Assembly (NCBI GenBank): GCA_017561575.1
Contig: JAFZBS010000007.1
Coordinates: 15,857 to 79,856, forward strand
Source of the DNA: Candidatus Saccharimonadota bacterium
GTDB taxonomy: Bacteria > Patescibacteriota > Saccharimonadia > Saccharimonadales > Saccharimonadaceae
Direction: 5' to 3'
Length of the DNA: 64,000 nt
Positions 1 to 64,000 of this stretch are shown here, one piece after another. Made by a program: the position numbers and the translations under genes. The notes beneath the pieces were generated by a model that saw only the letters and a program-made list of their open reading frames with translations, was not told the origin of the DNA and ran no database searches. Each line of letters opens with the position of its first letter. The stretch's first letter is position 1.

Positions 1-32
1 GCCCGTGCTCTAACCTGCTGAGCTACCGACCC
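1..32 (-). tRNA. tRNA 5' portion, truncated by the window edge; anticodon not visible
   Basis: The reverse complement reads GGGTCGGTAGCTCAGCAGGTTAGAGCACGGGC, an acceptor stem plus D-arm. A minus-strand TGATATAAT lies upstream at ~58-66. Confidence 0.85.
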
Positions 33-310
33 AAATTGTTAAATTATTAACTTCATCATTATATCATAAAACTTTAAAAATTAAAATACTCTTTCGCGAT
101 TTGACAAAAAGGCTCGGTTAAATCTTCTGGTTTGTCATAGAAAATAACTTTCGTAGCAAGATCTGAAATAGTTTTTGAAATATCACTACCTGTTTTGGCA
201 ATTACAAAAAATCGGCTTTGAATGCCGAGTTTCTTATAATCCGGTGGCGCCGCTCGCGAAGCGACGGGGCCACACTTTTTGAATGTGAGCGTAAGCGAAC
301 ATTCATGGTG

Positions 311-386
311 TGGTGGCGCCGACTGGACTTGAACCAGTGACACAAGGCTCTTCAGGCCTCTGCTCTACCAACTGAGCTACAGCGCC
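311..386 (-). tRNA. tRNA-Phe(GAA)
   Basis: 76 nt: GGCGCTGTAGCTCAGTTGGTAGAGCAGAGGCCTGAAGAGCCTTGTGTCACTGGTTCAAGTCCAGTCGGCGCCACCA. Anticodon GAA, encoded CCA. Confidence 0.96.
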
Positions 387-426
387 AATATTTATATTGT
401 ACCACATCTGTGCTATAATGAAAAGT

Positions 427-1698
427 ATGAAAAAGATAAATACGAACCCGATTTCTGGTATGCAAGAATTGCTGCCGGAGGCGCAGGCAACTTTCAATAA
501 ACTTAAGGACTTGATTTCCGAGACTTATCGACATCATGGGTACCTTAATATTGAAACACCAGTGATTGATAGATGTGAGATTTTGCTTGCGAAGGCGGGC
601 GGCGATACTGAGAAACAAATATATAAAGTTGTTAAGACTGCCGAGACGGCAGAGATGGCTGACCAGGCGCTGAGATTTGACCACACGGTGCCGCTGGCGC
701 GATATGTGGTGGAGCACGAGAGTGATCTCAAGTTTCCATTTAAAGTGTCGCAGATTGGGCGAAATTATCGTGGTGAAAGAGCGCAAAAAGGGCGATTTCG
801 TGAGTTTTATCAGTGCGATGTAGATGTAATTGGCAGGGGAGAGCTTCCGATTTATTATGATGCGGATGTGATTTTGACGCTGCTTGATACGTTTGACAAG
901 TTTGAGCTTGGTACGCCAGTGGTGGCAAGAGTGAGCAACCGCAAGATTTTGACCGGAATGCTCGAAGGGCTGAATTTGCAAGAGAAAGCAACGGATATTT
1001 ATAGTATTATCGATCACTGCGAGAAGGTGTCGGCGGAAAAGACTGAGGCGGCATTTGATGAGATTGGTCTAACGGCGGATGAAAAAGATAAATTATTAAA
1101 CTTTATGAAGCTACATGGTGACTATGAGAAGGTCATTGAGGGGCTTATTAAACTCGGAATTGATAATGTGACGATGCGGGCTGGTATAGATGAGCTTGGG
1201 GTGGTATTAAAACTAGTTGAAGCGGGTGGACATGGTGATGCTATAAGAGCTGACATGCGAATTGTGAGAGGACTAGATTATTATACCGGTACAGTGTTCG
1301 AGTTTAATTTGCCAGAGTATCCTGGTGCAGGGTCAGTATGTGGCGGCGGACGTTATGAAAACTTGGCGGGGTATTTCACGGACCTTAGCCTCCCTGGGGT
1401 TGGGGGTTCGATTGGACTAACTAGGCTATTTTATGTTCTAGCTGAAAATAAATTGGTAAAAAGTCAAACAGAGAAGCCGGTAGATGTGGCGATAATTCCA
1501 ATTACTGATAACGAGTTAAATTATGCTCTCAAAGTTGCATCTCTCATTCGGACTGGTGGCGAGACGGCGACGGTAGTTGCAAGTGGCAAAAAATTGGGTG
1601 ATAAAATGAAGTACGCGGCGGCGGTAGCAAAGAAAGGGATTGTGCTAGGCGAAGCAGAAGTTGCTAGTGGCAAGTATCGGGTGAAAGAGTTTAATTAG
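427..1698 (+). CDS. hisS: Histidyl-tRNA synthetase
   Basis: Motifs LRFDHTVP, RGERAQKGRFREFYQCD and RGLDYYTG...GGGRY. Start placed at the ATG after TGCTATAAT. Confidence 0.96.
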   Translation: MKKINTNPISGMQELLPEAQATFNKLKDLISETYRHHGYLNIETPVIDRCEILLAKAGGDTEKQIYKVVKTAETAEMADQALRFDHTVPLARYVVEHESDLKFPFKVSQIGRNYRGERAQKGRFREFYQCDVDVIGRGELPIYYDADVILTLLDTFDKFELGTPVVARVSNRKILTGMLEGLNLQEKATDIYSIIDHCEKVSAEKTEAAFDEIGLTADEKDKLLNFMKLHGDYEKVIEGLIKLGIDNVTMRAGIDELGVVLKLVEAGGHGDAIRADMRIVRGLDYYTGTVFEFNLPEYPGAGSVCGGGRYENLAGYFTDLSLPGVGGSIGLTRLFYVLAENKLVKSQTEKPVDVAIIPITDNELNYALKVASLIRTGGETATVVASGKKLGDKMKYAAAVAKKGIVLGEAEVASGKYRVKEFN

Positions 1699-1809
1699 TT
1701 TTGTTAATATAATTAGCTACTTTATTATTCTTTTGAATAAGCAGTTTTTTGACTTGAAATCCTTTTTGGCTTATGCTATGATGGATGTATAAAAGGATTA
1801 TAATTAAAG

Positions 1810-3687
1810 ATGAGCAGCAAATTAAACTTATTATTAGGGGGTTTGGTTGGTAGTACGACTATGTCTGGTATATTATTAGTATCGCCGTGGGCGTTGGCAG
1901 ACACTTCTACGGTTTCTACCGCAACTGTTATTATCCCTACTTCATGTTCTATGACAGCAAATGTAGACTCAGAACATACCGCCTCACTTATTAATGGTAT
2001 CTATTCTGGCGGTAATGATTATTATCCAAATGGTATAGGTAAAACCACACTCACTGCCTTTTGTAATGATGCTTCAGGCTTTGCTATTTATGCAGTAGGC
2101 TTTTCTGGTGATGAATATGGTGCTACCAATATGATAGGCACTAATACTGGTACTACCATCCCTACCGGTACTGCAACGAGTGGCGCTAACTCACAATGGG
2201 CGATGAAACTCACCAAAGTCACAGACACATCAGTTGCTTATAACCCTGCCAATATGACTATTACTAATGGTTATGATGATTATAGTGCTGTACCAAATGA
2301 TTACGATAAAGTAGCCACCTTTTCATCCGCTACAGACCAAACACTAGGTGCTAAACTAACCACCACTTATGCCGCCTATATCTCCAATACTCAACCAGCT
2401 GATACTTATACTGGTAAAGTTAAGTACACTCTCGTTCACCCTGCGACTAGTGAGCCAAACAAACCTCAAACTACACCAGTTAACAAGATTGGCTACTTCC
2501 CCAATGCGGAAGGTTCGGTAGAGGATACTATGGGCGATCAGTCCATAGGTAGCTCTGCCACTTCTGCCGTGCTTTGGGCTTCTAACTTCAAACGTCCAGG
2601 CTATGGTTTTGCTGGTTGGTCTGATGCCTTTGATTATGTAGTAGGTGAAGGGAGTGAATCTAATCCTAACGCCCATATCTACGGTCCTAACCAAACTATA
2701 GAATTTACTGCAGGCCAATATAGTACAAAAGGTCTATCCCTCTACGCTGTCTGGGTACCGTCAGCTGGCTCACTTCAAAACTGGTCTGGCTGTAGTAGCC
2801 TAACCCAAGGCGCAGTTACTGCCCTCACAGACCAACGTGATAACAATACCTATGCCGTAGCTAAACTTGCAGATGGCAAATGCTGGATGATAGAAAACTT
2901 GAGGCTAGACAATACCAATTCAGACAATGCCACTGGTGCTCTTGCGCAAGGTTATGGCACTTCCGCTACCTACGGCAACTTTATCGGTCTAGCTAATCCA
3001 GAAACGGCTAACTTTGCAGCGACAGGCGGTACTAGTGCAACTGACCCAACTGAACCTAACTCCATCTACTACGCTGGTACACTAGTCGCTCCAGCTACAG
3101 TAGATATCTCCCAAACTAACTATGCAAGCTACCGTATGCCAAGATACCGCAATGATAATACTAATGCCACAGTAGCTAATATGACTGGTACATCCCAAAA
3201 CATCTATAGCTACGGTAACTACTACTCTTGGCCAGCTGCTAAAGCTAACACTGACTATCTAAATACATTAGCAAACTCCAACGCTACTAACACTTCCATC
3301 TGTCCTAAAGGCTGGAAACTCCCACGAGGTGGGAATAAGAGCGGTCAGGCTGATAATGATTTCTGGTCACTTGTTGTTACTGGTCTAAATAATAGCACAA
3401 ACCCAGCTAATTATGATAGCTCTACCCAACCATATTACACAGGCACAGAAGAAGCTGGTCCAGTAGATAAGAAACTTAGAACCTTCCCCAACAACTTCGT
3501 TTATTCCGGCTACGTCAATGTTAGTTCGGTGGTTTATCGCGGTAGCTACGGCTACTATTGGTCGGCTACTGCAAGCAGCCTCTTCAATGCTTACTATTTC
3601 AGCTTCTACGGCGCGTACGTCTACCCAGGTACTAACGATATCAATAAGTACGTCGGGAGAGCGGTTCGTTGTCTAGTTGGTAGTTAG
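1810..3687 (+). CDS. DGR target protein: exported surface protein with InlB-B/Flg_new-like repeat and a C-terminal FISUMP (Fib_succ_major)-like C-type-lectin-fold domain
   Basis: Signal-peptide-like N-terminus, F.RPGY.F.GW repeat, DQRD..Y...KL.DG.CWM.ENL, YG.YYSW, ICPKGW.LP, and YWS...GRAVRC at the C-terminus. The 3' end is the VR. Confidence 0.9.
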   Translation: MSSKLNLLLGGLVGSTTMSGILLVSPWALADTSTVSTATVIIPTSCSMTANVDSEHTASLINGIYSGGNDYYPNGIGKTTLTAFCNDASGFAIYAVGFSGDEYGATNMIGTNTGTTIPTGTATSGANSQWAMKLTKVTDTSVAYNPANMTITNGYDDYSAVPNDYDKVATFSSATDQTLGAKLTTTYAAYISNTQPADTYTGKVKYTLVHPATSEPNKPQTTPVNKIGYFPNAEGSVEDTMGDQSIGSSATSAVLWASNFKRPGYGFAGWSDAFDYVVGEGSESNPNAHIYGPNQTIEFTAGQYSTKGLSLYAVWVPSAGSLQNWSGCSSLTQGAVTALTDQRDNNTYAVAKLADGKCWMIENLRLDNTNSDNATGALAQGYGTSATYGNFIGLANPETANFAATGGTSATDPTEPNSIYYAGTLVAPATVDISQTNYASYRMPRYRNDNTNATVANMTGTSQNIYSYGNYYSWPAAKANTDYLNTLANSNATNTSICPKGWKLPRGGNKSGQADNDFWSLVVTGLNNSTNPANYDSSTQPYYTGTEEAGPVDKKLRTFPNNFVYSGYVNVSSVVYRGSYGYYWSATASSLFNAYYFSFYGAYVYPGTNDINKYVGRAVRCLVGS

Positions 3688-3703
3688 GTTTGTGCTTTTC
3701 CAG
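3496..3703 (+). repeat. DGR variable repeat (VR) plus IMH
   Basis: 208-bp ungapped match to 3996-4203 with 22 mismatches, all opposite A in the TR. Confidence 0.97.
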
Positions 3704-3716
3704 AACCCTAGGAATG

Positions 3717-3803
3717 TTCAAGGGTTCCGTCAACAGACGGAACGCCTTGAACCGCGTCGCCTGCGTAGGCGACGCCATTTTTGCCTTTTTAAAGGCAAAA
3801 ATG
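3717..3803. other. Three tandem hairpins/cruciforms downstream of the VR
   Basis: TTCAAGG-GTTCCGTC-aaca-GACGGAAC-g-CCTTGAA; GCGTCGCCT-gcgt-AGGCGACGC; CATTTTTGCCTTT-tt-AAAGGCAAAAATG. Confidence 0.8.
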
Positions 3804-3995
3804 ATATAATGATAATGGCTAATAAGTGATTTCGGAAAAGGAATGATGGATTTGGTTACCATCATCGTCTGAAATCGAACTTTGCCACGTAGGGTTCAGA
3901 GTCACACTTTTTTGAAAAGTTTTTGCGTTTAGCGATTATTGTTTTCTAAGGAAGATGATAATTCTAAGATGGCTCTTCTAGTTTTGAGTTGATTA

Positions 3996-4203
3996 TTCGT
4001 TTATTCCGGCAACGTCAATGATAGTTCGGTGAATAATCGCGGTAGCAACGGCAACTATTGGTCGGCTACTGCAAGCAGCAACAACAATGCTTACAATTTC
4101 AACTTCAACAGCACGAACGTCAACCCAGGTACTAACAATAACAATAAGTACAACGGGAGAGCGGTTCGTTGTCTAGTTGGTAGTTAGGTTTGTGCTTTTC
4201 CAG
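3996..4203 (+). ncRNA. DGR template repeat (TR) plus IMH*
   Basis: A-rich copy of the VR with 19 in-frame AAC/AAT codons. Preceded by TGATATAAT at ~3802-3810 and a structured leader. Confidence 0.95.
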
Positions 4204-5401
4204 CATCCTTTAGTGGCAATGATTTTTGCGATGGCATACGAAAGAGATCGTCGTCAACATAATCCCAGCCATTTTGTTCGAATATTTTTTTGACTATCTT
4301 GTAACTATTGTAATGCTTCAAGTGGCCAAGATACGAGGGAACTGAATCGGCCGTGTGATGTCCAGATACTACTTCGCTCATGGCCTTTTTGGCATTATTG
4401 ACCAACCGCTGGCCTGGTATGATATGATCATTATATACTGTCACTCCTAAGAATGGAATGCCGTATTTTGAGTTTTTTAGAAGTTGTTTTTTGGGATGTA
4501 ATGTGAGCTTCAGCAAAGATAGATATTCTTTGATTGCTTTTATATCTTTTTTGAGCTGCGGGAGCTCTTCTTCGCTTACTACTATATAAAAATCGTCGAC
4601 ATAACGGCCATAGTGTTGATAACCCAAATCAATCGTAATAAAGCGATCTAGTTGGTCTAGATAGATGTTGGATAGTAGCTGCGAGGTAAGATTTCCGATA
4701 ACGATACCGCGCCCTTTGGGTTGGCAAAAAAGACTTTTGGATTTTGGAAGTTTGTCCCATGCGGCGAGATCGCCTTTTTTCTTGGCACCGACTACGGGAT
4801 CGTCCATGATGGTGTGTTGCCAGAGAAATTTAAGAATTTCATATTCACGGCTATTCTGACGGGTTTTAAATTGTCGATTTAGTCCCCAGATAGCTCTATC
4901 GTAGAGCTCTCGGCGCGGTAAAGACATAAAATATCCCTGGATGTCTAGTTTGAGTACAAATGCGGGCCTTTTGTAATTTCCAGAAACAGAACGAATATGA
5001 TGGTCTAGACGTTTGATACCGAATAAGACGCCTTTATTAATGCGGCAGGAATATGAGTCGTAGATAAAATGATGGTCCCACCAATCATAAACCGATTCAA
5101 ATATGAGGTGGTGGACAATACGGTCGCGAAATGGTGCAGCGAATATTTCGCGGATAACTGGTTTAAAAATGATATGGGCCGAACTGCGTGATGGGTTATA
5201 GGTTTTGTTTAAAATATCTTGCTTTAAAAGTTCGAGATTGTTAAAAAGATTGACTTCAAAACTATGTTCGTCGTGCGTGTGACGTTTGCCGCCTTTTCTG
5301 GCTTGGAGATAGGAGAGATAAAGGGCAAGCTCTAGTCTTGACTCAAAAGAGCGTCTTTCAGATTTGTTGTAGTTTTGGTATTTTTCTAAAATTGTTCTCA
5401 T
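4184..5401 (-). CDS. DGR reverse transcriptase
   Basis: Motifs REIFAAPFRDRIVHH, LKLDIQGYF, GIVIGNLTSQLLSNIYL (the SQ motif typical of DGR RTs), YGRYVDDF and FLG. Adjacent to the TR. Confidence 0.96.
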   Translation of the reverse strand: MRTILEKYQNYNKSERRSFESRLELALYLSYLQARKGGKRHTHDEHSFEVNLFNNLELLKQDILNKTYNPSRSSAHIIFKPVIREIFAAPFRDRIVHHLIFESVYDWWDHHFIYDSYSCRINKGVLFGIKRLDHHIRSVSGNYKRPAFVLKLDIQGYFMSLPRRELYDRAIWGLNRQFKTRQNSREYEILKFLWQHTIMDDPVVGAKKKGDLAAWDKLPKSKSLFCQPKGRGIVIGNLTSQLLSNIYLDQLDRFITIDLGYQHYGRYVDDFYIVVSEEELPQLKKDIKAIKEYLSLLKLTLHPKKQLLKNSKYGIPFLGVTVYNDHIIPGQRLVNNAKKAMSEVVSGHHTADSVPSYLGHLKHYNSYKIVKKIFEQNGWDYVDDDLFRMPSQKSLPLKDAGKAQT

Positions 5402-6204
5402 TTTTGCGCCTTAAAATGTCTTTCGATTGTATTTTTGATATCTTGGAATAAGATGCCGAGACGTTGCTCGGTGGAATAATCTAAAGCATGATTTTCGTTG
5501 AGGATTATTAGGATAGCGTGCATTTTATTGACAGCTTTTAGAAAACTTTGTTTTGCGGTTTCTTTATCGATTTGGTTATTGACGGTGGCAATATAAAGTT
5601 CAAAAATATATGTTAGGGTATGATTTAGGGTTAAACCAAAAGAATTGCGGTAATATTCATCCATCTTGCGAATTTTGTTTGGAAGTGTTTGAGCTAAGAC
5701 TAAAAATAGGCCATAAAGTTCTGGTATTGTATGAGGAGGCTTTAATAGTTGATTGGTTTTGTTTTTTTCTTCAATATCCTTTTGACGAAGTTTTTTTATT
5801 TCTGCAGAGGAGTATTTGTGTTTAAGATTAAATATTAAGAGATCAGACTCTATTTTGTATTTAAAACCTAGATTGGTCATGTTTTTTATAAAAATGTCTT
5901 GCCAATGAATGGCGATGATACCATTTTTGAAACGACAATTTAAATCAGTGTCGGGATGGAGCACGGGCGGTTTTTTATTTAGTCTGGGGGCGATGAGGTA
6001 TTTGTAGAATAAAGCAGAGTTCCCACCAATCTTTAGCCATTCGTTTTGGTTGTCTTTGTTGGGAATTGATGGAATTAAGATAATGGCGGAATTATTGCTT
6101 TCCTCCATGATGATTGCAATGCGTTTGCGTTTGTAATAATCTTTGTATAATTGGTTTTGATTTGAATTTATTAAAGTGTTCATAACACTTTTATTATCTA
6201 ACAC
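5398..6204 (-). CDS. DGR accessory protein, Avd-like C-terminal helical bundle with an extra N-terminal domain
   Basis: Coupled to the RT by a 4-bp overlap. Basic protein; the last ~110 aa are helical and include KMDEYYRNSFG, resembling Avd. Start uncertain. Confidence 0.65.
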   Translation of the reverse strand: MLDNKSVMNTLINSNQNQLYKDYYKRKRIAIIMEESNNSAIILIPSIPNKDNQNEWLKIGGNSALFYKYLIAPRLNKKPPVLHPDTDLNCRFKNGIIAIHWQDIFIKNMTNLGFKYKIESDLLIFNLKHKYSSAEIKKLRQKDIEEKNKTNQLLKPPHTIPELYGLFLVLAQTLPNKIRKMDEYYRNSFGLTLNHTLTYIFELYIATVNNQIDKETAKQSFLKAVNKMHAILIILNENHALDYSTEQRLGILFQDIKNTIERHFKAQK

Positions 6205-6269
6205 TATTGATACTTTTAGAATTGTCAGACAAAAATGTGCTATAATGAATATATTGTAAAAGTGGAGAC

Positions 6270-6932
6270 GTGGTGGAAAAGAGATTAAATTTTAATTGGC
6301 GGAAGTGGCTGGATGGGTTTATTCTGGCTGGTAAGGGGATACTGCTGGCAGCAAAAGAGAAGCGATTTTGGATTGGATTTGTCATTGCATTTTTGTTTTT
6401 TGGAACATTGATGAATCTGCTCGCCGGAGGGTTTTCTAAGTTTGAGTTGATGGGGACGGTGGGATTTGGCGGGTCGATGAAGATTATTTGGGATGCATTT
6501 ATCGGGGTATTTGGGGTGAATATGATCTTTGTGGACTGGGTGCCGGTATTTTTGCTGGCTCTCCTTCAGGGGGTGTTGATTGGATTAATTGTGCTTCTTT
6601 GGGATAAAAAGAGAGTGAAGGCTGGCGGGAAGTCTGACAAAAAATCTACCGACGAAAAAGAAAACACTAATTCGGCGAACGTTGAAAAGGCGGGTATTAT
6701 TACTGGTCTGATTGCACTCGGGGCGGGATGTCCGACCTGTGGAACGACGTTGCTTACGCCGCTTCTCGGTACGATTTTTTCGACCGGTAGTTTGGCAGCG
6801 GTGGGGGTGATTTCGGGGATAGTGACGGCGGCGGCGGTAATAATTGCAATTTTGTCATTAAAGCGCATCGGTGAGGAAACCTATGTTATAATAATTAATG
6901 AAAAGTTTTTAGCGAAGAAAGGAAGAGTGTGA
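6270..6932 (+). CDS. Membrane protein with GCPTCG (CxxC) motif
   Basis: Several hydrophobic segments and a CxxC motif; overlaps the downstream DsbA-like gene. Confidence 0.7.
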   Translation: MVEKRLNFNWRKWLDGFILAGKGILLAAKEKRFWIGFVIAFLFFGTLMNLLAGGFSKFELMGTVGFGGSMKIIWDAFIGVFGVNMIFVDWVPVFLLALLQGVLIGLIVLLWDKKRVKAGGKSDKKSTDEKENTNSANVEKAGIITGLIALGAGCPTCGTTLLTPLLGTIFSTGSLAAVGVISGIVTAAAVIIAILSLKRIGEETYVIIINEKFLAKKGRV

Positions 6933-7636
6933 AACTAAGCAAAGTTTTTAGAGTCGCTGGACTTGTGGCGATTGTGGTGGCAATATTAGCAGCTATTATT
7001 ACAAGTATGAATCATAAGACGCCAAATTCGGAAAAAGTGTGGGATACCGATATGACGATGGGAAGCTTAGACGCTGAAAACTACTATATTATTTATTCTG
7101 ATCTTGCCTGTCCTTATTGTGTCGCGTTTGAAAATGCTTTGATTGAGAATGAAGAGGAATTTAAGCAGTATATCGAAGAGAATGATATTTTAGTAGAGGT
7201 GAGGCTGTCTGACTTTTTGTACGAATATGGGCAATCACAGTCGCCGGAATCGCGATATGGAGCGGAGGCGATTTATTGTGCAAAGAAGGAGGGGAAGTTT
7301 TGGGAATATTATAATTTGGCAATTACAAAGGTTTGGGATGACTATTTTGCTGAAATGGGGAAAGCGGCATTTACGGAGTTTAATAAGCTAGGTAAGGATT
7401 ACTGGGTCAAGATGGGCAAGGAAGTGGGGCTAGGTAGTTCGTTTAAGGATTGTGTAGAAAATGATGAGACGCTTGATGAAGTAAAAGCAAGTGCTTTGAA
7501 AAGTGTTAAGCTGATTGATGGGATGCCATACTTTAAGTTTAATAAGTATATCTCATCTGGATTTGATCTTTCATGGGGGTGGGAGTACGCCAAGATGTAT
7601 CTTGAGTCTGGCTTGAAGCCAGAGAACAAGCTATAA
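6929..7636 (+). CDS. DsbA/BdbD-like thioredoxin-fold protein
   Basis: N-terminal TM segment, YSDLACPYC, AEAIYCA...GKFWEY, and GMP cis-Pro loop. Confidence 0.85.
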   Translation: MKLSKVFRVAGLVAIVVAILAAIITSMNHKTPNSEKVWDTDMTMGSLDAENYYIIYSDLACPYCVAFENALIENEEEFKQYIEENDILVEVRLSDFLYEYGQSQSPESRYGAEAIYCAKKEGKFWEYYNLAITKVWDDYFAEMGKAAFTEFNKLGKDYWVKMGKEVGLGSSFKDCVENDETLDEVKASALKSVKLIDGMPYFKFNKYISSGFDLSWGWEYAKMYLESGLKPENKL

Positions 7637-7639
7637 AAA

Positions 7640-7671
7640 AGATATGCGACAAGTGTCGCATATCTCTATTT
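7640..7671. terminator. Inverted repeat, probable intrinsic terminator
   Basis: AGATATGCGACA-ag-TGTCGCATATCT flanked by A/T tracts. Confidence 0.6.
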
Positions 7672-7787
7672 TTAACAGAGGTGCTTATTATATATAATTG
7701 TTGCGTATTTTTGTCAAGCATTATTATGACATGAAAAATCTTAAAAATCAATATTGACACATATTATGGCTATGCTAAAATTAAATT

Positions 7788-7925
7788 AGGTTCGGGTCAA
7801 TCGACGCGTTGAGAGAGACCGGAGCTATGGGTGGTGAAGTGTAGAGCTATTTTGGGTATATAGTTTTGAAATTTCGCCTAGAAATTAAAATGAACTCTTG
7901 TTTTAAGCGAGAGTTTTATTTTTTA
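7788..7925 (+). ncRNA. Candidate stand-alone small RNA
   Basis: TTGACA-16-TAAAAT promoter at 7754-7781, two stem-loops, and terminator AACTCTTG..CGAGAGTT followed by a T-tract. Confidence 0.45.
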
Positions 7926-7948
7926 TTAGATTATGTTACAATTTAGAT

Positions 7949-8848
7949 ATGAGTCTGAACCGGAAGACTGATAAGACTTTTATTATAGCGACGGCGGTAG
8001 TTTTGGTGTTTGCTGTGGTGCTGTTTTTTATGCGAGGAAATAATACTTTTGCAGGAAATGAAGGCGAAGCGCATGGCGAAGTAAAAGAACATTTTGTGAC
8101 GATAGAAGATGGGAATAGCAGTGTAACGGTAAAAACTACGGCGCAAACCGTAGAAGAGTTACTTAGACGTGCGGATGTGGTTTATACGGAATCTGACATT
8201 ATTAATCCTGGTTTGGAATCAAAAATAGATATGGATGATATGGTGGTGAGTATTTGGCGAGCTAGACCAGTAGTAATTAAAGATGGCGTGAGAGAAAAAT
8301 ACCTGCTTACGACCGAGGTGGATGCAAGGGAAATTGTGGTGAAATACGGTGAGCCGATTTATGAGGAGGATGAAGTGGCGTTAATTCAGGGTTATGATTT
8401 TCTAGCTACGGGTCCGGCCTTTGTTTACAATATAACTCGAAACCATGTAGAGCCGGAGCCAGAACCTGAGCCAGAACTTGATTTGTCTAGTAAGCTTGGC
8501 GTTTCACCACTTACGGCTAGGAGGGGTGTAAACCAGTATACCGTGAACGTAAATGGACGCATGGTCAATAGGAAAGAAACATACTATGATTTGCCGATGG
8601 GCGGGGTGATGTCCATTGCGGCAAGGGAGTGTAAGGTAGAAAAGTTTTATACCGTGAGAGAGGATGGTGTTAAGGTGGATGCGGAAGGTTATGTACTGGT
8701 TGCGGCGGATTTGAATCGTTATCCTAGATGCACAATAGTGGAAACGTCGCTTGGAATGGGAAGAGTGTACGATACTGGGTCGTTCGCACTTTCTAACCCA
8801 GAACAATTTGATCTTGCGACAGATTGGACTAATAGAAATGGTAGATAA
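7949..8848 (+). CDS. YabE/RpfB-like DUF348 protein with a C-terminal 3D-like cell-wall lytic domain
   Basis: N-terminal TM segment, TTAQTVEELL..D.I.P repeats, and VAAD...GRVYDTG...FDLA. Lies upstream of rsmA, the usual synteny. Confidence 0.7.
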   Translation: MSLNRKTDKTFIIATAVVLVFAVVLFFMRGNNTFAGNEGEAHGEVKEHFVTIEDGNSSVTVKTTAQTVEELLRRADVVYTESDIINPGLESKIDMDDMVVSIWRARPVVIKDGVREKYLLTTEVDAREIVVKYGEPIYEEDEVALIQGYDFLATGPAFVYNITRNHVEPEPEPEPELDLSSKLGVSPLTARRGVNQYTVNVNGRMVNRKETYYDLPMGGVMSIAARECKVEKFYTVREDGVKVDAEGYVLVAADLNRYPRCTIVETSLGMGRVYDTGSFALSNPEQFDLATDWTNRNGR

Positions 8849-9578
8849 ATCTCTGGGCCAACATTGGCTTTATAATCGTGCAATTTTAAATGAGATTGCA
8901 ACATTGGCGGGGGAAGGGCCACTTTGTGTTGAGATTGGGCCGGGGCTTGGGACTTTGACCGCGTCGCTTTTTAAACGTTTTGAGAAGGTGATTGCGGTGG
9001 AGTTTGACGCGAATTTGGCGAGTAAATTACCGGGATCGTTTCCGGGTAAGAATCTTGAAGTAGTGAACCAAGATTTTTTGAAGTATGAACTTGAGAATGT
9101 ACCGTCACCTTATGCGGTGGCTGGTAATATACCGTATTATATTACTAGTCCAATAATTAACCATATTCTGGAAAGTAAAAATTTGCCCGAAAAGGCGGTG
9201 CTCTTAATACAAAAAGAAGTGGCGGAGCGTATCGTGGATACGAGAGAAACTTTGCTTTCGCTTAGGTGTAAAAATCGGGCAGAGGTGGAGCTAGGTCCGG
9301 TAGTGGTTGCGAGCGAGTTTACACCGCCGCCAAAGGTGGATAGTCAGGTGATAGTGATGACGCCGCATAAGCCGATTGTGAGCGACGAGGTATTTAAGCT
9401 GATTGAAGCTGGTTTTTCGTCACCGAGGAAGAAAGTGGTAAAAAATTTGGCGAGTATAAAACCTAGAGATGAGGTTAAAGATGTGTTTTTGAAACTGAAG
9501 TTGAATGTGGATGCTAGACCAGGTGATTTACACCTCGCTGATTGGCAGAAAATCCACGATAAATTGTTTAATAAGTGA
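8838..9578 (+). CDS. rsmA: 16S rRNA adenine dimethyltransferase
   Basis: KSLGQHWL, VEIGPGLG, GNIPYYIT and FTPPPKVDS. Confidence 0.92.
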   Translation: MVDKSLGQHWLYNRAILNEIATLAGEGPLCVEIGPGLGTLTASLFKRFEKVIAVEFDANLASKLPGSFPGKNLEVVNQDFLKYELENVPSPYAVAGNIPYYITSPIINHILESKNLPEKAVLLIQKEVAERIVDTRETLLSLRCKNRAEVELGPVVVASEFTPPPKVDSQVIVMTPHKPIVSDEVFKLIEAGFSSPRKKVVKNLASIKPRDEVKDVFLKLKLNVDARPGDLHLADWQKIHDKLFNK

Positions 9579-9593
9579 TATAATGGAGGTAAT

Positions 9594-10838
9594 ATGTTAG
9601 ATGTGAAGTTTATAAGAGAAAATTTGGGGCTCGTGGAGAAATCTACGAAGGAAAAAGGATATAAAATTGATATAAAAGAAGTCTTGAAGCTTGATGATGA
9701 GCGAAAAGAAATCTTGACAAAGGTTGAGGCTTTGAGGGCTAGGCGCAATGAAATTGCTGGCAAGATGAAAGGTGGCAAGCCGGCGCCAGAGCTAATCAAA
9801 GAAGGGAAGGCGATAAAAGAGAAATTGTCGGAAGAAGAACAGGCGCTTGTTTCGCATGAAGAAAAGCTTGGCGCGATGGTAAAGCAAATACCAAATATTA
9901 TTTTTGATGACGTGCCGCTAGGGGGTGAAGAATGCTCGGTAGAGGTAAAAAAGTGGGGTAAACCACACAAAACTGGCGTAGACCATTTGGATTATGCGGT
10001 AAGTCGGGATTGGGTGGATTTTGAGCGTGGAGCAAAGGTGGCAGGTGCGAAGTTCTATTATCTGAAAGATGGGTTGGCTTTACTTGAGAATGCGCTTCTT
10101 CAGTATGGGTTATCTAAAGTGCTCGAGCATGGTTTTACTTTTATGACGGTGCCAGATATGGTGTCGTCAAGAGTGCTTGAGGGCTGCGGGTTTAACCCGA
10201 GGACTTCGGACCAATCTGATGAGTATTACATTGAAGGCGAAGATCTTGCGATGATTGCGACGGCCGAGATGCCACTTACCGGCTATCATATGGATGAAAT
10301 AATTGATGAAGATAAATTACCACTCTTTTACGCTGGATATTCGGCATGTTTTAGAAAAGAGGCGGGAACTTATGGTAAATATACGCGCGGTTTGTTCCGT
10401 GTGCATCAGTTTAACAAGCTTGAAATGTATGCATTTTGTCTGCCAGAACAAAGTAAAGAGATTCACGAGAAGATTTTGGCAATTGAGGAGGATATTTGGC
10501 AGGGTCTGGGTGTGCCATATCATATAATTAATATTGCAGCGGGTGACCTCGGGGCGCCAGCGGCAAAGAAGTATGATATGGAGTACTGGTCACCGGTAAA
10601 TCAAAAATATCAGGAGATTACTTCTTGTTCGAACTGTACGGATTTCCAGGCGAGGTCCTGTAACGTGCGGGTAAGGCGTAAAGATGGTACGGTGGAATTT
10701 GTGCACACCTTGAATGGTACAGCGATTCCTCTTGCTAGGGCGCTCGTGGTGATGTTGGAAAATTTTGCAACGCCGGATGGTAAATTTAAGGTGCCAGAAG
10801 TTTTGAGGCCATATCTAAATGGAAAGGAAGAATTATGA
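9594..10838 (+). CDS. serS: Seryl-tRNA synthetase
   Basis: MLDVKFIREN, ATAE, FRKEAG and HTLNGT. Confidence 0.97.
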   Translation: MLDVKFIRENLGLVEKSTKEKGYKIDIKEVLKLDDERKEILTKVEALRARRNEIAGKMKGGKPAPELIKEGKAIKEKLSEEEQALVSHEEKLGAMVKQIPNIIFDDVPLGGEECSVEVKKWGKPHKTGVDHLDYAVSRDWVDFERGAKVAGAKFYYLKDGLALLENALLQYGLSKVLEHGFTFMTVPDMVSSRVLEGCGFNPRTSDQSDEYYIEGEDLAMIATAEMPLTGYHMDEIIDEDKLPLFYAGYSACFRKEAGTYGKYTRGLFRVHQFNKLEMYAFCLPEQSKEIHEKILAIEEDIWQGLGVPYHIINIAAGDLGAPAAKKYDMEYWSPVNQKYQEITSCSNCTDFQARSCNVRVRRKDGTVEFVHTLNGTAIPLARALVVMLENFATPDGKFKVPEVLRPYLNGKEEL

Positions 10839-11197
10839 TAGAAAAAATAGATATTACGGGACATGATTTTAAAGTTGAAAGTGGACTAGAAAAATATGTA
10901 GAGAAGCGAATTGGAAAATTGGATCGCTATTTGCCAAAAGGTTCAAAAAAAGATGTAGTAGCCAAAATGGTAGTGTCGGCGATAGGTAAGAAATCGATGG
11001 ACAAATATGAGATTTCGGTAGCGATGGAAATTCCTGGTGGTAAGGTGATTGCGGCAAAAGATGAGTGTTCTAACGTGTTTGCCGGGGTTGATTTGGTGGA
11101 AGCGAAACTGACTGGGCAGATTAGGCGATATAAGTTAGAAACGCAGCCGCATCGCCAGAAGAAAAGTTTGAAAAACATCTTTATAAGGCGTAAATAA
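10835..11197 (+). CDS. hpf: Ribosome hibernation factor HPF/RaiA
   Basis: I.ITG...L..YV.KRIGKLDRY...D.VEAKL..QIRRYK. Confidence 0.85.
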   Translation: MIEKIDITGHDFKVESGLEKYVEKRIGKLDRYLPKGSKKDVVAKMVVSAIGKKSMDKYEISVAMEIPGGKVIAAKDECSNVFAGVDLVEAKLTGQIRRYKLETQPHRQKKSLKNIFIRRK

Positions 11198-11229
11198 TAT
11201 GGTACAATAGGGGGAATTAGGAGTTATTT

Positions 11230-14049
11230 ATGATGAAAAAGACCGAGGTGGCAGGTTCGCCAGATAAGAAAAATGCCGAAAAAAAGCCGAAGAAGGTAAA
11301 AAAGGAAAAGAAGCCAACTGATAAGTTGGCCGATAAGACTGCTTTAACTAAGTTTTTGCAGGGCGTGTTTGGTGATGCGCAGAAAAAGATTTTGAAGAAA
11401 CTTTGGAAGCGTGCACAAGAGATTAATAAGCTCGAAGAAAAATACGAGGCGATGAGCGATGAAGAGCTAAAAGCTCAGACAGAAGTTTTTAAGGAAAAGA
11501 TTGATAAAGCGCTGAAGCAAGTACGTGAAAATGCAGAGGAAAATGATAAAAAGAAATCAAAGAAGAAGCATCACAAAAAAGAAGCAGATGATACAAGAAT
11601 TTTGAACGAGATTTTGCCGGATGCGTTTGCGGTGGCGAGAGAAGCTTCGAAACGTATTCTCGGAATGAGGCCATATGATGTGCAGCTAATTGGTGGTATG
11701 GTGCTTAATATGGGTGCTGTGGCGGAAATGAAAACTGGCGAAGGTAAGACGCTCGTTGCAATGCTCCCAGCTTATCTTAATGCTTTGACTGGGCATGGTG
11801 TTCACGTGGTGACAGTGAATGATTATTTGGCACAACGTGATGCGGGCTGGAATGGCCCAGTTTATGATTTTCTTGGTGTATCAGTCGGTGTGATTATTAA
11901 TGATGCTTCGTTTGTATATGATCCTGAGTATGAAAATGAGGAGCATGACGACGAAAGATTTAGACATTTGCGCCCAGCAACTCGTAAAGAGGCTTATAAT
12001 GCTGACATTACGTATGGCACAAATAATGAATTTGGGTTCGATTATTTGCGTGATAACATGACGAGCGAGGTGCAATATTTGCGTCAAAGGGAGCTTAATT
12101 TTGCAATTGTGGATGAGGTAGACTCGATTTTGATTGATGAGGCGAGGACGCCACTTATTATTTCAGCGCCAGCTGGGGATAATCCGGAATCGTATTATCA
12201 GTTTGCAAAGGTGGCATCGAGACTCACGCCAGAGGATTACGTGCTGGATGAAAAGCGTCGTAGCGTAACTTTGACGGATGCTGGGATTGAAAAGGTTCAA
12301 AGTATTCTTGGAGTTGATAATTTGTATTCAACAAAGAATACACCGCTAGTTTATCATATGGAACAGGCACTTAGGGCGGAGATTTTGTTTAAGCGTGACA
12401 AAGATTATGTGGTGACAAATTCTGGCGAAGTGATTATCGTGGATGAACATACGGGTCGTTTGATGCAAGGTCGTCGTTATAATGAAGGTTTGCACCAGGC
12501 GATTGAAGCTAAAGAGGGTGTAGCTGTAAAACAAGAGTCAATGACACTTGCGACGATTTCGTTCCAGAATTTCTTTAGGCTGTATAAAAAGTTGTCCGGT
12601 ATGACCGGCACGGCATTTACTGAGGCGGAAGAGTTCCAACAAATCTATGCGCTTGATGTAATCCAGATACCACCAAATAGGCCAATTATACGCGTAGACA
12701 AAGACGATTTAATTTACAAGACAAAGGCGGCAAAGCTAAAAGCAATTGCGGAAGCGGTGCGTGAGTATCACGAAAAAGGTCAACCGGTGTTAGTTGGCTC
12801 GGATTCGATTGCGAATAATGAAGAGATTGCGAGCTACCTAGATCAATTTGGTTTACAATATGAACTGCTTAATGCAAAAAATAATGAGCGTGAAGCGGCG
12901 ATTGTGGCAAAGGCTGGCGAGAAGGGCGCAATTACGCTTGCTACCAATATGGCAGGTCGTGGTACCGATATTAAGCTCGGTGAGGGTGTGAAGGAGCTCG
13001 GTGGTCTTGTAGTGATTGGTTCGGCAAGACATGACTCGCGTCGAGTAGACAATCAGCTTCGTGGCCGTGGCGGACGTCAGGGTGATCCGGGTACGACGCA
13101 ATTCTTTGTGTCATGTGAAGATGATTTGATGCGTATTTTCCAGGGTGACAGAGTAAAAATGTTGATGACGAGACTCGGCGTGGCTGACGATATGCCAATT
13201 CAGACTAAATCTATTTCAAAGACTCTTGAGGCGGCGCAGAAGCGTATCGAAGGATTTAACTTTGATTCGCGTAAAAATGTGGTGCAGTATGATAACGTGA
13301 TTAACCGCCACCGTAAAGTGGTTTATATGATGCGTCGTAAGATTTTGATGGGTGACGATATTTATCCGGAAATTCAGAGACTAATGAAAGATGAAGTGAA
13401 GAGTTTGACGGAGTTTTCATCGAGAGTCAATAAAGATTTTGATGCGCAATTTAAGGCAGTGTTTGATTTTGACGATGATTTAATTCACGAGATTGGCCTG
13501 AAGCGTAAAGAAAAAGATCGTGAAAAGTTAGCGCTTGAGGCAGTAAAAGAAGCGTACGCGCGTCAGGAAGAAAAGTTCGGCTCAGAGGTGATGCGAAAAG
13601 TGGAGCGTGAAGTGTATCTCAAGGTGCTTGATATGCTTTGGATGCAACATCTTGAAAATATGCAACATCTTCGTGAAGGTATTCACTGGCGTTCGGTGGG
13701 TCAGAGGGATCCTTTGGTAGAATATCGCTCGGAATCGCAGAAGCTATTTGATGGTTTGCAAAGGAATTTGCGTGAAGAAGTTTTGAAGATTTTGCTCACG
13801 ATTACTCCGTCTGAGGCGGCTGAAGATGACGTGACGGATGGCGAGGAATATGAATCTGAACTTACCAAGATGGCTGAAGGCCAGACTGAGCGTGGTGTAA
13901 ATGAAATTTCAAAGGGCGAGAGAAACTTGGATGATGAGTTTAAGAAGGATTCTGGTGGGCGTGGACTTAGTAAAAGACCAGTGAGAAAGACTTCTGCTAA
14001 GTCTAAAAAGTCCAAGAAAGGTAAGAAATCAAAATCGAAGCGGAAATGA
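11230..14049 (+). CDS. secA: Preprotein translocase ATPase SecA
   Basis: AEMKTGEGKT, IVDEVDSILIDEARTP and QLRGRGGRQGDPG. Basic tail in place of the zinc-binding domain. Confidence 0.98.
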   Translation: MMKKTEVAGSPDKKNAEKKPKKVKKEKKPTDKLADKTALTKFLQGVFGDAQKKILKKLWKRAQEINKLEEKYEAMSDEELKAQTEVFKEKIDKALKQVRENAEENDKKKSKKKHHKKEADDTRILNEILPDAFAVAREASKRILGMRPYDVQLIGGMVLNMGAVAEMKTGEGKTLVAMLPAYLNALTGHGVHVVTVNDYLAQRDAGWNGPVYDFLGVSVGVIINDASFVYDPEYENEEHDDERFRHLRPATRKEAYNADITYGTNNEFGFDYLRDNMTSEVQYLRQRELNFAIVDEVDSILIDEARTPLIISAPAGDNPESYYQFAKVASRLTPEDYVLDEKRRSVTLTDAGIEKVQSILGVDNLYSTKNTPLVYHMEQALRAEILFKRDKDYVVTNSGEVIIVDEHTGRLMQGRRYNEGLHQAIEAKEGVAVKQESMTLATISFQNFFRLYKKLSGMTGTAFTEAEEFQQIYALDVIQIPPNRPIIRVDKDDLIYKTKAAKLKAIAEAVREYHEKGQPVLVGSDSIANNEEIASYLDQFGLQYELLNAKNNEREAAIVAKAGEKGAITLATNMAGRGTDIKLGEGVKELGGLVVIGSARHDSRRVDNQLRGRGGRQGDPGTTQFFVSCEDDLMRIFQGDRVKMLMTRLGVADDMPIQTKSISKTLEAAQKRIEGFNFDSRKNVVQYDNVINRHRKVVYMMRRKILMGDDIYPEIQRLMKDEVKSLTEFSSRVNKDFDAQFKAVFDFDDDLIHEIGLKRKEKDREKLALEAVKEAYARQEEKFGSEVMRKVEREVYLKVLDMLWMQHLENMQHLREGIHWRSVGQRDPLVEYRSESQKLFDGLQRNLREEVLKILLTITPSEAAEDDVTDGEEYESELTKMAEGQTERGVNEISKGERNLDDEFKKDSGGRGLSKRPVRKTSAKSKKSKKGKKSKSKRK

Positions 14050-14062
14050 TCCGTATAATACC

Positions 14063-14091
14063 ATTATACCATAAGTGTTTTGATTTGTCAA
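14063..14091 (-). promoter_or_regulatory. Consensus sigma70 promoter directed antisense into secA
   Basis: The minus strand reads TTGACA-17 nt-TATAAT with an extended TG. Confidence 0.6.
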
Positions 14092-14095
14092 GATT

Positions 14096-15367
14096 ATGAA
14101 ACATTCTGTTGAGGAGGTACAGCTGAAAAATGGTGCTAAGGGGCTTCTGATTGACATCCCTGGCGCGACGGTAATGGCGACACGAATTGAGTTTCGGGCG
14201 GGGATGCTTTATGCTAAAAACAAAGATATTTATGAGTTGCCGCACGTAGTGGAGCATTTGGCTTTTGGTGCAAATTCGGGTTTTAAAAATGAGCAGGAAT
14301 TTGAGGCTGAGTTTACGAAAAATGGGGCTTACCACAACGCTTGGACCTCGGATGTGTCGGTATGCTACGAGACGGAGTGTGCGGATTTTGAGTGGGATAG
14401 GATTATGGAATTGCAGAGATTATCTATTTGTGAACCAAAGTTTAACGAGGATGAGCTTAAAAGTGAGAAAGCTAACGTAAAGAGCGAATTGACTGGCTAT
14501 ATGAATGATTATTATCGTTTGCTTTGGCCGCGCGTGCAACAGGCGGTAGGTGAAGATGTGCTGGACCTTGCCCAGAGACGTGATACGATTGCAAATATTG
14601 ATTTAAAAGATATTAGAGAACATTATCGGCGAACACATACGGCAAAAAATATGCTGTTTGTGATTGCTGGCAAGATGAAGGGGCGCAGAAAAGAGATAAT
14701 TCGGAAGCTCGAAGAATGGCCGCTTAAAGAGGGCGAGAAATTTGAGATGCCGTTTACGGATCTTCATGCTGGTGAGGCAGTGTCAATTCGGAGGAAAGAT
14801 GCGTCAAACATTACTTTTGGTTTTTCTTTAGTGACACCGAGACATTTAAGTGCTGATGAAGCATTTACAATGAGCTGTCTAAATCATATTTTAAATGGAA
14901 CGACTAATTCGAAGATCTTTGGAACGGCGAGAAAGCGAGGACTAGTGTATGGCATGGGGAGTTCGATTGCTAATAATGCAAGGAGCACTTATTGGGATTT
15001 TGATGGCGAAGTAAATGTGGAAAATGCGGAAGAGCTGTTCTCGCTAATCCAAGAAGAGATGATGAAGACTTTGAATGGCGAAATAGCGGAGACGGACTTT
15101 GAGGCGGCGAAGTCATATGCTTTAGGTAGATTCCAGATGGGGGCGCAGACGGTGGGGCAAATTGCGGATTATTATGCAGAAAATTATTTTGTGAATGAAG
15201 AAATTGAGAGGTACGATGGTATGCCGGATTTGATAAAACGAATTGACCGTACGAGGATGATTGACCTCGCACGGGAGTTTGCGGGTAGTGGTATTAAGGG
15301 CTTTGCTACCGTTTCGTCAGTTGAAAAAGCATTTATATCTGGGCTTGAGACTAAGCTAAACTTCTAA
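14096..15367 (+). CDS. M16 family (pitrilysin-like) peptidase
   Basis: Inverted zinc motif HVVEH, NAWTS and RKRGLVY. Confidence 0.92.
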   Translation: MKHSVEEVQLKNGAKGLLIDIPGATVMATRIEFRAGMLYAKNKDIYELPHVVEHLAFGANSGFKNEQEFEAEFTKNGAYHNAWTSDVSVCYETECADFEWDRIMELQRLSICEPKFNEDELKSEKANVKSELTGYMNDYYRLLWPRVQQAVGEDVLDLAQRRDTIANIDLKDIREHYRRTHTAKNMLFVIAGKMKGRRKEIIRKLEEWPLKEGEKFEMPFTDLHAGEAVSIRRKDASNITFGFSLVTPRHLSADEAFTMSCLNHILNGTTNSKIFGTARKRGLVYGMGSSIANNARSTYWDFDGEVNVENAEELFSLIQEEMMKTLNGEIAETDFEAAKSYALGRFQMGAQTVGQIADYYAENYFVNEEIERYDGMPDLIKRIDRTRMIDLAREFAGSGIKGFATVSSVEKAFISGLETKLNF

Positions 15368-16580
15368 TTAGAAGTTTAAACTTTGCGCCGCGGTCGTAGA
15401 CGTTTTCGAACATGTCAAAAGAGGCGGCGGAAGGGGACATGAGGACGATGGAATTTGCGAAGTTTTCGGCTTCTTTTTTAGCGGTGGTTACGGCTTCTTC
15501 TAGGGATTCTACTATGATGAATCTTTTATCTTGGTAGCGTTTGGCGAGTTCATGGCCGGATTCGCCCATTAGGACGATTTTTTTGATTTGAGGGGATTTT
15601 AAGATTTCGTAAATTTCGGGGATATCTTTATTGTCGGTCTTGTCGCGGCCGCCAATGATAATGACTAGATTGTCGTTTGGGAAGGCATTGACGGCGACAC
15701 GGGTAGAGGAAGGGTTGGTGGAGAAATTGTCGTCGTAGTATTTGACACCATTTAGTTCACGGAGGAATTCGAGGCGATGAGGAAGACCATGAAAGCTAGA
15801 TAAACCCTGCTTGATTTCCTCTGGAAATTGGCTTAAATATTCATCTGGTGAGATTTTTAAAAAACTCGCAACTGCAGCAATGGCGGCGAGTGCGTTGTTT
15901 ATGTTGTGTTCGCCTGGTAAGGTGATGGCGTTTTTGACGTTATCCGGAATATTAAATGGGTAAGGGATTTTGTGAGCGGGGCTTTTTTCGGCAATTTCTG
16001 CGGAAGTGGGATTGTCTTTGTAATAAATACAGTAGTCGTCTTCTGATTGATGAGCGCAAATGTTGGATTTGGCATTGAGATAATCATCGTAGCCGTCGTG
16101 GACGTTAAGATGATCCGGTTCGATGTGTCCTATAACAGAGATATGAGGGGATTTTTGTAGGTCCCAGAGTTGAAAACTAGACATTTCGTAGACAACGACG
16201 GAAGTCGGCTTGAGGTCGTCTAGGATGTTGATGGCGGGCTCGCCGATATTGCCAACAAGATGGACATCTTCGTGATGGGCATCTAAAAGTGATTCAATAA
16301 ACGAACAGGTAGTACCTTTGCCTTTGGTGGCGGTAACGCCGATAATTGGGCATGGGCAATGGTCGAAAAAATATTTGGTAACGGAAGATTCGTTGGGGAG
16401 ATTAAGGGGTGGAACGGACGGACTGCGGAAAATTATATCATACGATGAATAATCTCTCTGTTTGATTTCTGCGGGAGTGAAATTTTCCAAGATGTCGATT
16501 TCGGTATCTTCGAAGTGGGTTTTAATGTATTGTTCGGCGGCTTTCCCCTCTACGCCGTAACCGAGTAATAATATTTTCAT
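15351..16580 (-). CDS. murD: UDP-N-acetylmuramoyl-L-alanine--D-glutamate ligase
   Basis: VTATKGKGTT, GNIG, EMSSFQL, HRLE and SPSAASFD.F. Confidence 0.95.
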   Translation of the reverse strand: MKILLLGYGVEGKAAEQYIKTHFEDTEIDILENFTPAEIKQRDYSSYDIIFRSPSVPPLNLPNESSVTKYFFDHCPCPIIGVTATKGKGTTCSFIESLLDAHHEDVHLVGNIGEPAINILDDLKPTSVVVYEMSSFQLWDLQKSPHISVIGHIEPDHLNVHDGYDDYLNAKSNICAHQSEDDYCIYYKDNPTSAEIAEKSPAHKIPYPFNIPDNVKNAITLPGEHNINNALAAIAAVASFLKISPDEYLSQFPEEIKQGLSSFHGLPHRLEFLRELNGVKYYDDNFSTNPSSTRVAVNAFPNDNLVIIIGGRDKTDNKDIPEIYEILKSPQIKKIVLMGESGHELAKRYQDKRFIIVESLEEAVTTAKKEAENFANSIVLMSPSAASFDMFENVYDRGAKFKLLIRSLA

Positions 16581-16636
16581 AATAATCTCCTTAAAATGGG
16601 GTTGACTTTCAAAATGGTGTGCGGTAGAATTTAATT

Positions 16637-16680
16637 AAGGTTTAAGGTTATCCTCTGCGTTTAGCAGAGGTAATTTTTAC
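16637..16680 (+). ncRNA. Candidate antisense RNA to the small ORF; 3' end uncertain
   Basis: TTGACT-17-TAGAAT at 16602-16630, then hairpin CCTCTGC-gttta-GCAGAGG followed by a T-rich tract. Confidence 0.45.
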
Positions 16681-16719
16681 TTTGAATAAACCAAAGATTA
16701 GGCTCAGTTCAAAAACCAT
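16648..16719 (-). CDS. Small 23-aa hydrophobic/basic peptide MVFELSLIFGLFKVKITSAKRRG; candidate type I toxin or leader peptide
   Basis: Strong SD AAGGAGG 4 nt upstream, its own minus-strand TGCTATAAT promoter at ~16772-16780, and an antisense promoter on the opposite strand. Confidence 0.55.
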   Translation of the reverse strand: MVFELSLIFGLFKVKITSAKRRG

Positions 16720-16831
16720 AGAACCTCCTTTCTCCCCGCTCTTATTGTAAAAGTGTCAACCCCATGGGGATATTATAGCACAAAAATTCCTCGACTGGTT
16801 ATTGGGGAGGTTTTGTGATATAATAATGGAT

Positions 16832-17872
16832 ATGAATATTTGGGACAAATTGGCGAGGCCGTTTTTGATTTTGGCGCCGATGGAAGGGGTGACGGACGTG
16901 ATTTTTCGCCAGGTGGTGGCGGAAGCTGGCCGGCCGGATTTGTTTTTTACGGAGTTTACTAATGTATCATCTTATGCTTCAGAGAAGGGACGGGCGAATG
17001 CACTAGAGAGGCTAACGATTGCGCCGACGGATCCACCGATAATTGCACAGATTTGGGGTAAAAATCCGGAGCATTTTGCGGTGGTAGCGGGAGCTTTGGA
17101 GGAGCTTGGCTTTGCAGGGGTGGATATTAATTTTGGCTGTCCTGATAAGAATGTGAACAGGGCTGGGGGCGGTGCAGCGATGATTAAAACGCCGGAACTA
17201 GCGGTGGAATGCTTGCGGAATGCGAAAAAAGCAACAAATTTGCCAGTGTCGGTAAAAACGAGACTCGGGTGGAGCTCTATTGACGAGTATAAGGAGTGGT
17301 TGTCAGTACTATTAGGAGAACACCCGGCAGCTCTTACGGTGCATCTTCGTACTAAGAAAGAGATGAGCAAGGTGCCGGCGCATTATGAGTTAATTCCAGA
17401 GATAGTGCGACTGCGTGATGAAATAAGTCCAGAGACAAAGCTAGTAATTAATGGTGATATCAGAGATAAAGCACATGCGATGAGCCTTTACGAGCAGTAT
17501 CCAGAGGTGGATGGGTTTATGATCGGGCGCGGAGTGTTTGTAAATCCGTATTGCTTTACGGATTATCAACCGACCAGGGAAGATTTGGTAAAATTACTAA
17601 AAAAGCATTTAAGTTTATATAGTGAACGTGTGAATGGTTGTTCGAGGAGCATTTGCGACAACGGGAGCAAACTAGCGAGCGAGCCCCGTAACGACGGGCG
17701 CGAGCGAAGCGGCGACGAGAATAACCATCCACACGTTCCATATGAGCCACTCAAGCATTTTTTCAAGATTTATATTAATAATTTCCCGGGGGCGGGGGAG
17801 ATAAGAGCGAAGCTAATGGAAACACATTCGGTGGAAGAGGCGTGGAAGGTGATAGAAGATGCGGGATTATAG
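16832..17872 (+). CDS. dus: tRNA-dihydrouridine synthase carrying an in-frame palindromic insertion
   Basis: LAPMEGVTD, DINFGCP, PVSVKTR, NGDI and MIGRG. Confidence 0.93.
   Translation: MNIWDKLARPFLILAPMEGVTDVIFRQVVAEAGRPDLFFTEFTNVSSYASEKGRANALERLTIAPTDPPIIAQIWGKNPEHFAVVAGALEELGFAGVDINFGCPDKNVNRAGGGAAMIKTPELAVECLRNAKKATNLPVSVKTRLGWSSIDEYKEWLSVLLGEHPAALTVHLRTKKEMSKVPAHYELIPEIVRLRDEISPETKLVINGDIRDKAHAMSLYEQYPEVDGFMIGRGVFVNPYCFTDYQPTREDLVKLLKKHLSLYSERVNGCSRSICDNGSKLASEPRNDGRERSGDENNHPHVPYEPLKHFFKIYINNFPGAGEIRAKLMETHSVEEAWKVIEDAGL
17624..17738 (+). repeat. In-frame palindromic element, copy 1 (in dus)
   Basis: Arms GAACGTGTGAATGGTTGTTC / GAATAACCATCCACACGTTC; core GAGCCCCGTAACGACGGGCGCGA at 17681-17703. 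Confidence 0.85.
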
Positions 17873-18410
17873 GTTGGCGCAACATTTTTTACGTTCTCCA
17901 AGACTGGCTTTGATGTTGATTGGACACTCAAATTTGAAAAAAAGAGATTTGGTGGTAGAGATTGGGGCGGGGTCTGGAGTAATTACGAGCGCGCTGTCAA
18001 AACGCGTGCGACAAGTGATTGCGATTGAGCCAGATGCTACAACTGTAGCAAAACTAACAGAGAATTTGTCAAAAAGAGGAATTACTAACGTGACGGTGGC
18101 ACAAAAGGAATTTCAGGATTTTGAACTGCCAGATGAGCCATATAAAGTGTTTGCGAATCCGCCATTTCATTTGAGCTCGGAGATTTTGCATAAATTGATT
18201 GAAGATAAAAATCCGCCGGAGGCGATTTATCTGATTTTACAGAAGCAGTTTGCGTTGAAACTACTGAATAACACTAGACATTATACTTCGCAACTGGGGT
18301 TTCAATTGACACAGGATTATGAAACTAAGATACGTTTGCCTTTGAAACCGAATGATTTTACGCCTCCACCGGCGGTGCCGTGTGTGTTTTTTGAAGCAAA
18401 GAAAAAGTAG
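17859..18410 (+). CDS. Second rRNA adenine N6-methyltransferase (Erm/KsgA family), catalytic domain only
   Basis: AQHFL, VEIGAGSG, FANPPF and FTPPPAV. Ends without the C-terminal helical domain. Confidence 0.82.
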   Translation: MRDYRLAQHFLRSPRLALMLIGHSNLKKRDLVVEIGAGSGVITSALSKRVRQVIAIEPDATTVAKLTENLSKRGITNVTVAQKEFQDFELPDEPYKVFANPPFHLSSEILHKLIEDKNPPEAIYLILQKQFALKLLNNTRHYTSQLGFQLTQDYETKIRLPLKPNDFTPPPAVPCVFFEAKKK

Positions 18411-18433
18411 ATAGAGGCACTATTTGCTAAAAC

Positions 18434-19174
18434 TTAAAAATCTGTTATAATATAATTTTTGACTAAATCGTAGAGATCCTTATGCGCCAGTTCAAACGAA
18501 TCGCGACCACGTTCTGAAAAATCTTTCACCAACTGATAGTACTCAAGCCCATGAGGGTCACCTTCCAATTCGGTCCAATCGAGCATAAATTTAGCGATTG
18601 ATTTTACAAAATCGTAGGCCACGACATCAGCTATGTCGTCAGTGAAATTGTAGTAAACCAGCCGATGTTTTTCTGGACCAATGAGATAATCGTCGGGCGA
18701 AAAGATCGGATATCTAACTATGGGACTGTCTCCGCCAGCTGCAATGAGCTCAAAAAAGCCGTAGAGCTTGAAGAGACGCCCCATGATCCAGACACTAGTG
18801 CGAGCGTCGATTGTGACATTTGCATGAAGTTTTGCAAGCGGGGTTAGCTCACTGAGGTCGATATCGGGCATCGTGAGTACGTTGATGCGCCGGTCGTCTT
18901 GAGTGGGCTCCATAAACGAAGTTTCAATTTTAGCAAAGAGCCAGTTGTAGCTTGTTCCCGGTACGCCTCCTTTTTTCTCGAATGTTTCAATTTCGTCTGC
19001 GAGTAAGCTCATTTGATAGAGCTTGGCAGATTCTTTGGCCAGGACAACACCGTCTTCGAAAGTTTTTGCGACTTTTAAGATTACCGATTGTCCGTCTGCT
19101 TTTTTGCCGAGGTAGATACGAAATTTTGAGGATTCGCCAATGCGTGTACCCACCTCGATGTCTTTTACCTTCAA
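18434..19174 (-). CDS. Degenerate protein-kinase-like fold protein
   Basis: IG...IYLG, VILKVA with a helix-C Glu, and IDARTSVWIMGRL. No HRD or DFG motif. Confidence 0.5.
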   Translation of the reverse strand: MKVKDIEVGTRIGESSKFRIYLGKKADGQSVILKVAKTFEDGVVLAKESAKLYQMSLLADEIETFEKKGGVPGTSYNWLFAKIETSFMEPTQDDRRINVLTMPDIDLSELTPLAKLHANVTIDARTSVWIMGRLFKLYGFFELIAAGGDSPIVRYPIFSPDDYLIGPEKHRLVYYNFTDDIADVVAYDFVKSIAKFMLDWTELEGDPHGLEYYQLVKDFSERGRDSFELAHKDLYDLVKNYIITDF

Positions 19175-19371
19175 TTTTTGTCACCTCTCCCCTGATTATA
19201 GAATCAAGATATTAAAATACTATGCCTCTCATATAGTGATGCATTGATAATATTTTGTCACGATATGGATAATTAGTCAAGAGTGGATAAGATATAGTAT
19301 AGATAAAATGTCATCAATGTACGGATTGAATTGACTAACCAATTATTATATTATATAATATAGGTAAATAA

Positions 19372-20295
19372 TTGTTGTTTTTTAGCAATTCGTATTTTAA
19401 AAAGGCGGTGTTTTCTTTGGATAAATTTCTTGATTCTGGTGTCACATGGGTCATTGTTGGCGTTATTATAGGATTTTTTGCAGGTGTTTTGCTAGGAACG
19501 ATTTCTGATACTATTTCGAGCATTCGCGAGCGTGCGGCTAGGAAGTATTTTGACAACTTGGCAGAGGAGCATAAAGATTTATGGTTTCACGGTTTTAAGG
19601 TGACGCGTTTTTTTAAAAATGATGCGTTTTTCCGTTTTCAAAAATGGCTTGGCGGCGGAATTTGCTATGAAATGGCGGCATTAATGATGATCTTGCTTAA
19701 GAGCAATCGTAGTGCTGTGCTGTATCGAGGAGATTATTTCGTAAATGATGAGCTTCAGACACATCATTCTTGGGTGGAATTTAAGGTGCCTGGTGCCGGT
19801 GTTTTTGTTGCTGATTTTGCTTGGATAAATGAATTTGTAAAGAAAAAAGAATATTTCAGAGAGATGACAAAAGACAGCCGTGGCAAAAGTAGCTTGATAG
19901 TTCGTTTTAAATGTAGCTATGATGAGTTTTGGGCGATGCCATGGCCGAATATTGTTTATGAAAAAATGAAACATCAGGAGAAATCAAGGTTGTTAATGGC
20001 CTTGGCGGCTTTTGGCGATTCGAGTAGTGATGATTATGGATTCCCTAAAATCGTGACTGACACATCAAGCGTGCTTGACGCAGAGACGATTGATTGGGTG
20101 GGAGAATTCATGGAGCCATACATTTATGGTGGTGAGAGCCATCGTATTATTTCCACTGCGATTTTGCGGGATTTTGCGAAAAAAAATTCACGCAAGCAAC
20201 CTCGAGCGAGAAATATCCGTAAGTCAATGTATGTTTTGAAATTGATTGAGAAAGAAAAGAAGAAGATATCGGCTAAAGAATCCCCGCAGACTTAA
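19372..20295 (+). CDS. Membrane-anchored protein with a transglutaminase/papain-like Cys-His-Asp triad
   Basis: TM helix followed by GGICYE, HHSWVE and VADF. Start uncertain. Confidence 0.55.
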   Translation: MLFFSNSYFKKAVFSLDKFLDSGVTWVIVGVIIGFFAGVLLGTISDTISSIRERAARKYFDNLAEEHKDLWFHGFKVTRFFKNDAFFRFQKWLGGGICYEMAALMMILLKSNRSAVLYRGDYFVNDELQTHHSWVEFKVPGAGVFVADFAWINEFVKKKEYFREMTKDSRGKSSLIVRFKCSYDEFWAMPWPNIVYEKMKHQEKSRLLMALAAFGDSSSDDYGFPKIVTDTSSVLDAETIDWVGEFMEPYIYGGESHRIISTAILRDFAKKNSRKQPRARNIRKSMYVLKLIEKEKKKISAKESPQT

Positions 20296-20483
20296 AGTCG
20301 GCGGGGATTTTTGATGTCATAGAAATATAGTGGAATTAAAAGTTTGACTTTTTGGTGTTTTGTGATATGATATCTTTGTGGTGCTTTTGCGAAATTTAGC
20401 ACCAAGTATTTTGTAAAGGTAGGTAATTGTTTATGAATTACTAGTTTTTCTACGATCTTGATGGTATTATTCTGCAGAGGAGG

Positions 20484-20732
20484 ATGGATGAGTTGGACCG
20501 AGAAGCGTTTTTAAAATCACGCTTTGAAACCCTGTTGGACGAATTTGAGGGAGCCGATACGCTGGAGCTTTATGACATTAACGCGGAAGCGGAAGAATAC
20601 TTTAGAGAATTTTTGGAAGCTGGTTTCGATGCTGACCTTGTGGCGATGCTGCTTGCGCCTGATGACGTGGTTCGACACTACGCTGAACTCACTGAATACG
20701 GCGCTACGATTGACATCGAGGATTTGATTTAG
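20484..20732 (+). CDS. Small acidic hypothetical protein
   Basis: SD GGAGG, its own promoter and a downstream hairpin. Confidence 0.6.
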   Translation: MDELDREAFLKSRFETLLDEFEGADTLELYDINAEAEEYFREFLEAGFDADLVAMLLAPDDVVRHYAELTEYGATIDIEDLI

Positions 20733-20868
20733 CATTTTAATATTAAGTTTCCTAAGAAAACTAAACAAGCAATTTAATCCTGATTAAAATGTCCTCGGCA
20801 GCCAGCCGAGGCTTTTTATTTATTAAGGCGGTTGTTTTGGTAAAAATTTTTTATGCTATAATGGAGTT

Positions 20869-21001
20869 GTCTCATGCTATACTTCGGTCACTGGCAATGA
20901 GAAAAGTTTAAGGTTGCGGCTATTGTCATTTATGGTCGTAACTAAGAGCCAATAAATATAAGGCTCACATAAATGACTCTATTAATTAATTTAAGGAGTC
21001 A
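20869..21001 (+). promoter_or_regulatory. Structured 5' leader, candidate riboswitch-like element
   Basis: Three stem-loops, a loop-to-downstream pairing, and an SD-sequestering stem TGACTC/GAGTCA. Confidence 0.45.
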
Positions 21002-21004
21002 ATT

Positions 21005-21259
21005 ATGAAAAACTTTAACAAAAACAACAAAATAGAGAGGGTCGAGGTTATGGCACTTTTCGGCTATGAGATGACCCCATGTCAGCCTTTGAATTTTAGG
21101 CGACAGGGAGAATCTGAGACCGAAATTACCGAGCTTTTACAAACCCATATTCGGTTTGTGGGCGAGGTGGCACTTCATATCTTCGATATATTAGTTGGTC
21201 GGGAAAAAATGACACTCGAGTTTAACTCGCGTGACCTTTCCTGGCACCTCACACAATAA
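21005..21259 (+). CDS. Small beta-rich hypothetical protein (DUF6504-like pattern)
   Basis: SD AAGGAG, pattern P..F...F.I......LEF...L.W.L, and a terminator at 21259-21286. Confidence 0.65.
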   Translation: MKNFNKNNKIERVEVMALFGYEMTPCQPLNFRRQGESETEITELLQTHIRFVGEVALHIFDILVGREKMTLEFNSRDLSWHLTQ

Positions 21260-21386
21260 AATTAGCCCCTTAAAGGGGCTAATTTTATTAGGAGAATTAT
21301 GATATAAGCATTGACATTTTAAGGGAAGTGTGGTATAATGTAAGGAGAGTTTGGGGGATTAAAACTAGCAGATTAAAAGGGAGGAT

Positions 21387-23051
21387 TTGAGGATGTATTC
21401 GTTTGAGAAGGAAAACGGGCTGTCTGAAAAATATATAAAAAGGTTGCCCGTGAAGGAAGTACTATTCGCGTTAATCCCACTAGCAGTTTCTGTCTTGATT
21501 ATGATGGGGATTGAATACCTGGCGCTGCCCGCCTTGACCCTGCGAAGCCCTGGCTTTGCTTGGTTTGTGGTGGCGGGGATTGCAATCCTCGCGATTTCTT
21601 ATGCGGTCTTCTTTCAATTGATGGACTGGGATGGCTTTTGGCTTGTCCCCTGGATTGTATTGGGGGCGGTCATCCTGATTGCCTTAGTCATGGGAATGAC
21701 GTCGTGGACGTGTTTCCATGCACCGAAGGCGGTAGCGGTGGCAGATGTGACTGTGAGCGAAACAGCGGTTACGGAAGCTTTCCCGGATCTTGCAGAAGCA
21801 GGGAGCGTGGAAAGCCTCGCCCTAGTGGATTTAGATTCGGCGGTTATGCTCGGCGATAAAAAGGTTGCCGGGCTGAAAAATGCCTCCTGGTACGACATCA
21901 ACAAGGATTACAACCTGATTCAATATCAGGGGAAAATTTACCGTTTGAGCTTCCTGGAATACGGTGGCCTCCGCAAGTGGTGGAAGGCTAAGTATGATGG
22001 TATTCCCGGGTATGTTCTGGTGGAATGCACCCCCGAGGGCGGTGTAGTTTCTCAAAGCGCCACCCTGGTGGAGCTTGAAGAGCCGATCCGCTACTCCGAA
22101 GGTGCCTACTTTGGACATGACCTCCGGCGTCACTTGAGACGTCAGTACCCTCAGTATATGTTTGACGAATCGCGTCCGGAAATTGACGACAATGGTACGC
22201 CGTACTATGTGACCGGCGTGCTACGTCCTACGTGTGGCGTATGGGGCGTAAGGACCGTGTCTAGCGTTATCCTGACCAACGCCCAGACCGGAGAATCTGC
22301 CGAATATGCGGTGGACCAGGTACCTGAATGGGTAGACAACATCTACTCTCTAGATTATCTGATGGACATCGCTGGGTGGCATTATGCCTACCGTAGAGGA
22401 TGGTGGAATGCCGTCTTTGGCGGAAAGACCGACGTGTGGTATACATCATATCATTATCGTGATAGCCGGTCTAATTCTGACGACGGGAAGTTTGCCAACT
22501 TTTACGGCTATAGTGCGACCGTCGTTAATGGCCGGGTTACTTTGTACACCGGTCTGACGGCGGCTAACTCTGCAGAATCTAACCTCGGATGGCTATTGTT
22601 GGATGCCCGGAGTGGCAAGATGACCCAATATGCTGTGGTTGGCGCCGAAGAAAGCTCGGCGCAGGCTGCGGCGGAACAACTGGTCTCTGCCTACAGATAC
22701 CAGGCGACGTTCCCGTTGCCGGTCAACGTTGGCGGAGAGCCGACGTACTTGATGTGTCTCAAAGGCGCAGCGGGTATTGTGCAGGGTTATGCTCTGTGTA
22801 ACGTGGACAATTATGCGATAGTTGTGCAAGCGGAGACTCTGCCCGAGGCTATCGGTCAGTATCTGGCGAAATTGGGGCACACTCAGGTGGCGCCCCCCAT
22901 ACAAAGTGCGCCCACGGACGAGTACGTTGGCGCCGAAGTCTTCTTCGATGGTGAAGTGGTGAACACGTACACTATCGAAGTGAACGGAACGACGCAAATA
23001 TACTTCGAAATGGATGACGGCAGCGTATATGTTGTCGTCAAGATTAAATAA
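21387..23051 (+). CDS. Membrane protein with three N-terminal TM segments and a large extracellular domain; GC-richer than flanks
   Basis: Long ORF with SD GGAGG, TTGACA-17-TATAAT promoter at 21311-21339, and terminator at 23066-23092. Confidence 0.8.
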   Translation: MRMYSFEKENGLSEKYIKRLPVKEVLFALIPLAVSVLIMMGIEYLALPALTLRSPGFAWFVVAGIAILAISYAVFFQLMDWDGFWLVPWIVLGAVILIALVMGMTSWTCFHAPKAVAVADVTVSETAVTEAFPDLAEAGSVESLALVDLDSAVMLGDKKVAGLKNASWYDINKDYNLIQYQGKIYRLSFLEYGGLRKWWKAKYDGIPGYVLVECTPEGGVVSQSATLVELEEPIRYSEGAYFGHDLRRHLRRQYPQYMFDESRPEIDDNGTPYYVTGVLRPTCGVWGVRTVSSVILTNAQTGESAEYAVDQVPEWVDNIYSLDYLMDIAGWHYAYRRGWWNAVFGGKTDVWYTSYHYRDSRSNSDDGKFANFYGYSATVVNGRVTLYTGLTAANSAESNLGWLLLDARSGKMTQYAVVGAEESSAQAAAEQLVSAYRYQATFPLPVNVGGEPTYLMCLKGAAGIVQGYALCNVDNYAIVVQAETLPEAIGQYLAKLGHTQVAPPIQSAPTDEYVGAEVFFDGEVVNTYTIEVNGTTQIYFEMDDGSVYVVVKIK

Positions 23052-23113
23052 TCCCCCTTACTCTAAAAGGAGGCCTCCCCGGCCTCCTTTTCCATTTGTG
23101 TTATAATGTTAAT

Positions 23114-24184
23114 ATGCAAGATTTGAAGAAAAGACTAGAAGTGCTCCGGGATGATTTTTTGAAGATTTACGAGCGGCTTAAAATTGACGAAAAATTGGCG
23201 GATTTGGCAGAGCTTGAAAAGGAAGTGGCGGAGCCGGAAATTTGGCGAGACGTGACGAGGGCAACAGAAAAGAATCAGGAGCTAGCAAAACTGAAAGATG
23301 AAACGGAAGCCTGGATACTTTTAAAAACTCAGATTAATGATATGAGTGAGCTTCTTGAGATGGCCGATGAGGATTTGAAAGATGAGATGAGTGAGCAGAT
23401 TGAGGCGATGGAAAAACAGCTAATAGAGCTAAGAAAGGCGCTTCGATTTACTGGGCGATATGATGCAAGTGATGCGATTGTAAGGATTACTTCTGGGGCT
23501 GGGGGGACAGAAGCAATGGATTGGGCGGGGATGCTTGAGAGAATGTATCTTAGGTTTTTTGAAAGGAAGGGTTTTAAGGTAACATGCCTCGAAAAAGTGG
23601 CTGGTGAAGAGGCTGGAATAAAGACTGCGGTGTATGAGGTGAGTGGCACGAATGTATATGGTACTTTAAAATCCGAGCATGGCGTACATCGTTTGGTGCG
23701 CCTTTCGCCGTTTAATGCGAATAATTTGCGCCAGACTTCGTTTGCGCTGGTTGAAGTTTTGCCAGTAATTAAAGCCGACACGGAGGTGGTGATTGATGAC
23801 AAGGATCTTAGGATTGATGTGTATCATTCGGGTGGACATGGTGGGCAGTCGGTGAATACGACTAATTCGGCGGTACGAATTACTCATATCCCAACAAACA
23901 CCGTGGTGGCGATTCAGAATGAACGTTCGCAGCTGCAAAATAAAGAGAAAGCGATGGAGATTCTGCGAGGTAAGCTAGCACAGATGCAAATGGAGCAGCA
24001 TGCGGCGACGATTGGGGAGCTGCGCGCTGGCGAGTCGGCGGGTTGGGGGCAGCAGATTCGTAATTATGTGATGCAGCCGTATAAGTTGGTTAAGGATACG
24101 CGTACTGGATGCGAAACATCTGATGTAGATGCGGTTTTAAATGGTGAAATAGATGATTTTATTGACAAATATTTAGAAATGTGA
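23114..24184 (+). CDS. prfB: Peptide chain release factor 2, no programmed frameshift
   Basis: SPF and GGQ motifs in one continuous ORF. Confidence 0.96.
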   Translation: MQDLKKRLEVLRDDFLKIYERLKIDEKLADLAELEKEVAEPEIWRDVTRATEKNQELAKLKDETEAWILLKTQINDMSELLEMADEDLKDEMSEQIEAMEKQLIELRKALRFTGRYDASDAIVRITSGAGGTEAMDWAGMLERMYLRFFERKGFKVTCLEKVAGEEAGIKTAVYEVSGTNVYGTLKSEHGVHRLVRLSPFNANNLRQTSFALVEVLPVIKADTEVVIDDKDLRIDVYHSGGHGGQSVNTTNSAVRITHIPTNTVVAIQNERSQLQNKEKAMEILRGKLAQMQMEQHAATIGELRAGESAGWGQQIRNYVMQPYKLVKDTRTGCETSDVDAVLNGEIDDFIDKYLEM

Positions 24185-24268
24185 TATAATGGAAGGATAG
24201 GGCTGATTTAAGGCTCTATTTTTTATTTTACTCTTGTATTTGGTTTTTTAATGTGATATAATGTAGGG

Positions 24269-24440
24269 GTTAGTCCTAGACATAAGGATAGGTCTGTTAT
24301 TTCACGGACAGAAACCAGCCTAAAAGTCTAGTTTTAATAGTGCCGTTTTGCCTGTTGTACAGAGGCGAAACGACAGCCGAAAAGGAGCCGCTTATAGGGC
24401 GGACAGGGCTAATAAAAACAGATATGTGGAGTCTGTTTTT
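24269..24440 (+). promoter_or_regulatory. Structured leader RNA of the rplC operon
   Basis: TTGTAT-17-TATAAT at 24234-24262, followed by multiple nested complementary segments. Confidence 0.5.
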
Positions 24441-24478
24441 ACAATAAAACAACAAATTTTTTAAAGGAAAGGTAAGAA

Positions 24479-25099
24479 ATGCAAGTCATTCTCGGCACCA
24501 AGATTGGTATGACCCAGATTATCGGCGAAAATGGCGTGGTTACTCCAGTGACCATTCTACAAGCCGGTCCGTGCACAGTGACTCAGATAAAGACTGTCGA
24601 AAGCGATGGTTATAATGCTGTGCAAGTGGGCTATGGTCAGGGTAAGAATCTGAGCAAGTCGGTTGCTGGCCACGTGAAAAAGGCCGGTGAAAATATAAAT
24701 CCTAAAGTTCTCAAAGAATTTCGCGTAGATGAAATTCCAGAGGGCATGAAGCTAGGCGACACTCTTACGGTGGAAAGTTTTAAGCTTGGCGATAAGGTAG
24801 CTGTGACTGGTACGAGCAAAGGTAAAGGTTTTGCCGGTACGGTGAAGCGTTGGAATTTCCAAGAATCTCGTAACACGCACGGTTTTAAGGGTGACATTAG
24901 GAAAGTTGGCTCAATTGGGTCAATGTATCCGCAAAAAGTATTTAAAGGCAAAAGAATGCCAGGTCGTATGGGACATGACACTGTGACGGTCAAGAATTTG
25001 GAGGTTACATATATTGATGCAGCTAACAACCTGATTGGTCTTAAAGGTGCAGTGCCGGGTCCTAAGAAGGGCGTTGTAACTGTGGAGGGAAAGGAGTAA
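24479..25099 (+). CDS. rplC: 50S ribosomal protein L3
   Basis: LGTKIGMTQ and GTSKGKGFAG. Confidence 0.98.
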   Translation: MQVILGTKIGMTQIIGENGVVTPVTILQAGPCTVTQIKTVESDGYNAVQVGYGQGKNLSKSVAGHVKKAGENINPKVLKEFRVDEIPEGMKLGDTLTVESFKLGDKVAVTGTSKGKGFAGTVKRWNFQESRNTHGFKGDIRKVGSIGSMYPQKVFKGKRMPGRMGHDTVTVKNLEVTYIDAANNLIGLKGAVPGPKKGVVTVEGKE

Positions 25100-25100
25100 T

Positions 25101-25697
25101 ATGGCTACACTTCAAAAAGAAATATTCGGTCTCTCCGTAGAAAATCATGAGCTAGTTAAACTTGCTTATGATGCATATCTTGCAAACTCAAGGAGCTCAC
25201 ATGCGAAAACTTTGAAGCGTGGTGAGGTTTCTGGTGGCGGCAAGAAGCCATGGAAGCAAAAAGGCACCGGTAGAGCACGTTTTGGCTCAACTCGTAACCC
25301 GATTTGGCGCCATGGTGGTGTGGCATTTGGTCGCACCGGTGAAGAAAATTTCACCAAAAAGGTTTCAAAAGCTTCAAAGAAATTGGCGGTTTGCCAGGCT
25401 TTGTCAATGAAGAATGCAGAGAAGGCGGTGATTGTTTTGCCAGCCGACACTAAGCTAGACGGCAAGACTAAGACGGCTGCTAAAATCTTGAAAGATCTGA
25501 AACTTGAAGGCAAGTATGTGCTTGCGGTTGTGGCAGAAAAAACCCCAGAAATTTTGCGTTCAACCAATAATTTGGCTGATGTGAAATTGGTACGTGCTAC
25601 TTATCTAAATGTATTTGACATTATGAATGCAGATGCAATTGTATTTTCAGAAGCTGGCCTCACGGCTGCAACTGAATGGTTGAAAGGAGATAAGTAA
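25101..25697 (+). CDS. rplD: 50S ribosomal protein L4
   Basis: RGEVSGGGKKPWKQKGTGRAR. Confidence 0.98.
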   Translation: MATLQKEIFGLSVENHELVKLAYDAYLANSRSSHAKTLKRGEVSGGGKKPWKQKGTGRARFGSTRNPIWRHGGVAFGRTGEENFTKKVSKASKKLAVCQALSMKNAEKAVIVLPADTKLDGKTKTAAKILKDLKLEGKYVLAVVAEKTPEILRSTNNLADVKLVRATYLNVFDIMNADAIVFSEAGLTAATEWLKGDK

Positions 25698-26089
25698 TGG
25701 CGGACAAGAAGACTGCAGAGGTGAAGCTACACATGCTAGGGCCACGTGCAACCGAAAAAACCTATCTTGAGCAAACAAAGCGAACCTATGTTTTTCCAGT
25801 AAAGAAGAGCATGGGTAAGCAAGCAATTGCCAAGATGGTGGAAGAAGAATTTAATGTCAAGGTTACAGATGTAAGGACTTTGATTCGTGACGGTAAAAAG
25901 ACTAAATTTAGCAAAGGTAAGCATGCTTATCCTGGTATTACGCATCGTCAAGATAAGAAATATGCATATGTAACTCTTGCTGAAGGCAATTCAATCAGAG
26001 TGTTTGATGAGCCAGAGAAAGAAGAAAAGAAAACCAGCGCAAAGGAAGCCAAAAAGGCAGACAAGAATGCAGGGAAGGAGAATAAATAA
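25697..26089 (+). CDS. rplW: 50S ribosomal protein L23 with a charged C-terminal extension
   Basis: TEK...YVF.V...K..I...F.V.V..V.T...KYAYVTL; position in the operon. Confidence 0.93.
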   Translation: MADKKTAEVKLHMLGPRATEKTYLEQTKRTYVFPVKKSMGKQAIAKMVEEEFNVKVTDVRTLIRDGKKTKFSKGKHAYPGITHRQDKKYAYVTLAEGNSIRVFDEPEKEEKKTSAKEAKKADKNAGKENK

Positions 26090-26925
26090 TGGCAATTAAA
26101 GCTTATCGCCCGATTACGCCGGCACAGAGGCAGAAGACGACAGAGGATTATGATCAGATTACGACTAATAAGCCGATGAAGTCTCTTCTTAAAGCCAAAA
26201 AACAGCAGGCGGGCAAAAACAACCAGGGTCGCATCACGGTGCGTCATCGTGGTGGTGGTGTCAAGAGGCACTATCGTATTATGACCTACAATTTGCCAAA
26301 GGATTTGACTTTGACGGTTGAGGAAATTGAATACGACCCAAATCGCTCAGCACGTATTGCTAGAGTTAAAGATCAGAATGGTACATATTATTATGTACTC
26401 GCTGATACTAAGATGACTAAAGGTACTACCTTTAAGACTGGCGACACGGCTGAAGTGGAAGATAGTAATCGTTTGAAGCTTGAAAATATTCCAGTTGGTA
26501 CATTTGTTTATGCAATTGAGCTCGCTCCAGGACGTGGTGCACAAATGGTGCGCGCGGCAGGTGCAGCAGCTCAGTTGATGGCAAAAGAAGATGGCTACGC
26601 TACTTTGAAGATGCCATCTGGTGAAGTACGTAAGGTTTTGCTTGACTGTGAAGCTTCGATTGGTACGGTTTCAAACCTCCAGCATCAGAACGTAAAAATT
26701 GGTGCTGCGGGTCGTCGTCGCCGTAAGGGCATCCGCCCAACGGTACGCGGTGTTGTGATGAACGCAACGGATCACCCACACGGTGGTGGTGACGGTGGTC
26801 GTCACGGTTCTGGCAAGGCGCCACGTACACCATGGGGTCAGCTCACGCTTGGTTACCGTACTCGTCATAATAAGAAAACTAATAAAATGATCGTGCGCAG
26901 TCGCCACGAAGGAAAGAGGAAATAA
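26089..26925 (+). CDS. rplB: 50S ribosomal protein L2
   Basis: IEYDPNRSA and [19 protein letters not shown]. Confidence 0.98.
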
Positions 26926-27218
26926 TGTCTCGGAGTCTTAAGAAAGGTCCATTTGTGGACTTCAAACTCGCGAAAAAGATCGCCGCACTTTCCAGCGAAG
27001 ACCGCACCATAGTGAAAACTTGGGCACGTCAATCTACTATTTCACCTGAAATGGTAGGACGAACCATTGCTGTGCATAATGGCAAGGTACATGTACCAGT
27101 GTTTGTTTCAGAAAACATGGTTGGTCATAAGCTTGGTGAATTTGCGCCGACTCGTAAATTTAAGCGCCATGGTGGCAAAAAAGCCGCTGAGGCTGCAGCA
27201 GCGAAAGGAGCTAACTAA
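26925..27218 (+). CDS. rpsS: 30S ribosomal protein S19
   Basis: [12 protein letters not shown] and [11 protein letters not shown]. Confidence 0.98.
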
Positions 27219-27220
27219 TT

Positions 27221-27646
27221 ATGGCTACCTATTTTGCACATGCTTATGAAAAAGGTATTGATTCTTTACCACGCAAGACTAGTATTGTAGCGTCACTTGT
27301 TCGTGATCGATACGTAGCTGATGCGGTGGTAATTCTTGAAAATACCCCACGTAGAGCAGCAAGAGCTGTTTTAAAGGCAGTAGAATCTGCGAATGCAAAT
27401 CTACTTAATAATTCGAAAGTGTCAATTGATCCAAAAACCATCCGTATTGCGAGAATTTTCGTGACGAGTGGTACGAGAATGCGCCGTTATGTACCCGCAT
27501 CTCGCGGTCGTGCGCTTCCATATGAGAAGATTTCAAGTAATTTATTCGTCGAGGTCGCCGGCGAAGAAAAAGTAAAGAAAGTCGCTGATAAGCCAGCAGA
27601 AAAGCCCGAAAAGGCTAAGGCTGCAGCGAAGAAGGAGAATAAGTAA
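27221..27646 (+). CDS. rplV: 50S ribosomal protein L22
   Basis: PRK...V..L.R, SA.AN and PASRGRA; position in the operon. Confidence 0.93.
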   Translation: MATYFAHAYEKGIDSLPRKTSIVASLVRDRYVADAVVILENTPRRAARAVLKAVESANANLLNNSKVSIDPKTIRIARIFVTSGTRMRRYVPASRGRALPYEKISSNLFVEVAGEEKVKKVADKPAEKPEKAKAAAKKENK

Positions 27647-27647
27647 T

Positions 27648-28274
27648 ATGGGTCAGAAAGTTAATCCCATCTCTTACCGTCTCCAGGTCAGCAAAGACTG
27701 GTCGTCTAAGTGGTTTACCAGGAAGAGCGACTTTCGACGCTGGCTTGTCGAAGATGATAAGATTCGCCATTTGATTGAGGACAGATTCAAATCTCGTCCA
27801 ACGATTGCGCGAATCAATATTGAACGCTCTGCCAATCTTACTACGATTACGATTCTTACCGCGAAAGCTGGTGCCGTAATTGGTAAGCAAGGTGCAGGCA
27901 TCAACGAGCTTAAAACTCAGCTCGAAAAAATCGTAGAGGGCCCAATTCGTATTAATGTCGAAGAGGTCAAAAAACCAGAGCTTAATGCTAAGCTTGTGGC
28001 TGAGAATATTGGTTTTCAGCTCGGTAAGCGTATGAATTTCCGCCGTGCAGTCAAAATGGCACTTTCGTCCACGATGAATGCTGGTGCTAAGGGTGTACGT
28101 ATTGAGGTATCTGGTCGTCTTAATGGCGCCGAGATGTCTCGCCGTGAGAAATTTATCGAAGGTTCAGTGCCTCTACATACACTTAGAGCTGATATTGATT
28201 TTTACTGTCATCACGCACCAACAATTGCTGGTATCGTCGGCGTGAAAGTTTGGATTTATAAGGGAGAGAAATAA
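27648..28274 (+). CDS. rpsC: 30S ribosomal protein S3
   Basis: MGQKVNP, GRLNGAEM and PLHTLRADID. Confidence 0.98.
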   Translation: MGQKVNPISYRLQVSKDWSSKWFTRKSDFRRWLVEDDKIRHLIEDRFKSRPTIARINIERSANLTTITILTAKAGAVIGKQGAGINELKTQLEKIVEGPIRINVEEVKKPELNAKLVAENIGFQLGKRMNFRRAVKMALSSTMNAGAKGVRIEVSGRLNGAEMSRREKFIEGSVPLHTLRADIDFYCHHAPTIAGIVGVKVWIYKGEK

Positions 28275-28275
28275 T

Positions 28276-28695
28276 ATGGCTATTTTACTTCCAAAGAAGA
28301 CTGCACACCGTAAGGTTCGCAAAGGTAAAAACGAAGGTGTTGCCACACGTTGTAACACCGTAGCGTTTGGTGATTATGGTTTGATGTCACTTGACAACGA
28401 GCGCGTTAATTCAAAGCAAATTGAAGCAGCTCGCCAGGCGATAACGCGTTATATTAAGCGCGGTGGTAAAATTTGGATTCGAATTTTTCCACATACACCA
28501 GTTACTAAGAAACCACTTGATGTAAAAATGGGTTCTGGTAAAGGTGAGCCGCAATTCTTTGTGGCGAAGGTAAAGGCTGGTACGGTGATGTTCGAAATTG
28601 CTGATGTGACTGATGAGCAGGCAAAGGAAGCACTTCGCTTGGCGTCGCACAAATTACCAGTAAAATGTAAAATTATAAAGAGAGAGGAGTTCTAA
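28276..28695 (+). CDS. rplP: 50S ribosomal protein L16
   Basis: QIEAAR, WIRIFP and MGSGKG. Confidence 0.98.
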   Translation: MAILLPKKTAHRKVRKGKNEGVATRCNTVAFGDYGLMSLDNERVNSKQIEAARQAITRYIKRGGKIWIRIFPHTPVTKKPLDVKMGSGKGEPQFFVAKVKAGTVMFEIADVTDEQAKEALRLASHKLPVKCKIIKREEF

Positions 28696-28696
28696 A

Positions 28697-29056
28697 ATGG
28701 CACACACACTCATAGGGGTAGTAACTTCCGACAAGCGTGACAAGACCATTACCGTCTCGATCACGAGTCGTGAAACTCACCCGCTTTATCGTAAACAATA
28801 TACAAAGACTCGCAAATACACTGCGCATGATGAAAAGAATGAGGCTGGTGTTGGCGATCGCGTAGAAATCATGGCTGTACGCCCACTTTCTAAGACGAAA
28901 GCTTATACTTTGGTCAAGGTGCTCGAAAAGTCACATGGCAAAGTTGAGCTCAAAGAGGGTGTAAGCGAAGTGGTACATGAGAAAAAAGTTGGAGCAGATG
29001 AAATCGCTAGAGCAGAAAAAGAAGCCGATGCTAAGATTGAAGGGGAGGAAGAGTAA
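28697..29056 (+). CDS. rpsQ: 30S ribosomal protein S17 with a C-terminal extension
   Basis: [19 protein letters not shown] and RPLSKTK. Confidence 0.96.
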
Positions 29057-29424
29057 TGATACAACAAGAAACTAGATTAAAAGTAGCCGACAACAGTGGC
29101 GCTAAGGAGCTCGGAGTAATTCGGGTGCTTGGTGGCACTCGTGCTAGGTATGCTAGAGTTGGTGATATTGTAACTTGTTCTGTTAAGGATGCATCTCCAA
29201 CTGGCAACATTAAGAAAAAGGCCGTAGTGAAGGCTGTGATTGTTCGCACGGTCATGCCAATTCGTCGTCCAGATGGTTCTACTATCCGCTTTGACGAAAA
29301 TGCTGCAGTACTCGTGAACGAAGACAAAACGCCAAAAGGAACGCGCGTATTTGGTCCGATTCCACGTGAACTTCGCGATTTAGGTTTTAATAAGATTATT
29401 AGCCTCGCACCGGAGGTACTCTAA
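29056..29424 (+). CDS. rplN: 50S ribosomal protein L14
   Basis: VADNSGA and IISLAPEVL. Confidence 0.98.
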
Positions 29425-29425
29425 A

Positions 29426-29716
29426 ATGAAAATTGGTGATAAAGTAAAAGTTATTTCTGGTGACGAAAAAGGCAAGGAAGCCAAGATTGTACGTATCGAT
29501 CGCAAGCTTGGCAGGGCTTGTCTTGAAGGAATCGGCATCATTGAAAGACACATGAAAAAGTCTTATACTAATCCAAAAGGTGGAAAGAAGACAATTCATG
29601 TTGGCATTCATATGTCGAATTTGAAAGTCGTCGAGGCCGCAAAGCCAGTTAAGGCTGATAAGGCAGACAAGTCAGATAAGTCTGGCAAGAAAAAGCTAAA
29701 GAAAGGAGCTAAATAA
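29426..29716 (+). CDS. rplX: 50S ribosomal protein L24
   Basis: KOW motif GDKVKVISGDEKGK and IHMSN. Confidence 0.95.
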   Translation: MKIGDKVKVISGDEKGKEAKIVRIDRKLGRACLEGIGIIERHMKKSYTNPKGGKKTIHVGIHMSNLKVVEAAKPVKADKADKSDKSGKKKLKKGAK

Positions 29717-30327
29717 TGGCGGAAAAGAAAACGGCTGCCAAAACTTCAGCTAAAAAAGTTGAAGTAAAAGCACAACCACGCCTCAAAGCTCTCTATAATG
29801 CGGAGCTAAAGGCGAAACTGAAAAAAGAGCTTGGGCTTGATAATATAAATCAAGCACCAGAGCTTAAGAAGGTCGTAGTTTCGGCTGGTGTAGGCAAAAA
29901 ACGTGAGGATAAAAAATATACCGAAACGGTAGAACTTACTCTTGCGAAGATTACTGGTCAGAAGGCAACTTCTCGCTTAGCAAAGAAATCGATTGCTACA
30001 TTTAAAATTCGTAAAGGCATGGGTGCGCCAGTCGGCTATCTCACTACTTTGCGCAACGACAAAATGTATGAATTTGTCGATCGTCTAATTAATGTAGCTT
30101 TGCCTCATGTACGTGATTTTCACGGTGTATCTAGGACTGCGTTTGATAAGCAAGGTAATTACAATTTGGGTCTTAAGGAACAGACCGTATTCCCAGAGAT
30201 TACTTTTGAAGATGCAGCTGTAATGCATGGCCTTGAGATTACGTTTATTATTAAAAATGGTTCAAAGGAAGGAAGCACTAAATTGCTAGAACTGTTCGGA
30301 ATGCCGTTTGAGAAGGAGGGCAAGTAG
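29716..30327 (+). CDS. rplE: 50S ribosomal protein L5
   Basis: [18 protein letters not shown] and FD.QGNY.LG. Confidence 0.97.
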
Positions 30328-30328
30328 T

Positions 30329-30598
30329 ATGGCAAAGAAATCTGCAGTACTGCGTGATGAAAAACGTCGCAAAATGTACGAAAAATATAAAGCTAAACGC
30401 GCTGAGCTAAAAGCTGCTGGTGACCTTGAAGGTCTTCAGAAGTTGCCACGCAATTCTTCGGTCACTAGACTAAAGAATCGTGATTTGCTAGATGGCCGTC
30501 CACGTGGCTATATGCGTCGTTTTGGTTTGTCGCGTATTAATTTCCGGGAAAAAGCAAGTAAAGGTGAAATTCCTGGTGTAACTAAGAGTAGCTGGTAA
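30329..30598 (+). CDS. rpsN: 30S ribosomal protein S14, long zinc-free type
   Basis: LPRNSS..R.NR...GRPRG..R.FGLSR...PGV.KSSW, with no Cys. Confidence 0.97.
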
Positions 30599-30613
30599 GG
30601 AGAAAGGAGAAAT

Positions 30614-31015
30614 ATGTCTATTCAATCAACAGATCAAGTCGCCGACCTCATTACCCGCATCCGCAATGCGATTGAAGTTGGCAAAAATGAAATTGTGGTA
30701 CCTACCTCAAAGCTAAAAGTAGCAGTAGTTGACGTTTTGAAGAAAAATGGCTACATTGCTTCATTTGAAGTAGTTGATGGTACGCCACGTGGTGTTCTTC
30801 GTATAGTGGTGAATGAGCCTGGCACGGTAGCTAAGATCAATGAGATTACTAAGGTTTCAAAACCAGGTCGTCGCGTGTATGCTGGCGCCGCTGAACTAAA
30901 GGCAGTGAAGTCTGGTCGTGGCATGGTGATCGTATCAACCTCTAGAGGATTGATGACTGGTCGCGAAGCTCGTAAAAATGGGCTTGGTGGCGAAGTGCTC
31001 GTAAGAGTTTGGTAA
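30614..31015 (+). CDS. rpsH: 30S ribosomal protein S8
   Basis: D.VADLITRIRNA, SKPGRRVY and GGEVL. Confidence 0.97.
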   Translation: MSIQSTDQVADLITRIRNAIEVGKNEIVVPTSKLKVAVVDVLKKNGYIASFEVVDGTPRGVLRIVVNEPGTVAKINEITKVSKPGRRVYAGAAELKAVKSGRGMVIVSTSRGLMTGREARKNGLGGEVLVRVW

Positions 31016-31022
31016 AATCATT

Positions 31023-31056
31023 AAACAAAAAATCACCGTAAGGTGATTTTTTGTTT
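31023..31056 (+). terminator. Intrinsic terminator after rpsH
   Basis: AAACAAAAAATCACC-gtaa-GGTGATTTTTTGTTT. Confidence 0.85.
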
Positions 31057-31140
31057 GGTTTATAATGCACTTAAGGTTGACCTCTGTTAACTGGTGTGGT
31101 AAGATGGTTGCAAACTACAGAGTAGTGAAGGAGAAAAACA

Positions 31141-34100
31141 ATGAATATAAAGCGTAAAATATTAAATATTTTCGCGGCGGCTGTGGTGTTGATTGGTACA
31201 ATACCAATTTCTATTTTCGGCGCGCATGCGGCAGAACAACCGGGAGCGGTGCCGGATAGTCAAAAAACCGTGACTGATAATGGTGACGGTTCGTATGATA
31301 TTACGCTCCAAATTACCGGTAAGTCTTCGACTGAGCCTACTACGACCAAGACGGATGTGGTGTTGGTGTATGATGTATCGCGCAGTATGGCGACAGATAA
31401 CGTCTATGAGCCAAACGAGAAGGGTACTTGGGGTTACTATGAAGGTGCGTACGGTGAGACCGATGGTAATTATGCACTACTGTTCGAGAGAGTAGGTAAT
31501 AACAATTATAGACAGTTGAGCAATACGGGTACGACCAATCTTGAGACGGTTTATGTAAAAATTCGTAACGGCAACAATAATAACGCATATAGTGTATATA
31601 GTGGACCGCGTTTTGAAAATACTTTTAATAATAGCGATGCGGCAAATACGAGCCGTTATGCGCATGCCGAACCGGCTTTACAATCTCTTGAAGCTGCGCT
31701 TGGGGAATATTCGAATGTAATACTTCATAGAATAATTTTTGGTGAAACTGCTAGAGTCGTAGAAGAATTTGACTATGGGCATTATAATGATTGGGCAACT
31801 GATTGGGGGGCTGCACTTGAACTAGCAAATAGTACCGGAAATGCTGAGGGACACAATAAAGTTGTGATATTCATTTCGGACGGTAATCCCCGCTCTGTAA
31901 ACAATATGACTAATGATCCGGCACCGAATTTGGTTGTATATAATAATGCTGTGACTGCGGCTAGGGCGATTGTAAGTAGCGGAGCGGACTTTTATGGTAT
32001 TGGTGCATTTGGTGATGTTACTAACATGCAATCGCTAGTTACTTCGAGTGGTATTTCTTCTCCAGATGATCACTACTATTCTGTTAATAATGGTACGCAA
32101 CTTCAGGCAGCTCTCGATGAAATTTTGGATGCCATCATAAAGCTTACTGTGACTGATATTAAGATTACGGATGTTGTGACTGCGGCAACTTCGACTGAAG
32201 TAAATGGCAATGCGGGGGCATTTAGATATAGTGTGCCGACATCGTGGGGCAGCGATTATGGAAAGGCGGAGTTTAGGGATGGTGCAGTGTATTGGAACCC
32301 AGGTCGGGATAAGACTTTGTCAAATGGCGATACTGCATCGGTGACGTTTACGGTTTGGCCAAGCCAGGCAGCAATGGACTGTATTGCAGCGATTAGGAAT
32401 GGTGGCACTTGCGAACAGACTAATTTGGCAGCATATGGCTTGATAGAATCTGACGGTAGCTATAGGCTAAAGACTAATACCTCGGCATCGTTTACTTATC
32501 GTACACGTACTGAAGATGAAGATGGCAATATTGTTGACTCAGTGGAATCTAGCCCGCAAACTATTCCGGAGAAACCATATAATGCAACTCTTCCAGAGAC
32601 TAGGCTTAAAGTTACGAAGATTTGGGCGGATGGAATGGATGATGGTCAGCGCGACGATATCGCGTCAGTCTCGCTAGATCTTTACGTGGATAGAGCTACT
32701 AATCCAGAACCAGTGAGACAATATGTATTTGACAATACGAACGAAAGTAACGATACTTGGGTTGGTAACGAAAATGTCAGCGGTTATACTTATGCAGTAG
32801 CGCCTGGCGTGATGAAGAAACTAGAAGGTAGCGAGGAACTTGAAGCCGTAGCGAAGCGAATTGTAAAAGTAAATGGTGTAGATTATGCAGTGCTAGAGGA
32901 AGGGCATGATTACGAATTTGATGAACATGTTGAACTCAACCAAAATGGTTCAAACCACTATCATATCACAAAGAGAACTTATCACCCAATGATTGTGGGT
33001 GAGGGTGGCAAGATTCATGATGTAGTGTTTGATGGCAATACTGCGACGATTGAACCGGTTGGTTTGTCTGCGTTGTCGGTAGAAAATACTTTGAATGGTG
33101 GTATCTTGGTATCGAAAGTAGTAGAGAATAATGGTTCGGAAGATGCGTCAGTCACTGATGAATTTGAAATCACGATTACCTTGACTGCGCCAGCAGGCGA
33201 GACAACTACTCCGAAGGGTAAGTATCGTATTATTACCCATAATGCCGATGGGACAACTACAAGAACTGACAAAATTGATTATACTGGCTTTGTTAAAGCT
33301 AAGATTAAGGTCAATCAGCAGATTATGGTGACGGATGTTCCGACTGGTACGACATTTGAGGTGACGGAGACATTGCCAGAAGGCTATAATAGCAATAAGG
33401 TCACCTATAAGCTCGTCAAATATGATGGCACTGCAGATGTAGAGGGTAGCCAAATGGTGGAGGGCAATGCTAGCTCGACTGCGGTTGTGACTAACTATCT
33501 CACATCTGGTAATCTTGTAATTTCGAAGGAAGTGACTGCGACGAGTGGTGATCTAAAGGAAGCACAGAAAAAAATCTTTAACTTTACAGTAGACTTTTAC
33601 GAGAACGAGAATAGTACTAAGGTGATTAGAACTGAGACGTTTGAGCTCGGGCATGGCGAGACTAAGACTATTAAGAATATTCCGCTTGGATTCTATTATA
33701 AGATTACCGAGGCGGCAAAGGCTGGATTTAACGGCGGCAAAGCAACCGTCAAAACTGGTACCATTGGCGATGGTGATAATGAAGAAAACTTCATTAATAC
33801 TTACGCTATCACAACTGGTTTGACTGGTGATGATGCGAAGATTGTGGCAACCAAGAGCTTTACGACTGGATATGACCAATTCTGGTTGAATGACGATGAG
33901 TTTTACTTCTTCGCCACTGGCAATGGTGAGACTTTGGAGAGCGGAGCGGTTACCCGTGTTAATCCTACGGCTGAGTTTGAGGTAAATATAATTAAGGTCG
34001 GGACATTTGAATATCGAATTAGTGAAAAAACGACTGACGAAAATGGTCAAAGCCTCTTTAGACCGGGTGTTTTGAGGTCTGAGGATGACGATGACATCAT

Positions 34101-35229
34101 TGTTACGATTGTAACGGCCGACAATGGTGATGGAACTTTGAAGTTAGTCTCGAAAACATATTCCAAGGAGTCAAAAAAGATATTCAATACATACAATGCG
34201 ACCGGTACTTTGGGTGAGGGAGAAACAGAAGGTGCTCTCAAGTTTGAGAAGGTGCTTGAAGGTAGGGATTGGCAAGACTTTGATAAGTATACTTTTACAA
34301 TCGAGAGCAAGGATGGAAAATTGCCAGCGAAAACAACGAAAACTGTAAGAAAAGGTCAGACTGAATTTGACTTCGGCACCATAAAGTATACGGCGGAAGA
34401 CGTAGGAAAAACTTATAATTATGTCGTGCGTGAATCGTTTGACTCTAGCGTAATGAAGGGTGTTGAAGCCAAGAATCCAAGCGGAATTTCATTTACGGTG
34501 ATTGTAAAAGATAATGAGGATGGAACGCTTCAGCTTGAAGTTTCTGAGTACGAGCATACTTTTGTGAATGTTTATACTCCTGATAGCGTAACCACAGATG
34601 AAAGTGATCTTACCAAGGATTTGTTTAAGATTTCCAAGAAAGTCAAAGATGAGTCTGGTGAATTTGAAGGTGAAAAGTTTGTCTTTACAATTGAATCAGA
34701 AGATTTTGAAACGAAGACTGTGGAAATTGAGACTGCTAGCAAAGCCTCAGCTAAGGCGGAGGGCGCTTATACCTTTACTGAAGCTGGAACATATAAGTTT
34801 GTGGTAAAGGAAACTCCTGGTGAAAATAGCGAAATGACTTATGATGAAACTGAGTATAAAGTTGAAATTGTGGTAGTAGATAATCCTGCGAAAGGTAAAC
34901 TTAAAATTAAGAGCGCGAAGATTAATGGTAAGGATGCCAAAGATGCGAAATTGTCATTTACTAACGTGTACGAACCGGAACCAGAACCGGAACCGGAACC
35001 AGAACCTGAACCGGAACCAGAACCTGAACCAGAGCCGGTTGATCCGTGCGAGCTTGGTGGCTGTGGTGGAGATATCATTATTCCGGTAGTGCCAGACACT
35101 GGTAAGTTTGTGAAAACTGAAGGGAGTGATGGCGCAACTTTTGCAAATTACTGGGTTGGTATAGCCGCATTTGTATTTGCTCTCCCACTAGTGCTTATTG
35201 GTAAAAAGCGTCATATATTGACAAAATAG
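31141..35229 (+). CDS. Large surface adhesin: vWA domain, pilin-like Ig repeats (DUF5979/Spy0128-like), (PE)n linker and VPDTG-TM-basic tail
   Basis: Signal peptide, MIDAS motif DVSRSM...ISDG, repeated K...F.F...Y.V.E...F.N.Y units, and a C-terminal sorting-like signal. Confidence 0.88.
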   Translation: MNIKRKILNIFAAAVVLIGTIPISIFGAHAAEQPGAVPDSQKTVTDNGDGSYDITLQITGKSSTEPTTTKTDVVLVYDVSRSMATDNVYEPNEKGTWGYYEGAYGETDGNYALLFERVGNNNYRQLSNTGTTNLETVYVKIRNGNNNNAYSVYSGPRFENTFNNSDAANTSRYAHAEPALQSLEAALGEYSNVILHRIIFGETARVVEEFDYGHYNDWATDWGAALELANSTGNAEGHNKVVIFISDGNPRSVNNMTNDPAPNLVVYNNAVTAARAIVSSGADFYGIGAFGDVTNMQSLVTSSGISSPDDHYYSVNNGTQLQAALDEILDAIIKLTVTDIKITDVVTAATSTEVNGNAGAFRYSVPTSWGSDYGKAEFRDGAVYWNPGRDKTLSNGDTASVTFTVWPSQAAMDCIAAIRNGGTCEQTNLAAYGLIESDGSYRLKTNTSASFTYRTRTEDEDGNIVDSVESSPQTIPEKPYNATLPETRLKVTKIWADGMDDGQRDDIASVSLDLYVDRATNPEPVRQYVFDNTNESNDTWVGNENVSGYTYAVAPGVMKKLEGSEELEAVAKRIVKVNGVDYAVLEEGHDYEFDEHVELNQNGSNHYHITKRTYHPMIVGEGGKIHDVVFDGNTATIEPVGLSALSVENTLNGGILVSKVVENNGSEDASVTDEFEITITLTAPAGETTTPKGKYRIITHNADGTTTRTDKIDYTGFVKAKIKVNQQIMVTDVPTGTTFEVTETLPEGYNSNKVTYKLVKYDGTADVEGSQMVEGNASSTAVVTNYLTSGNLVISKEVTATSGDLKEAQKKIFNFTVDFYENENSTKVIRTETFELGHGETKTIKNIPLGFYYKITEAAKAGFNGGKATVKTGTIGDGDNEENFINTYAITTGLTGDDAKIVATKSFTTGYDQFWLNDDEFYFFATGNGETLESGAVTRVNPTAEFEVNIIKVGTFEYRISEKTTDENGQSLFRPGVLRSEDDDDIIVTIVTADNGDGTLKLVSKTYSKESKKIFNTYNATGTLGEGETEGALKFEKVLEGRDWQDFDKYTFTIESKDGKLPAKTTKTVRKGQTEFDFGTIKYTAEDVGKTYNYVVRESFDSSVMKGVEAKNPSGISFTVIVKDNEDGTLQLEVSEYEHTFVNVYTPDSVTTDESDLTKDLFKISKKVKDESGEFEGEKFVFTIESEDFETKTVEIETASKASAKAEGAYTFTEAGTYKFVVKETPGENSEMTYDETEYKVEIVVVDNPAKGKLKIKSAKINGKDAKDAKLSFTNVYEPEPEPEPEPEPEPEPEPEPEPVDPCELGGCGGDIIIPVVPDTGKFVKTEGSDGATFANYWVGIAAFVFALPLVLIGKKRHILTK
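34972..35037 (+). repeat. Coding tandem repeat (GAACCN)n encoding Glu-Pro
   Basis: About 11 EP units. Confidence 0.9.
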
Positions 35230-35378
35230 CATAAGTGTGATATAATGGTAAGATAGACCATCAAAATCCCTCTGTAAACAGGGGGATTTTTGGTGGAAAA
35301 GTGAAATTTTTTGTCATTTGCTTATTGACTTAAGTATTTTAGTGGCTTATAATCATAAGTAGATAAATGGAGGAAAAT

Positions 35379-37730
35379 ATGGCAAAACATAAAATAGCTT
35401 GTGCTTTGACAGTAGCAGCTACTTTAGGCTCGGTTTTTTTGTTTCCAGCAAAAACATTTGCTGTCGAACATAATTTACTAGAGTCTTGCGAAGGCGTGGA
35501 GGAAACCTGCGCTGTTGTAACATCTTCGGATGAGCTTGCGGCTGCTATCAACGGTGGCGTAAATACCGTAGTTGTCGGAGCAGATTTTGATATGCTTACG
35601 GACTATTATACCGTTGCGGATTTAAATCTATATCTTAATAATTACACCATTACTACTGATGGGTGGTCAATTATTAATGACCTTGGCAGTATGGTAATTA
35701 ATGCTGGTGAAAATGGTAAGGTTGTGGAAATTGGCGGCGTGTACGCTCCTTTTTATATCCATGGCAATACCATAATGAATGCTGGTACAATTGAAGCGGC
35801 CGAGCAGGCTTTGTACGTCAGTGACGAAGGCGCATCATTTACGATGTATGGTGGTAAAATTTCGGGTGCTACTTCTGGTGTCACTTTGGATGACGGTGCA
35901 ACTTTTGTACTTGAGGACGGTGAGATTGAAGGTGGAACATGGGTTGTGATTGCCTTTAATGATACAGAGTTTACCATGAATGGTGGTAAAGTTACTACTA
36001 CCGGTCCAGATAGTATTGGCGTTTCTGGTAATGGTACGTCAAATCCAGAGAGCGGCAATTATGGCGGTAATGCGGTATTCTCGCTTAATGCTGGTGAAAT
36101 TACTTCCAATGATCTCGGTGTTTATGCTCCGCAGGTTGGTGGCGAGACTTATCTTGGTCCTGATTTGGTCATCAACGCCACGAAAGCCGGTGTTGAGGTG
36201 CGTGCAGGGCATTTGACCGTAGATGGGACAACGATTAATGTTGATGGTGATACCCCGTATGCGTTTAATCCAAATGGTAGTGGTTCAACGGCAACAGGCG
36301 TTGCGATTGCGGTCGCACAGCATACTACAAAACAGGCTATTTCTGCAGAAGTAATTGATGGTAATTTCACGGCACCAGTTGCGTTTGCTGAAGGGAATCC
36401 ACAAGCAAACGAAGAAGAGGATGTCGAAAAAGTTTCCCTTTCTATTACTGGTGGTACCTTCAATGCAACAAATGGCGACCCAATTGTAGCAAGTGAAGAT
36501 GTCGAAAAGTTTATTACCGGTGGTAACTATAGCAAGGCTGTAGATACTAAATATATTGCTGATGACTATACAGAATATGAGTTGCCTGATAACACTTGGA
36601 CTGTAGACGAGGTTCCTTCATATACGCTTCCTGATGAAATATATGTACAGGTGGGCGAATCTGTGGCCGTTGAGGGAAGTGTTGCTCCAGAATATTTCTC
36701 GGCTGGGGTAGTTGATAGTAAGGCAACCCTCGATTTAGAAAATGGTACCGTAACTGGTGTCGAAGCTGGTAGTACTGAAATAATGATTTCTTGGTACGAT
36801 ATTGACGAGACGACTGTTTCAGTACCTGTTGTTGTGTACGATGTCGAATCGACAGATAGTGCAGAACTCACGGACGACGGCGAGACCATCAAGGACACTA
36901 CTGCTGAATTGATTGCCGACTTCCTCCAAAATGGTAACGATGGTGAGGTGTATAGCACTGAAAAAGGCACGTTTGAAAATTTGGAAGCACTAAAGTCTGC
37001 GCTTGCAGATGGTGAATTGGTCACGTCTGATCTTGAAGTGCATACTATTGATATGAACGACCAAGATTGGGTTGATGAAATAAGAACTAAATTTGCTGAA
37101 GAACTGAAAGATAATGAACAAATCGCGATGGTTTACTTCATTAATTTGCCTGTGTATGTTGGTGGGGAACAGTTCGGTGAATTATTCAAGCTAAATGAAA
37201 CTGTTACTTTGAGACTCGGTATTCCGGCCGGTTTGCCAGAAGTACCAGAAGGCTTTACAAGGCAATTTGCGGTATTGCGTTATCACCGCGATAATGGTGG
37301 CACGGTCACAAGACTTGATACAACAGTAGATGGCGAAGACGCGGTAGTGGAAAATGATTTGTTCTCCGATTTTGTCTTGGCTTATGAGGATGTAGAAAAC
37401 AACCCAGAGGGTGATACACCAGGTGAAGGTGGTGATGGTGAAGATACCCCAGGTGAAGATACCCCAGGTGAAGACACTCCAGGTGAGGGTGATGATGGTG
37501 AGGATACACCAGGTGAAGATACACCGGGTGAAGAAGGCGATGATGTCCCAGGTGATGATACTCCAAGTGAAGAAACTCCAGATGAAGAAGGTGAAGCTGG
37601 TGCTCCAGAAACTGGTGCCAGTACAGCGGCTTCTGAGTTTTCTTCAAGCTTAGCAGCTATTACTGCCACGATTGCGGCAATTGTCGTTATGGCTTCTAGC
37701 TTTAAGTTCCTCCGTAAAAACCGCAGATAA
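35379..37730 (+). CDS. Acidic surface protein with a beta-helix-like region, GEDTP repeats and APETG-TM-basic tail
   Basis: Signal peptide, recurrent F.M.GG.I motifs, and C-terminal APETG followed by a hydrophobic segment and RKNRR. Confidence 0.8.
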   Translation: MAKHKIACALTVAATLGSVFLFPAKTFAVEHNLLESCEGVEETCAVVTSSDELAAAINGGVNTVVVGADFDMLTDYYTVADLNLYLNNYTITTDGWSIINDLGSMVINAGENGKVVEIGGVYAPFYIHGNTIMNAGTIEAAEQALYVSDEGASFTMYGGKISGATSGVTLDDGATFVLEDGEIEGGTWVVIAFNDTEFTMNGGKVTTTGPDSIGVSGNGTSNPESGNYGGNAVFSLNAGEITSNDLGVYAPQVGGETYLGPDLVINATKAGVEVRAGHLTVDGTTINVDGDTPYAFNPNGSGSTATGVAIAVAQHTTKQAISAEVIDGNFTAPVAFAEGNPQANEEEDVEKVSLSITGGTFNATNGDPIVASEDVEKFITGGNYSKAVDTKYIADDYTEYELPDNTWTVDEVPSYTLPDEIYVQVGESVAVEGSVAPEYFSAGVVDSKATLDLENGTVTGVEAGSTEIMISWYDIDETTVSVPVVVYDVESTDSAELTDDGETIKDTTAELIADFLQNGNDGEVYSTEKGTFENLEALKSALADGELVTSDLEVHTIDMNDQDWVDEIRTKFAEELKDNEQIAMVYFINLPVYVGGEQFGELFKLNETVTLRLGIPAGLPEVPEGFTRQFAVLRYHRDNGGTVTRLDTTVDGEDAVVENDLFSDFVLAYEDVENNPEGDTPGEGGDGEDTPGEDTPGEDTPGEGDDGEDTPGEDTPGEEGDDVPGDDTPSEETPDEEGEAGAPETGASTAASEFSSSLAAITATIAAIVVMASSFKFLRKNRR
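37409..37580 (+). repeat. Coding tandem repeats encoding (GEDTP)n
   Basis: GGTGAAGATACNCCA units. Confidence 0.85.
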
Positions 37731-37835
37731 ATAAACAAAAAGTTTTCGTAAAATCCCCTTGAAATATAGGGGATTTTGCTTGTATTTTGATGAAAAGTAT
37801 GATATAATGATACGGATATTAATGTAAAGGAAGAT

Positions 37836-38372
37836 ATGAGTCGTATCGGAAAACAACCCATCGATATTCCGGCGGGAGTGACAATCACGGTCGGCGACAA
37901 GGAGATTACTGTCGCAGGCCCGAAGGGTCAACTCATCGTTCCGGTTCAGCCTCAGACTACTACAAAGGTCGAAGGCACTCAAATCGTGGTCACAAGAAGT
38001 GGCGACGAGCCAAAGTCTCGAGCTTGGCACGGTCTTCAGCGCGCGCTTTTAAACAACGCCGTGAAGGGTGTGACAAAAGGTTACGAGAAAAAACTAGAAA
38101 TAAATGGTGTAGGTTTTCGTCTATCTGGTGGTGGACAGGAAATTGAAATGGCGCTTGGCTTTTCACATCCTGTAAAGTACAAAGCTCCAGAAGGCGTACA
38201 ACTTGCTACCAATAAAATGGAAATCACGGTAAGTGGCATCGACAAACAAAAAGTTGGTCAGGTTGCCGCTGAAATCCGTAGCCTAAAGAAGCCAGAACCA
38301 TACAAGGGTAAAGGCATTAAATATGTGGATGAAGTTATTATTCGCAAGGCTGGAAAGGCAGGGAAGAAATAA
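37836..38372 (+). CDS. rplF: 50S ribosomal protein L6
   Basis: MSRIGKQP and PEPYKGKGI. Has its own TGATATAAT promoter. Confidence 0.98.
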   Translation: MSRIGKQPIDIPAGVTITVGDKEITVAGPKGQLIVPVQPQTTTKVEGTQIVVTRSGDEPKSRAWHGLQRALLNNAVKGVTKGYEKKLEINGVGFRLSGGGQEIEMALGFSHPVKYKAPEGVQLATNKMEITVSGIDKQKVGQVAAEIRSLKKPEPYKGKGIKYVDEVIIRKAGKAGKK

Positions 38373-38701
38373 TGAATAAGCAAATGAGAGCAAATCGTAC
38401 TCGTGCAAAGATTCATGGTACGAGTGACAGGCCAAGGCTTTCGGTTCATTTTTCGAACCTACACATCACCGCACAAATAATTGACGATGATAAGAAAGCT
38501 ACGTTAGTATACGCAACTACGGTTGGCAACAAAGTAGCTGGTTCCAAGACCGAGAAGGCTACTAAAATTGGTGAGGAAATTGCCAAAAAAGCAAAGACCG
38601 CAAAGATTAACAAGGTGGTATTTGATCGTGGTTCTAAATTATATGCTGGTCGCATGAAGGCACTTGCTGATGCGGCTCGCAAGGAAGGACTGGAGTTTTA
38701 A
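38372..38701 (+). CDS. rplR: 50S ribosomal protein L18
   Basis: RPRLSV, AQIIDD, VVFDRG and AR..GLEF. Confidence 0.97.
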   Translation: MNKQMRANRTRAKIHGTSDRPRLSVHFSNLHITAQIIDDDKKATLVYATTVGNKVAGSKTEKATKIGEEIAKKAKTAKINKVVFDRGSKLYAGRMKALADAARKEGLEF

Positions 38702-38703
38702 TT

Positions 38704-39516
38704 ATGCCAGAAACAGAGAAAAAAGCTCCGAGGGTAATTAATAAATCTGGTACCCTCAAAATGGAGGACAATGTTGCCGAGACTAAGCAAGTTCGCGATA
38801 TTGCTGGTCGCAAGATGGACCGCAGAAATCGTCGTGATCGCGTGAAGGCAGATGTGGCACCAAAGGAATTTGACGATATCACTATTGCTGTCGATCGCGT
38901 GTCGAGGACGGTGGCTGGTGGTCGTAGAATGCGTTTTAAAGCATTAGTTGCAGTCGGTAACCATAAAAACAAAGTTGGTATTGGTGTAGCTAAGGGTAAT
39001 GATGTGACTACCGCAGTCGCAAAGGCTACCCGTAAGGCAAAGAAGGCCATGGTTACATTTAATATGGATGGTGAAACGATTTGCCATGAAGCACGTACCA
39101 AGGTTACGGGTGCAGATGTGTTGATAAAGCCAGCAGCGCCTGGTACTGGTATTATTGCCGGTGGTACAGTGCGCTCTATTATGGGTCTTACTGGTGTAAA
39201 GAATTTGATTTCAAAGTCACTTGGTAGTACTAATAAAGTCAACATTGCTTATGCAGTAATTGAAGGCCTTAGGGCACAAGTACCAAGAGCTGAATGGACT
39301 GGTAATGAGGGTAAAAAACCAGCCAAAAAGGCTGAAGTAAAGGAAGCTCCGGTTGAGAAAAAGGCTCCTGAGACAAAGAAAGGAGCTGTTAAACCAGCAG
39401 TAAAGAAGGAAGCCGCTAAACCAGCAGCAAAGAAAGAAGCTATCAAAAAGCCAGCAACGAAAGTTGCAAAGAAATCGGTTGCCAAAAAGTCCACGGCTAA
39501 GAAGGAGGACAAGTAA
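38704..39516 (+). CDS. rpsE: 30S ribosomal protein S5 with a Lys/Ala/Pro-rich tail
   Basis: RVSRTVAGGRR.RF and PAAPGTGIIAGG. Confidence 0.97.
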   Translation: MPETEKKAPRVINKSGTLKMEDNVAETKQVRDIAGRKMDRRNRRDRVKADVAPKEFDDITIAVDRVSRTVAGGRRMRFKALVAVGNHKNKVGIGVAKGNDVTTAVAKATRKAKKAMVTFNMDGETICHEARTKVTGADVLIKPAAPGTGIIAGGTVRSIMGLTGVKNLISKSLGSTNKVNIAYAVIEGLRAQVPRAEWTGNEGKKPAKKAEVKEAPVEKKAPETKKGAVKPAVKKEAAKPAAKKEAIKKPATKVAKKSVAKKSTAKKEDK

Positions 39517-39980
39517 TGAAATACAATGATTTGGTGGTAAACAAGAATACTCGCCCATCTAGAAAAGGTCGCGGTATTGCGGCTGGTCAGGGTAAAACTG
39601 CAGGTCGTGGTACTAAAGGCCAAAAGGCGAGAACTGGTCATTCAAAGATGCCAACAGGCTTCATGGGTGGTCAGCGTGCAATTATGCAAGCAGTACCAAA
39701 GCTAAAAGGCTTTAAGTCTTTCCATGCTAAGGCAGAAGTAGTTTATACTGATAGATTAAATGATCTTAGTGGCAAAGTGGATAATTTGACTCTCGCTGAG
39801 AATGGTTTGATTACAAATCCATACGTGAAAGTTAAGGTAATTACCAGAGGAGAACTTAAGGCTAAGATTGAGCTTGAGACGCAGTTTGCGTCAAAGACGG
39901 CAATCGAGGCAATTAAGAAAGCTGGTGGTTCATTTAAGAAAGTTGCAATCTTAAAGAAAGCTAAGAAAACCGAAGAATAA
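39516..39980 (+). CDS. rplO: 50S ribosomal protein L15
   Basis: GRGIAAGQGKTAGRGTKGQKAR and PKLKGF. Confidence 0.97.
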   Translation: MKYNDLVVNKNTRPSRKGRGIAAGQGKTAGRGTKGQKARTGHSKMPTGFMGGQRAIMQAVPKLKGFKSFHAKAEVVYTDRLNDLSGKVDNLTLAENGLITNPYVKVKVITRGELKAKIELETQFASKTAIEAIKKAGGSFKKVAILKKAKKTEE

Positions 39981-40040
39981 TCAAAAAAATAACTCTTCTT
40001 ACACCGAAGAGTTATTTTTTTGTGGTATAATGAGGTTATT

Positions 40041-40766
40041 ATGGAAGAGAAAGAGTTAAAAACGAGTGTGGGACAGAGGGTGGTAATAATAGCAATTGCA
40101 GTAATAATGCTTGGTTCAATTATTGCAAGTTACGCTGCAATTGTAGCTAATGGCGGAAAGAGCTCCACGGATGCGGGAGAGCAGACTTCACTGAGTGATG
40201 AAAAAATCGCAGAATATCAAAAGGCTTACAATGAAAAACTAGCTGATTTTCAGAAAGCTACAAAGAATGATTATGATAAGTTTATTCAATATCGCTCAGA
40301 AGTGAAGGCTTATAATGAGACCACGGCAAATTCGGATGGTCTAAAATATAGAGATTTGAAGGTCGGTAATGGACGGGAATTAAAAGAGGGCGACACAGAC
40401 TATTTGTCATATTATATCGGTTGGTGTGCTGATGAAAAAATCTTTGATTCATCGCTTGATGATGTAGAGAATCCAACTGGTTTTTCTAAAGCACTCAATG
40501 CCTCGCTTGGCATGATTGAGGGATGGAATCAGGGCGTAATTGGTATGAGGTTGGGCGGAGTGCGCAAGATTACAATTCCTGGTGAGCTAGCTTACAAGGA
40601 TCAAATGGAGATTTGCGGTGGCTATAACAAGCCTCTGAAATTTATTGTGATGGCTGTGGCGAATGAGGGTGACCTTGCAAAAACAGCAGAGGCGCTCGAC
40701 ACTGCGTTTATGAAGCTCCAATATGCAAATTATGGTATCGATTATGATGCTATGATGAATCAATAG
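40041..40766 (+). CDS. Membrane-anchored FKBP-type peptidyl-prolyl isomerase
   Basis: DLKVG.G, Y.G...FDSS and I.GW.QGV.GM..GG.RKITIP.ELAY. Confidence 0.9.
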   Translation: MEEKELKTSVGQRVVIIAIAVIMLGSIIASYAAIVANGGKSSTDAGEQTSLSDEKIAEYQKAYNEKLADFQKATKNDYDKFIQYRSEVKAYNETTANSDGLKYRDLKVGNGRELKEGDTDYLSYYIGWCADEKIFDSSLDDVENPTGFSKALNASLGMIEGWNQGVIGMRLGGVRKITIPGELAYKDQMEICGGYNKPLKFIVMAVANEGDLAKTAEALDTAFMKLQYANYGIDYDAMMNQ

Positions 40767-40824
40767 TAATTTGATTATTGTAGTGAAACTATTGTAGCAG
40801 TATTGTTATGGTATAATTGGGGGT

Positions 40825-42153
40825 ATGAATAAAACGTTTTTCTTTTACGATCTTGAAACGAGTGGGCTTTTTCCTAGAGAAGACAGAATAATGCAATTCG
40901 CTGGACAGCGTGCCACGATGGACCTTACGCCGATTGGTGAGCCGGTGAATATTTTGGTGAAGATGAGTGATGATGCTTTGCCGAGCCCAGGCGCGATAAT
41001 GGTGACGAAGATTACACCGCAAATGACTTTGATGGATGGAATTAGCGAAGTGGATTTTTGTCGTTTTGTAAGCGAGGAAATATTCACTCCTGGTACGATA
41101 GCAGTTGGGTATAATACGGTGAGATTTGACGATGAGTTTATGAGGGCGATTTTTTGGCGTAATTTTTATGATCCGTATGAGTGGGAATGGAAGGACGAGC
41201 GTAGCCGTTGGGATATGCTTGATGTCGTAAGGCTCGTGAGGGCGCTTAGACCTGAGGGTATAGAATGGCCGTTTACAAGTGATGGAAAACCAACCAACAG
41301 GCTTGAGCTTTTGACTAAGTTGAATGGGCTAGAACATGCTCACGCACATGATGCTTTGTCTGATGTTTATGCAACGATTGCGGTAGCCAAGATGATTAAA
41401 GAAAAACAACCTAAGATGTTTGATTTTTTGTTTAAAATGCGTGATAAAAAGGCGGTAAAAAAACTAGTAAATCTGGAAGACAAAAAACCATTTGTTTATG
41501 CGAGTGGCCGTTATACATCTCAATTTGAAAAAACTACAGTCGCTTTTCCTTTAACATCGGGGCGAAATGGAAACGTATTGGTTTTTGATTTGAGATATGA
41601 TGTTGAATCATTACCGGAGAGTGTTTTCCTAGTTGTAAAGGAGCTTTGCTATAATAAGTGTCCGGCAGTGGCGCCACTTAGTACTTTAAGAAGCGAAGAC
41701 TGGACAAGAATTGGGCTCACGGCAGAATTGGTTGAGCAAAACTTGGCAAAGCTTCTAGCGCATCCGGAGTTTGCGGAGCAAATGCGAACTCAGTATGAGA
41801 ATCGCCCAGAATTTCCTGAGGCAATAGAGCCAGAAGCAGCACTATACGATGGATTCTTGAATGATGTGGACCGGGTGAAGATATCAGCAGTAAGAAATGC
41901 TGACGCTCGAGGTCTTGCGGATTTTCATCCTGATTTTCATGATCCGAGATTGTCTGAGTTACTGTTGCATTATAAAGGACGAAATTTTCCAGAATCATTG
42001 TCGGAACATGAAATGGAAAAGTGGGAAGAATATCGCCAAAAACGTCTTGGAAGATTAGCCCCGAGATTTATGAAAGAACTGGAAAGCGTTTATAAAAAAG
42101 ATGATTTTATTGCGGAAGAATTGAAATTGTATTTTGAATCGCTTATGGTATAA
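40825..42153 (+). CDS. sbcB: Exodeoxyribonuclease I
   Basis: FYDLETSG, GYN..RFDDE and AHDALSDV. Confidence 0.93.
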   Translation: MNKTFFFYDLETSGLFPREDRIMQFAGQRATMDLTPIGEPVNILVKMSDDALPSPGAIMVTKITPQMTLMDGISEVDFCRFVSEEIFTPGTIAVGYNTVRFDDEFMRAIFWRNFYDPYEWEWKDERSRWDMLDVVRLVRALRPEGIEWPFTSDGKPTNRLELLTKLNGLEHAHAHDALSDVYATIAVAKMIKEKQPKMFDFLFKMRDKKAVKKLVNLEDKKPFVYASGRYTSQFEKTTVAFPLTSGRNGNVLVFDLRYDVESLPESVFLVVKELCYNKCPAVAPLSTLRSEDWTRIGLTAELVEQNLAKLLAHPEFAEQMRTQYENRPEFPEAIEPEAALYDGFLNDVDRVKISAVRNADARGLADFHPDFHDPRLSELLLHYKGRNFPESLSEHEMEKWEEYRQKRLGRLAPRFMKELESVYKKDDFIAEELKLYFESLMV

Positions 42154-42160
42154 TTGAATC

Positions 42161-43075
42161 ATGGATAATAATAAAATCATGATAGTGGGGACCGGCAATG
42201 TGGGGGCGTCGATTGCATTCGCGATTTTGGAGCAGAGGACGGCGGTCAATGAAATTATATTAACTGATATTATTGCCAAAGACGCTGAGGGCGAGGCAAT
42301 GGATCTTGTCGATGCACTTGCTGTTGCACCTAGCTATGTCAAAATCAAAAGTGGTACTTACAAGGATGCTAAAGATTGTGATGTTGTAGTGATTACAGCG
42401 GGAGCTCCTCAAAAACCAGGTGAAACCAGATTGCAGCTTTTAAAAAAGAATGTCAATATTCTGAAGGGTATGGTTGAGCAGATTATGGATTCTGGTTTTG
42501 ATGGTATTTTCCTTGTCGTGACGAACCCAATGGACGTTTTGACGTATTTTACTTTGAAATTTTCTGGTCTTCCTACAGAAAGAGTGATTGGTTCTGGTAC
42601 GGTACTTGATTCGGCGAGACTTCGTCAGAGAACTGCATCGTATTTGAAAGTTAATCCAAAATCTGTGCATGCTTATCAGGTCGGGGAACATGGCGATTCG
42701 GAGGTTACGCTGTGGTCGCTTGCAGATGTAGGTGGGCAAAAAATTGAAGAACTGCTCGGACCAGATGTTAGGGATGGTATTTCGGATTTTGTGAGAAATG
42801 AAGCGTATGAAATAATCAATCGTAAAGGCGCAACTTATTATGGTATTGCGACTTGTGTGGTGCAGATTTTAAATTCAATTTTGAATGATGAAATGCGTGT
42901 GCTTTCGGTTTCATCGTATGATGGTTTTTCTGGTACTTGCTTTGGATGGCCAAGCGTAGTTGGTCGGGAGGGTGTGCTCCGCCGATTAGATCTTAAGATT
43001 TCTGAACAAGAAGGTATAAAGTTACAAAAATCAATTAACGTATTAAAAAATGCACAAAATAAAATTAAGTTTTAA
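42161..43075 (+). CDS. ldh: L-lactate dehydrogenase
   Basis: GTGNVG, AGAPQKPGETRL, GTVLDSAR, GEHGDS and KGATYYG. Confidence 0.93.
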   Translation: MDNNKIMIVGTGNVGASIAFAILEQRTAVNEIILTDIIAKDAEGEAMDLVDALAVAPSYVKIKSGTYKDAKDCDVVVITAGAPQKPGETRLQLLKKNVNILKGMVEQIMDSGFDGIFLVVTNPMDVLTYFTLKFSGLPTERVIGSGTVLDSARLRQRTASYLKVNPKSVHAYQVGEHGDSEVTLWSLADVGGQKIEELLGPDVRDGISDFVRNEAYEIINRKGATYYGIATCVVQILNSILNDEMRVLSVSSYDGFSGTCFGWPSVVGREGVLRRLDLKISEQEGIKLQKSINVLKNAQNKIKF

Positions 43076-44954
43076 AAAAATACTATTTATCTTTTTGATA
43101 GTTTTTGGTTTGTTTTTGTCGTTAAGGCCATTGCCAAGTTTTGCAGTGGATACAGAAAATTTTTATTTTGATGATTTTGAGGCGGATTATTATTTGAGTA
43201 AGGATGCAGAGGGTGGGTCTCACCTTAAAGTTGTTGAGACTTTTACGGCGGTTTTTCCAAGCTTTAACCAAAATAAAGGTTTTTGTCGCTATATTCCTTA
43301 TACGAACCAAAAAGGTAAAAATGTTACTTTACCAAAGCTCACCAAAGAAGATATTGTTTTGACTCGAAATGGTAAGCCGGAGCCAATCTATAGTATTGGA
43401 AGAGAGGCGGGAATTAAAAGTTACGAAGTTTGTACTGGCGATGATTCGTACGTGACTGGAAGACAAGTTTATACTTTTACTTATAATTTTGAAAAGGTGA
43501 TAACTGATTTTTCTGAGTACCAGGAACTATATTGGGACACCAACGGAAATGGTTGGTTCCAGAAGTTTAATGCTGTAACAGCTAGAGTGCATTTTGCAGA
43601 TGATTCAGTTAAAAAAGCATATTCAGGCGAGAGCTGGTGTTATGTTGGCGAATATGGAAATAGTGGCAAAGAGCGTTGCACTATATCCGAAATAGAAGAC
43701 GGAGTAAAGTTTACAGCTAAAAATCTTTCTCGTTATGAAAATTTAACTTTCGATATACAATTTAAGCCAAATAGTTTTTTGGTATTGCCGCTGGAAAAGA
43801 ATTATACGTTAGTATATATTATGGTTGGATTTGCGGCTGTTTGTTTATTGCTACTAATAATACCTTTTCGAAAATATTTAAAGACAAGAGAAAAAGCGCG
43901 GTTTTATAAGGCCATTTTTGTGAGGCCTGAATACCAGCCGAATAAGGATTATGATGTGGCGGAGATGGCAGAAATATTTATCGGTGAGAAAAAGGATGCA
44001 AAAGTGGCCATTCTTTTAGATATGATAGTAAAAGGAAATATTTCATTAATAAAAAAAGATGAAGGAAAAATTAAGAAGGATAAGTGGTCAATTAAAGTTG
44101 TAAAAGCAGATGGAATAAGTAAAAAAGGGGAAATACTTCTCAAAATACTAAATGGTGGCACGGATTATAAAGAAGGCGACGTTATCGATATTAAAGCCCG
44201 CACGGCAAACAGCACATTAGTTTCGCTTGGAAGACAATATGATAAAGAAGTTATTAATAATCTTAAAACGGCGGGTTTGGTTGAGGGCGATTATAAAAAA
44301 GGATTTGGCTCTGGAGCTATTTCAAATATCACAATGATTATCCTCATTGTTTTTATTTTTGGCCCGATTGCTAGTGGAATAATGGATGATTTGGTGGATG
44401 AACGCGGGGAGTTCATGCTAGAAGGCGATGTTGTGGGCGAGGCTTGGTTTTTGCCAGTAATCGGTGTGACATTTATAATCGCTATAATTATTTATAGTTG
44501 TCTTAAAAACCAGACGGATAAGTTTTTGTATCGGACCAAGAAAGGGCTTGAGGCTTCGCGTTATATGGATGGATTAGAACTTTATATTAAGATGGCAGAA
44601 AAAGATCGATTGGCGTTTTTGCAAAGCGTGGAGGGTGCTGATACTTCGCCAGAGGGCGTAGTACATTTGTATGAAAAACTATTGCCTTATGCTGCAGTGC
44701 TCGGTATTGAAAAAACGTGGATGAAGGAACTAGAAAAATACTATAAGTTGGAGGAAGTAGAAACGCCGAGTTGGTATTATCATAATCTTAGTACGTACAG
44801 CATGCTCTCGGCAGTTAATACGGCGGCAAATACTGTGCGAAGTTCAACAACTTATGCCTCGAGCGGTGGTGGCTCTTCATCTGGGTTTTCCGGAGGAGGG
44901 GGCGGTGGATTCTCCGGAGGGGGAGGTGGTGGCGGCGGCGGCCATGGTAGATAA
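43050..44954 (+). CDS. DUF2207 family membrane protein
   Basis: ELYW, EKLLPYA..LG...W and a Gly/Ser-rich GGFSGGGGGGGG tail. Confidence 0.9.
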   Translation: MHKIKLSFKKILFIFLIVFGLFLSLRPLPSFAVDTENFYFDDFEADYYLSKDAEGGSHLKVVETFTAVFPSFNQNKGFCRYIPYTNQKGKNVTLPKLTKEDIVLTRNGKPEPIYSIGREAGIKSYEVCTGDDSYVTGRQVYTFTYNFEKVITDFSEYQELYWDTNGNGWFQKFNAVTARVHFADDSVKKAYSGESWCYVGEYGNSGKERCTISEIEDGVKFTAKNLSRYENLTFDIQFKPNSFLVLPLEKNYTLVYIMVGFAAVCLLLLIIPFRKYLKTREKARFYKAIFVRPEYQPNKDYDVAEMAEIFIGEKKDAKVAILLDMIVKGNISLIKKDEGKIKKDKWSIKVVKADGISKKGEILLKILNGGTDYKEGDVIDIKARTANSTLVSLGRQYDKEVINNLKTAGLVEGDYKKGFGSGAISNITMIILIVFIFGPIASGIMDDLVDERGEFMLEGDVVGEAWFLPVIGVTFIIAIIIYSCLKNQTDKFLYRTKKGLEASRYMDGLELYIKMAEKDRLAFLQSVEGADTSPEGVVHLYEKLLPYAAVLGIEKTWMKELEKYYKLEEVETPSWYYHNLSTYSMLSAVNTAANTVRSSTTYASSGGGSSSGFSGGGGGGFSGGGGGGGGGHGR

Positions 44955-45008
44955 GCTTTTAATAATTTAAAAACATGATATAATAAAACTTAAGTAAAGG
45001 ATAAAACA

Positions 45009-45731
45009 ATGGACCCGACAAATATAAATCCAAATGAAAATCAAACAGCAGCGATGCCGGAAATGCCAACTCCGGTTAATCCTGTGATTAATCCAGGAGA
45101 AAGTGCTGCTTCCCCAACGTCACCAGTGGCGCCAGAGTTCGCAGCAACTCCAGCTCCAGCGGAGGCTCCAGCTATGCCTGAGATGCCAACTTTTTCTACT
45201 ATCCCAGAAACATCAGTTGCTGCTCCAGTTGCACCGGCTGATGCATCTACTCCAGCTGCTCCAGTCACTCCAGCGGCTCCTCTTACGCCAGAAGCCGTAG
45301 CGGCCCCAGTGATGCCCGATATTCCTGAGCCAGTTAATCCTGTTTATACTCCTGGCGATAATGTGATGGTTGGTGAAACGGATCCAATTACTGTGCCAAA
45401 TCCACCAAAAGCTCCAGATCCAATTGAAGAAGAATTAAAGGCTCCTATGCAAGCTGCAGCACCGGTACCGGGGTCAATTGGTAGTGCAATTTCTATGCCG
45501 GCAGCTGACGGTACTTCACCAGTTAGCGCTGCAATTAAACCAATGTCTGAGCAACAAACTCCGAACGTAGCTTTTAATGACCCGGCAAGCGCTCAGGGTC
45601 AGCCTGCTGCGCCGGCCGCTCCTGCTGCAGAAAAAAAGAAACTTGATAAAAAGTCTCTAATCATGCTTGGTGCTATTGGCGGAATTGTGGTGATTGCACT
45701 AATTGTGGTTTTAATATCACAACTCGGATAA
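45009..45731 (+). CDS. Pro/Ala-rich disordered protein with a C-terminal TM anchor
   Basis: Composition, plus a basic stretch followed by a terminal hydrophobic helix. Confidence 0.75.
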   Translation: MDPTNINPNENQTAAMPEMPTPVNPVINPGESAASPTSPVAPEFAATPAPAEAPAMPEMPTFSTIPETSVAAPVAPADASTPAAPVTPAAPLTPEAVAAPVMPDIPEPVNPVYTPGDNVMVGETDPITVPNPPKAPDPIEEELKAPMQAAAPVPGSIGSAISMPAADGTSPVSAAIKPMSEQQTPNVAFNDPASAQGQPAAPAAPAAEKKKLDKKSLIMLGAIGGIVVIALIVVLISQLG

Positions 45732-45767
45732 TTTGATTATTTTTGCAAAGTATTATAAAATATATTT

Positions 45768-47186
45768 ATGAAGAATATTTATATTACTACTGCGATACCT
45801 TATGTCAATGGCGTGCCACACATTGGCCACGCGATGGATTATTGTCTTGCTGATACTTTCGCGCGTTATAATAAAATGGTTGGTAATGCTGTGAGGTTTC
45901 AGGCTGGTACTGATGAGCATGGAAACAAAATTTTTTTGAAAGCGCGCGAGTCTGGAAAAACAACTCAGGAATATGTAGATGAAAATTCGGCAAAATTTCA
46001 GGAGTTCATTCATAAACTTGGCGTAGAATATACGGATTATGTTAGAACGACGGACCCTAAACATCAGGATAGGTGCCAAGAAATCTGGAGGAAACTAGAA
46101 AGTCATATTTACAAAGCTAAATATGATGGTTGGTATTGCACTGGATGCGAAAGATTTGTTACGGAAAAAGAGTGCGAAGAAAACCATGGTGTTTGCCCGG
46201 ATCACCAAAAACCATACGAACAGTTATCGGAAGAGAATTATTATTTTAGAATATCGGATTTTAAAGAGGACATTAAAAAGGCGATCGAATCGGGCGAGAT
46301 GCTGATTTTGCCAGATTTTCGTAAAAAAGAGATGCTTAGGCTTCTCGAGGAGTCACCCGATGTGTCGGTATCAAGACCGGTATCACAGTTGACTTGGGGT
46401 GTTCCAGTGCCAGGGGATGATTCCCAGGTGATGTATGTTTGGATTGATGCTTTATCAAATTATATTACCGTACTTGGATATCCAGACGTGGATATTAGTG
46501 AATGGTGGCCTGCAGCTGCGCAATTTGTCGGTAAAGATATTTTGAGATTTCATGCCATAATTTGGCCGGCGATGCTGATGGGGCTTGGTCTTCCATTACC
46601 AAAAACTATTGTTTCGCACGGCATGGTGCTTGCGGATGGACAAAAAATGAGCAAGTCGATTGGAAACGTAATTGATCCGATGGATGTATTAGAACGACAT
46701 GGTATTGACGCTTTTCGTTATTATTTTCTTCGTCATATAGATACGTTTGCCGATTCGGACTTTACTTGGGAGAAATACGAAAACGCATATAATAATGAGC
46801 TTGCTAATGATTATGGGAATTTGGTACAGAGGCTTGCAACGCTTGCGATGAAGAATAATATCACGTTTAACAAGGAGTTAGATGCTGTTTTGCCAGATGA
46901 ATATTGCAAATTAATGGATAATTATGAGTTTTCAAAAGCTTTCGATTATGTTTGGGAGAAAATTCAGCAGCTTAATCAACGCATTGATGAAGAAAAGCCG
47001 TGGAGCTTAGCAAAAAATGGTGAAGTTGATAAATTAGATGAATGCATGCAAAACTTGATATCTGGTTTGCTTTCTACAAATATGATGCTTTCGCCTTTTT
47101 TGCCGAATGCTTCAGAGAAAGTTTGTGCAATTTTTGCTAATCCAATTACACCGCCAGAAGAACCATTATTTGTAAAAACAAAATAA
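45768..47186 (+). CDS. metG: Methionyl-tRNA synthetase
   Basis: PYVNG.PHIGH, YVWIDAL and KMSKS. Confidence 0.97.
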   Translation: MKNIYITTAIPYVNGVPHIGHAMDYCLADTFARYNKMVGNAVRFQAGTDEHGNKIFLKARESGKTTQEYVDENSAKFQEFIHKLGVEYTDYVRTTDPKHQDRCQEIWRKLESHIYKAKYDGWYCTGCERFVTEKECEENHGVCPDHQKPYEQLSEENYYFRISDFKEDIKKAIESGEMLILPDFRKKEMLRLLEESPDVSVSRPVSQLTWGVPVPGDDSQVMYVWIDALSNYITVLGYPDVDISEWWPAAAQFVGKDILRFHAIIWPAMLMGLGLPLPKTIVSHGMVLADGQKMSKSIGNVIDPMDVLERHGIDAFRYYFLRHIDTFADSDFTWEKYENAYNNELANDYGNLVQRLATLAMKNNITFNKELDAVLPDEYCKLMDNYEFSKAFDYVWEKIQQLNQRIDEEKPWSLAKNGEVDKLDECMQNLISGLLSTNMMLSPFLPNASEKVCAIFANPITPPEEPLFVKTK

Positions 47187-47224
47187 TGCCTCAAACGAGG
47201 CATTATTTTTTTGGCTCTACTATT

Positions 47225-48154
47225 TTATTCTTCGGCAGAAAGCTTGCTCATGAAATCTGATAGATAGAATCCGCAGACGCCGCCAATCATTGGGAACAAT
47301 GCATAGACGGAGAGTGCTTGGCAAACGCCACCTATGATTTCACCAAAGTTTTCACCAGCCGTTGGGAAGATTTGATACATCAAAGCTGCAGCTGGGTTGA
47401 AGAGGAAGTTGCCACTTTGTATGCCAAAGAAAGCATATGATATGATGTAGGCAACTACGGTTGCGAGCGCGAGACCGCCAACGACGGTTGTACCAAATGT
47501 GAATACGCTGCGCTTGTATTTGAGAGCACGTGCGAAGAAGAATGCTAAGATGATACCGCCAAATAATTCAAGCATAGCGGTCACCCAGAACATATTTTCG
47601 CCGATTTCAACCATTCCCGGAATATCTGCTGCGGTTTCGCCGCCGGCCATGTGGAATGAATTAAATATTAACCAACCAAGCCATGCGCCAACGATTTCGG
47701 CGACAATATACATGACGCCACGGATTACCGACATACGGCGTGATGCCATCATGCCGACGGTTACGATTGGATTAAGACATGCGCCTGAAAATGCGTAGAC
47801 TGCAATTAAAATAGCAATCATAGCCCAACCGAAGGTTGCTAGGTTTGCGATACCAATAAATGACAATGCGAATAGAAGCAAAGTCACTAAACCGGTCCCG
47901 ATTACTTCGCCAAGTAATGCGCCGTAGAATTTGTGGCTCTTAAAAATTGTTAGGATACTTTCTTTTCCTTCGTATTTTTTTGCGAAGAAACCACTGAGGC
48001 AGGATTTGCCTTGCGGAGTGGTAATAACTTCTTCCACCTTTTTGGTTTTGGGCGCCTCGGACACTGGTTTTTCGACAGTCTTCGCGGCAGTAGTTTTCGG
48101 TTTCGTCGTCTTGGTCTTTGACTTTGTGGACGACTTTGGCTTCTTTGTTGCCAT
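47225..48154 (-). CDS. Aquaporin/MIP family channel
   Basis: SGACLNPIVT and FNPA motifs, six TM segments and a basic N-terminal tail. Confidence 0.88.
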   Translation of the reverse strand: MATKKPKSSTKSKTKTTKPKTTAAKTVEKPVSEAPKTKKVEEVITTPQGKSCLSGFFAKKYEGKESILTIFKSHKFYGALLGEVIGTGLVTLLLFALSFIGIANLATFGWAMIAILIAVYAFSGACLNPIVTVGMMASRRMSVIRGVMYIVAEIVGAWLGWLIFNSFHMAGGETAADIPGMVEIGENMFWVTAMLELFGGIILAFFFARALKYKRSVFTFGTTVVGGLALATVVAYIISYAFFGIQSGNFLFNPAAALMYQIFPTAGENFGEIIGGVCQALSVYALFPMIGGVCGFYLSDFMSKLSAEE

Positions 48155-48262
48155 TATTCCTCCTTTAATTGATATTGACCTTATTATATCATAGTTTTTA
48201 GTTTTTAATTATTTTTTTTCGGTGAATTGTCTGTTCGTGAGATTGTATGCTATAATAAAAAA

Positions 48263-48418
48263 ATGGCAATAATGATGAATAGAGAAGACGATCGCAATGA
48301 AGAACTAACTCGGCGCATTTCTGCTGATCTTCGAGCTAAAATTGCTCAAACGAAAGATGTCAAAAAGAAGAAAAATGACGACGACGATTCGGATTTTGTG
48401 GTTTATGAATTTAATTAA
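48263..48418 (+). CDS. Small charged hypothetical protein, possibly truncated
   Basis: TGCTATAAT 6 nt before the ATG; 51 aa. Confidence 0.45.
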   Translation: MAIMMNREDDRNEELTRRISADLRAKIAQTKDVKKKKNDDDDSDFVVYEFN

Positions 48419-48436
48419 TGATGTTATAATGAAAGT

Positions 48437-51169
48437 ATGGTGGAAAGCTTAAAGGAACATGACCCTTATAATGAAATGAATACTGGTGAAAAAGGTATTC
48501 GTCCGGATTTTTTGAAAGAGAATGATAAAAAAAAGGAAGCGGCTGATGCTTTGCTCGGCGCTGAAAAAGACGCTAGCTCAAAAAATGAAGGGACGAAGGG
48601 TGATGGTGGCTTAGCGGCCATGAAAAAGGCTGAGGTTGCCGGTGGCTTTTATCGTGGTGGTGGTAAGGCAGAGATGGCCATAAAGGGCGCTAAGGCGCTA
48701 AAAGGCGGCAAGAGTAAAGCGATTATTTTAGTAGTACTTGGTATTTTACTCATTCCTATCATAGGAATAATTATTATAGCTGGTCCGCAGCTACTGATTG
48801 GACAAATTGACTACAATTTGATGGGTACACTAGGTTTTGACGAAACAGTGGCTATTTTGGAAGAACAATCGGAATATGTTACAGCAGAAATGATGGCAAA
48901 AGGGGAGTTTCCTAGTGGTTATGCCAGTGATTTAGCAACAAATGGGTTGCTCGTTGGGCAGGTGACAGCAGCTGGGCAGTTTGTGCGAACGAATAATTAT
49001 ATTGCTAATATTGAGGACTTAAAAGATATTGCGGCGACCGGTGACCATTTTGCAAAAACAAGTGATGGCGAGCTGGCAATATTATATGATAATAAAGTAA
49101 TTACGGCGAGTGATTTTGTGCTGGCGGTAGAGTCTGATTCGAGAATGTATGCGGATTTTGCTGACGCGGTAGATATTTCGACGAGATATTATTATAGTAA
49201 TGCCGTAAATGAAATCTATAAAAGAATGGGCTTTACTCGGGATGCATTTAAGAACTGGGAATCAACTGGTGATAGCAAGAAAGATGAAGAAGAGTTTTAT
49301 AAGATTCTGAACAAAATGTTGGATGACTCTACGGACCTAGCATTAAGTGGTTACGACCTTGTGTTAGAATATACTGGCACGTGTCCGATTGAGGTGCCTG
49401 ATCCAAATAATGAAGGTAAAATGACCGTAGTGATGATACCATGCGATCCAAGATTGGCTACTTATCTGGAAGATGTAACGAACATGGATGCTTCGGTTAT
49501 TATATCTGGGGTGGCTAGTAGGACGGAAGATAATACCGTACCAAATGCTACAGATAAGGCGGCGCAGCTTCTAAATTCTGCCGTGTCGGCGGGCGAGCCA
49601 TATCTTGCGGCGAGTGCTTTTATGGCGATTGAAGAGCCAATTCAGAGAGCTCGAGCTGGTGATAATGGTCCAGTAAATGAGGTAATGAATGCACTGACGA
49701 AGCAGACTGAAGTTGAGTATGATGATGTAAACACAGGTAAAACTGTAAAAACAAAAAAATCGATTCTTGAAACAAAGAATTTTGTGGCAGCAGTAAGTGA
49801 CGGTATATTTAATAAAGATGAAGCGAATAATTTTTCGCGTGATCGAATTGTGAAAGCGACTAATAGAATAAGTGATTATGCGACAAGGGACACGATTGTA
49901 TCTCCTGATGATCGGAAGAATCAAGGGGTGTTAACGATTATGAACGGCAATGAAAAGGCCGATACGACTGATTTGGTTTTGGCGAGAAGTAGTTTAAATA
50001 TGGCAATAGTAGAAAAAAATTCTGATCTATTTTCAAGTGAAGTCGGTGGTAATAGGGTACTGGCGGGTGGATCATTTATTAACAACGAGATTAATCGCCA
50101 GGTGATTGCGGCGATGCCATCCGACAAGGGTACTATTATGGCTTATAACCAAGAGGTAGAAAAAGTTCTAGCTAGAAAGGCCAATGCGGATCGCGCCAAA
50201 AAGAGTCCATTTGATATTTCTTCACCTTATACTTTTATGGGAAGTTTAGTTAGGAAGATGGGCGCCGTGATGATTAAGAATATTGCTATCACGAGAGTGA
50301 CGTCTCTACCAATTGTAAATACGGTAGCAGATTTAACCGGTAATGCTGTCGCGGGCTTATTTGGTATTGCGAGGGCGGAAGGTGAGGAAGATAAATTTAC
50401 TACTATTTCTGGTGATTGTACGACCATAAATAGTGCCGCTAAGGTTGAAGGTGATTTATATTGCACTTCTCACGGGACAGCGAGTATTGATTATATGCAT
50501 TATACGGAAGAAGATTGGATAGAGGCTGGTGTAATCAATAGAAGAGGAATTGAAAGTGACGGCATGAAAGATTTTATCAAATATGGCATGGATCGCGGTG
50601 CTAATGTTGGTGTAATGAGTGCAGATGTGTGTACTGCGTATGCAGAAGAACACGGTAGCATATTCGTGAGGATTTGGAAAGGAATATTAACTTTTCTTGG
50701 GCTTGGTGATTTGTACAACGCTTGTAAGTATACGCCGCAGAGTATCGCGACCGGTGCCGCATATACCCTCAGTGGCAGCAATTCAAATGTCGGTTCTATA
50801 AAGTTGTATTCGGGCTATGCTCTTTACGATACGGTGAGCTCACTATTGAAAGAAAAACAAAGTAGGATTTCGGCTTTCCGAGAAGAATACTATGCTGAGC
50901 ATCCACTTGATAATTCTACGGCTGGCCGAATTGCGAGGATTTCTGGTATGACTAAGAATGAAGCACAGATTGCGTTGAATTACGCGGCCGCACTAGTTAC
51001 TATAGCGCAATACAATGCTAGTGAACGCTATGCATTTAACGATGTGATTGAACTTGTAGGTGACGACGATTTAATGTTTGGCGATGCAGAGATTATGATG
51101 GCGAGCTATGCGTTACTGCTTGATAAAATGTCTTTTGCTGACGTGAGGAACCGGACGAATTTGGTATAG
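48437..51169 (+). CDS. Large single-pass membrane hypothetical protein
   Basis: 910-aa ORF with a TM segment near aa 95-120 and paired cysteines in the C-terminal part. Confidence 0.8.
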   Translation: MVESLKEHDPYNEMNTGEKGIRPDFLKENDKKKEAADALLGAEKDASSKNEGTKGDGGLAAMKKAEVAGGFYRGGGKAEMAIKGAKALKGGKSKAIILVVLGILLIPIIGIIIIAGPQLLIGQIDYNLMGTLGFDETVAILEEQSEYVTAEMMAKGEFPSGYASDLATNGLLVGQVTAAGQFVRTNNYIANIEDLKDIAATGDHFAKTSDGELAILYDNKVITASDFVLAVESDSRMYADFADAVDISTRYYYSNAVNEIYKRMGFTRDAFKNWESTGDSKKDEEEFYKILNKMLDDSTDLALSGYDLVLEYTGTCPIEVPDPNNEGKMTVVMIPCDPRLATYLEDVTNMDASVIISGVASRTEDNTVPNATDKAAQLLNSAVSAGEPYLAASAFMAIEEPIQRARAGDNGPVNEVMNALTKQTEVEYDDVNTGKTVKTKKSILETKNFVAAVSDGIFNKDEANNFSRDRIVKATNRISDYATRDTIVSPDDRKNQGVLTIMNGNEKADTTDLVLARSSLNMAIVEKNSDLFSSEVGGNRVLAGGSFINNEINRQVIAAMPSDKGTIMAYNQEVEKVLARKANADRAKKSPFDISSPYTFMGSLVRKMGAVMIKNIAITRVTSLPIVNTVADLTGNAVAGLFGIARAEGEEDKFTTISGDCTTINSAAKVEGDLYCTSHGTASIDYMHYTEEDWIEAGVINRRGIESDGMKDFIKYGMDRGANVGVMSADVCTAYAEEHGSIFVRIWKGILTFLGLGDLYNACKYTPQSIATGAAYTLSGSNSNVGSIKLYSGYALYDTVSSLLKEKQSRISAFREEYYAEHPLDNSTAGRIARISGMTKNEAQIALNYAAALVTIAQYNASERYAFNDVIELVGDDDLMFGDAEIMMASYALLLDKMSFADVRNRTNLV

Positions 51170-51223
51170 TTATATAATATATAGTACGTTTTTGGTAGTT
51201 TTTTGATATAATATATATTATAT

Positions 51224-52180
51224 ATGGAAGAGTTGGAAGAGCTTAAATCTGAATTAAAAAAACTAAATGCTGAGTATGCAAAAATTCGCGAAGTGCCCGT
51301 AGAAAAGCGCGGTGAGTTTGGTCGAGAATTAAATGCAAAAAAGACGGCAATTCTTGAAAAGATGCGTCAGGCCGAGGAGTCGGCACTTGATGTGGCCGTG
51401 GTGCCACTTGATATTTCGGCTCCGTGTAACGTAAATGAAGCTTTGCCAGAATTATATTCGACTCTTCAGGGTTCAGCACATCCTTTGATGACCGAACTTG
51501 ATAGAGTGGTATCTATTTACCAAATGATGGGTTTTGATGTAATGGAGAGCAGGCAGCTTGATGACGAATTTCACATGTTTGATTCTCTAAATTTTGCAAA
51601 AGAGCATCCAGCTCGAGATGGTTATGATACATTTAGAACTGAAGAAGGTTTGATTCCGCCTGCTCATACTTCTACGATGCAACATCGGGTACTAAAAGCA
51701 TATCGCGATAAGCTCGTGCGTGGTGAGGAAATTGCAGTAGTTGTGCCTGGCAGAGTGTATCGGAATGAGGATGTTGACGCAACGCACGAGCATACTTTTT
51801 ATCAATGTGAAGGTGTTTATGTGTCTCGTGATTGCAATATGGGACAGATGCTAGGAATTTTGAGAGAGTTTTTTGAAAAGTATTATGAGCAGAAATTGAA
51901 TATTAGGACGCAGCCAGGTTATTTTCCATTTACGGAGCCAAGTTTGGAATTTTTGATTGAAAAACCAAAGATGCTTGGTGGCAAGAAAGGCGATTATCTT
52001 GAAATGCTTGGATGCGGAATGATTCATCCAAATGTATTGAAAATGGCTGGAATTGACCCAACGACTTATCATGGATTTGCATGGGGTGGCGGAATTGACC
52101 GTCTAGTAATGCTACGTTATGGGTTGAAAGATGTAAGAAATTTTGAATCGGGCAATCTTAATTTCTTGAAGGAGTTTTAA
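51224..52180 (+). CDS. pheS: Phenylalanyl-tRNA synthetase alpha subunit
   Basis: HPAR, GRVYR...DATH, YFPFTEPS and GFAWG.G.DR. Confidence 0.97.
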   Translation: MEELEELKSELKKLNAEYAKIREVPVEKRGEFGRELNAKKTAILEKMRQAEESALDVAVVPLDISAPCNVNEALPELYSTLQGSAHPLMTELDRVVSIYQMMGFDVMESRQLDDEFHMFDSLNFAKEHPARDGYDTFRTEEGLIPPAHTSTMQHRVLKAYRDKLVRGEEIAVVVPGRVYRNEDVDATHEHTFYQCEGVYVSRDCNMGQMLGILREFFEKYYEQKLNIRTQPGYFPFTEPSLEFLIEKPKMLGGKKGDYLEMLGCGMIHPNVLKMAGIDPTTYHGFAWGGGIDRLVMLRYGLKDVRNFESGNLNFLKEF

Positions 52181-52181
52181 T

Positions 52182-54536
52182 ATGAAAATATCACTTAATT
52201 GGTTAAAAAAGTATGTGAATGTAACGGTTTCCGATCAGGAGCTGGTGCGCTTAATTGGCGCAAGGCTAGTTGAAGTCGAAGGTGTAATTGATGAGACGCA
52301 TAAGTATGACAAGATCTATGTGGTAAAAGTTTTAGAAGCAAACAAAATACCAGAAACCCATCTTACTTTATGCAAAATCGATTGTGGCGAAACGGAGCCT
52401 GTGCAAGTAGTTTGTGGTGCGCCAAATGTGCGTGTCGGAATGCTTGCGGTATGGATTGCGCCCGGTGCGGTCGTGCCGGCTTCGGTAAACGAGGACGCGC
52501 CTTTTGTAATTGGTAAGCGTAAAATGCAGGGTTATGAATCTTGCGGTATGCTTGCTGGTGCTGATGAACTAGATTTTGGTGACGATCATTCTGGCATTGT
52601 TGAGATTGACCCTGAAATGGCTAAACCTGGAGATTTGCTTGCGGATATATTTGAGTTAAATGATTTGATATTTGAAATCGAAAATAAATCTCTGACACAT
52701 CGTCCGGATACGTTTGGAATGATTGGATTTGCTAGAGAGGTAGCTGGTATTCTTGGCGAGAAATTCTCTTTCATCTCGTCATCACGGGCAATTGGAGCTA
52801 ATTCTGCGACGGTAGCGCTTAGAAATACGCCGAGACTAAAAGAAAACTTTTTCTCAAAAACTCAGTCTAAAATTCAAATTTCAATTGCGGATGATAAAAT
52901 TTGCCCACGTTATTCGGCAATAGTTTTGGAAAAACACGGCGAAATTAAAAAGAAGTATCTTACATGGATGGATACGATTTTATCGAAATCTGGAATGAGA
53001 CCAGTTGACCCAATTGTGGATACTACTAATTACTTAATGTTGCTTACTGGGCAGCCTTTGCATGCGTTTGATTATGATAAATTTGTTGCCGCTGGTGGAA
53101 GTGGTAAGCCAAAGATAATAATTAGACTAGCAAAGCAAGGTGAGAAACTAGTACTTCTTGATGGTAAAGAAATCGAACTAAATGAAAACGATATAGTGAT
53201 TTGCAGCAATGATACGCCCGTAGCGCTGGCTGGAGCGATGGGCGGATTGTCAACAGCGATTGATGAAAATACGCGAAATATAATCTTGGAGTCCGCAACC
53301 TTCAGTTTGTATAATCTTAGAAAAACGCAAATGGCGCATGGGATTTTTTCGGAAGCAATAACGAGATTTACTAAAGGGCAGCCGCCATATCAAACCCTTG
53401 CTGTAGCTGAAGATTTTGCCGGTTTATTGTCTGATGGATTTGTTATGACGTCAATGGTTGATAATTATCCGAAGCCAGAAAAAGAAAATGTTGTAAAAAT
53501 TACAACAGAAGAAATTAATCGGCTTCTTGGTACTAATTATGATGATTCTTTAATTATTCAGACTTTAGAGAATGTTGGGTTTGAAGTAAAAAACAAACGA
53601 AGTGACTTAACTATAAAAGCTCCTTTGTGGCGTATGGACATCCATATCAAAGAAGACATAATCGAAGAGATTGGTCGTCTGCTTGGGTATGATAATATTT
53701 TGCCGACTTTGCCGCTCCATGCGACTTCAAATACAAATAAGATGCTTAGTCTCAAAACTAATATTCGTAGCATTATGAAATCTTTCGGTGCAAACGAACT
53801 TTTGACTTATAGCTTTATTAGCGAGAGATTACTTAAAAAGGCTGGACTTGACGAAAAAAATTCTTATAAAATTGTAAACTCGATTTCGCCAGATTTGCAA
53901 TTTGTCCGACAAACTATTGTGCCAAGCTTACTCGAAAAAGCCTATGTTAATCAAAAGATTCCGTTTGATAAATTTGCCATTTATGAAATGAATAAGGTTT
54001 ATCAGAAATCCTGGGGAATGGATGCCGAGGAAGTGCCAGTTGAAAAGATGCGCCTGGGTTTTGTTTTGGCAGAGCGCAAGAATCCTGGTGCGGCTTATTA
54101 TAAAGCTAAGTATTATTTGGAAAAATTATTTGGTGAGATATGTATCAAGGCGGATTATTTATCAATAAAGAATAAGACTCCGGAAACTTTGCCGTTTGAA
54201 GTGAAACGTGCGGCTGAAGTATGGGTTGGTGAGCGAATGATTGGCGTCTTGGGCGAGTTTAAAAACTCCGTACGGCACAATTTTAAATTAGGCGAGTACT
54301 TGGCGGGTTTTGAACTTGACCTAGATGCGTTACTTGAGCTTGGTGGTACAAAGAAAATCGATGATGGTTTTGAAGTGTGTGAGAAAATTGATGAAACAGT
54401 CACGACATCTAAAACCTATGGCGAAACATTGGCTGAAATAGAAAAGAAATATCAAGGTGCAAGAATTACTCCGGTTGGCATTTATCAACCTGAGGGTGCC
54501 ACCACTAAAAATATTACGTTCCATATAGAAAAATAG
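52182..54536 (+). CDS. pheT: Phenylalanyl-tRNA synthetase beta subunit
   Basis: MKISLNWL, VCGAPN, GQPLHAFD and DIIEEIGRL.GY. Confidence 0.96.
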   Translation: MKISLNWLKKYVNVTVSDQELVRLIGARLVEVEGVIDETHKYDKIYVVKVLEANKIPETHLTLCKIDCGETEPVQVVCGAPNVRVGMLAVWIAPGAVVPASVNEDAPFVIGKRKMQGYESCGMLAGADELDFGDDHSGIVEIDPEMAKPGDLLADIFELNDLIFEIENKSLTHRPDTFGMIGFAREVAGILGEKFSFISSSRAIGANSATVALRNTPRLKENFFSKTQSKIQISIADDKICPRYSAIVLEKHGEIKKKYLTWMDTILSKSGMRPVDPIVDTTNYLMLLTGQPLHAFDYDKFVAAGGSGKPKIIIRLAKQGEKLVLLDGKEIELNENDIVICSNDTPVALAGAMGGLSTAIDENTRNIILESATFSLYNLRKTQMAHGIFSEAITRFTKGQPPYQTLAVAEDFAGLLSDGFVMTSMVDNYPKPEKENVVKITTEEINRLLGTNYDDSLIIQTLENVGFEVKNKRSDLTIKAPLWRMDIHIKEDIIEEIGRLLGYDNILPTLPLHATSNTNKMLSLKTNIRSIMKSFGANELLTYSFISERLLKKAGLDEKNSYKIVNSISPDLQFVRQTIVPSLLEKAYVNQKIPFDKFAIYEMNKVYQKSWGMDAEEVPVEKMRLGFVLAERKNPGAAYYKAKYYLEKLFGEICIKADYLSIKNKTPETLPFEVKRAAEVWVGERMIGVLGEFKNSVRHNFKLGEYLAGFELDLDALLELGGTKKIDDGFEVCEKIDETVTTSKTYGETLAEIEKKYQGARITPVGIYQPEGATTKNITFHIEK

Positions 54537-54560
54537 TATTGCTTATGCTATAATTGAAGC

Positions 54561-55319
54561 ATGATATTGCTCGATAATGTGACGAAGGCTTATCCTGGCG
54601 ATAAAGAACCGGCACTAGATTCGGTGTCTCTTCATATTGCACCAAACGAGTTTGTATTCTTGGTGGGGAAATCTGGTGCTGGCAAGTCGACGCTTATTAA
54701 GATGATTACAAAGGAAGAAATCCCAGATTCTGGCAAAATAATTGTTGGCGGCATAGATCTAGATTATGTGAAAAAGCGTCATATTCCTGGCTATCGACGA
54801 AGGCTTGGTGTAGTGTTTCAAGATTTTAAGTTGCTTCCGAGAAGGACGGTATATGAGAACGTTGCCTTTGCGCTTGAAATTGCGGGAATGAGTGGAAAAG
54901 AAATTCGAAAAACAGTGCCAAAAGTACTAGAATTGGTAGATTTGCTAGACCAAGCAAAAAAATTCCCCGATCAGCTGTCTGGTGGGCAGCAGCAGAGAGT
55001 ATCAATTGCGCGTAGTGTGGCGAGACAGCCGAAGATTTTGATAGCAGATGAGCCTACCGCAAATCTCGATAAGTTGACGACAGCAGAAATAATTGCACTC
55101 TTAAAAAAGATTAACGATTTTGGTACAACAATTCTGGTTTCTACACACGATGAGGAGGTGGTGAATAATTTACAAAAACGCGTAGTGACTTTGAAGGGCG
55201 GCAAAATTGTGGATGATCAAAAGAACAATGGCATTTATAAATTGGATGAAGCGAAAGTTCCGCATGTTAAGCGTACAATACAAACTCCTGGTCATGCAAT
55301 TAAGAGGAAGGTAATATAA
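54561..55319 (+). CDS. ftsE: Cell division ATP-binding protein FtsE
   Basis: GKSGAGKST, GVVFQDFKLL and LSGGQQQRV.IAR; lies upstream of ftsX. Confidence 0.93.
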   Translation: MILLDNVTKAYPGDKEPALDSVSLHIAPNEFVFLVGKSGAGKSTLIKMITKEEIPDSGKIIVGGIDLDYVKKRHIPGYRRRLGVVFQDFKLLPRRTVYENVAFALEIAGMSGKEIRKTVPKVLELVDLLDQAKKFPDQLSGGQQQRVSIARSVARQPKILIADEPTANLDKLTTAEIIALLKKINDFGTTILVSTHDEEVVNNLQKRVVTLKGGKIVDDQKNNGIYKLDEAKVPHVKRTIQTPGHAIKRKVI

Positions 55320-56341
55320 TGACAAAAAAGGACGACAAAGATTTAAAAAAGACTTCCAAGAAGAGCCTGCGGGTGATGCGAAAGACACACGCGAAGCATC
55401 CTTTGCGTGAAGAAGGTCGGATTTTGAAATATGGCACTAAAGGATGGGCTAGAAACATTTGGCTTTCGACTGCGGCAACGGCTGTAATGGCGATTACGAT
55501 GATAATTCTGTTTGTGACGGTGGTAGCAAGCGTGATTTTGACAAATACTGCCGAAATGATGCGAGAAAAAATCGACATTACAATTTATTTAAAGCCTGGT
55601 ACTTCGAGCAAAGTTTTAGGGCAATTGACTGATATTATTACAAAAGACAAAAATGTCAAAAGCGTGGCGGTATCAACTTCGGAAGAAGAATATGAAAAGT
55701 TTATTGAAGAAAATGCCGGTAGCGAGGAAATATTAAATGTCCTAGATGAAGAAATGAAGGCATTGATGCTAGCTAAAATGCAAGCAACAATGCGAATTAA
55801 GGTTCACGATGTGGATAATTTGGATAGCATAAAGAAGTTAGTTGGAGAAAACGAGGTATTTAAGGCAAATATTGATGAAGAAATGGCTCCAACTTACGAT
55901 GTGAATCAGGTTGAAATCGCAACTATTACTTCTTGGGCTAGAATTGCACGAACTGGTGGAATAATTCTTGCCGCGGTGTTTTTGGTAATATCAGTTTTGA
56001 TTATTTTCTCAACGATTAGGATGGCTATTTTCTCAAGACGAGAAGAGATATATATGATGAAGCTCGTTGGCGCAGACAAAAGATTTATTCGTGGTCCGTT
56101 TCTTGTGGAGGCTGAGATTTGTGGCGTAATTGCTGGTATTGTGGCAGCGACGGCAAGCTACTTTGGCTTTATGGCGGTGATGCCAGGGCTTTCTGATTAC
56201 GGCATAAATGTGGACACTATAACTGACGTTTTGGAATCAAATAAGTTGATTTTGATGTATATCGTGTTTGTTGCTGTCGGTGTAATAATTGGGCGCGTCT
56301 CAGCAAGGCTTGCCGTATCGAAATACTTACACAAAACCTAG
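55319..56341 (+). CDS. ftsX: Cell division permease FtsX
   Basis: TIRMAIFSRREEIYMMKLVGA..FIRGPF. Confidence 0.93.
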   Translation: MTKKDDKDLKKTSKKSLRVMRKTHAKHPLREEGRILKYGTKGWARNIWLSTAATAVMAITMIILFVTVVASVILTNTAEMMREKIDITIYLKPGTSSKVLGQLTDIITKDKNVKSVAVSTSEEEYEKFIEENAGSEEILNVLDEEMKALMLAKMQATMRIKVHDVDNLDSIKKLVGENEVFKANIDEEMAPTYDVNQVEIATITSWARIARTGGIILAAVFLVISVLIIFSTIRMAIFSRREEIYMMKLVGADKRFIRGPFLVEAEICGVIAGIVAATASYFGFMAVMPGLSDYGINVDTITDVLESNKLILMYIVFVAVGVIIGRVSARLAVSKYLHKT

Positions 56342-56360
56342 AATATGTTATAATGTAATT

Positions 56361-57548
56361 ATGGTAATACTTAGCACCAAGCAGAAGAAGATTCTAACTT
56401 TTGTGATGGTGTTTTTCTTGTTTGCTACGCCAATTTTCGGAGGAGTAATGATGGTGCGTAGCGCTCGTGGTTTATCAAAAGCTTGTCGTAACAGTGAAGC
56501 CTGTATGGCTGCGGTTGCAAGAGAGCAAGCCGCCAATAAGAACGCTGCACAGGCGGCGGCAACTGCTAATTTATTTCAGAATAAGGTTTATGAGTTAAAC
56601 GCAGAGATAGCGGCCAAGGAGCTTCAAATTGCTGAAACGGAAGCTGAAATTGATGAGTTAACGCATGAAATTAAGGAAGCTGAGAAAAAGCTGAATGCCG
56701 AGCAGGATGCACTAGCGGAACTATTAATTAATATGCATTTTGAGTCCGACTCTGAGCCGATTACCATTCTTGCGGGGTCTAGTTCGATTTCTGATTTAGC
56801 AGAAAAGCAGGCGAGAAACGAGGTCGTGAAACAGCAAATTGGTGCGACAGCAAAGACTGTAAAGGAAACAAAGCTGCAACTGGAGGCGGACAAGGCGAAA
56901 GTTGAAGAGCTTTTAGCTCAACAAAAGACGGCTAAAATTGAACTAGAGAAGACTCGCGCTGAACAGCAGGCGCTTGTTATTAAATATGAAAACGATGCCG
57001 CCGGTTATGCGGCGGAGGCAGAAATAGCTAGGGCAGCACAACGTGAGGCAGAAAGAGCTTATCAGGAAGCACACAAAGAGCTATTTCAGGGTAGTAGCTA
57101 TACCGGTGATGACACTTATCCATGGCAGGCTGATTGTCCGGCGAAACAAGATTATTATACTACTTACATTGAAGATGGCTATGGTTCAAGAAAGATTGGT
57201 GGTTATGTTTGCGAGTGTGTGAGCTATGCTGGTTGGAAGGCTTACGAAGCTTATGGATTGGCGCTTGCATGGGGCAATGCTTATAGTTGGGATGACGGTG
57301 CGAGGGCGGCAGGTTACAGAGTTGATCATGTTCCGGAAGCAGATTCGATTGGGCAGGTTGACGGCTACCCGTATGGACATGTCTTTTGGGTTGAAAATGT
57401 AAACGACGATGGTTCGATTAACGTTACGGAATATAATAATTCATATGCAACATATCTTTATTCTGGTGTTTCTCAGTACGGGAGTTTTGGTTCTAGGCGT
57501 ATTTCGGCTGGGGAAGTTTGGCAGTATAACTTTATTCATTTGAAATAA
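56361..57548 (+). CDS. PcsB/CwlO-like coiled-coil CHAP peptidoglycan hydrolase
   Basis: Coiled coil followed by ECVSY, WGNA.SW, GHV.WVE and EYN; lies after ftsEX. Confidence 0.9.
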   Translation: MVILSTKQKKILTFVMVFFLFATPIFGGVMMVRSARGLSKACRNSEACMAAVAREQAANKNAAQAAATANLFQNKVYELNAEIAAKELQIAETEAEIDELTHEIKEAEKKLNAEQDALAELLINMHFESDSEPITILAGSSSISDLAEKQARNEVVKQQIGATAKTVKETKLQLEADKAKVEELLAQQKTAKIELEKTRAEQQALVIKYENDAAGYAAEAEIARAAQREAERAYQEAHKELFQGSSYTGDDTYPWQADCPAKQDYYTTYIEDGYGSRKIGGYVCECVSYAGWKAYEAYGLALAWGNAYSWDDGARAAGYRVDHVPEADSIGQVDGYPYGHVFWVENVNDDGSINVTEYNNSYATYLYSGVSQYGSFGSRRISAGEVWQYNFIHLK

Positions 57549-57586
57549 ATAAATTTTTGAATTCCTTTTTGTGTTATAATAAAGTA

Positions 57587-58777
57587 ATGAGTAAAAAGAT
57601 AGAGTGGAAAGAGAAAAAAACTAGCCTTGGCAATGCGATTATTATAGGCGCTGTACTTGCAATAGTCGGAGTAATAATCGGCGCAAATTGGAATGGTTGG
57701 TTTTCGCAGTATTCCGGTTTTTTAGGTTTTGATTCCGGACAATCGGCGGACTGGTCGCAGCTTAATGAAGTATATGATAAATTAAAATCTACCTATAACG
57801 GCGAGATTGATACTAAAGAATTGGTTGAGGGCGCAAAAAAAGGAATGGTTGAAGCCATCGGTGATGCTTATACCCTATATATGGATGCGGATGAAAGCAA
57901 AGATTTTTATAATAGCTTGCATGGAAATGTCGGCTCTGGAATTGGGGTTGAAATGGGGCTTCGTGATGGTTATGTAAGAGTGCTTAGAACTTTGCCGGAT
58001 AATCCTGCAAGAAAAGCTGGCATTCTTGCTGGAGATATTATTTATAAAGTGAATGGGGAGGAAGTTTGGTCACAATCATCTGATGAAATTGCAAGAAAGG
58101 TTCGTGGCGAGAGTGGCAGTGAGGTCACGATTACCGTGGTACGTGATGGTAAAGAGATAGATTATACAATGGTTAGGGAGACAATCAATAATGTTTCTGC
58201 TTATGTGGAATATGATGACAAAACGGCCATTGTTGCTGTTACTAGGTTTGATAATGATACTGGTACTGAAATTCAAAAAATGGCAGATAAGTTTGCAGAG
58301 AAAGGCATAAACAAAGTAATTTTGGACCTTCGTGGCAACGGTGGTGGTTATGTTAATGCCGCGCAAGATTTATTGTCTTTGTGGCTTGATAATCAAAAGA
58401 TTTTGACGCAAAAATCTTTGCACTATGGTAATACAACTACTTCGACTTCCTCTGGCAAGGCTATTTTAAAGGATATGAAAACGATTGTACTTGTAAATGG
58501 CTCTACTGCTTCAGCGTCAGAAATAGTGGCTGGGGCATTACAAGATTATGGTAAGGCGACGATTGTGGGTGAAAAGACTTACGGCAAAGGTGTTGTCCAA
58601 AATATCTTTGATTTGTCTGGTGGCGCAACACTTAAGGTGACAACCGCCTCCTGGTATACCCCAAATGATCGTTCAATTGGTGGAGAAGGAATCACTCCAG
58701 ATATTGAGGTGGAGCGGACTTACGAAGATATCAATACGATGCGTGACCCACAGATGAAAAAAGCCAAGGAGCTTTGA
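57587..58777 (+). CDS. S41 carboxy-terminal processing protease
   Basis: PDZ domain, LDLRGNGGG, ASASEI and TYGKG.VQ. Confidence 0.93.
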   Translation: MSKKIEWKEKKTSLGNAIIIGAVLAIVGVIIGANWNGWFSQYSGFLGFDSGQSADWSQLNEVYDKLKSTYNGEIDTKELVEGAKKGMVEAIGDAYTLYMDADESKDFYNSLHGNVGSGIGVEMGLRDGYVRVLRTLPDNPARKAGILAGDIIYKVNGEEVWSQSSDEIARKVRGESGSEVTITVVRDGKEIDYTMVRETINNVSAYVEYDDKTAIVAVTRFDNDTGTEIQKMADKFAEKGINKVILDLRGNGGGYVNAAQDLLSLWLDNQKILTQKSLHYGNTTTSTSSGKAILKDMKTIVLVNGSTASASEIVAGALQDYGKATIVGEKTYGKGVVQNIFDLSGGATLKVTTASWYTPNDRSIGGEGITPDIEVERTYEDINTMRDPQMKKAKEL

Positions 58778-60012
58778 TGCGAATTGTAATTGCTACAGCA
58801 GTATATCACCCAATGATAAACGGTGTGGCGGTGTTTTCGCATAATTTAGCAATGGGGCTAGCGAGGCGGGGAAATGAAGTTTTGGTGATTTGCCCTTCGC
58901 AAAATGGGAAAAATTATACTGAAGTACAGGATGGGGTAAAAGTTTGTTATTTGAAATCGATACAGGTTAAGGTATATCCGGATCAGATTCACGCGACGAA
59001 TAAACGAAAGAAGTGGCAGATTTGGTATAAGCATGGGTTTAGGGTTTCAGTTTTTCCGAAGATTGAAGTAAAAAAGATTCTAGATGATTTTAAACCCGAC
59101 GTGGTACATGTGCAGGTGTCTGATCCAATTGGCTTGTCCGTGGTGTCATATGCTCGAAAAAATGGCATACCAGTTGTAACAACCGAACATAATCAGCCCG
59201 AGGTTTTGACGGAGCCTTTGCATGTGCCTGGCGTAGTAAAAAAACCAGTTGATGCTTTGCTCAGTGCGTATTTTGCTAATCGGCAGAGTAAAAGTGATTT
59301 CGTGACGATGCCAACCAAGCAGGCGATTTTTCGGTTGCTGGAGGGGCGGGATTTTAAAGTGCCAGTAGCGGCGGTGAGCAATGGTGTGGATTTGTCAGCT
59401 TTTAAACCCGGAAAAGTGGCGATTTCAACATATGAAAAATATGGTATATCACCTAATCAGCCAATTGTTTTATATGTGGGGAGAGTAGACCCGGAGAAAA
59501 AAGTCGGTGTAGTGATTGAAGCGTTTGCTCGGGTGCACGGGGAGGTGCCAAATGCGTTAATGCTTGTCGTGGGTGACGGAGTGGATAAGACGCGACTTAT
59601 CGCCATGGTGAAAAAGATGAAACTTGATGATTCGGTGAAGTTTTTAGGCAGAATTGTGCCACCAGAATTGTATGAAATATATAGGATGGGAACGGTTTTT
59701 GCGACGGCATCGGAAATTGAAACGCAAGGGATTGTCCTGATTGAAGCGGCAGCATCGGGACTTCCCTTAATTGCAGTGGATAAAGGTGCGGTTAGCGAGA
59801 TTTGTGTGACTGGGAAAAATGGGTTTTTGTGTGAACCTGGGGATGTTTCGGAAATTGCGGAGGCGATGGGAAAACTCTTAACTGATAAAAAGTTGCAAAA
59901 AGAATATGCCGAGACTTCTATAAAACTGGCACATGAGCACGATTTTGAAAAGACGTTAGATAAGTTTTTGAATATTTATCAAAAAGTAGTAAAAGATAAA
60001 AAGAAGACATGA
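58777..60012 (+). CDS. GT4 family glycosyltransferase
   Basis: NGVA, NGVD, YVGRV..EK and ETQGIVLIEA.ASG.P. Confidence 0.92.
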   Translation: MRIVIATAVYHPMINGVAVFSHNLAMGLARRGNEVLVICPSQNGKNYTEVQDGVKVCYLKSIQVKVYPDQIHATNKRKKWQIWYKHGFRVSVFPKIEVKKILDDFKPDVVHVQVSDPIGLSVVSYARKNGIPVVTTEHNQPEVLTEPLHVPGVVKKPVDALLSAYFANRQSKSDFVTMPTKQAIFRLLEGRDFKVPVAAVSNGVDLSAFKPGKVAISTYEKYGISPNQPIVLYVGRVDPEKKVGVVIEAFARVHGEVPNALMLVVGDGVDKTRLIAMVKKMKLDDSVKFLGRIVPPELYEIYRMGTVFATASEIETQGIVLIEAAASGLPLIAVDKGAVSEICVTGKNGFLCEPGDVSEIAEAMGKLLTDKKLQKEYAETSIKLAHEHDFEKTLDKFLNIYQKVVKDKKKT

Positions 60013-60058
60013 AAAACGGGCGTTTCCTTTAGGGAAGCGCCCGTTTAGGGGGAGGGGT

Positions 60059-60682
60059 TTAATCTTGCCAGGCGATCTCATTATACTTGGTTGCCTTTTC
60101 TTGGATTCGGATTTTCTCATTGGTGAGATCCTCCAAATCCTCCATGAGGTCGCCCAGGTCACGGTCGTAGGCCTCGACCATGCCCATTGAGCTTTGCCTG
60201 GCAAGCCAGGCGAATCCGGCAGCGAATGCGATGCCACCGAGCAAGTAGATAATCGCCGCGGCAAACGTGCCGAACGGCGTCACGGTCGGACCGTGCCATT
60301 CGAGCACAAAGAGCACTGCTGTCAGGATTCCTACGAAGAATCCGATGATTGCGTAGATGAGCATGTGCTCGCCTACGGTACGCTTAAAGAAGTTTTGACG
60401 CTTCTTCAGGCGCTGGCGTTTGGCGCGAAGTCTCTGGATTTCGGCCGAGATTTCTTCGGCCTTTTGTTCGGCCGCACGAGCCTTGTTGATATACTCGGCA
60501 CGTGAGGCTTGACGGATGTTCTCGATGACTTCGTCGAAATAGTCGTCACCCGTTTTGACCGGGGGAATGACCATTTCGACTTCGGAGTATTCCTGCTCTT
60601 CGCAGGAGGGGGTCGCGGGGGTCTTTTTGCCGTATTTGACGCCGGCAATGTACTTACCGTCTTCGCTTACGAAAAGTTTCAT
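60059..60682 (-). CDS. Hypothetical two-TM coiled-coil protein, GC-rich
   Basis: SD GGAGG and its own minus-strand TTGACT-17-TATAAT promoter at ~60743-60771. Confidence 0.7.
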   Translation of the reverse strand: MKLFVSEDGKYIAGVKYGKKTPATPSCEEQEYSEVEMVIPPVKTGDDYFDEVIENIRQASRAEYINKARAAEQKAEEISAEIQRLRAKRQRLKKRQNFFKRTVGEHMLIYAIIGFFVGILTAVLFVLEWHGPTVTPFGTFAAAIIYLLGGIAFAAGFAWLARQSSMGMVEAYDRDLGDLMEDLEDLTNEKIRIQEKATKYNEIAWQD

Positions 60683-60827
60683 GTTATTATCCTCCAAATC
60701 CCTGTTAAGGTACGAATTCTACTTTTTTAGAGTAGTGACCTAATTATAGCACACTTTGCTAAAAAAGTCAATAGTGCTTATGCTTATCAGGGGTAGGTTA
60801 GGGGGAATTATCGATAAAAACTGATAT

Positions 60828-63278
60828 TTAGACGACTAGATTTAAGATATGAGCTTTCTTGACAAAAATGGATTTTTTGATGCCACTATTAGTATATTTG
60901 GCGACTTTTTCGTCAGAGAGAGCCAGAGAGGTGATTTTTGCTTCATCTTCTAAATCATCAACAGAAACAGCGATTTTGGCGCGAAGTTTGCCGTTGATTT
61001 GGACAATTAATTCAACGGTATCAGCGGTGAGATATTTGTCATCCCAGGTAGGCCATTCATCGCTCGCGCCCAGTTTTTCGAGCATTTCAGATGCGAGATG
61101 AGGGGCAAAAGGTTTCAAAAGCTTGGCAAGTGTAGTCAAATCTTCTTTTTCAGCGCCGTTTTTGTAGAGCTCGTTGACGTATTCCATCAAGGCAGCGACA
61201 GCTGTGTTGAATTGGCTTTTATAAATATCAGTGGTGACTTTTTTGATGGTTTTGTGCCTACATGATTTTGAAAAACCGTCTTTCTCGGGACGCTCCTCGC
61301 GCCCGTCTTTACGGGGCTCGTCGCTGAGTCCTCGTAGCGACTGCGGATTCCCCTCGAAAGAGGTATTTTCAAAATCACTGTTAAACACTAAATTGTAACA
61401 ACGGTTTAAGAAACGGTAAACGCCACCGACGGAACGGGGGTCCCAGGCGGCGTCGAGCTCGACGGGACCGATGAACATTTCGTAGGTGCGGAGGGTATCG
61501 GCGCCGTAACCGTCATTAATGACGTCGAGCGGGTCGATAACGTTGCCTTTGCTTTTGCTCATCTTTTTACCATCAGGGGCATTGATGTAGCCGTGATAGA
61601 TGAGTTTTTTGATTGGTTCGCGGAAGGGTAAAAGTCCTAGGTCGGCAAAGAATTTGCACCAGAAACGAATATATAGCAGATGAGCAACGGCGTGATCGGC
61701 ACCAACGTAAATGTCGATAGGCTCCCAATATTTAACAGCTTTTTCGTCCCAGGCGTGTTTTTTGTCGTGTGGTGAGGCGTAGCGCCAGAGATACCAGGAT
61801 GAGCAAGCATAGCCATCAAGGGTGTCGGTTTCGCGAGTCATTTCTTCACCATCTATAGTAACTTTGAGCCAGTCTTTGGCTTTGGCGAGGGCAGAATGAC
61901 CGGATTTATCAGGTTGAAAATCTTTAATTTCAGGTAAGGTGACAGGGAGCTGATCTTCGGGGATTGGGTGCGGATTGCCGTCTTTGTCGTAGGCAATAGG
62001 GATTGGGCAGCCCCAATAGCGTTGGCGAGAAATCAGCCAGTCGCGCATTTTGTAAGTGGTTTTTGGTGTGCCATAGAGGTCGCGGTCGACAAGCTTTGCT
62101 TCAATAATTGGGAGATTAAACTTTTCGGCAAATTCGCGGTCGCGGTCATCGTAAGCAGGAACCGCCATAATAGCACCAGTACCATAGCCCGCAAGGACAT
62201 AATCAGCGACGTAGATTGGGATTTTTTCTTTTGTAGCAGGGTTGATGGCGTAGGAACCGGTAAAGACGCCAGTCTTTTCTTTGTTTTCTTGGCGTTCAAT
62301 TTCGGATTTTTTGAGAGCGGATTTTTTGTAATCTAAAACGGCGTCGCGAGTATCGTCCGTGATTAAATAATCTAGGCCAGGATATTCTGGGGCGACAACA
62401 AGGAAGGTGGCGCCAAGAATGGTGTCGGGTCGAGTAGTGAAGACCTTGACTGAATGGTAGCTGGATTGGTTCTCTCTCGACCTCGCTCGTTCGCGCCCGT
62501 CGTTACGGGGCTCACTCGCTTCGCTCGGGTCGTTACCCTCGCGGGACACGGTCTCTAGAGAACCAATTCCAGCTACCTTGAAGTCAATTTCGGCGCCGAC
62601 GGAGCGGCCGATCCAATTCTTTTGCATAGTTTTGATTTTGTCGGGCCAGTCGAGGGAGTCGATTTCGTCGAGTAATTCATCGGCATATTCGGTGATTTTG
62701 AAAAACCATTGTTTCATCTTCTTTTTTTCGACTTCGTGGCCGCAACGCCAGCAGTGGCCGTTTTCTACTTGTTCGTTAGCTAGAACGGTCTGATCTTCTG
62801 GGCACCACCATTGGTAGGATTCTTTTTGGTAGGCGAGGCCTTTTTTGTAAAGCTGTAAAAAGCACCACTGGGTCCATTTGTAGTATTCTGGGTCAGAAGT
62901 GTTGATTTCGCGTGACCAGTCAACGGCGTAGCCTAAGCGTTTGGCTTGTTTGCGGAAATTATCGATATTTTGTTTTGTGATTTCTTGTGGTGCGGTACTA
63001 GTCTTGATTGCGTAGTTTTCGGCGGGAAGACCAAAAGTGTCGTAGCCGAATGGACGCATCACATTTAGGCCTTGTTGGCGATAGAAACGAGCCAGTACAT
63101 CAACAATGGTGAAGTTGCGGACGTGACCAACGTGAAGGCCGGCGCCAGATGGATATGGGAACATCTCGGCTATAAATAGCTTTGGGGTGTCTTTTTTTTC
63201 GGTTGCCTTGAAGGCATTGGTTTCATCCCAGATTTTTTGCCATTTTGCTTCGATTTTGAGTGGTTCGTATCTATCCAT
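60828..63278 (-). CDS. leuS: Leucyl-tRNA synthetase with two in-frame palindromic insertions
   Basis: MFPYPSG.GLHVGH, FTTRPDT, DWLISRQRYWG.P and KMSKS. Confidence 0.97.
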   Translation of the reverse strand: MDRYEPLKIEAKWQKIWDETNAFKATEKKDTPKLFIAEMFPYPSGAGLHVGHVRNFTIVDVLARFYRQQGLNVMRPFGYDTFGLPAENYAIKTSTAPQEITKQNIDNFRKQAKRLGYAVDWSREINTSDPEYYKWTQWCFLQLYKKGLAYQKESYQWWCPEDQTVLANEQVENGHCWRCGHEVEKKKMKQWFFKITEYADELLDEIDSLDWPDKIKTMQKNWIGRSVGAEIDFKVAGIGSLETVSREGNDPSEASEPRNDGRERARSRENQSSYHSVKVFTTRPDTILGATFLVVAPEYPGLDYLITDDTRDAVLDYKKSALKKSEIERQENKEKTGVFTGSYAINPATKEKIPIYVADYVLAGYGTGAIMAVPAYDDRDREFAEKFNLPIIEAKLVDRDLYGTPKTTYKMRDWLISRQRYWGCPIPIAYDKDGNPHPIPEDQLPVTLPEIKDFQPDKSGHSALAKAKDWLKVTIDGEEMTRETDTLDGYACSSWYLWRYASPHDKKHAWDEKAVKYWEPIDIYVGADHAVAHLLYIRFWCKFFADLGLLPFREPIKKLIYHGYINAPDGKKMSKSKGNVIDPLDVINDGYGADTLRTYEMFIGPVELDAAWDPRSVGGVYRFLNRCYNLVFNSDFENTSFEGNPQSLRGLSDEPRKDGREERPEKDGFSKSCRHKTIKKVTTDIYKSQFNTAVAALMEYVNELYKNGAEKEDLTTLAKLLKPFAPHLASEMLEKLGASDEWPTWDDKYLTADTVELIVQINGKLRAKIAVSVDDLEDEAKITSLALSDEKVAKYTNSGIKKSIFVKKAHILNLVV
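61263..61377 (-). repeat. In-frame palindromic element, copy 3 (leuS, 3' part)
   Basis: Plus-strand arms TGATTTTGAAAAACCGTCTTTC / GAAAGAGGTATTTTCAAAATCA; minus-strand core GAGCCCCGTAAAGACGGGCGCGA at 61297-61319 (22/23 match). Confidence 0.85.
62456..62577 (-). repeat. In-frame palindromic element, copy 2 (leuS, start of CP1 region)
   Basis: Plus-strand arms GGTAGCTGGATTGGTTCTCT / AGAGAACCAATTCCAGCTACC; core at 62491-62513 identical (23/23) to the dus copy. Confidence 0.88.
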
Positions 63279-63332
63279 AATAGATAAATTATAGTATATT
63301 TTGCGAGGAAAAGCAAGAAAAACTAGAAAGGT

Positions 63333-63830
63333 CTAATTGTGAAGTTTTAGGTTGATTATTAGATTGCCCTGACGGAGGATTTGTGGATTATTCGGATTGG
63401 TAAAATCAATGATTGTGGATGGTTTGTGACCGGTGATTGATTTTGGCGTACCACCGCGCGGATTGGCGGAGGTAAGAATTAAAGCGCCGTTTTCTTTGAG
63501 AAGTTTTGGGAATAACGGATGATTTGGGATGCGAATGCCGATGGTATCGAAATGGTCGTAATAAAAATGGTGAAAATCTGGATTTTTTTGAAGAATTAAG
63601 GTGAGCTCGCCTGGAATAAATTGGTCAATCAGTGCCTTAGCGGCACTAGGAATGATGGCGTATTTTGGGATAGCTTCTTTTGATTCTGGGACAAGAGTAA
63701 AAATTTTGCCGGAATCAAAACCACGGTCTTTTAGCTTCATTAAGTCGGAGATACCTTGCTTTGAGCTGAGGGCTACGGCATATCCTTCGACGGTCTCCGT
63801 AGGCACTTTCTTTACAGTTTGCAAATTCAT
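63333..63830 (-). CDS. Sua5/YrdC (TsaC) threonylcarbamoyl-AMP synthase family protein
   Basis: PTETV.G, PGELTLIL, GIRIP.H, TSAN, PSTIID and LRQG. Confidence 0.88.
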   Translation of the reverse strand: MNLQTVKKVPTETVEGYAVALSSKQGISDLMKLKDRGFDSGKIFTLVPESKEAIPKYAIIPSAAKALIDQFIPGELTLILQKNPDFHHFYYDHFDTIGIRIPNHPLFPKLLKENGALILTSANPRGGTPKSITGHKPSTIIDFTNPNNPQILRQGNLIINLKLHN

Positions 63831-63853
63831 GAAATATATTGTATCATATTTTT

Positions 63854-64000
63854 ATGGAAATCATAGTCGTGATGCACAATATCCGGTCTTGCTATAATGT
63901 GGGTGCAATTCTTAGAACCTGCGAGGGCTTTGGTGTGTCAAAGGTTTTTTTGTCTGGCTATACCCCAAGAATTCATGACAGAAAATTGCTGCCGCATTTG
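63854..64000 (+). CDS. SpoU/TrmH family RNA methyltransferase, truncated by the window end
   Basis: MEIIVVMHNIRSCYNVGAILRTCEGFGV...LSGYTP. Confidence 0.85.
   Translation, partial: MEIIVVMHNIRSCYNVGAILRTCEGFGVSKVFLSGYTPRIHDRKLLPHL

Follow-up and report, generated by a model that had tools for sequence, protein, structure and literature searches.

Protein-coding palindromes are already known from Rickettsia. In the available portions of their descriptions, the Rickettsia palindromic elements RPE-1 to RPE-10 and the Wolbachia palindromic elements (WPE) are palindromes of 100–150 bp that lie in frame in unrelated housekeeping genes, at exposed positions, and different groups can occupy one orthologous site; a mechanism of spread is not named in those portions (PMC10969869, PMC3767692). 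Related in form are quasipalindromes, in which template switching, according to a partial account, makes reverse-complement arms and multibase compensatory changes and repairs stems (PMC8794818).

A family of hairpin elements is described here from a Candidatus Saccharimonadota bacterium, a tiny gut organism. Literature searches on in-frame palindromic elements of Saccharibacteria or Nanosyncoccus returned no description of it. The reading preferred here, and held to be fairly probable, is that of a non-autonomous, selfish hairpin DNA lodged in enzyme loops, with stems kept by template switching and cores and alleles spread by recombination.

Copies and hairpin architecture

Three inserts are found in the window, the stretch of 64,000 nucleotides of contig JAFZBS010000007.1 that was analysed. 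The features are:

16802–17872, + strand: host gene dus (PF01207); the insert lies between two C-terminal-domain helices
17624–17738, + strand: dus copy, whole hairpin (5′ arm 17624–17643, core 17644–17718, 3′ arm 17719–17738)
17681–17703, + strand: dus copy, conserved core hairpin, CCCGT/ACGGG with flanking GA pairs
60828–63278, − strand: host gene leuS, 816 amino acids, frame open through both inserts
61263–61377, − strand: leuS C-site copy, in the variable loop with which the anticodon-binding domain begins; bases pair out to about 61260–61381
61297–61319, − strand: leuS C-site conserved core hairpin, 23-mer match
62456–62577, − strand: leuS N-site copy, in the turn that opens the editing (CP1) region; pairing goes on more weakly to about 62446–62587, into host codons
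62491–62513, − strand: leuS N-site conserved core hairpin, 23-mer match

A first-pass annotation had placed the inserts at these coordinates, where they were confirmed, sense to Dus (PF01207) and LeuS. The 23-mer of the core hairpin occurs exactly three times in the window (17681–17703 +, 61297–61319 −, 62491–62513 −) and in none of 100 shuffles. As had been proposed, the closing inverted repeats of the three differ in sequence yet pair, and both the tandem GA/GA that tops the stem and a variable 5′ hairpin are seen. Folding z-scores against dinucleotide shuffles are −3.3, −5.9 and −6.9. The suggested insert size of about 35–40 amino acids is corrected by comparison with empty alleles to a net gain of about 35 codons at leuS N, 27 at leuS C and 32–37 at dus.

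The family has further copies, 25 in the genome by nhmmer, with none in a reversed-genome control. Of these, 22 are in genes and 3 are intergenic; 15 are sense, in two frames, and 7 antisense. A uniform sense orientation in a single frame, encoding EPR(N/K)DGRE, thus holds for the dus/leuS trio but not genome-wide, where 7 of 22 in-gene copies are antisense. Each copy displays a Y-shaped hairpin of about 119 nt, in which a common core of about 75 nt is enclosed by a stem of about 20 bp specific to its site. Among 103 copies the median hairpin length is 119 nt (interquartile range 116–129), and the median stem, inner helix included, is 25 bp. The fold covaries between copies, with tandem GA pairs. 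Stem mismatches are A.G in 58 cases versus C.T in 9, which indicates a strand-specific fold; G.T versus A.C is 63:39 under a strict stem definition and 145:153 under a loose one.

Among the genomes searched, the core is confined to one genus, likely Ca. Nanosyncoccus. In the window, a tRNA was the sole Rfam match at gathering score, and of the 8 weak matches, in 5 loci, none fell on an element copy. Searches of plasmid and phage sequences with blastn were likewise negative. A single match among viral contigs lies within a phage open reading frame, with no mobile-element gene seen there, and was taken as chance.

Stems and alleles at orthologous sites

The stem arms are private to their sites. 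In 17 pairs of copies with core identity of at least 0.9, arm identity is 0.39, versus 0.43 in other pairs. The first-pass annotation had suggested a structure-conserving, non-autonomous element with a freely varying stem that is recognized by shape. Further copies, empty sites and covariation support the element as such; the stem is not simply carried along as a part read by shape, as copies at non-orthologous sites do not share it and some of its bases fall in host codons. At LeuS N the upstream Glu-Phe codons give Asn-Ser when reverse-complemented. Such an Asn-Ser stands before ITV in 5 of the 29 filled alleles and in none of the 65 empty ones; among the filled alleles it is present in 5 of the 10 with Glu-Phe and in none of the 19 others. 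Flank pairing is not significant at LeuS C (p 0.21 versus empties, 0.16 versus swapped flanks) or at Dus versus its 4 empties (p 0.18). In general the p-values overstate the evidence, because copies at orthologous sites are kin. Stems can travel, since in one genome (L021) the two LeuS sites share one element together with its outer stem. The arms at the orthologous Dus site covary. Because template switching can produce covariation, its presence in such stems is no proof of a functional RNA.

Across the genus, the sites in dus and leuS are hotspots. Alignment of Dus and LeuS orthologs, which had been proposed as a check, revealed empty sites, and the same sites are refilled across species. 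Homologous arms hold different cores and orientations, and one core subtype is found in opposite orientations between homologous arms (L011 and L193 versus L028). On an 81-row tree the LeuS N insert requires 16 changes, 7 of them forced by well-supported branches. In a whole-leuS comparison no genome is nearer than about 78% among 368 scored in the genus, and one metagenome contig matches leuS mid-gene at 88%.

Close relatives carry empty, relic and swapped alleles. Near-identical strains differ as well: typA lacks its copy in 4 of 4 runs and mnmA in 1 of 4, and alaS displays a different core or orientation. Because another species (L307) has the own genome's typA arms too, this strain difference may be an allele exchange. 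Of the strain and ortholog alleles compared, none documents a recent jump into a new site. Because empty, filled, flipped, swapped and relic alleles coexist at the same sites in a genus of at least 368 species genomes, even in near-identical strains, the origin of such elements is testable by population genomics. The inserts, of 27–38 residues, also distort marker-gene alignments and trees in the genus.

Template switching during replication would, in the preferred reading, likely keep each private stem paired, extend it into host codons and flip the core within its stem. Recombination would likely swap cores within a genome and exchange whole alleles between lineages, with recombination itself or natural transformation as the putative carrier. 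Saccharibacteria are naturally transformable, according to the available part of one study (PMC10633639). ComEC is found in 5 of 5 element-rich genomes, and MutS and SbcD in 0 of 5 each. All five also have exonuclease VII, a brake on template switching in E. coli, an observation that counts against the template-switching account. Stems vary little from about 20 bp, a constancy for which unchecked template switching does not account.

Colonization of new sites would be rare. It is suggested, tentatively and at somewhat less than even chances, that host enzymes incorporate a single-stranded copy of the GA-rich face into the nascent lagging strand, with no resident transposase. A bolder and doubtful version is transposase-free homing, whereby hairpin "sockets" persist in conserved genes with private stems drawn from host sequence, and unrelated cores invade, replace one another or flip as single strands in the lagging strand, with natural transformation between species. 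If true, this would represent a class of mobile DNA defined solely by shape and host replication.

Search for a mobilizing enzyme

The C-rich replication strand carries the GA-rich face in 87 of 104 copies (20 of 25 in the own genome, 16 of 20 among intergenic copies), which places that face on the leading-strand template. This bias, together with the strand-specific fold, would suit an enzyme acting on single strands, and a REPIN- or MITE-like element moved in trans by an HUH (RAYT, TnpA) or other transposase has to be weighed. The private stem would then be an inverted target copy made at insertion, in keeping with arms that overlap host codons; the tight hairpin length also speaks for such an enzyme, as do RAYT-like Y1 genes with short palindromes on their flanks, which exist in 5 of the order's 16 other families. 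The co-occurring HUH/RAYT transposase that had been expected did not appear: PF01797 is missing from the own genome (0 of 1) and present in 1 of 24 genomes of the genus, and the lone positive lacks the element pattern. RAYT protein, IS110, TnpB and DUF559 solo nuclease were each found in 0 of 5 genomes, these being incomplete metagenome-assembled genomes in which mobile genes often fail to assemble. GIY-YIG matches were all within long frames, the two shortest loci had no element copy, and no candidate emerged. An HUH motif scan of the own genome gave no match, and neither the neighbors of intergenic copies nor the open reading frames between 8 close copy pairs, read by eye, offered a candidate. 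The copies have no terminal tag, and direct repeats at their ends equal the control. The active strand of IS608, in the part of its description available, favors the lagging-strand template (PMC5027513), whereas the GA-rich face, which may or may not be the active one, is on the leading-strand template. Finally, two strain-level empty alleles do not bear out a simple inverted target duplication, as the letters replaced there are not simply copied in either arm. A transposase acting in trans is on balance unlikely.

Host genes and a resident reverse transcriptase

All 22 in-gene copies reside in genes acting on tRNA, the ribosome or DNA, compared with 26–30 of 125 in random coding samples, although this class was set after the hosts had been seen. 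Such hosts, and the refilling of the same sites in different species, might suggest that the hairpins are kept for host benefit, as mRNA structures or charged peptide loops tuning low-abundance tRNA and DNA enzymes. This is improbable: five reading frames are in use and yield unrelated insert peptides, close relatives carry empty, relic or swapped alleles, and RPE hosts, in the portion of the description available, include the same kinds of genes (PMC3767692).

Retro-copying by a resident diversity-generating retroelement (DGR) reverse transcriptase, with cDNA taken up at the fork, is more improbable still. A DGR is present within the window, and RVT_1 is found in 18 of 24 genus genomes versus 3 of 16 outside the genus. 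Within the genus, however, a reverse transcriptase is present in 10 of 12 genomes with the element and in 8 of 12 lacking it (p 0.64), two near-complete element-bearing genomes (G011 and G012) show none, and no copy adjoins any of four reverse transcriptase loci checked.

Reading frame and translation

At four orthologous sites all 91 stem-bearing alleles (LeuS N 29, LeuS C 32, Dus 18, TypA 12; 242 alleles examined) are multiples of 3 in length and contain no stops; the loci were picked as best matches to a filled query, which favors filled, in-frame alleles. The sense frame that holds a stop is used in 0 of 55 cases. Antisense copies make up 28 of 84 in-gene copies and occur in all three frames. 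A T-poor, GA-rich face that avoids stops in all six frames was considered and rejected, with 4.0 open frames versus 3.8–3.9 in controls.

The inserts are likely translated as disordered loops in housekeeping enzymes, and are predicted to occupy exposed or variable regions. In an AlphaFold model of Dus (pTM 0.82) the fold is intact and the insert has low confidence, with pLDDT below 50 over most of its length. In a LeuRS alignment, Thermus thermophilus has 4 residues where LeuS of the window has 39. Removal from the mRNA, raised by the first-pass annotation, finds no support: a structured RNA removed by splicing or skipped by ribosomal bypass, which the covarying fold with tandem GA pairs and the essential host genes might suggest, would be sense-only and unconstrained in frame and stops, and is the least probable reading given antisense copies, frame strictly kept in every filled allele, a stop-containing sense frame never used and no Rfam match on a copy.

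Relationship to known palindromic elements

The element works like the Rickettsia palindromic elements but, on the features compared, is not a member of them. As far as the available portions of those descriptions go, RPE/WPE are likewise multicopy palindromes of 100–150 bp (here 25 copies, median 119 nt), inserted in frame in genes and also found intergenically (here 22 and 3). They too occupy exposed or variable protein regions, as predicted here from the Dus model and LeuRS alignment, and different groups or cores share one orthologous site. Host-gene types overlap (queA, ileS, DNA polymerase, helicase), and no mobilizer is named for RPE/WPE in those portions (PMC10969869, PMC3767692). However, the ATGAC signature of RPE-4/6/7 is missing here, at 0.6 per kb versus 14–19 per kb in eRPE-4, again from a partial source (PMC3767692). 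The phylum is another one, with a single Saccharibacteria genus among those searched and not Rickettsiales, and a common plan unites numerous cores and several unrelated families. As far as available, the RPE/WPE descriptions mention neither stems private to a site nor cores flipped in place, and neither swaps between strains nor a bias in replication strand.

REP/REPIN–RAYT sequences of the GTAG family are also non-autonomous palindromes, some of them intragenic in replication and repair genes, and CGTC repeats likewise lack a dedicated transposase, in the available part of their survey (PMC3733652). GTAG near the stem end in 11 of 103 copies and CGTC at the stem end in 8 of 103 amount to no terminal tag here, and no RAYT gene flanked by the repeat was found in the element-bearing genomes, which are incomplete assemblies. 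The same partial survey gives CGTC repeats a stem of 8–9 bp, versus a median of 25 bp with inner helix here, and REP and CGTC stems together 5–13 bp, versus about 20–25 bp in the mostly intragenic copies here (PMC3733652). Classical MITEs differ in that the arms here are unrelated between sites, so there are no shared terminal inverted repeats, and target-site duplication does not exceed the control.

IS200/IS605 elements display strand-specific folds and a replication-linked orientation bias, but there is no TnpA or TnpB partner here, and the GA-rich face, should it be the active one, would lie contrary to the top-strand rule of IS608; the source was available in part (PMC5027513). Quasipalindrome template switching, as partially described, shares the reverse-complement arms, multibase compensatory changes and repaired stems (PMC8794818). 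It is a mutation process and not an element, however, and the shared core and the first insertion are unexplained by it.

Family census and host range

The three inserts reported in the window are confirmed in Dus and LeuS, all in the sense orientation and one frame:

17624-17738, + strand, insert in dus
61263-61377, - strand, insert at the C site of leuS
62456-62577, - strand, insert at the N site of leuS

The 23-mer of the conserved core hairpin (CCCGT/ACGGG) occurs three times in the window versus none in 100 shuffles. All three far exceed shuffles in folding, to a similar degree on either strand with standard DNA parameters, and have no match in Rfam. The first-pass annotation had treated them as a family, and nhmmer bears this out with 25 copies in the 622,696-base own genome (80% complete) and none in the reversed genome. 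By position, 15 are sense, 7 antisense and 3 intergenic; the single orientation and frame thus hold for the window copies and not for the family. Of the 32 long hairpins detected by a family-blind census, 21 belong to the main family; a shuffled control gave none. The copies are clustered, with 9 on contig C5 (60 kb) and 1 on C1, C2, C6 and C7 combined (350 kb).

The core pattern is found in 12 of 24 genus genomes and in none of 16 genomes from other families; in a class-wide draw, five of the seven genus genomes carry it and none of the 193 others does. At least 124 stretches in a contig database scan carry it. Among the 80 matches listed, 68 are labelled Saccharibacteria or Ca. Nanosyncoccus (10 the latter), and those with a stated source are mostly from ruminant gut. 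The element-bearing genus is likely Nanosyncoccus. The pooled sample (25 own and 92 other matches, 117 in all) was reduced to 104 copies by leaving out six chance matches in unrelated taxa and seven with a stem not better than shuffles, mostly truncated copies; the own leuS N copy is among the seven owing to a misplaced search window.

Architecture and fold

The element is Y-shaped: an outer stem topped by a tandem GA, then a 5′ hairpin that varies and a 3′ hairpin that is conserved. It measures 119 nt (IQR 116-129, n=103), and one-base bulges favour the 5′ arm (89 versus 45). The outer arms are private: the sole strong arm match among 103 copies is between orthologous sites, and in two pairs whose cores are identical, arm identity is 0.33 and 0.22. 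The covariation that had been anticipated is present in the core. Across the 25 copies of the own genome, changes on both sides affect 7 of 14 core pairs (38 cells, versus 13.4 after shuffling and no more than 5 in slid controls), the structure having been named from the same sequences that were scored, and the GA/GA positions alternate with Watson-Crick pairs. This shows a kept fold and is not evidence of RNA function, because of that shared origin of structure and score and because template switching can yield such paired changes (PMC8794818, part of the article). Two dus alleles (L280 in G112, L300 in G106) carry an extra hairpin within the loop of the conserved core hairpin, with the frame kept.

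Probable translation of the inserts

Removal from the mRNA, one of two fates first suggested, is not borne out: 28 of 84 in-gene copies are antisense, and the stop-containing sense frame is used 0 of 55 times. At four ortholog sites, every one of 242 alleles (91 stem-bearing) is a multiple of three in length and free of stops, although these loci are best matches to a filled query and hence biased towards intact alleles, a bias that the own-genome count does not share. We infer from these sequences that the inserts are translated, not spliced. AlphaFold keeps the Dus fold and places the low-confidence insert between two helices; T. thermophilus LeuRS has a four-residue turn at the N site and a variable loop at the C site.

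Sites as hotspots

Empty sites do exist. Empty, relic and filled alleles all occur at each of four sites (LeuS N, LeuS C, Dus, TypA), where cores differ, either orientation is seen and the hairpins come from unrelated families. One core subtype is found in opposite orientations between homologous arms. On an 81-row tree the LeuS N insert must have been gained or lost 16 times, 7 of them forced by branches >=95; inserts were cut out before tree building and one misassigned long row (L228) was retained. Different groups of Rickettsia palindromic elements at one locus are likewise reported (PMC3767692, section 12).

Strains were compared using contigs from four DNA runs of four studies, whose longest listed pieces are ~94-99% alike. 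All four runs have 20 other letters in place of the 134-nt typA copy, and one has 9 letters where the 111-nt mnmA copy would be. In alaS, another core or orientation stands behind a related arm. One run matches the leuS C-site copy, pieces of the other three end at its edges, and one metagenome contig shares the N copy in full and differs in its C copy. These differences may represent allele exchange rather than fresh jumps, as the own typA arms are also found in another species.

Origin of the stems

Host flanks at LeuS N pair better in filled alleles (mean run 5.0) than in empty ones (3.9; p 1.5e-4), and swapped flanks give 4.1. At this site, Asn-Ser preceding ITV is confined to filled alleles that have Glu-Phe upstream, and it is complementary to the Glu-Phe codons (5 of 10 such alleles, versus 0 of 19 other filled and 0 of 65 empty alleles); it represents some three independent events. 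Dus flank pairing is above that of swapped flanks (p 5e-5), with no significant difference from the 4 empty alleles. LeuS C has no significant effect; single alleles there carry host Ile/Leu-Arg codons within the downstream arm. As either flank can serve as template, copying after insertion, filtered by protein constraint, would fit better than one-way copying at insertion. Locus L021, with one element and one stem at both LeuS sites, counts against a purely local origin.

Strand and host-gene bias

In 87 of 104 copies (own genome 20/25) it is the C-rich strand that bears the GA-rich face; the same holds for 16 of 20 intergenic copies and for 27 of 39 in co-directional genes, where that orientation is antisense. 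Because 73% of scored coding sequence and also the ribosomal block are on the G-rich strand, we take that strand to be the leading one; the GA-rich face would then be the nascent lagging strand. Insertion bias and survival bias are both consistent with this pattern. IS608 prefers the lagging-strand template (PMC5027513, part of the article). Head-on genes, 27% of coding sequence, account for 45 of 84 in-gene copies.

All 22 own in-gene insertions (20 from one scan, with mnmA scored twice, and the 3 window copies) are in tRNA synthetases, tRNA/rRNA modification enzymes, translational GTPases or DNA enzymes, a class defined after the hosts were known. Length-weighted random coding samples fall there in 26 of 125 cases (30 counted generously), a control with a different library from the host scan and 70 samples lacking an NCBIfam match at 1e-25. 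A few copies in relatives sit in other gene kinds. Conserved genes recombine across lineages, which would suit homing-like spread; a second reading that fits is tolerance in soluble enzymes of low abundance.

Mobiliser search

The proposed co-occurring HUH transposase was not found: neither the own genome nor 23 of the 24 genus genomes has a PF01797 match, and searches for RAYT, DUF559, IS110 and TnpB gave nothing in five element-rich genomes (G000, the own genome, and G006, G011, G018, G020). These five have ComEC and exonuclease VII, and gave no match to MutS (MutS_V) or SbcD (SbcD_C); they are MAGs 80-98% complete. Saccharibacteria are naturally competent (PMC10633639, part of the article). 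RAYT-like Y1 genes of ~200 aa, up to 6 per genome and flanked by short palindromes, are found in five other families of the order (L032-L042) and are unrelated to the hairpin element.

RVT_1 genes are found in 18 of 24 genus genomes; those reverse transcriptase genes inspected are mostly of the diversity-generating retroelement type, and they do not track element presence in the genus. One such retroelement occupies window 1810-6204:

about 3496-3683, variable repeat, end of a FISUMP-domain gene
about 3996-4183, template repeat
4184-5401, reverse transcriptase
5398-6204, Avd-like open reading frame, assigned by position

The two repeats share 88% identity, and their mismatches sit at A positions of the template.

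Other hairpin types

A second, AT-richer family (85-205 nt) has TTTTTACAAC-type inner repeats and, like the main family, combines a core common to its copies with stems that are private; one member is inserted in ileS with the frame kept. A short single-hairpin subtype, also in frame, is undetected by the main-family profile.

Other hairpins in the own genome (by contig) and in LeuS loci
C3:91878-92047, second family
C4:10068-10272, second family
C6:48326-48498, second family
C8:4257-4428, second family
C9:31236-31320, second family
C3:5232-5337, single-hairpin subtype, xseA
L004, L009, L016, L019, L020, single-hairpin subtype, LeuS loci

A third type is found at the mnmA start (L167 5742-5876, contig C5), where run X5 has 36 other letters instead. 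Two main-family copies (mnmA, dnaX) appear nested within arms of this type.

Comparison with known systems

Searches of the main text of openly accessible articles found no description of this element in Saccharibacteria, in agreement with the first-pass annotation. The element lacks the shared TIR and TSD of MITE families and the terminal tag of the REP and CGTC families, as far as the latter are covered in part of PMC3733652. Rickettsia palindromic elements, from parts of three articles (PMC10969869, PMC1166351, PMC3767692), are alike in their way of working but differ in their ATGAC signature and host range. The element is a variant that resembles Rickettsia palindromic elements and stands outside that family.
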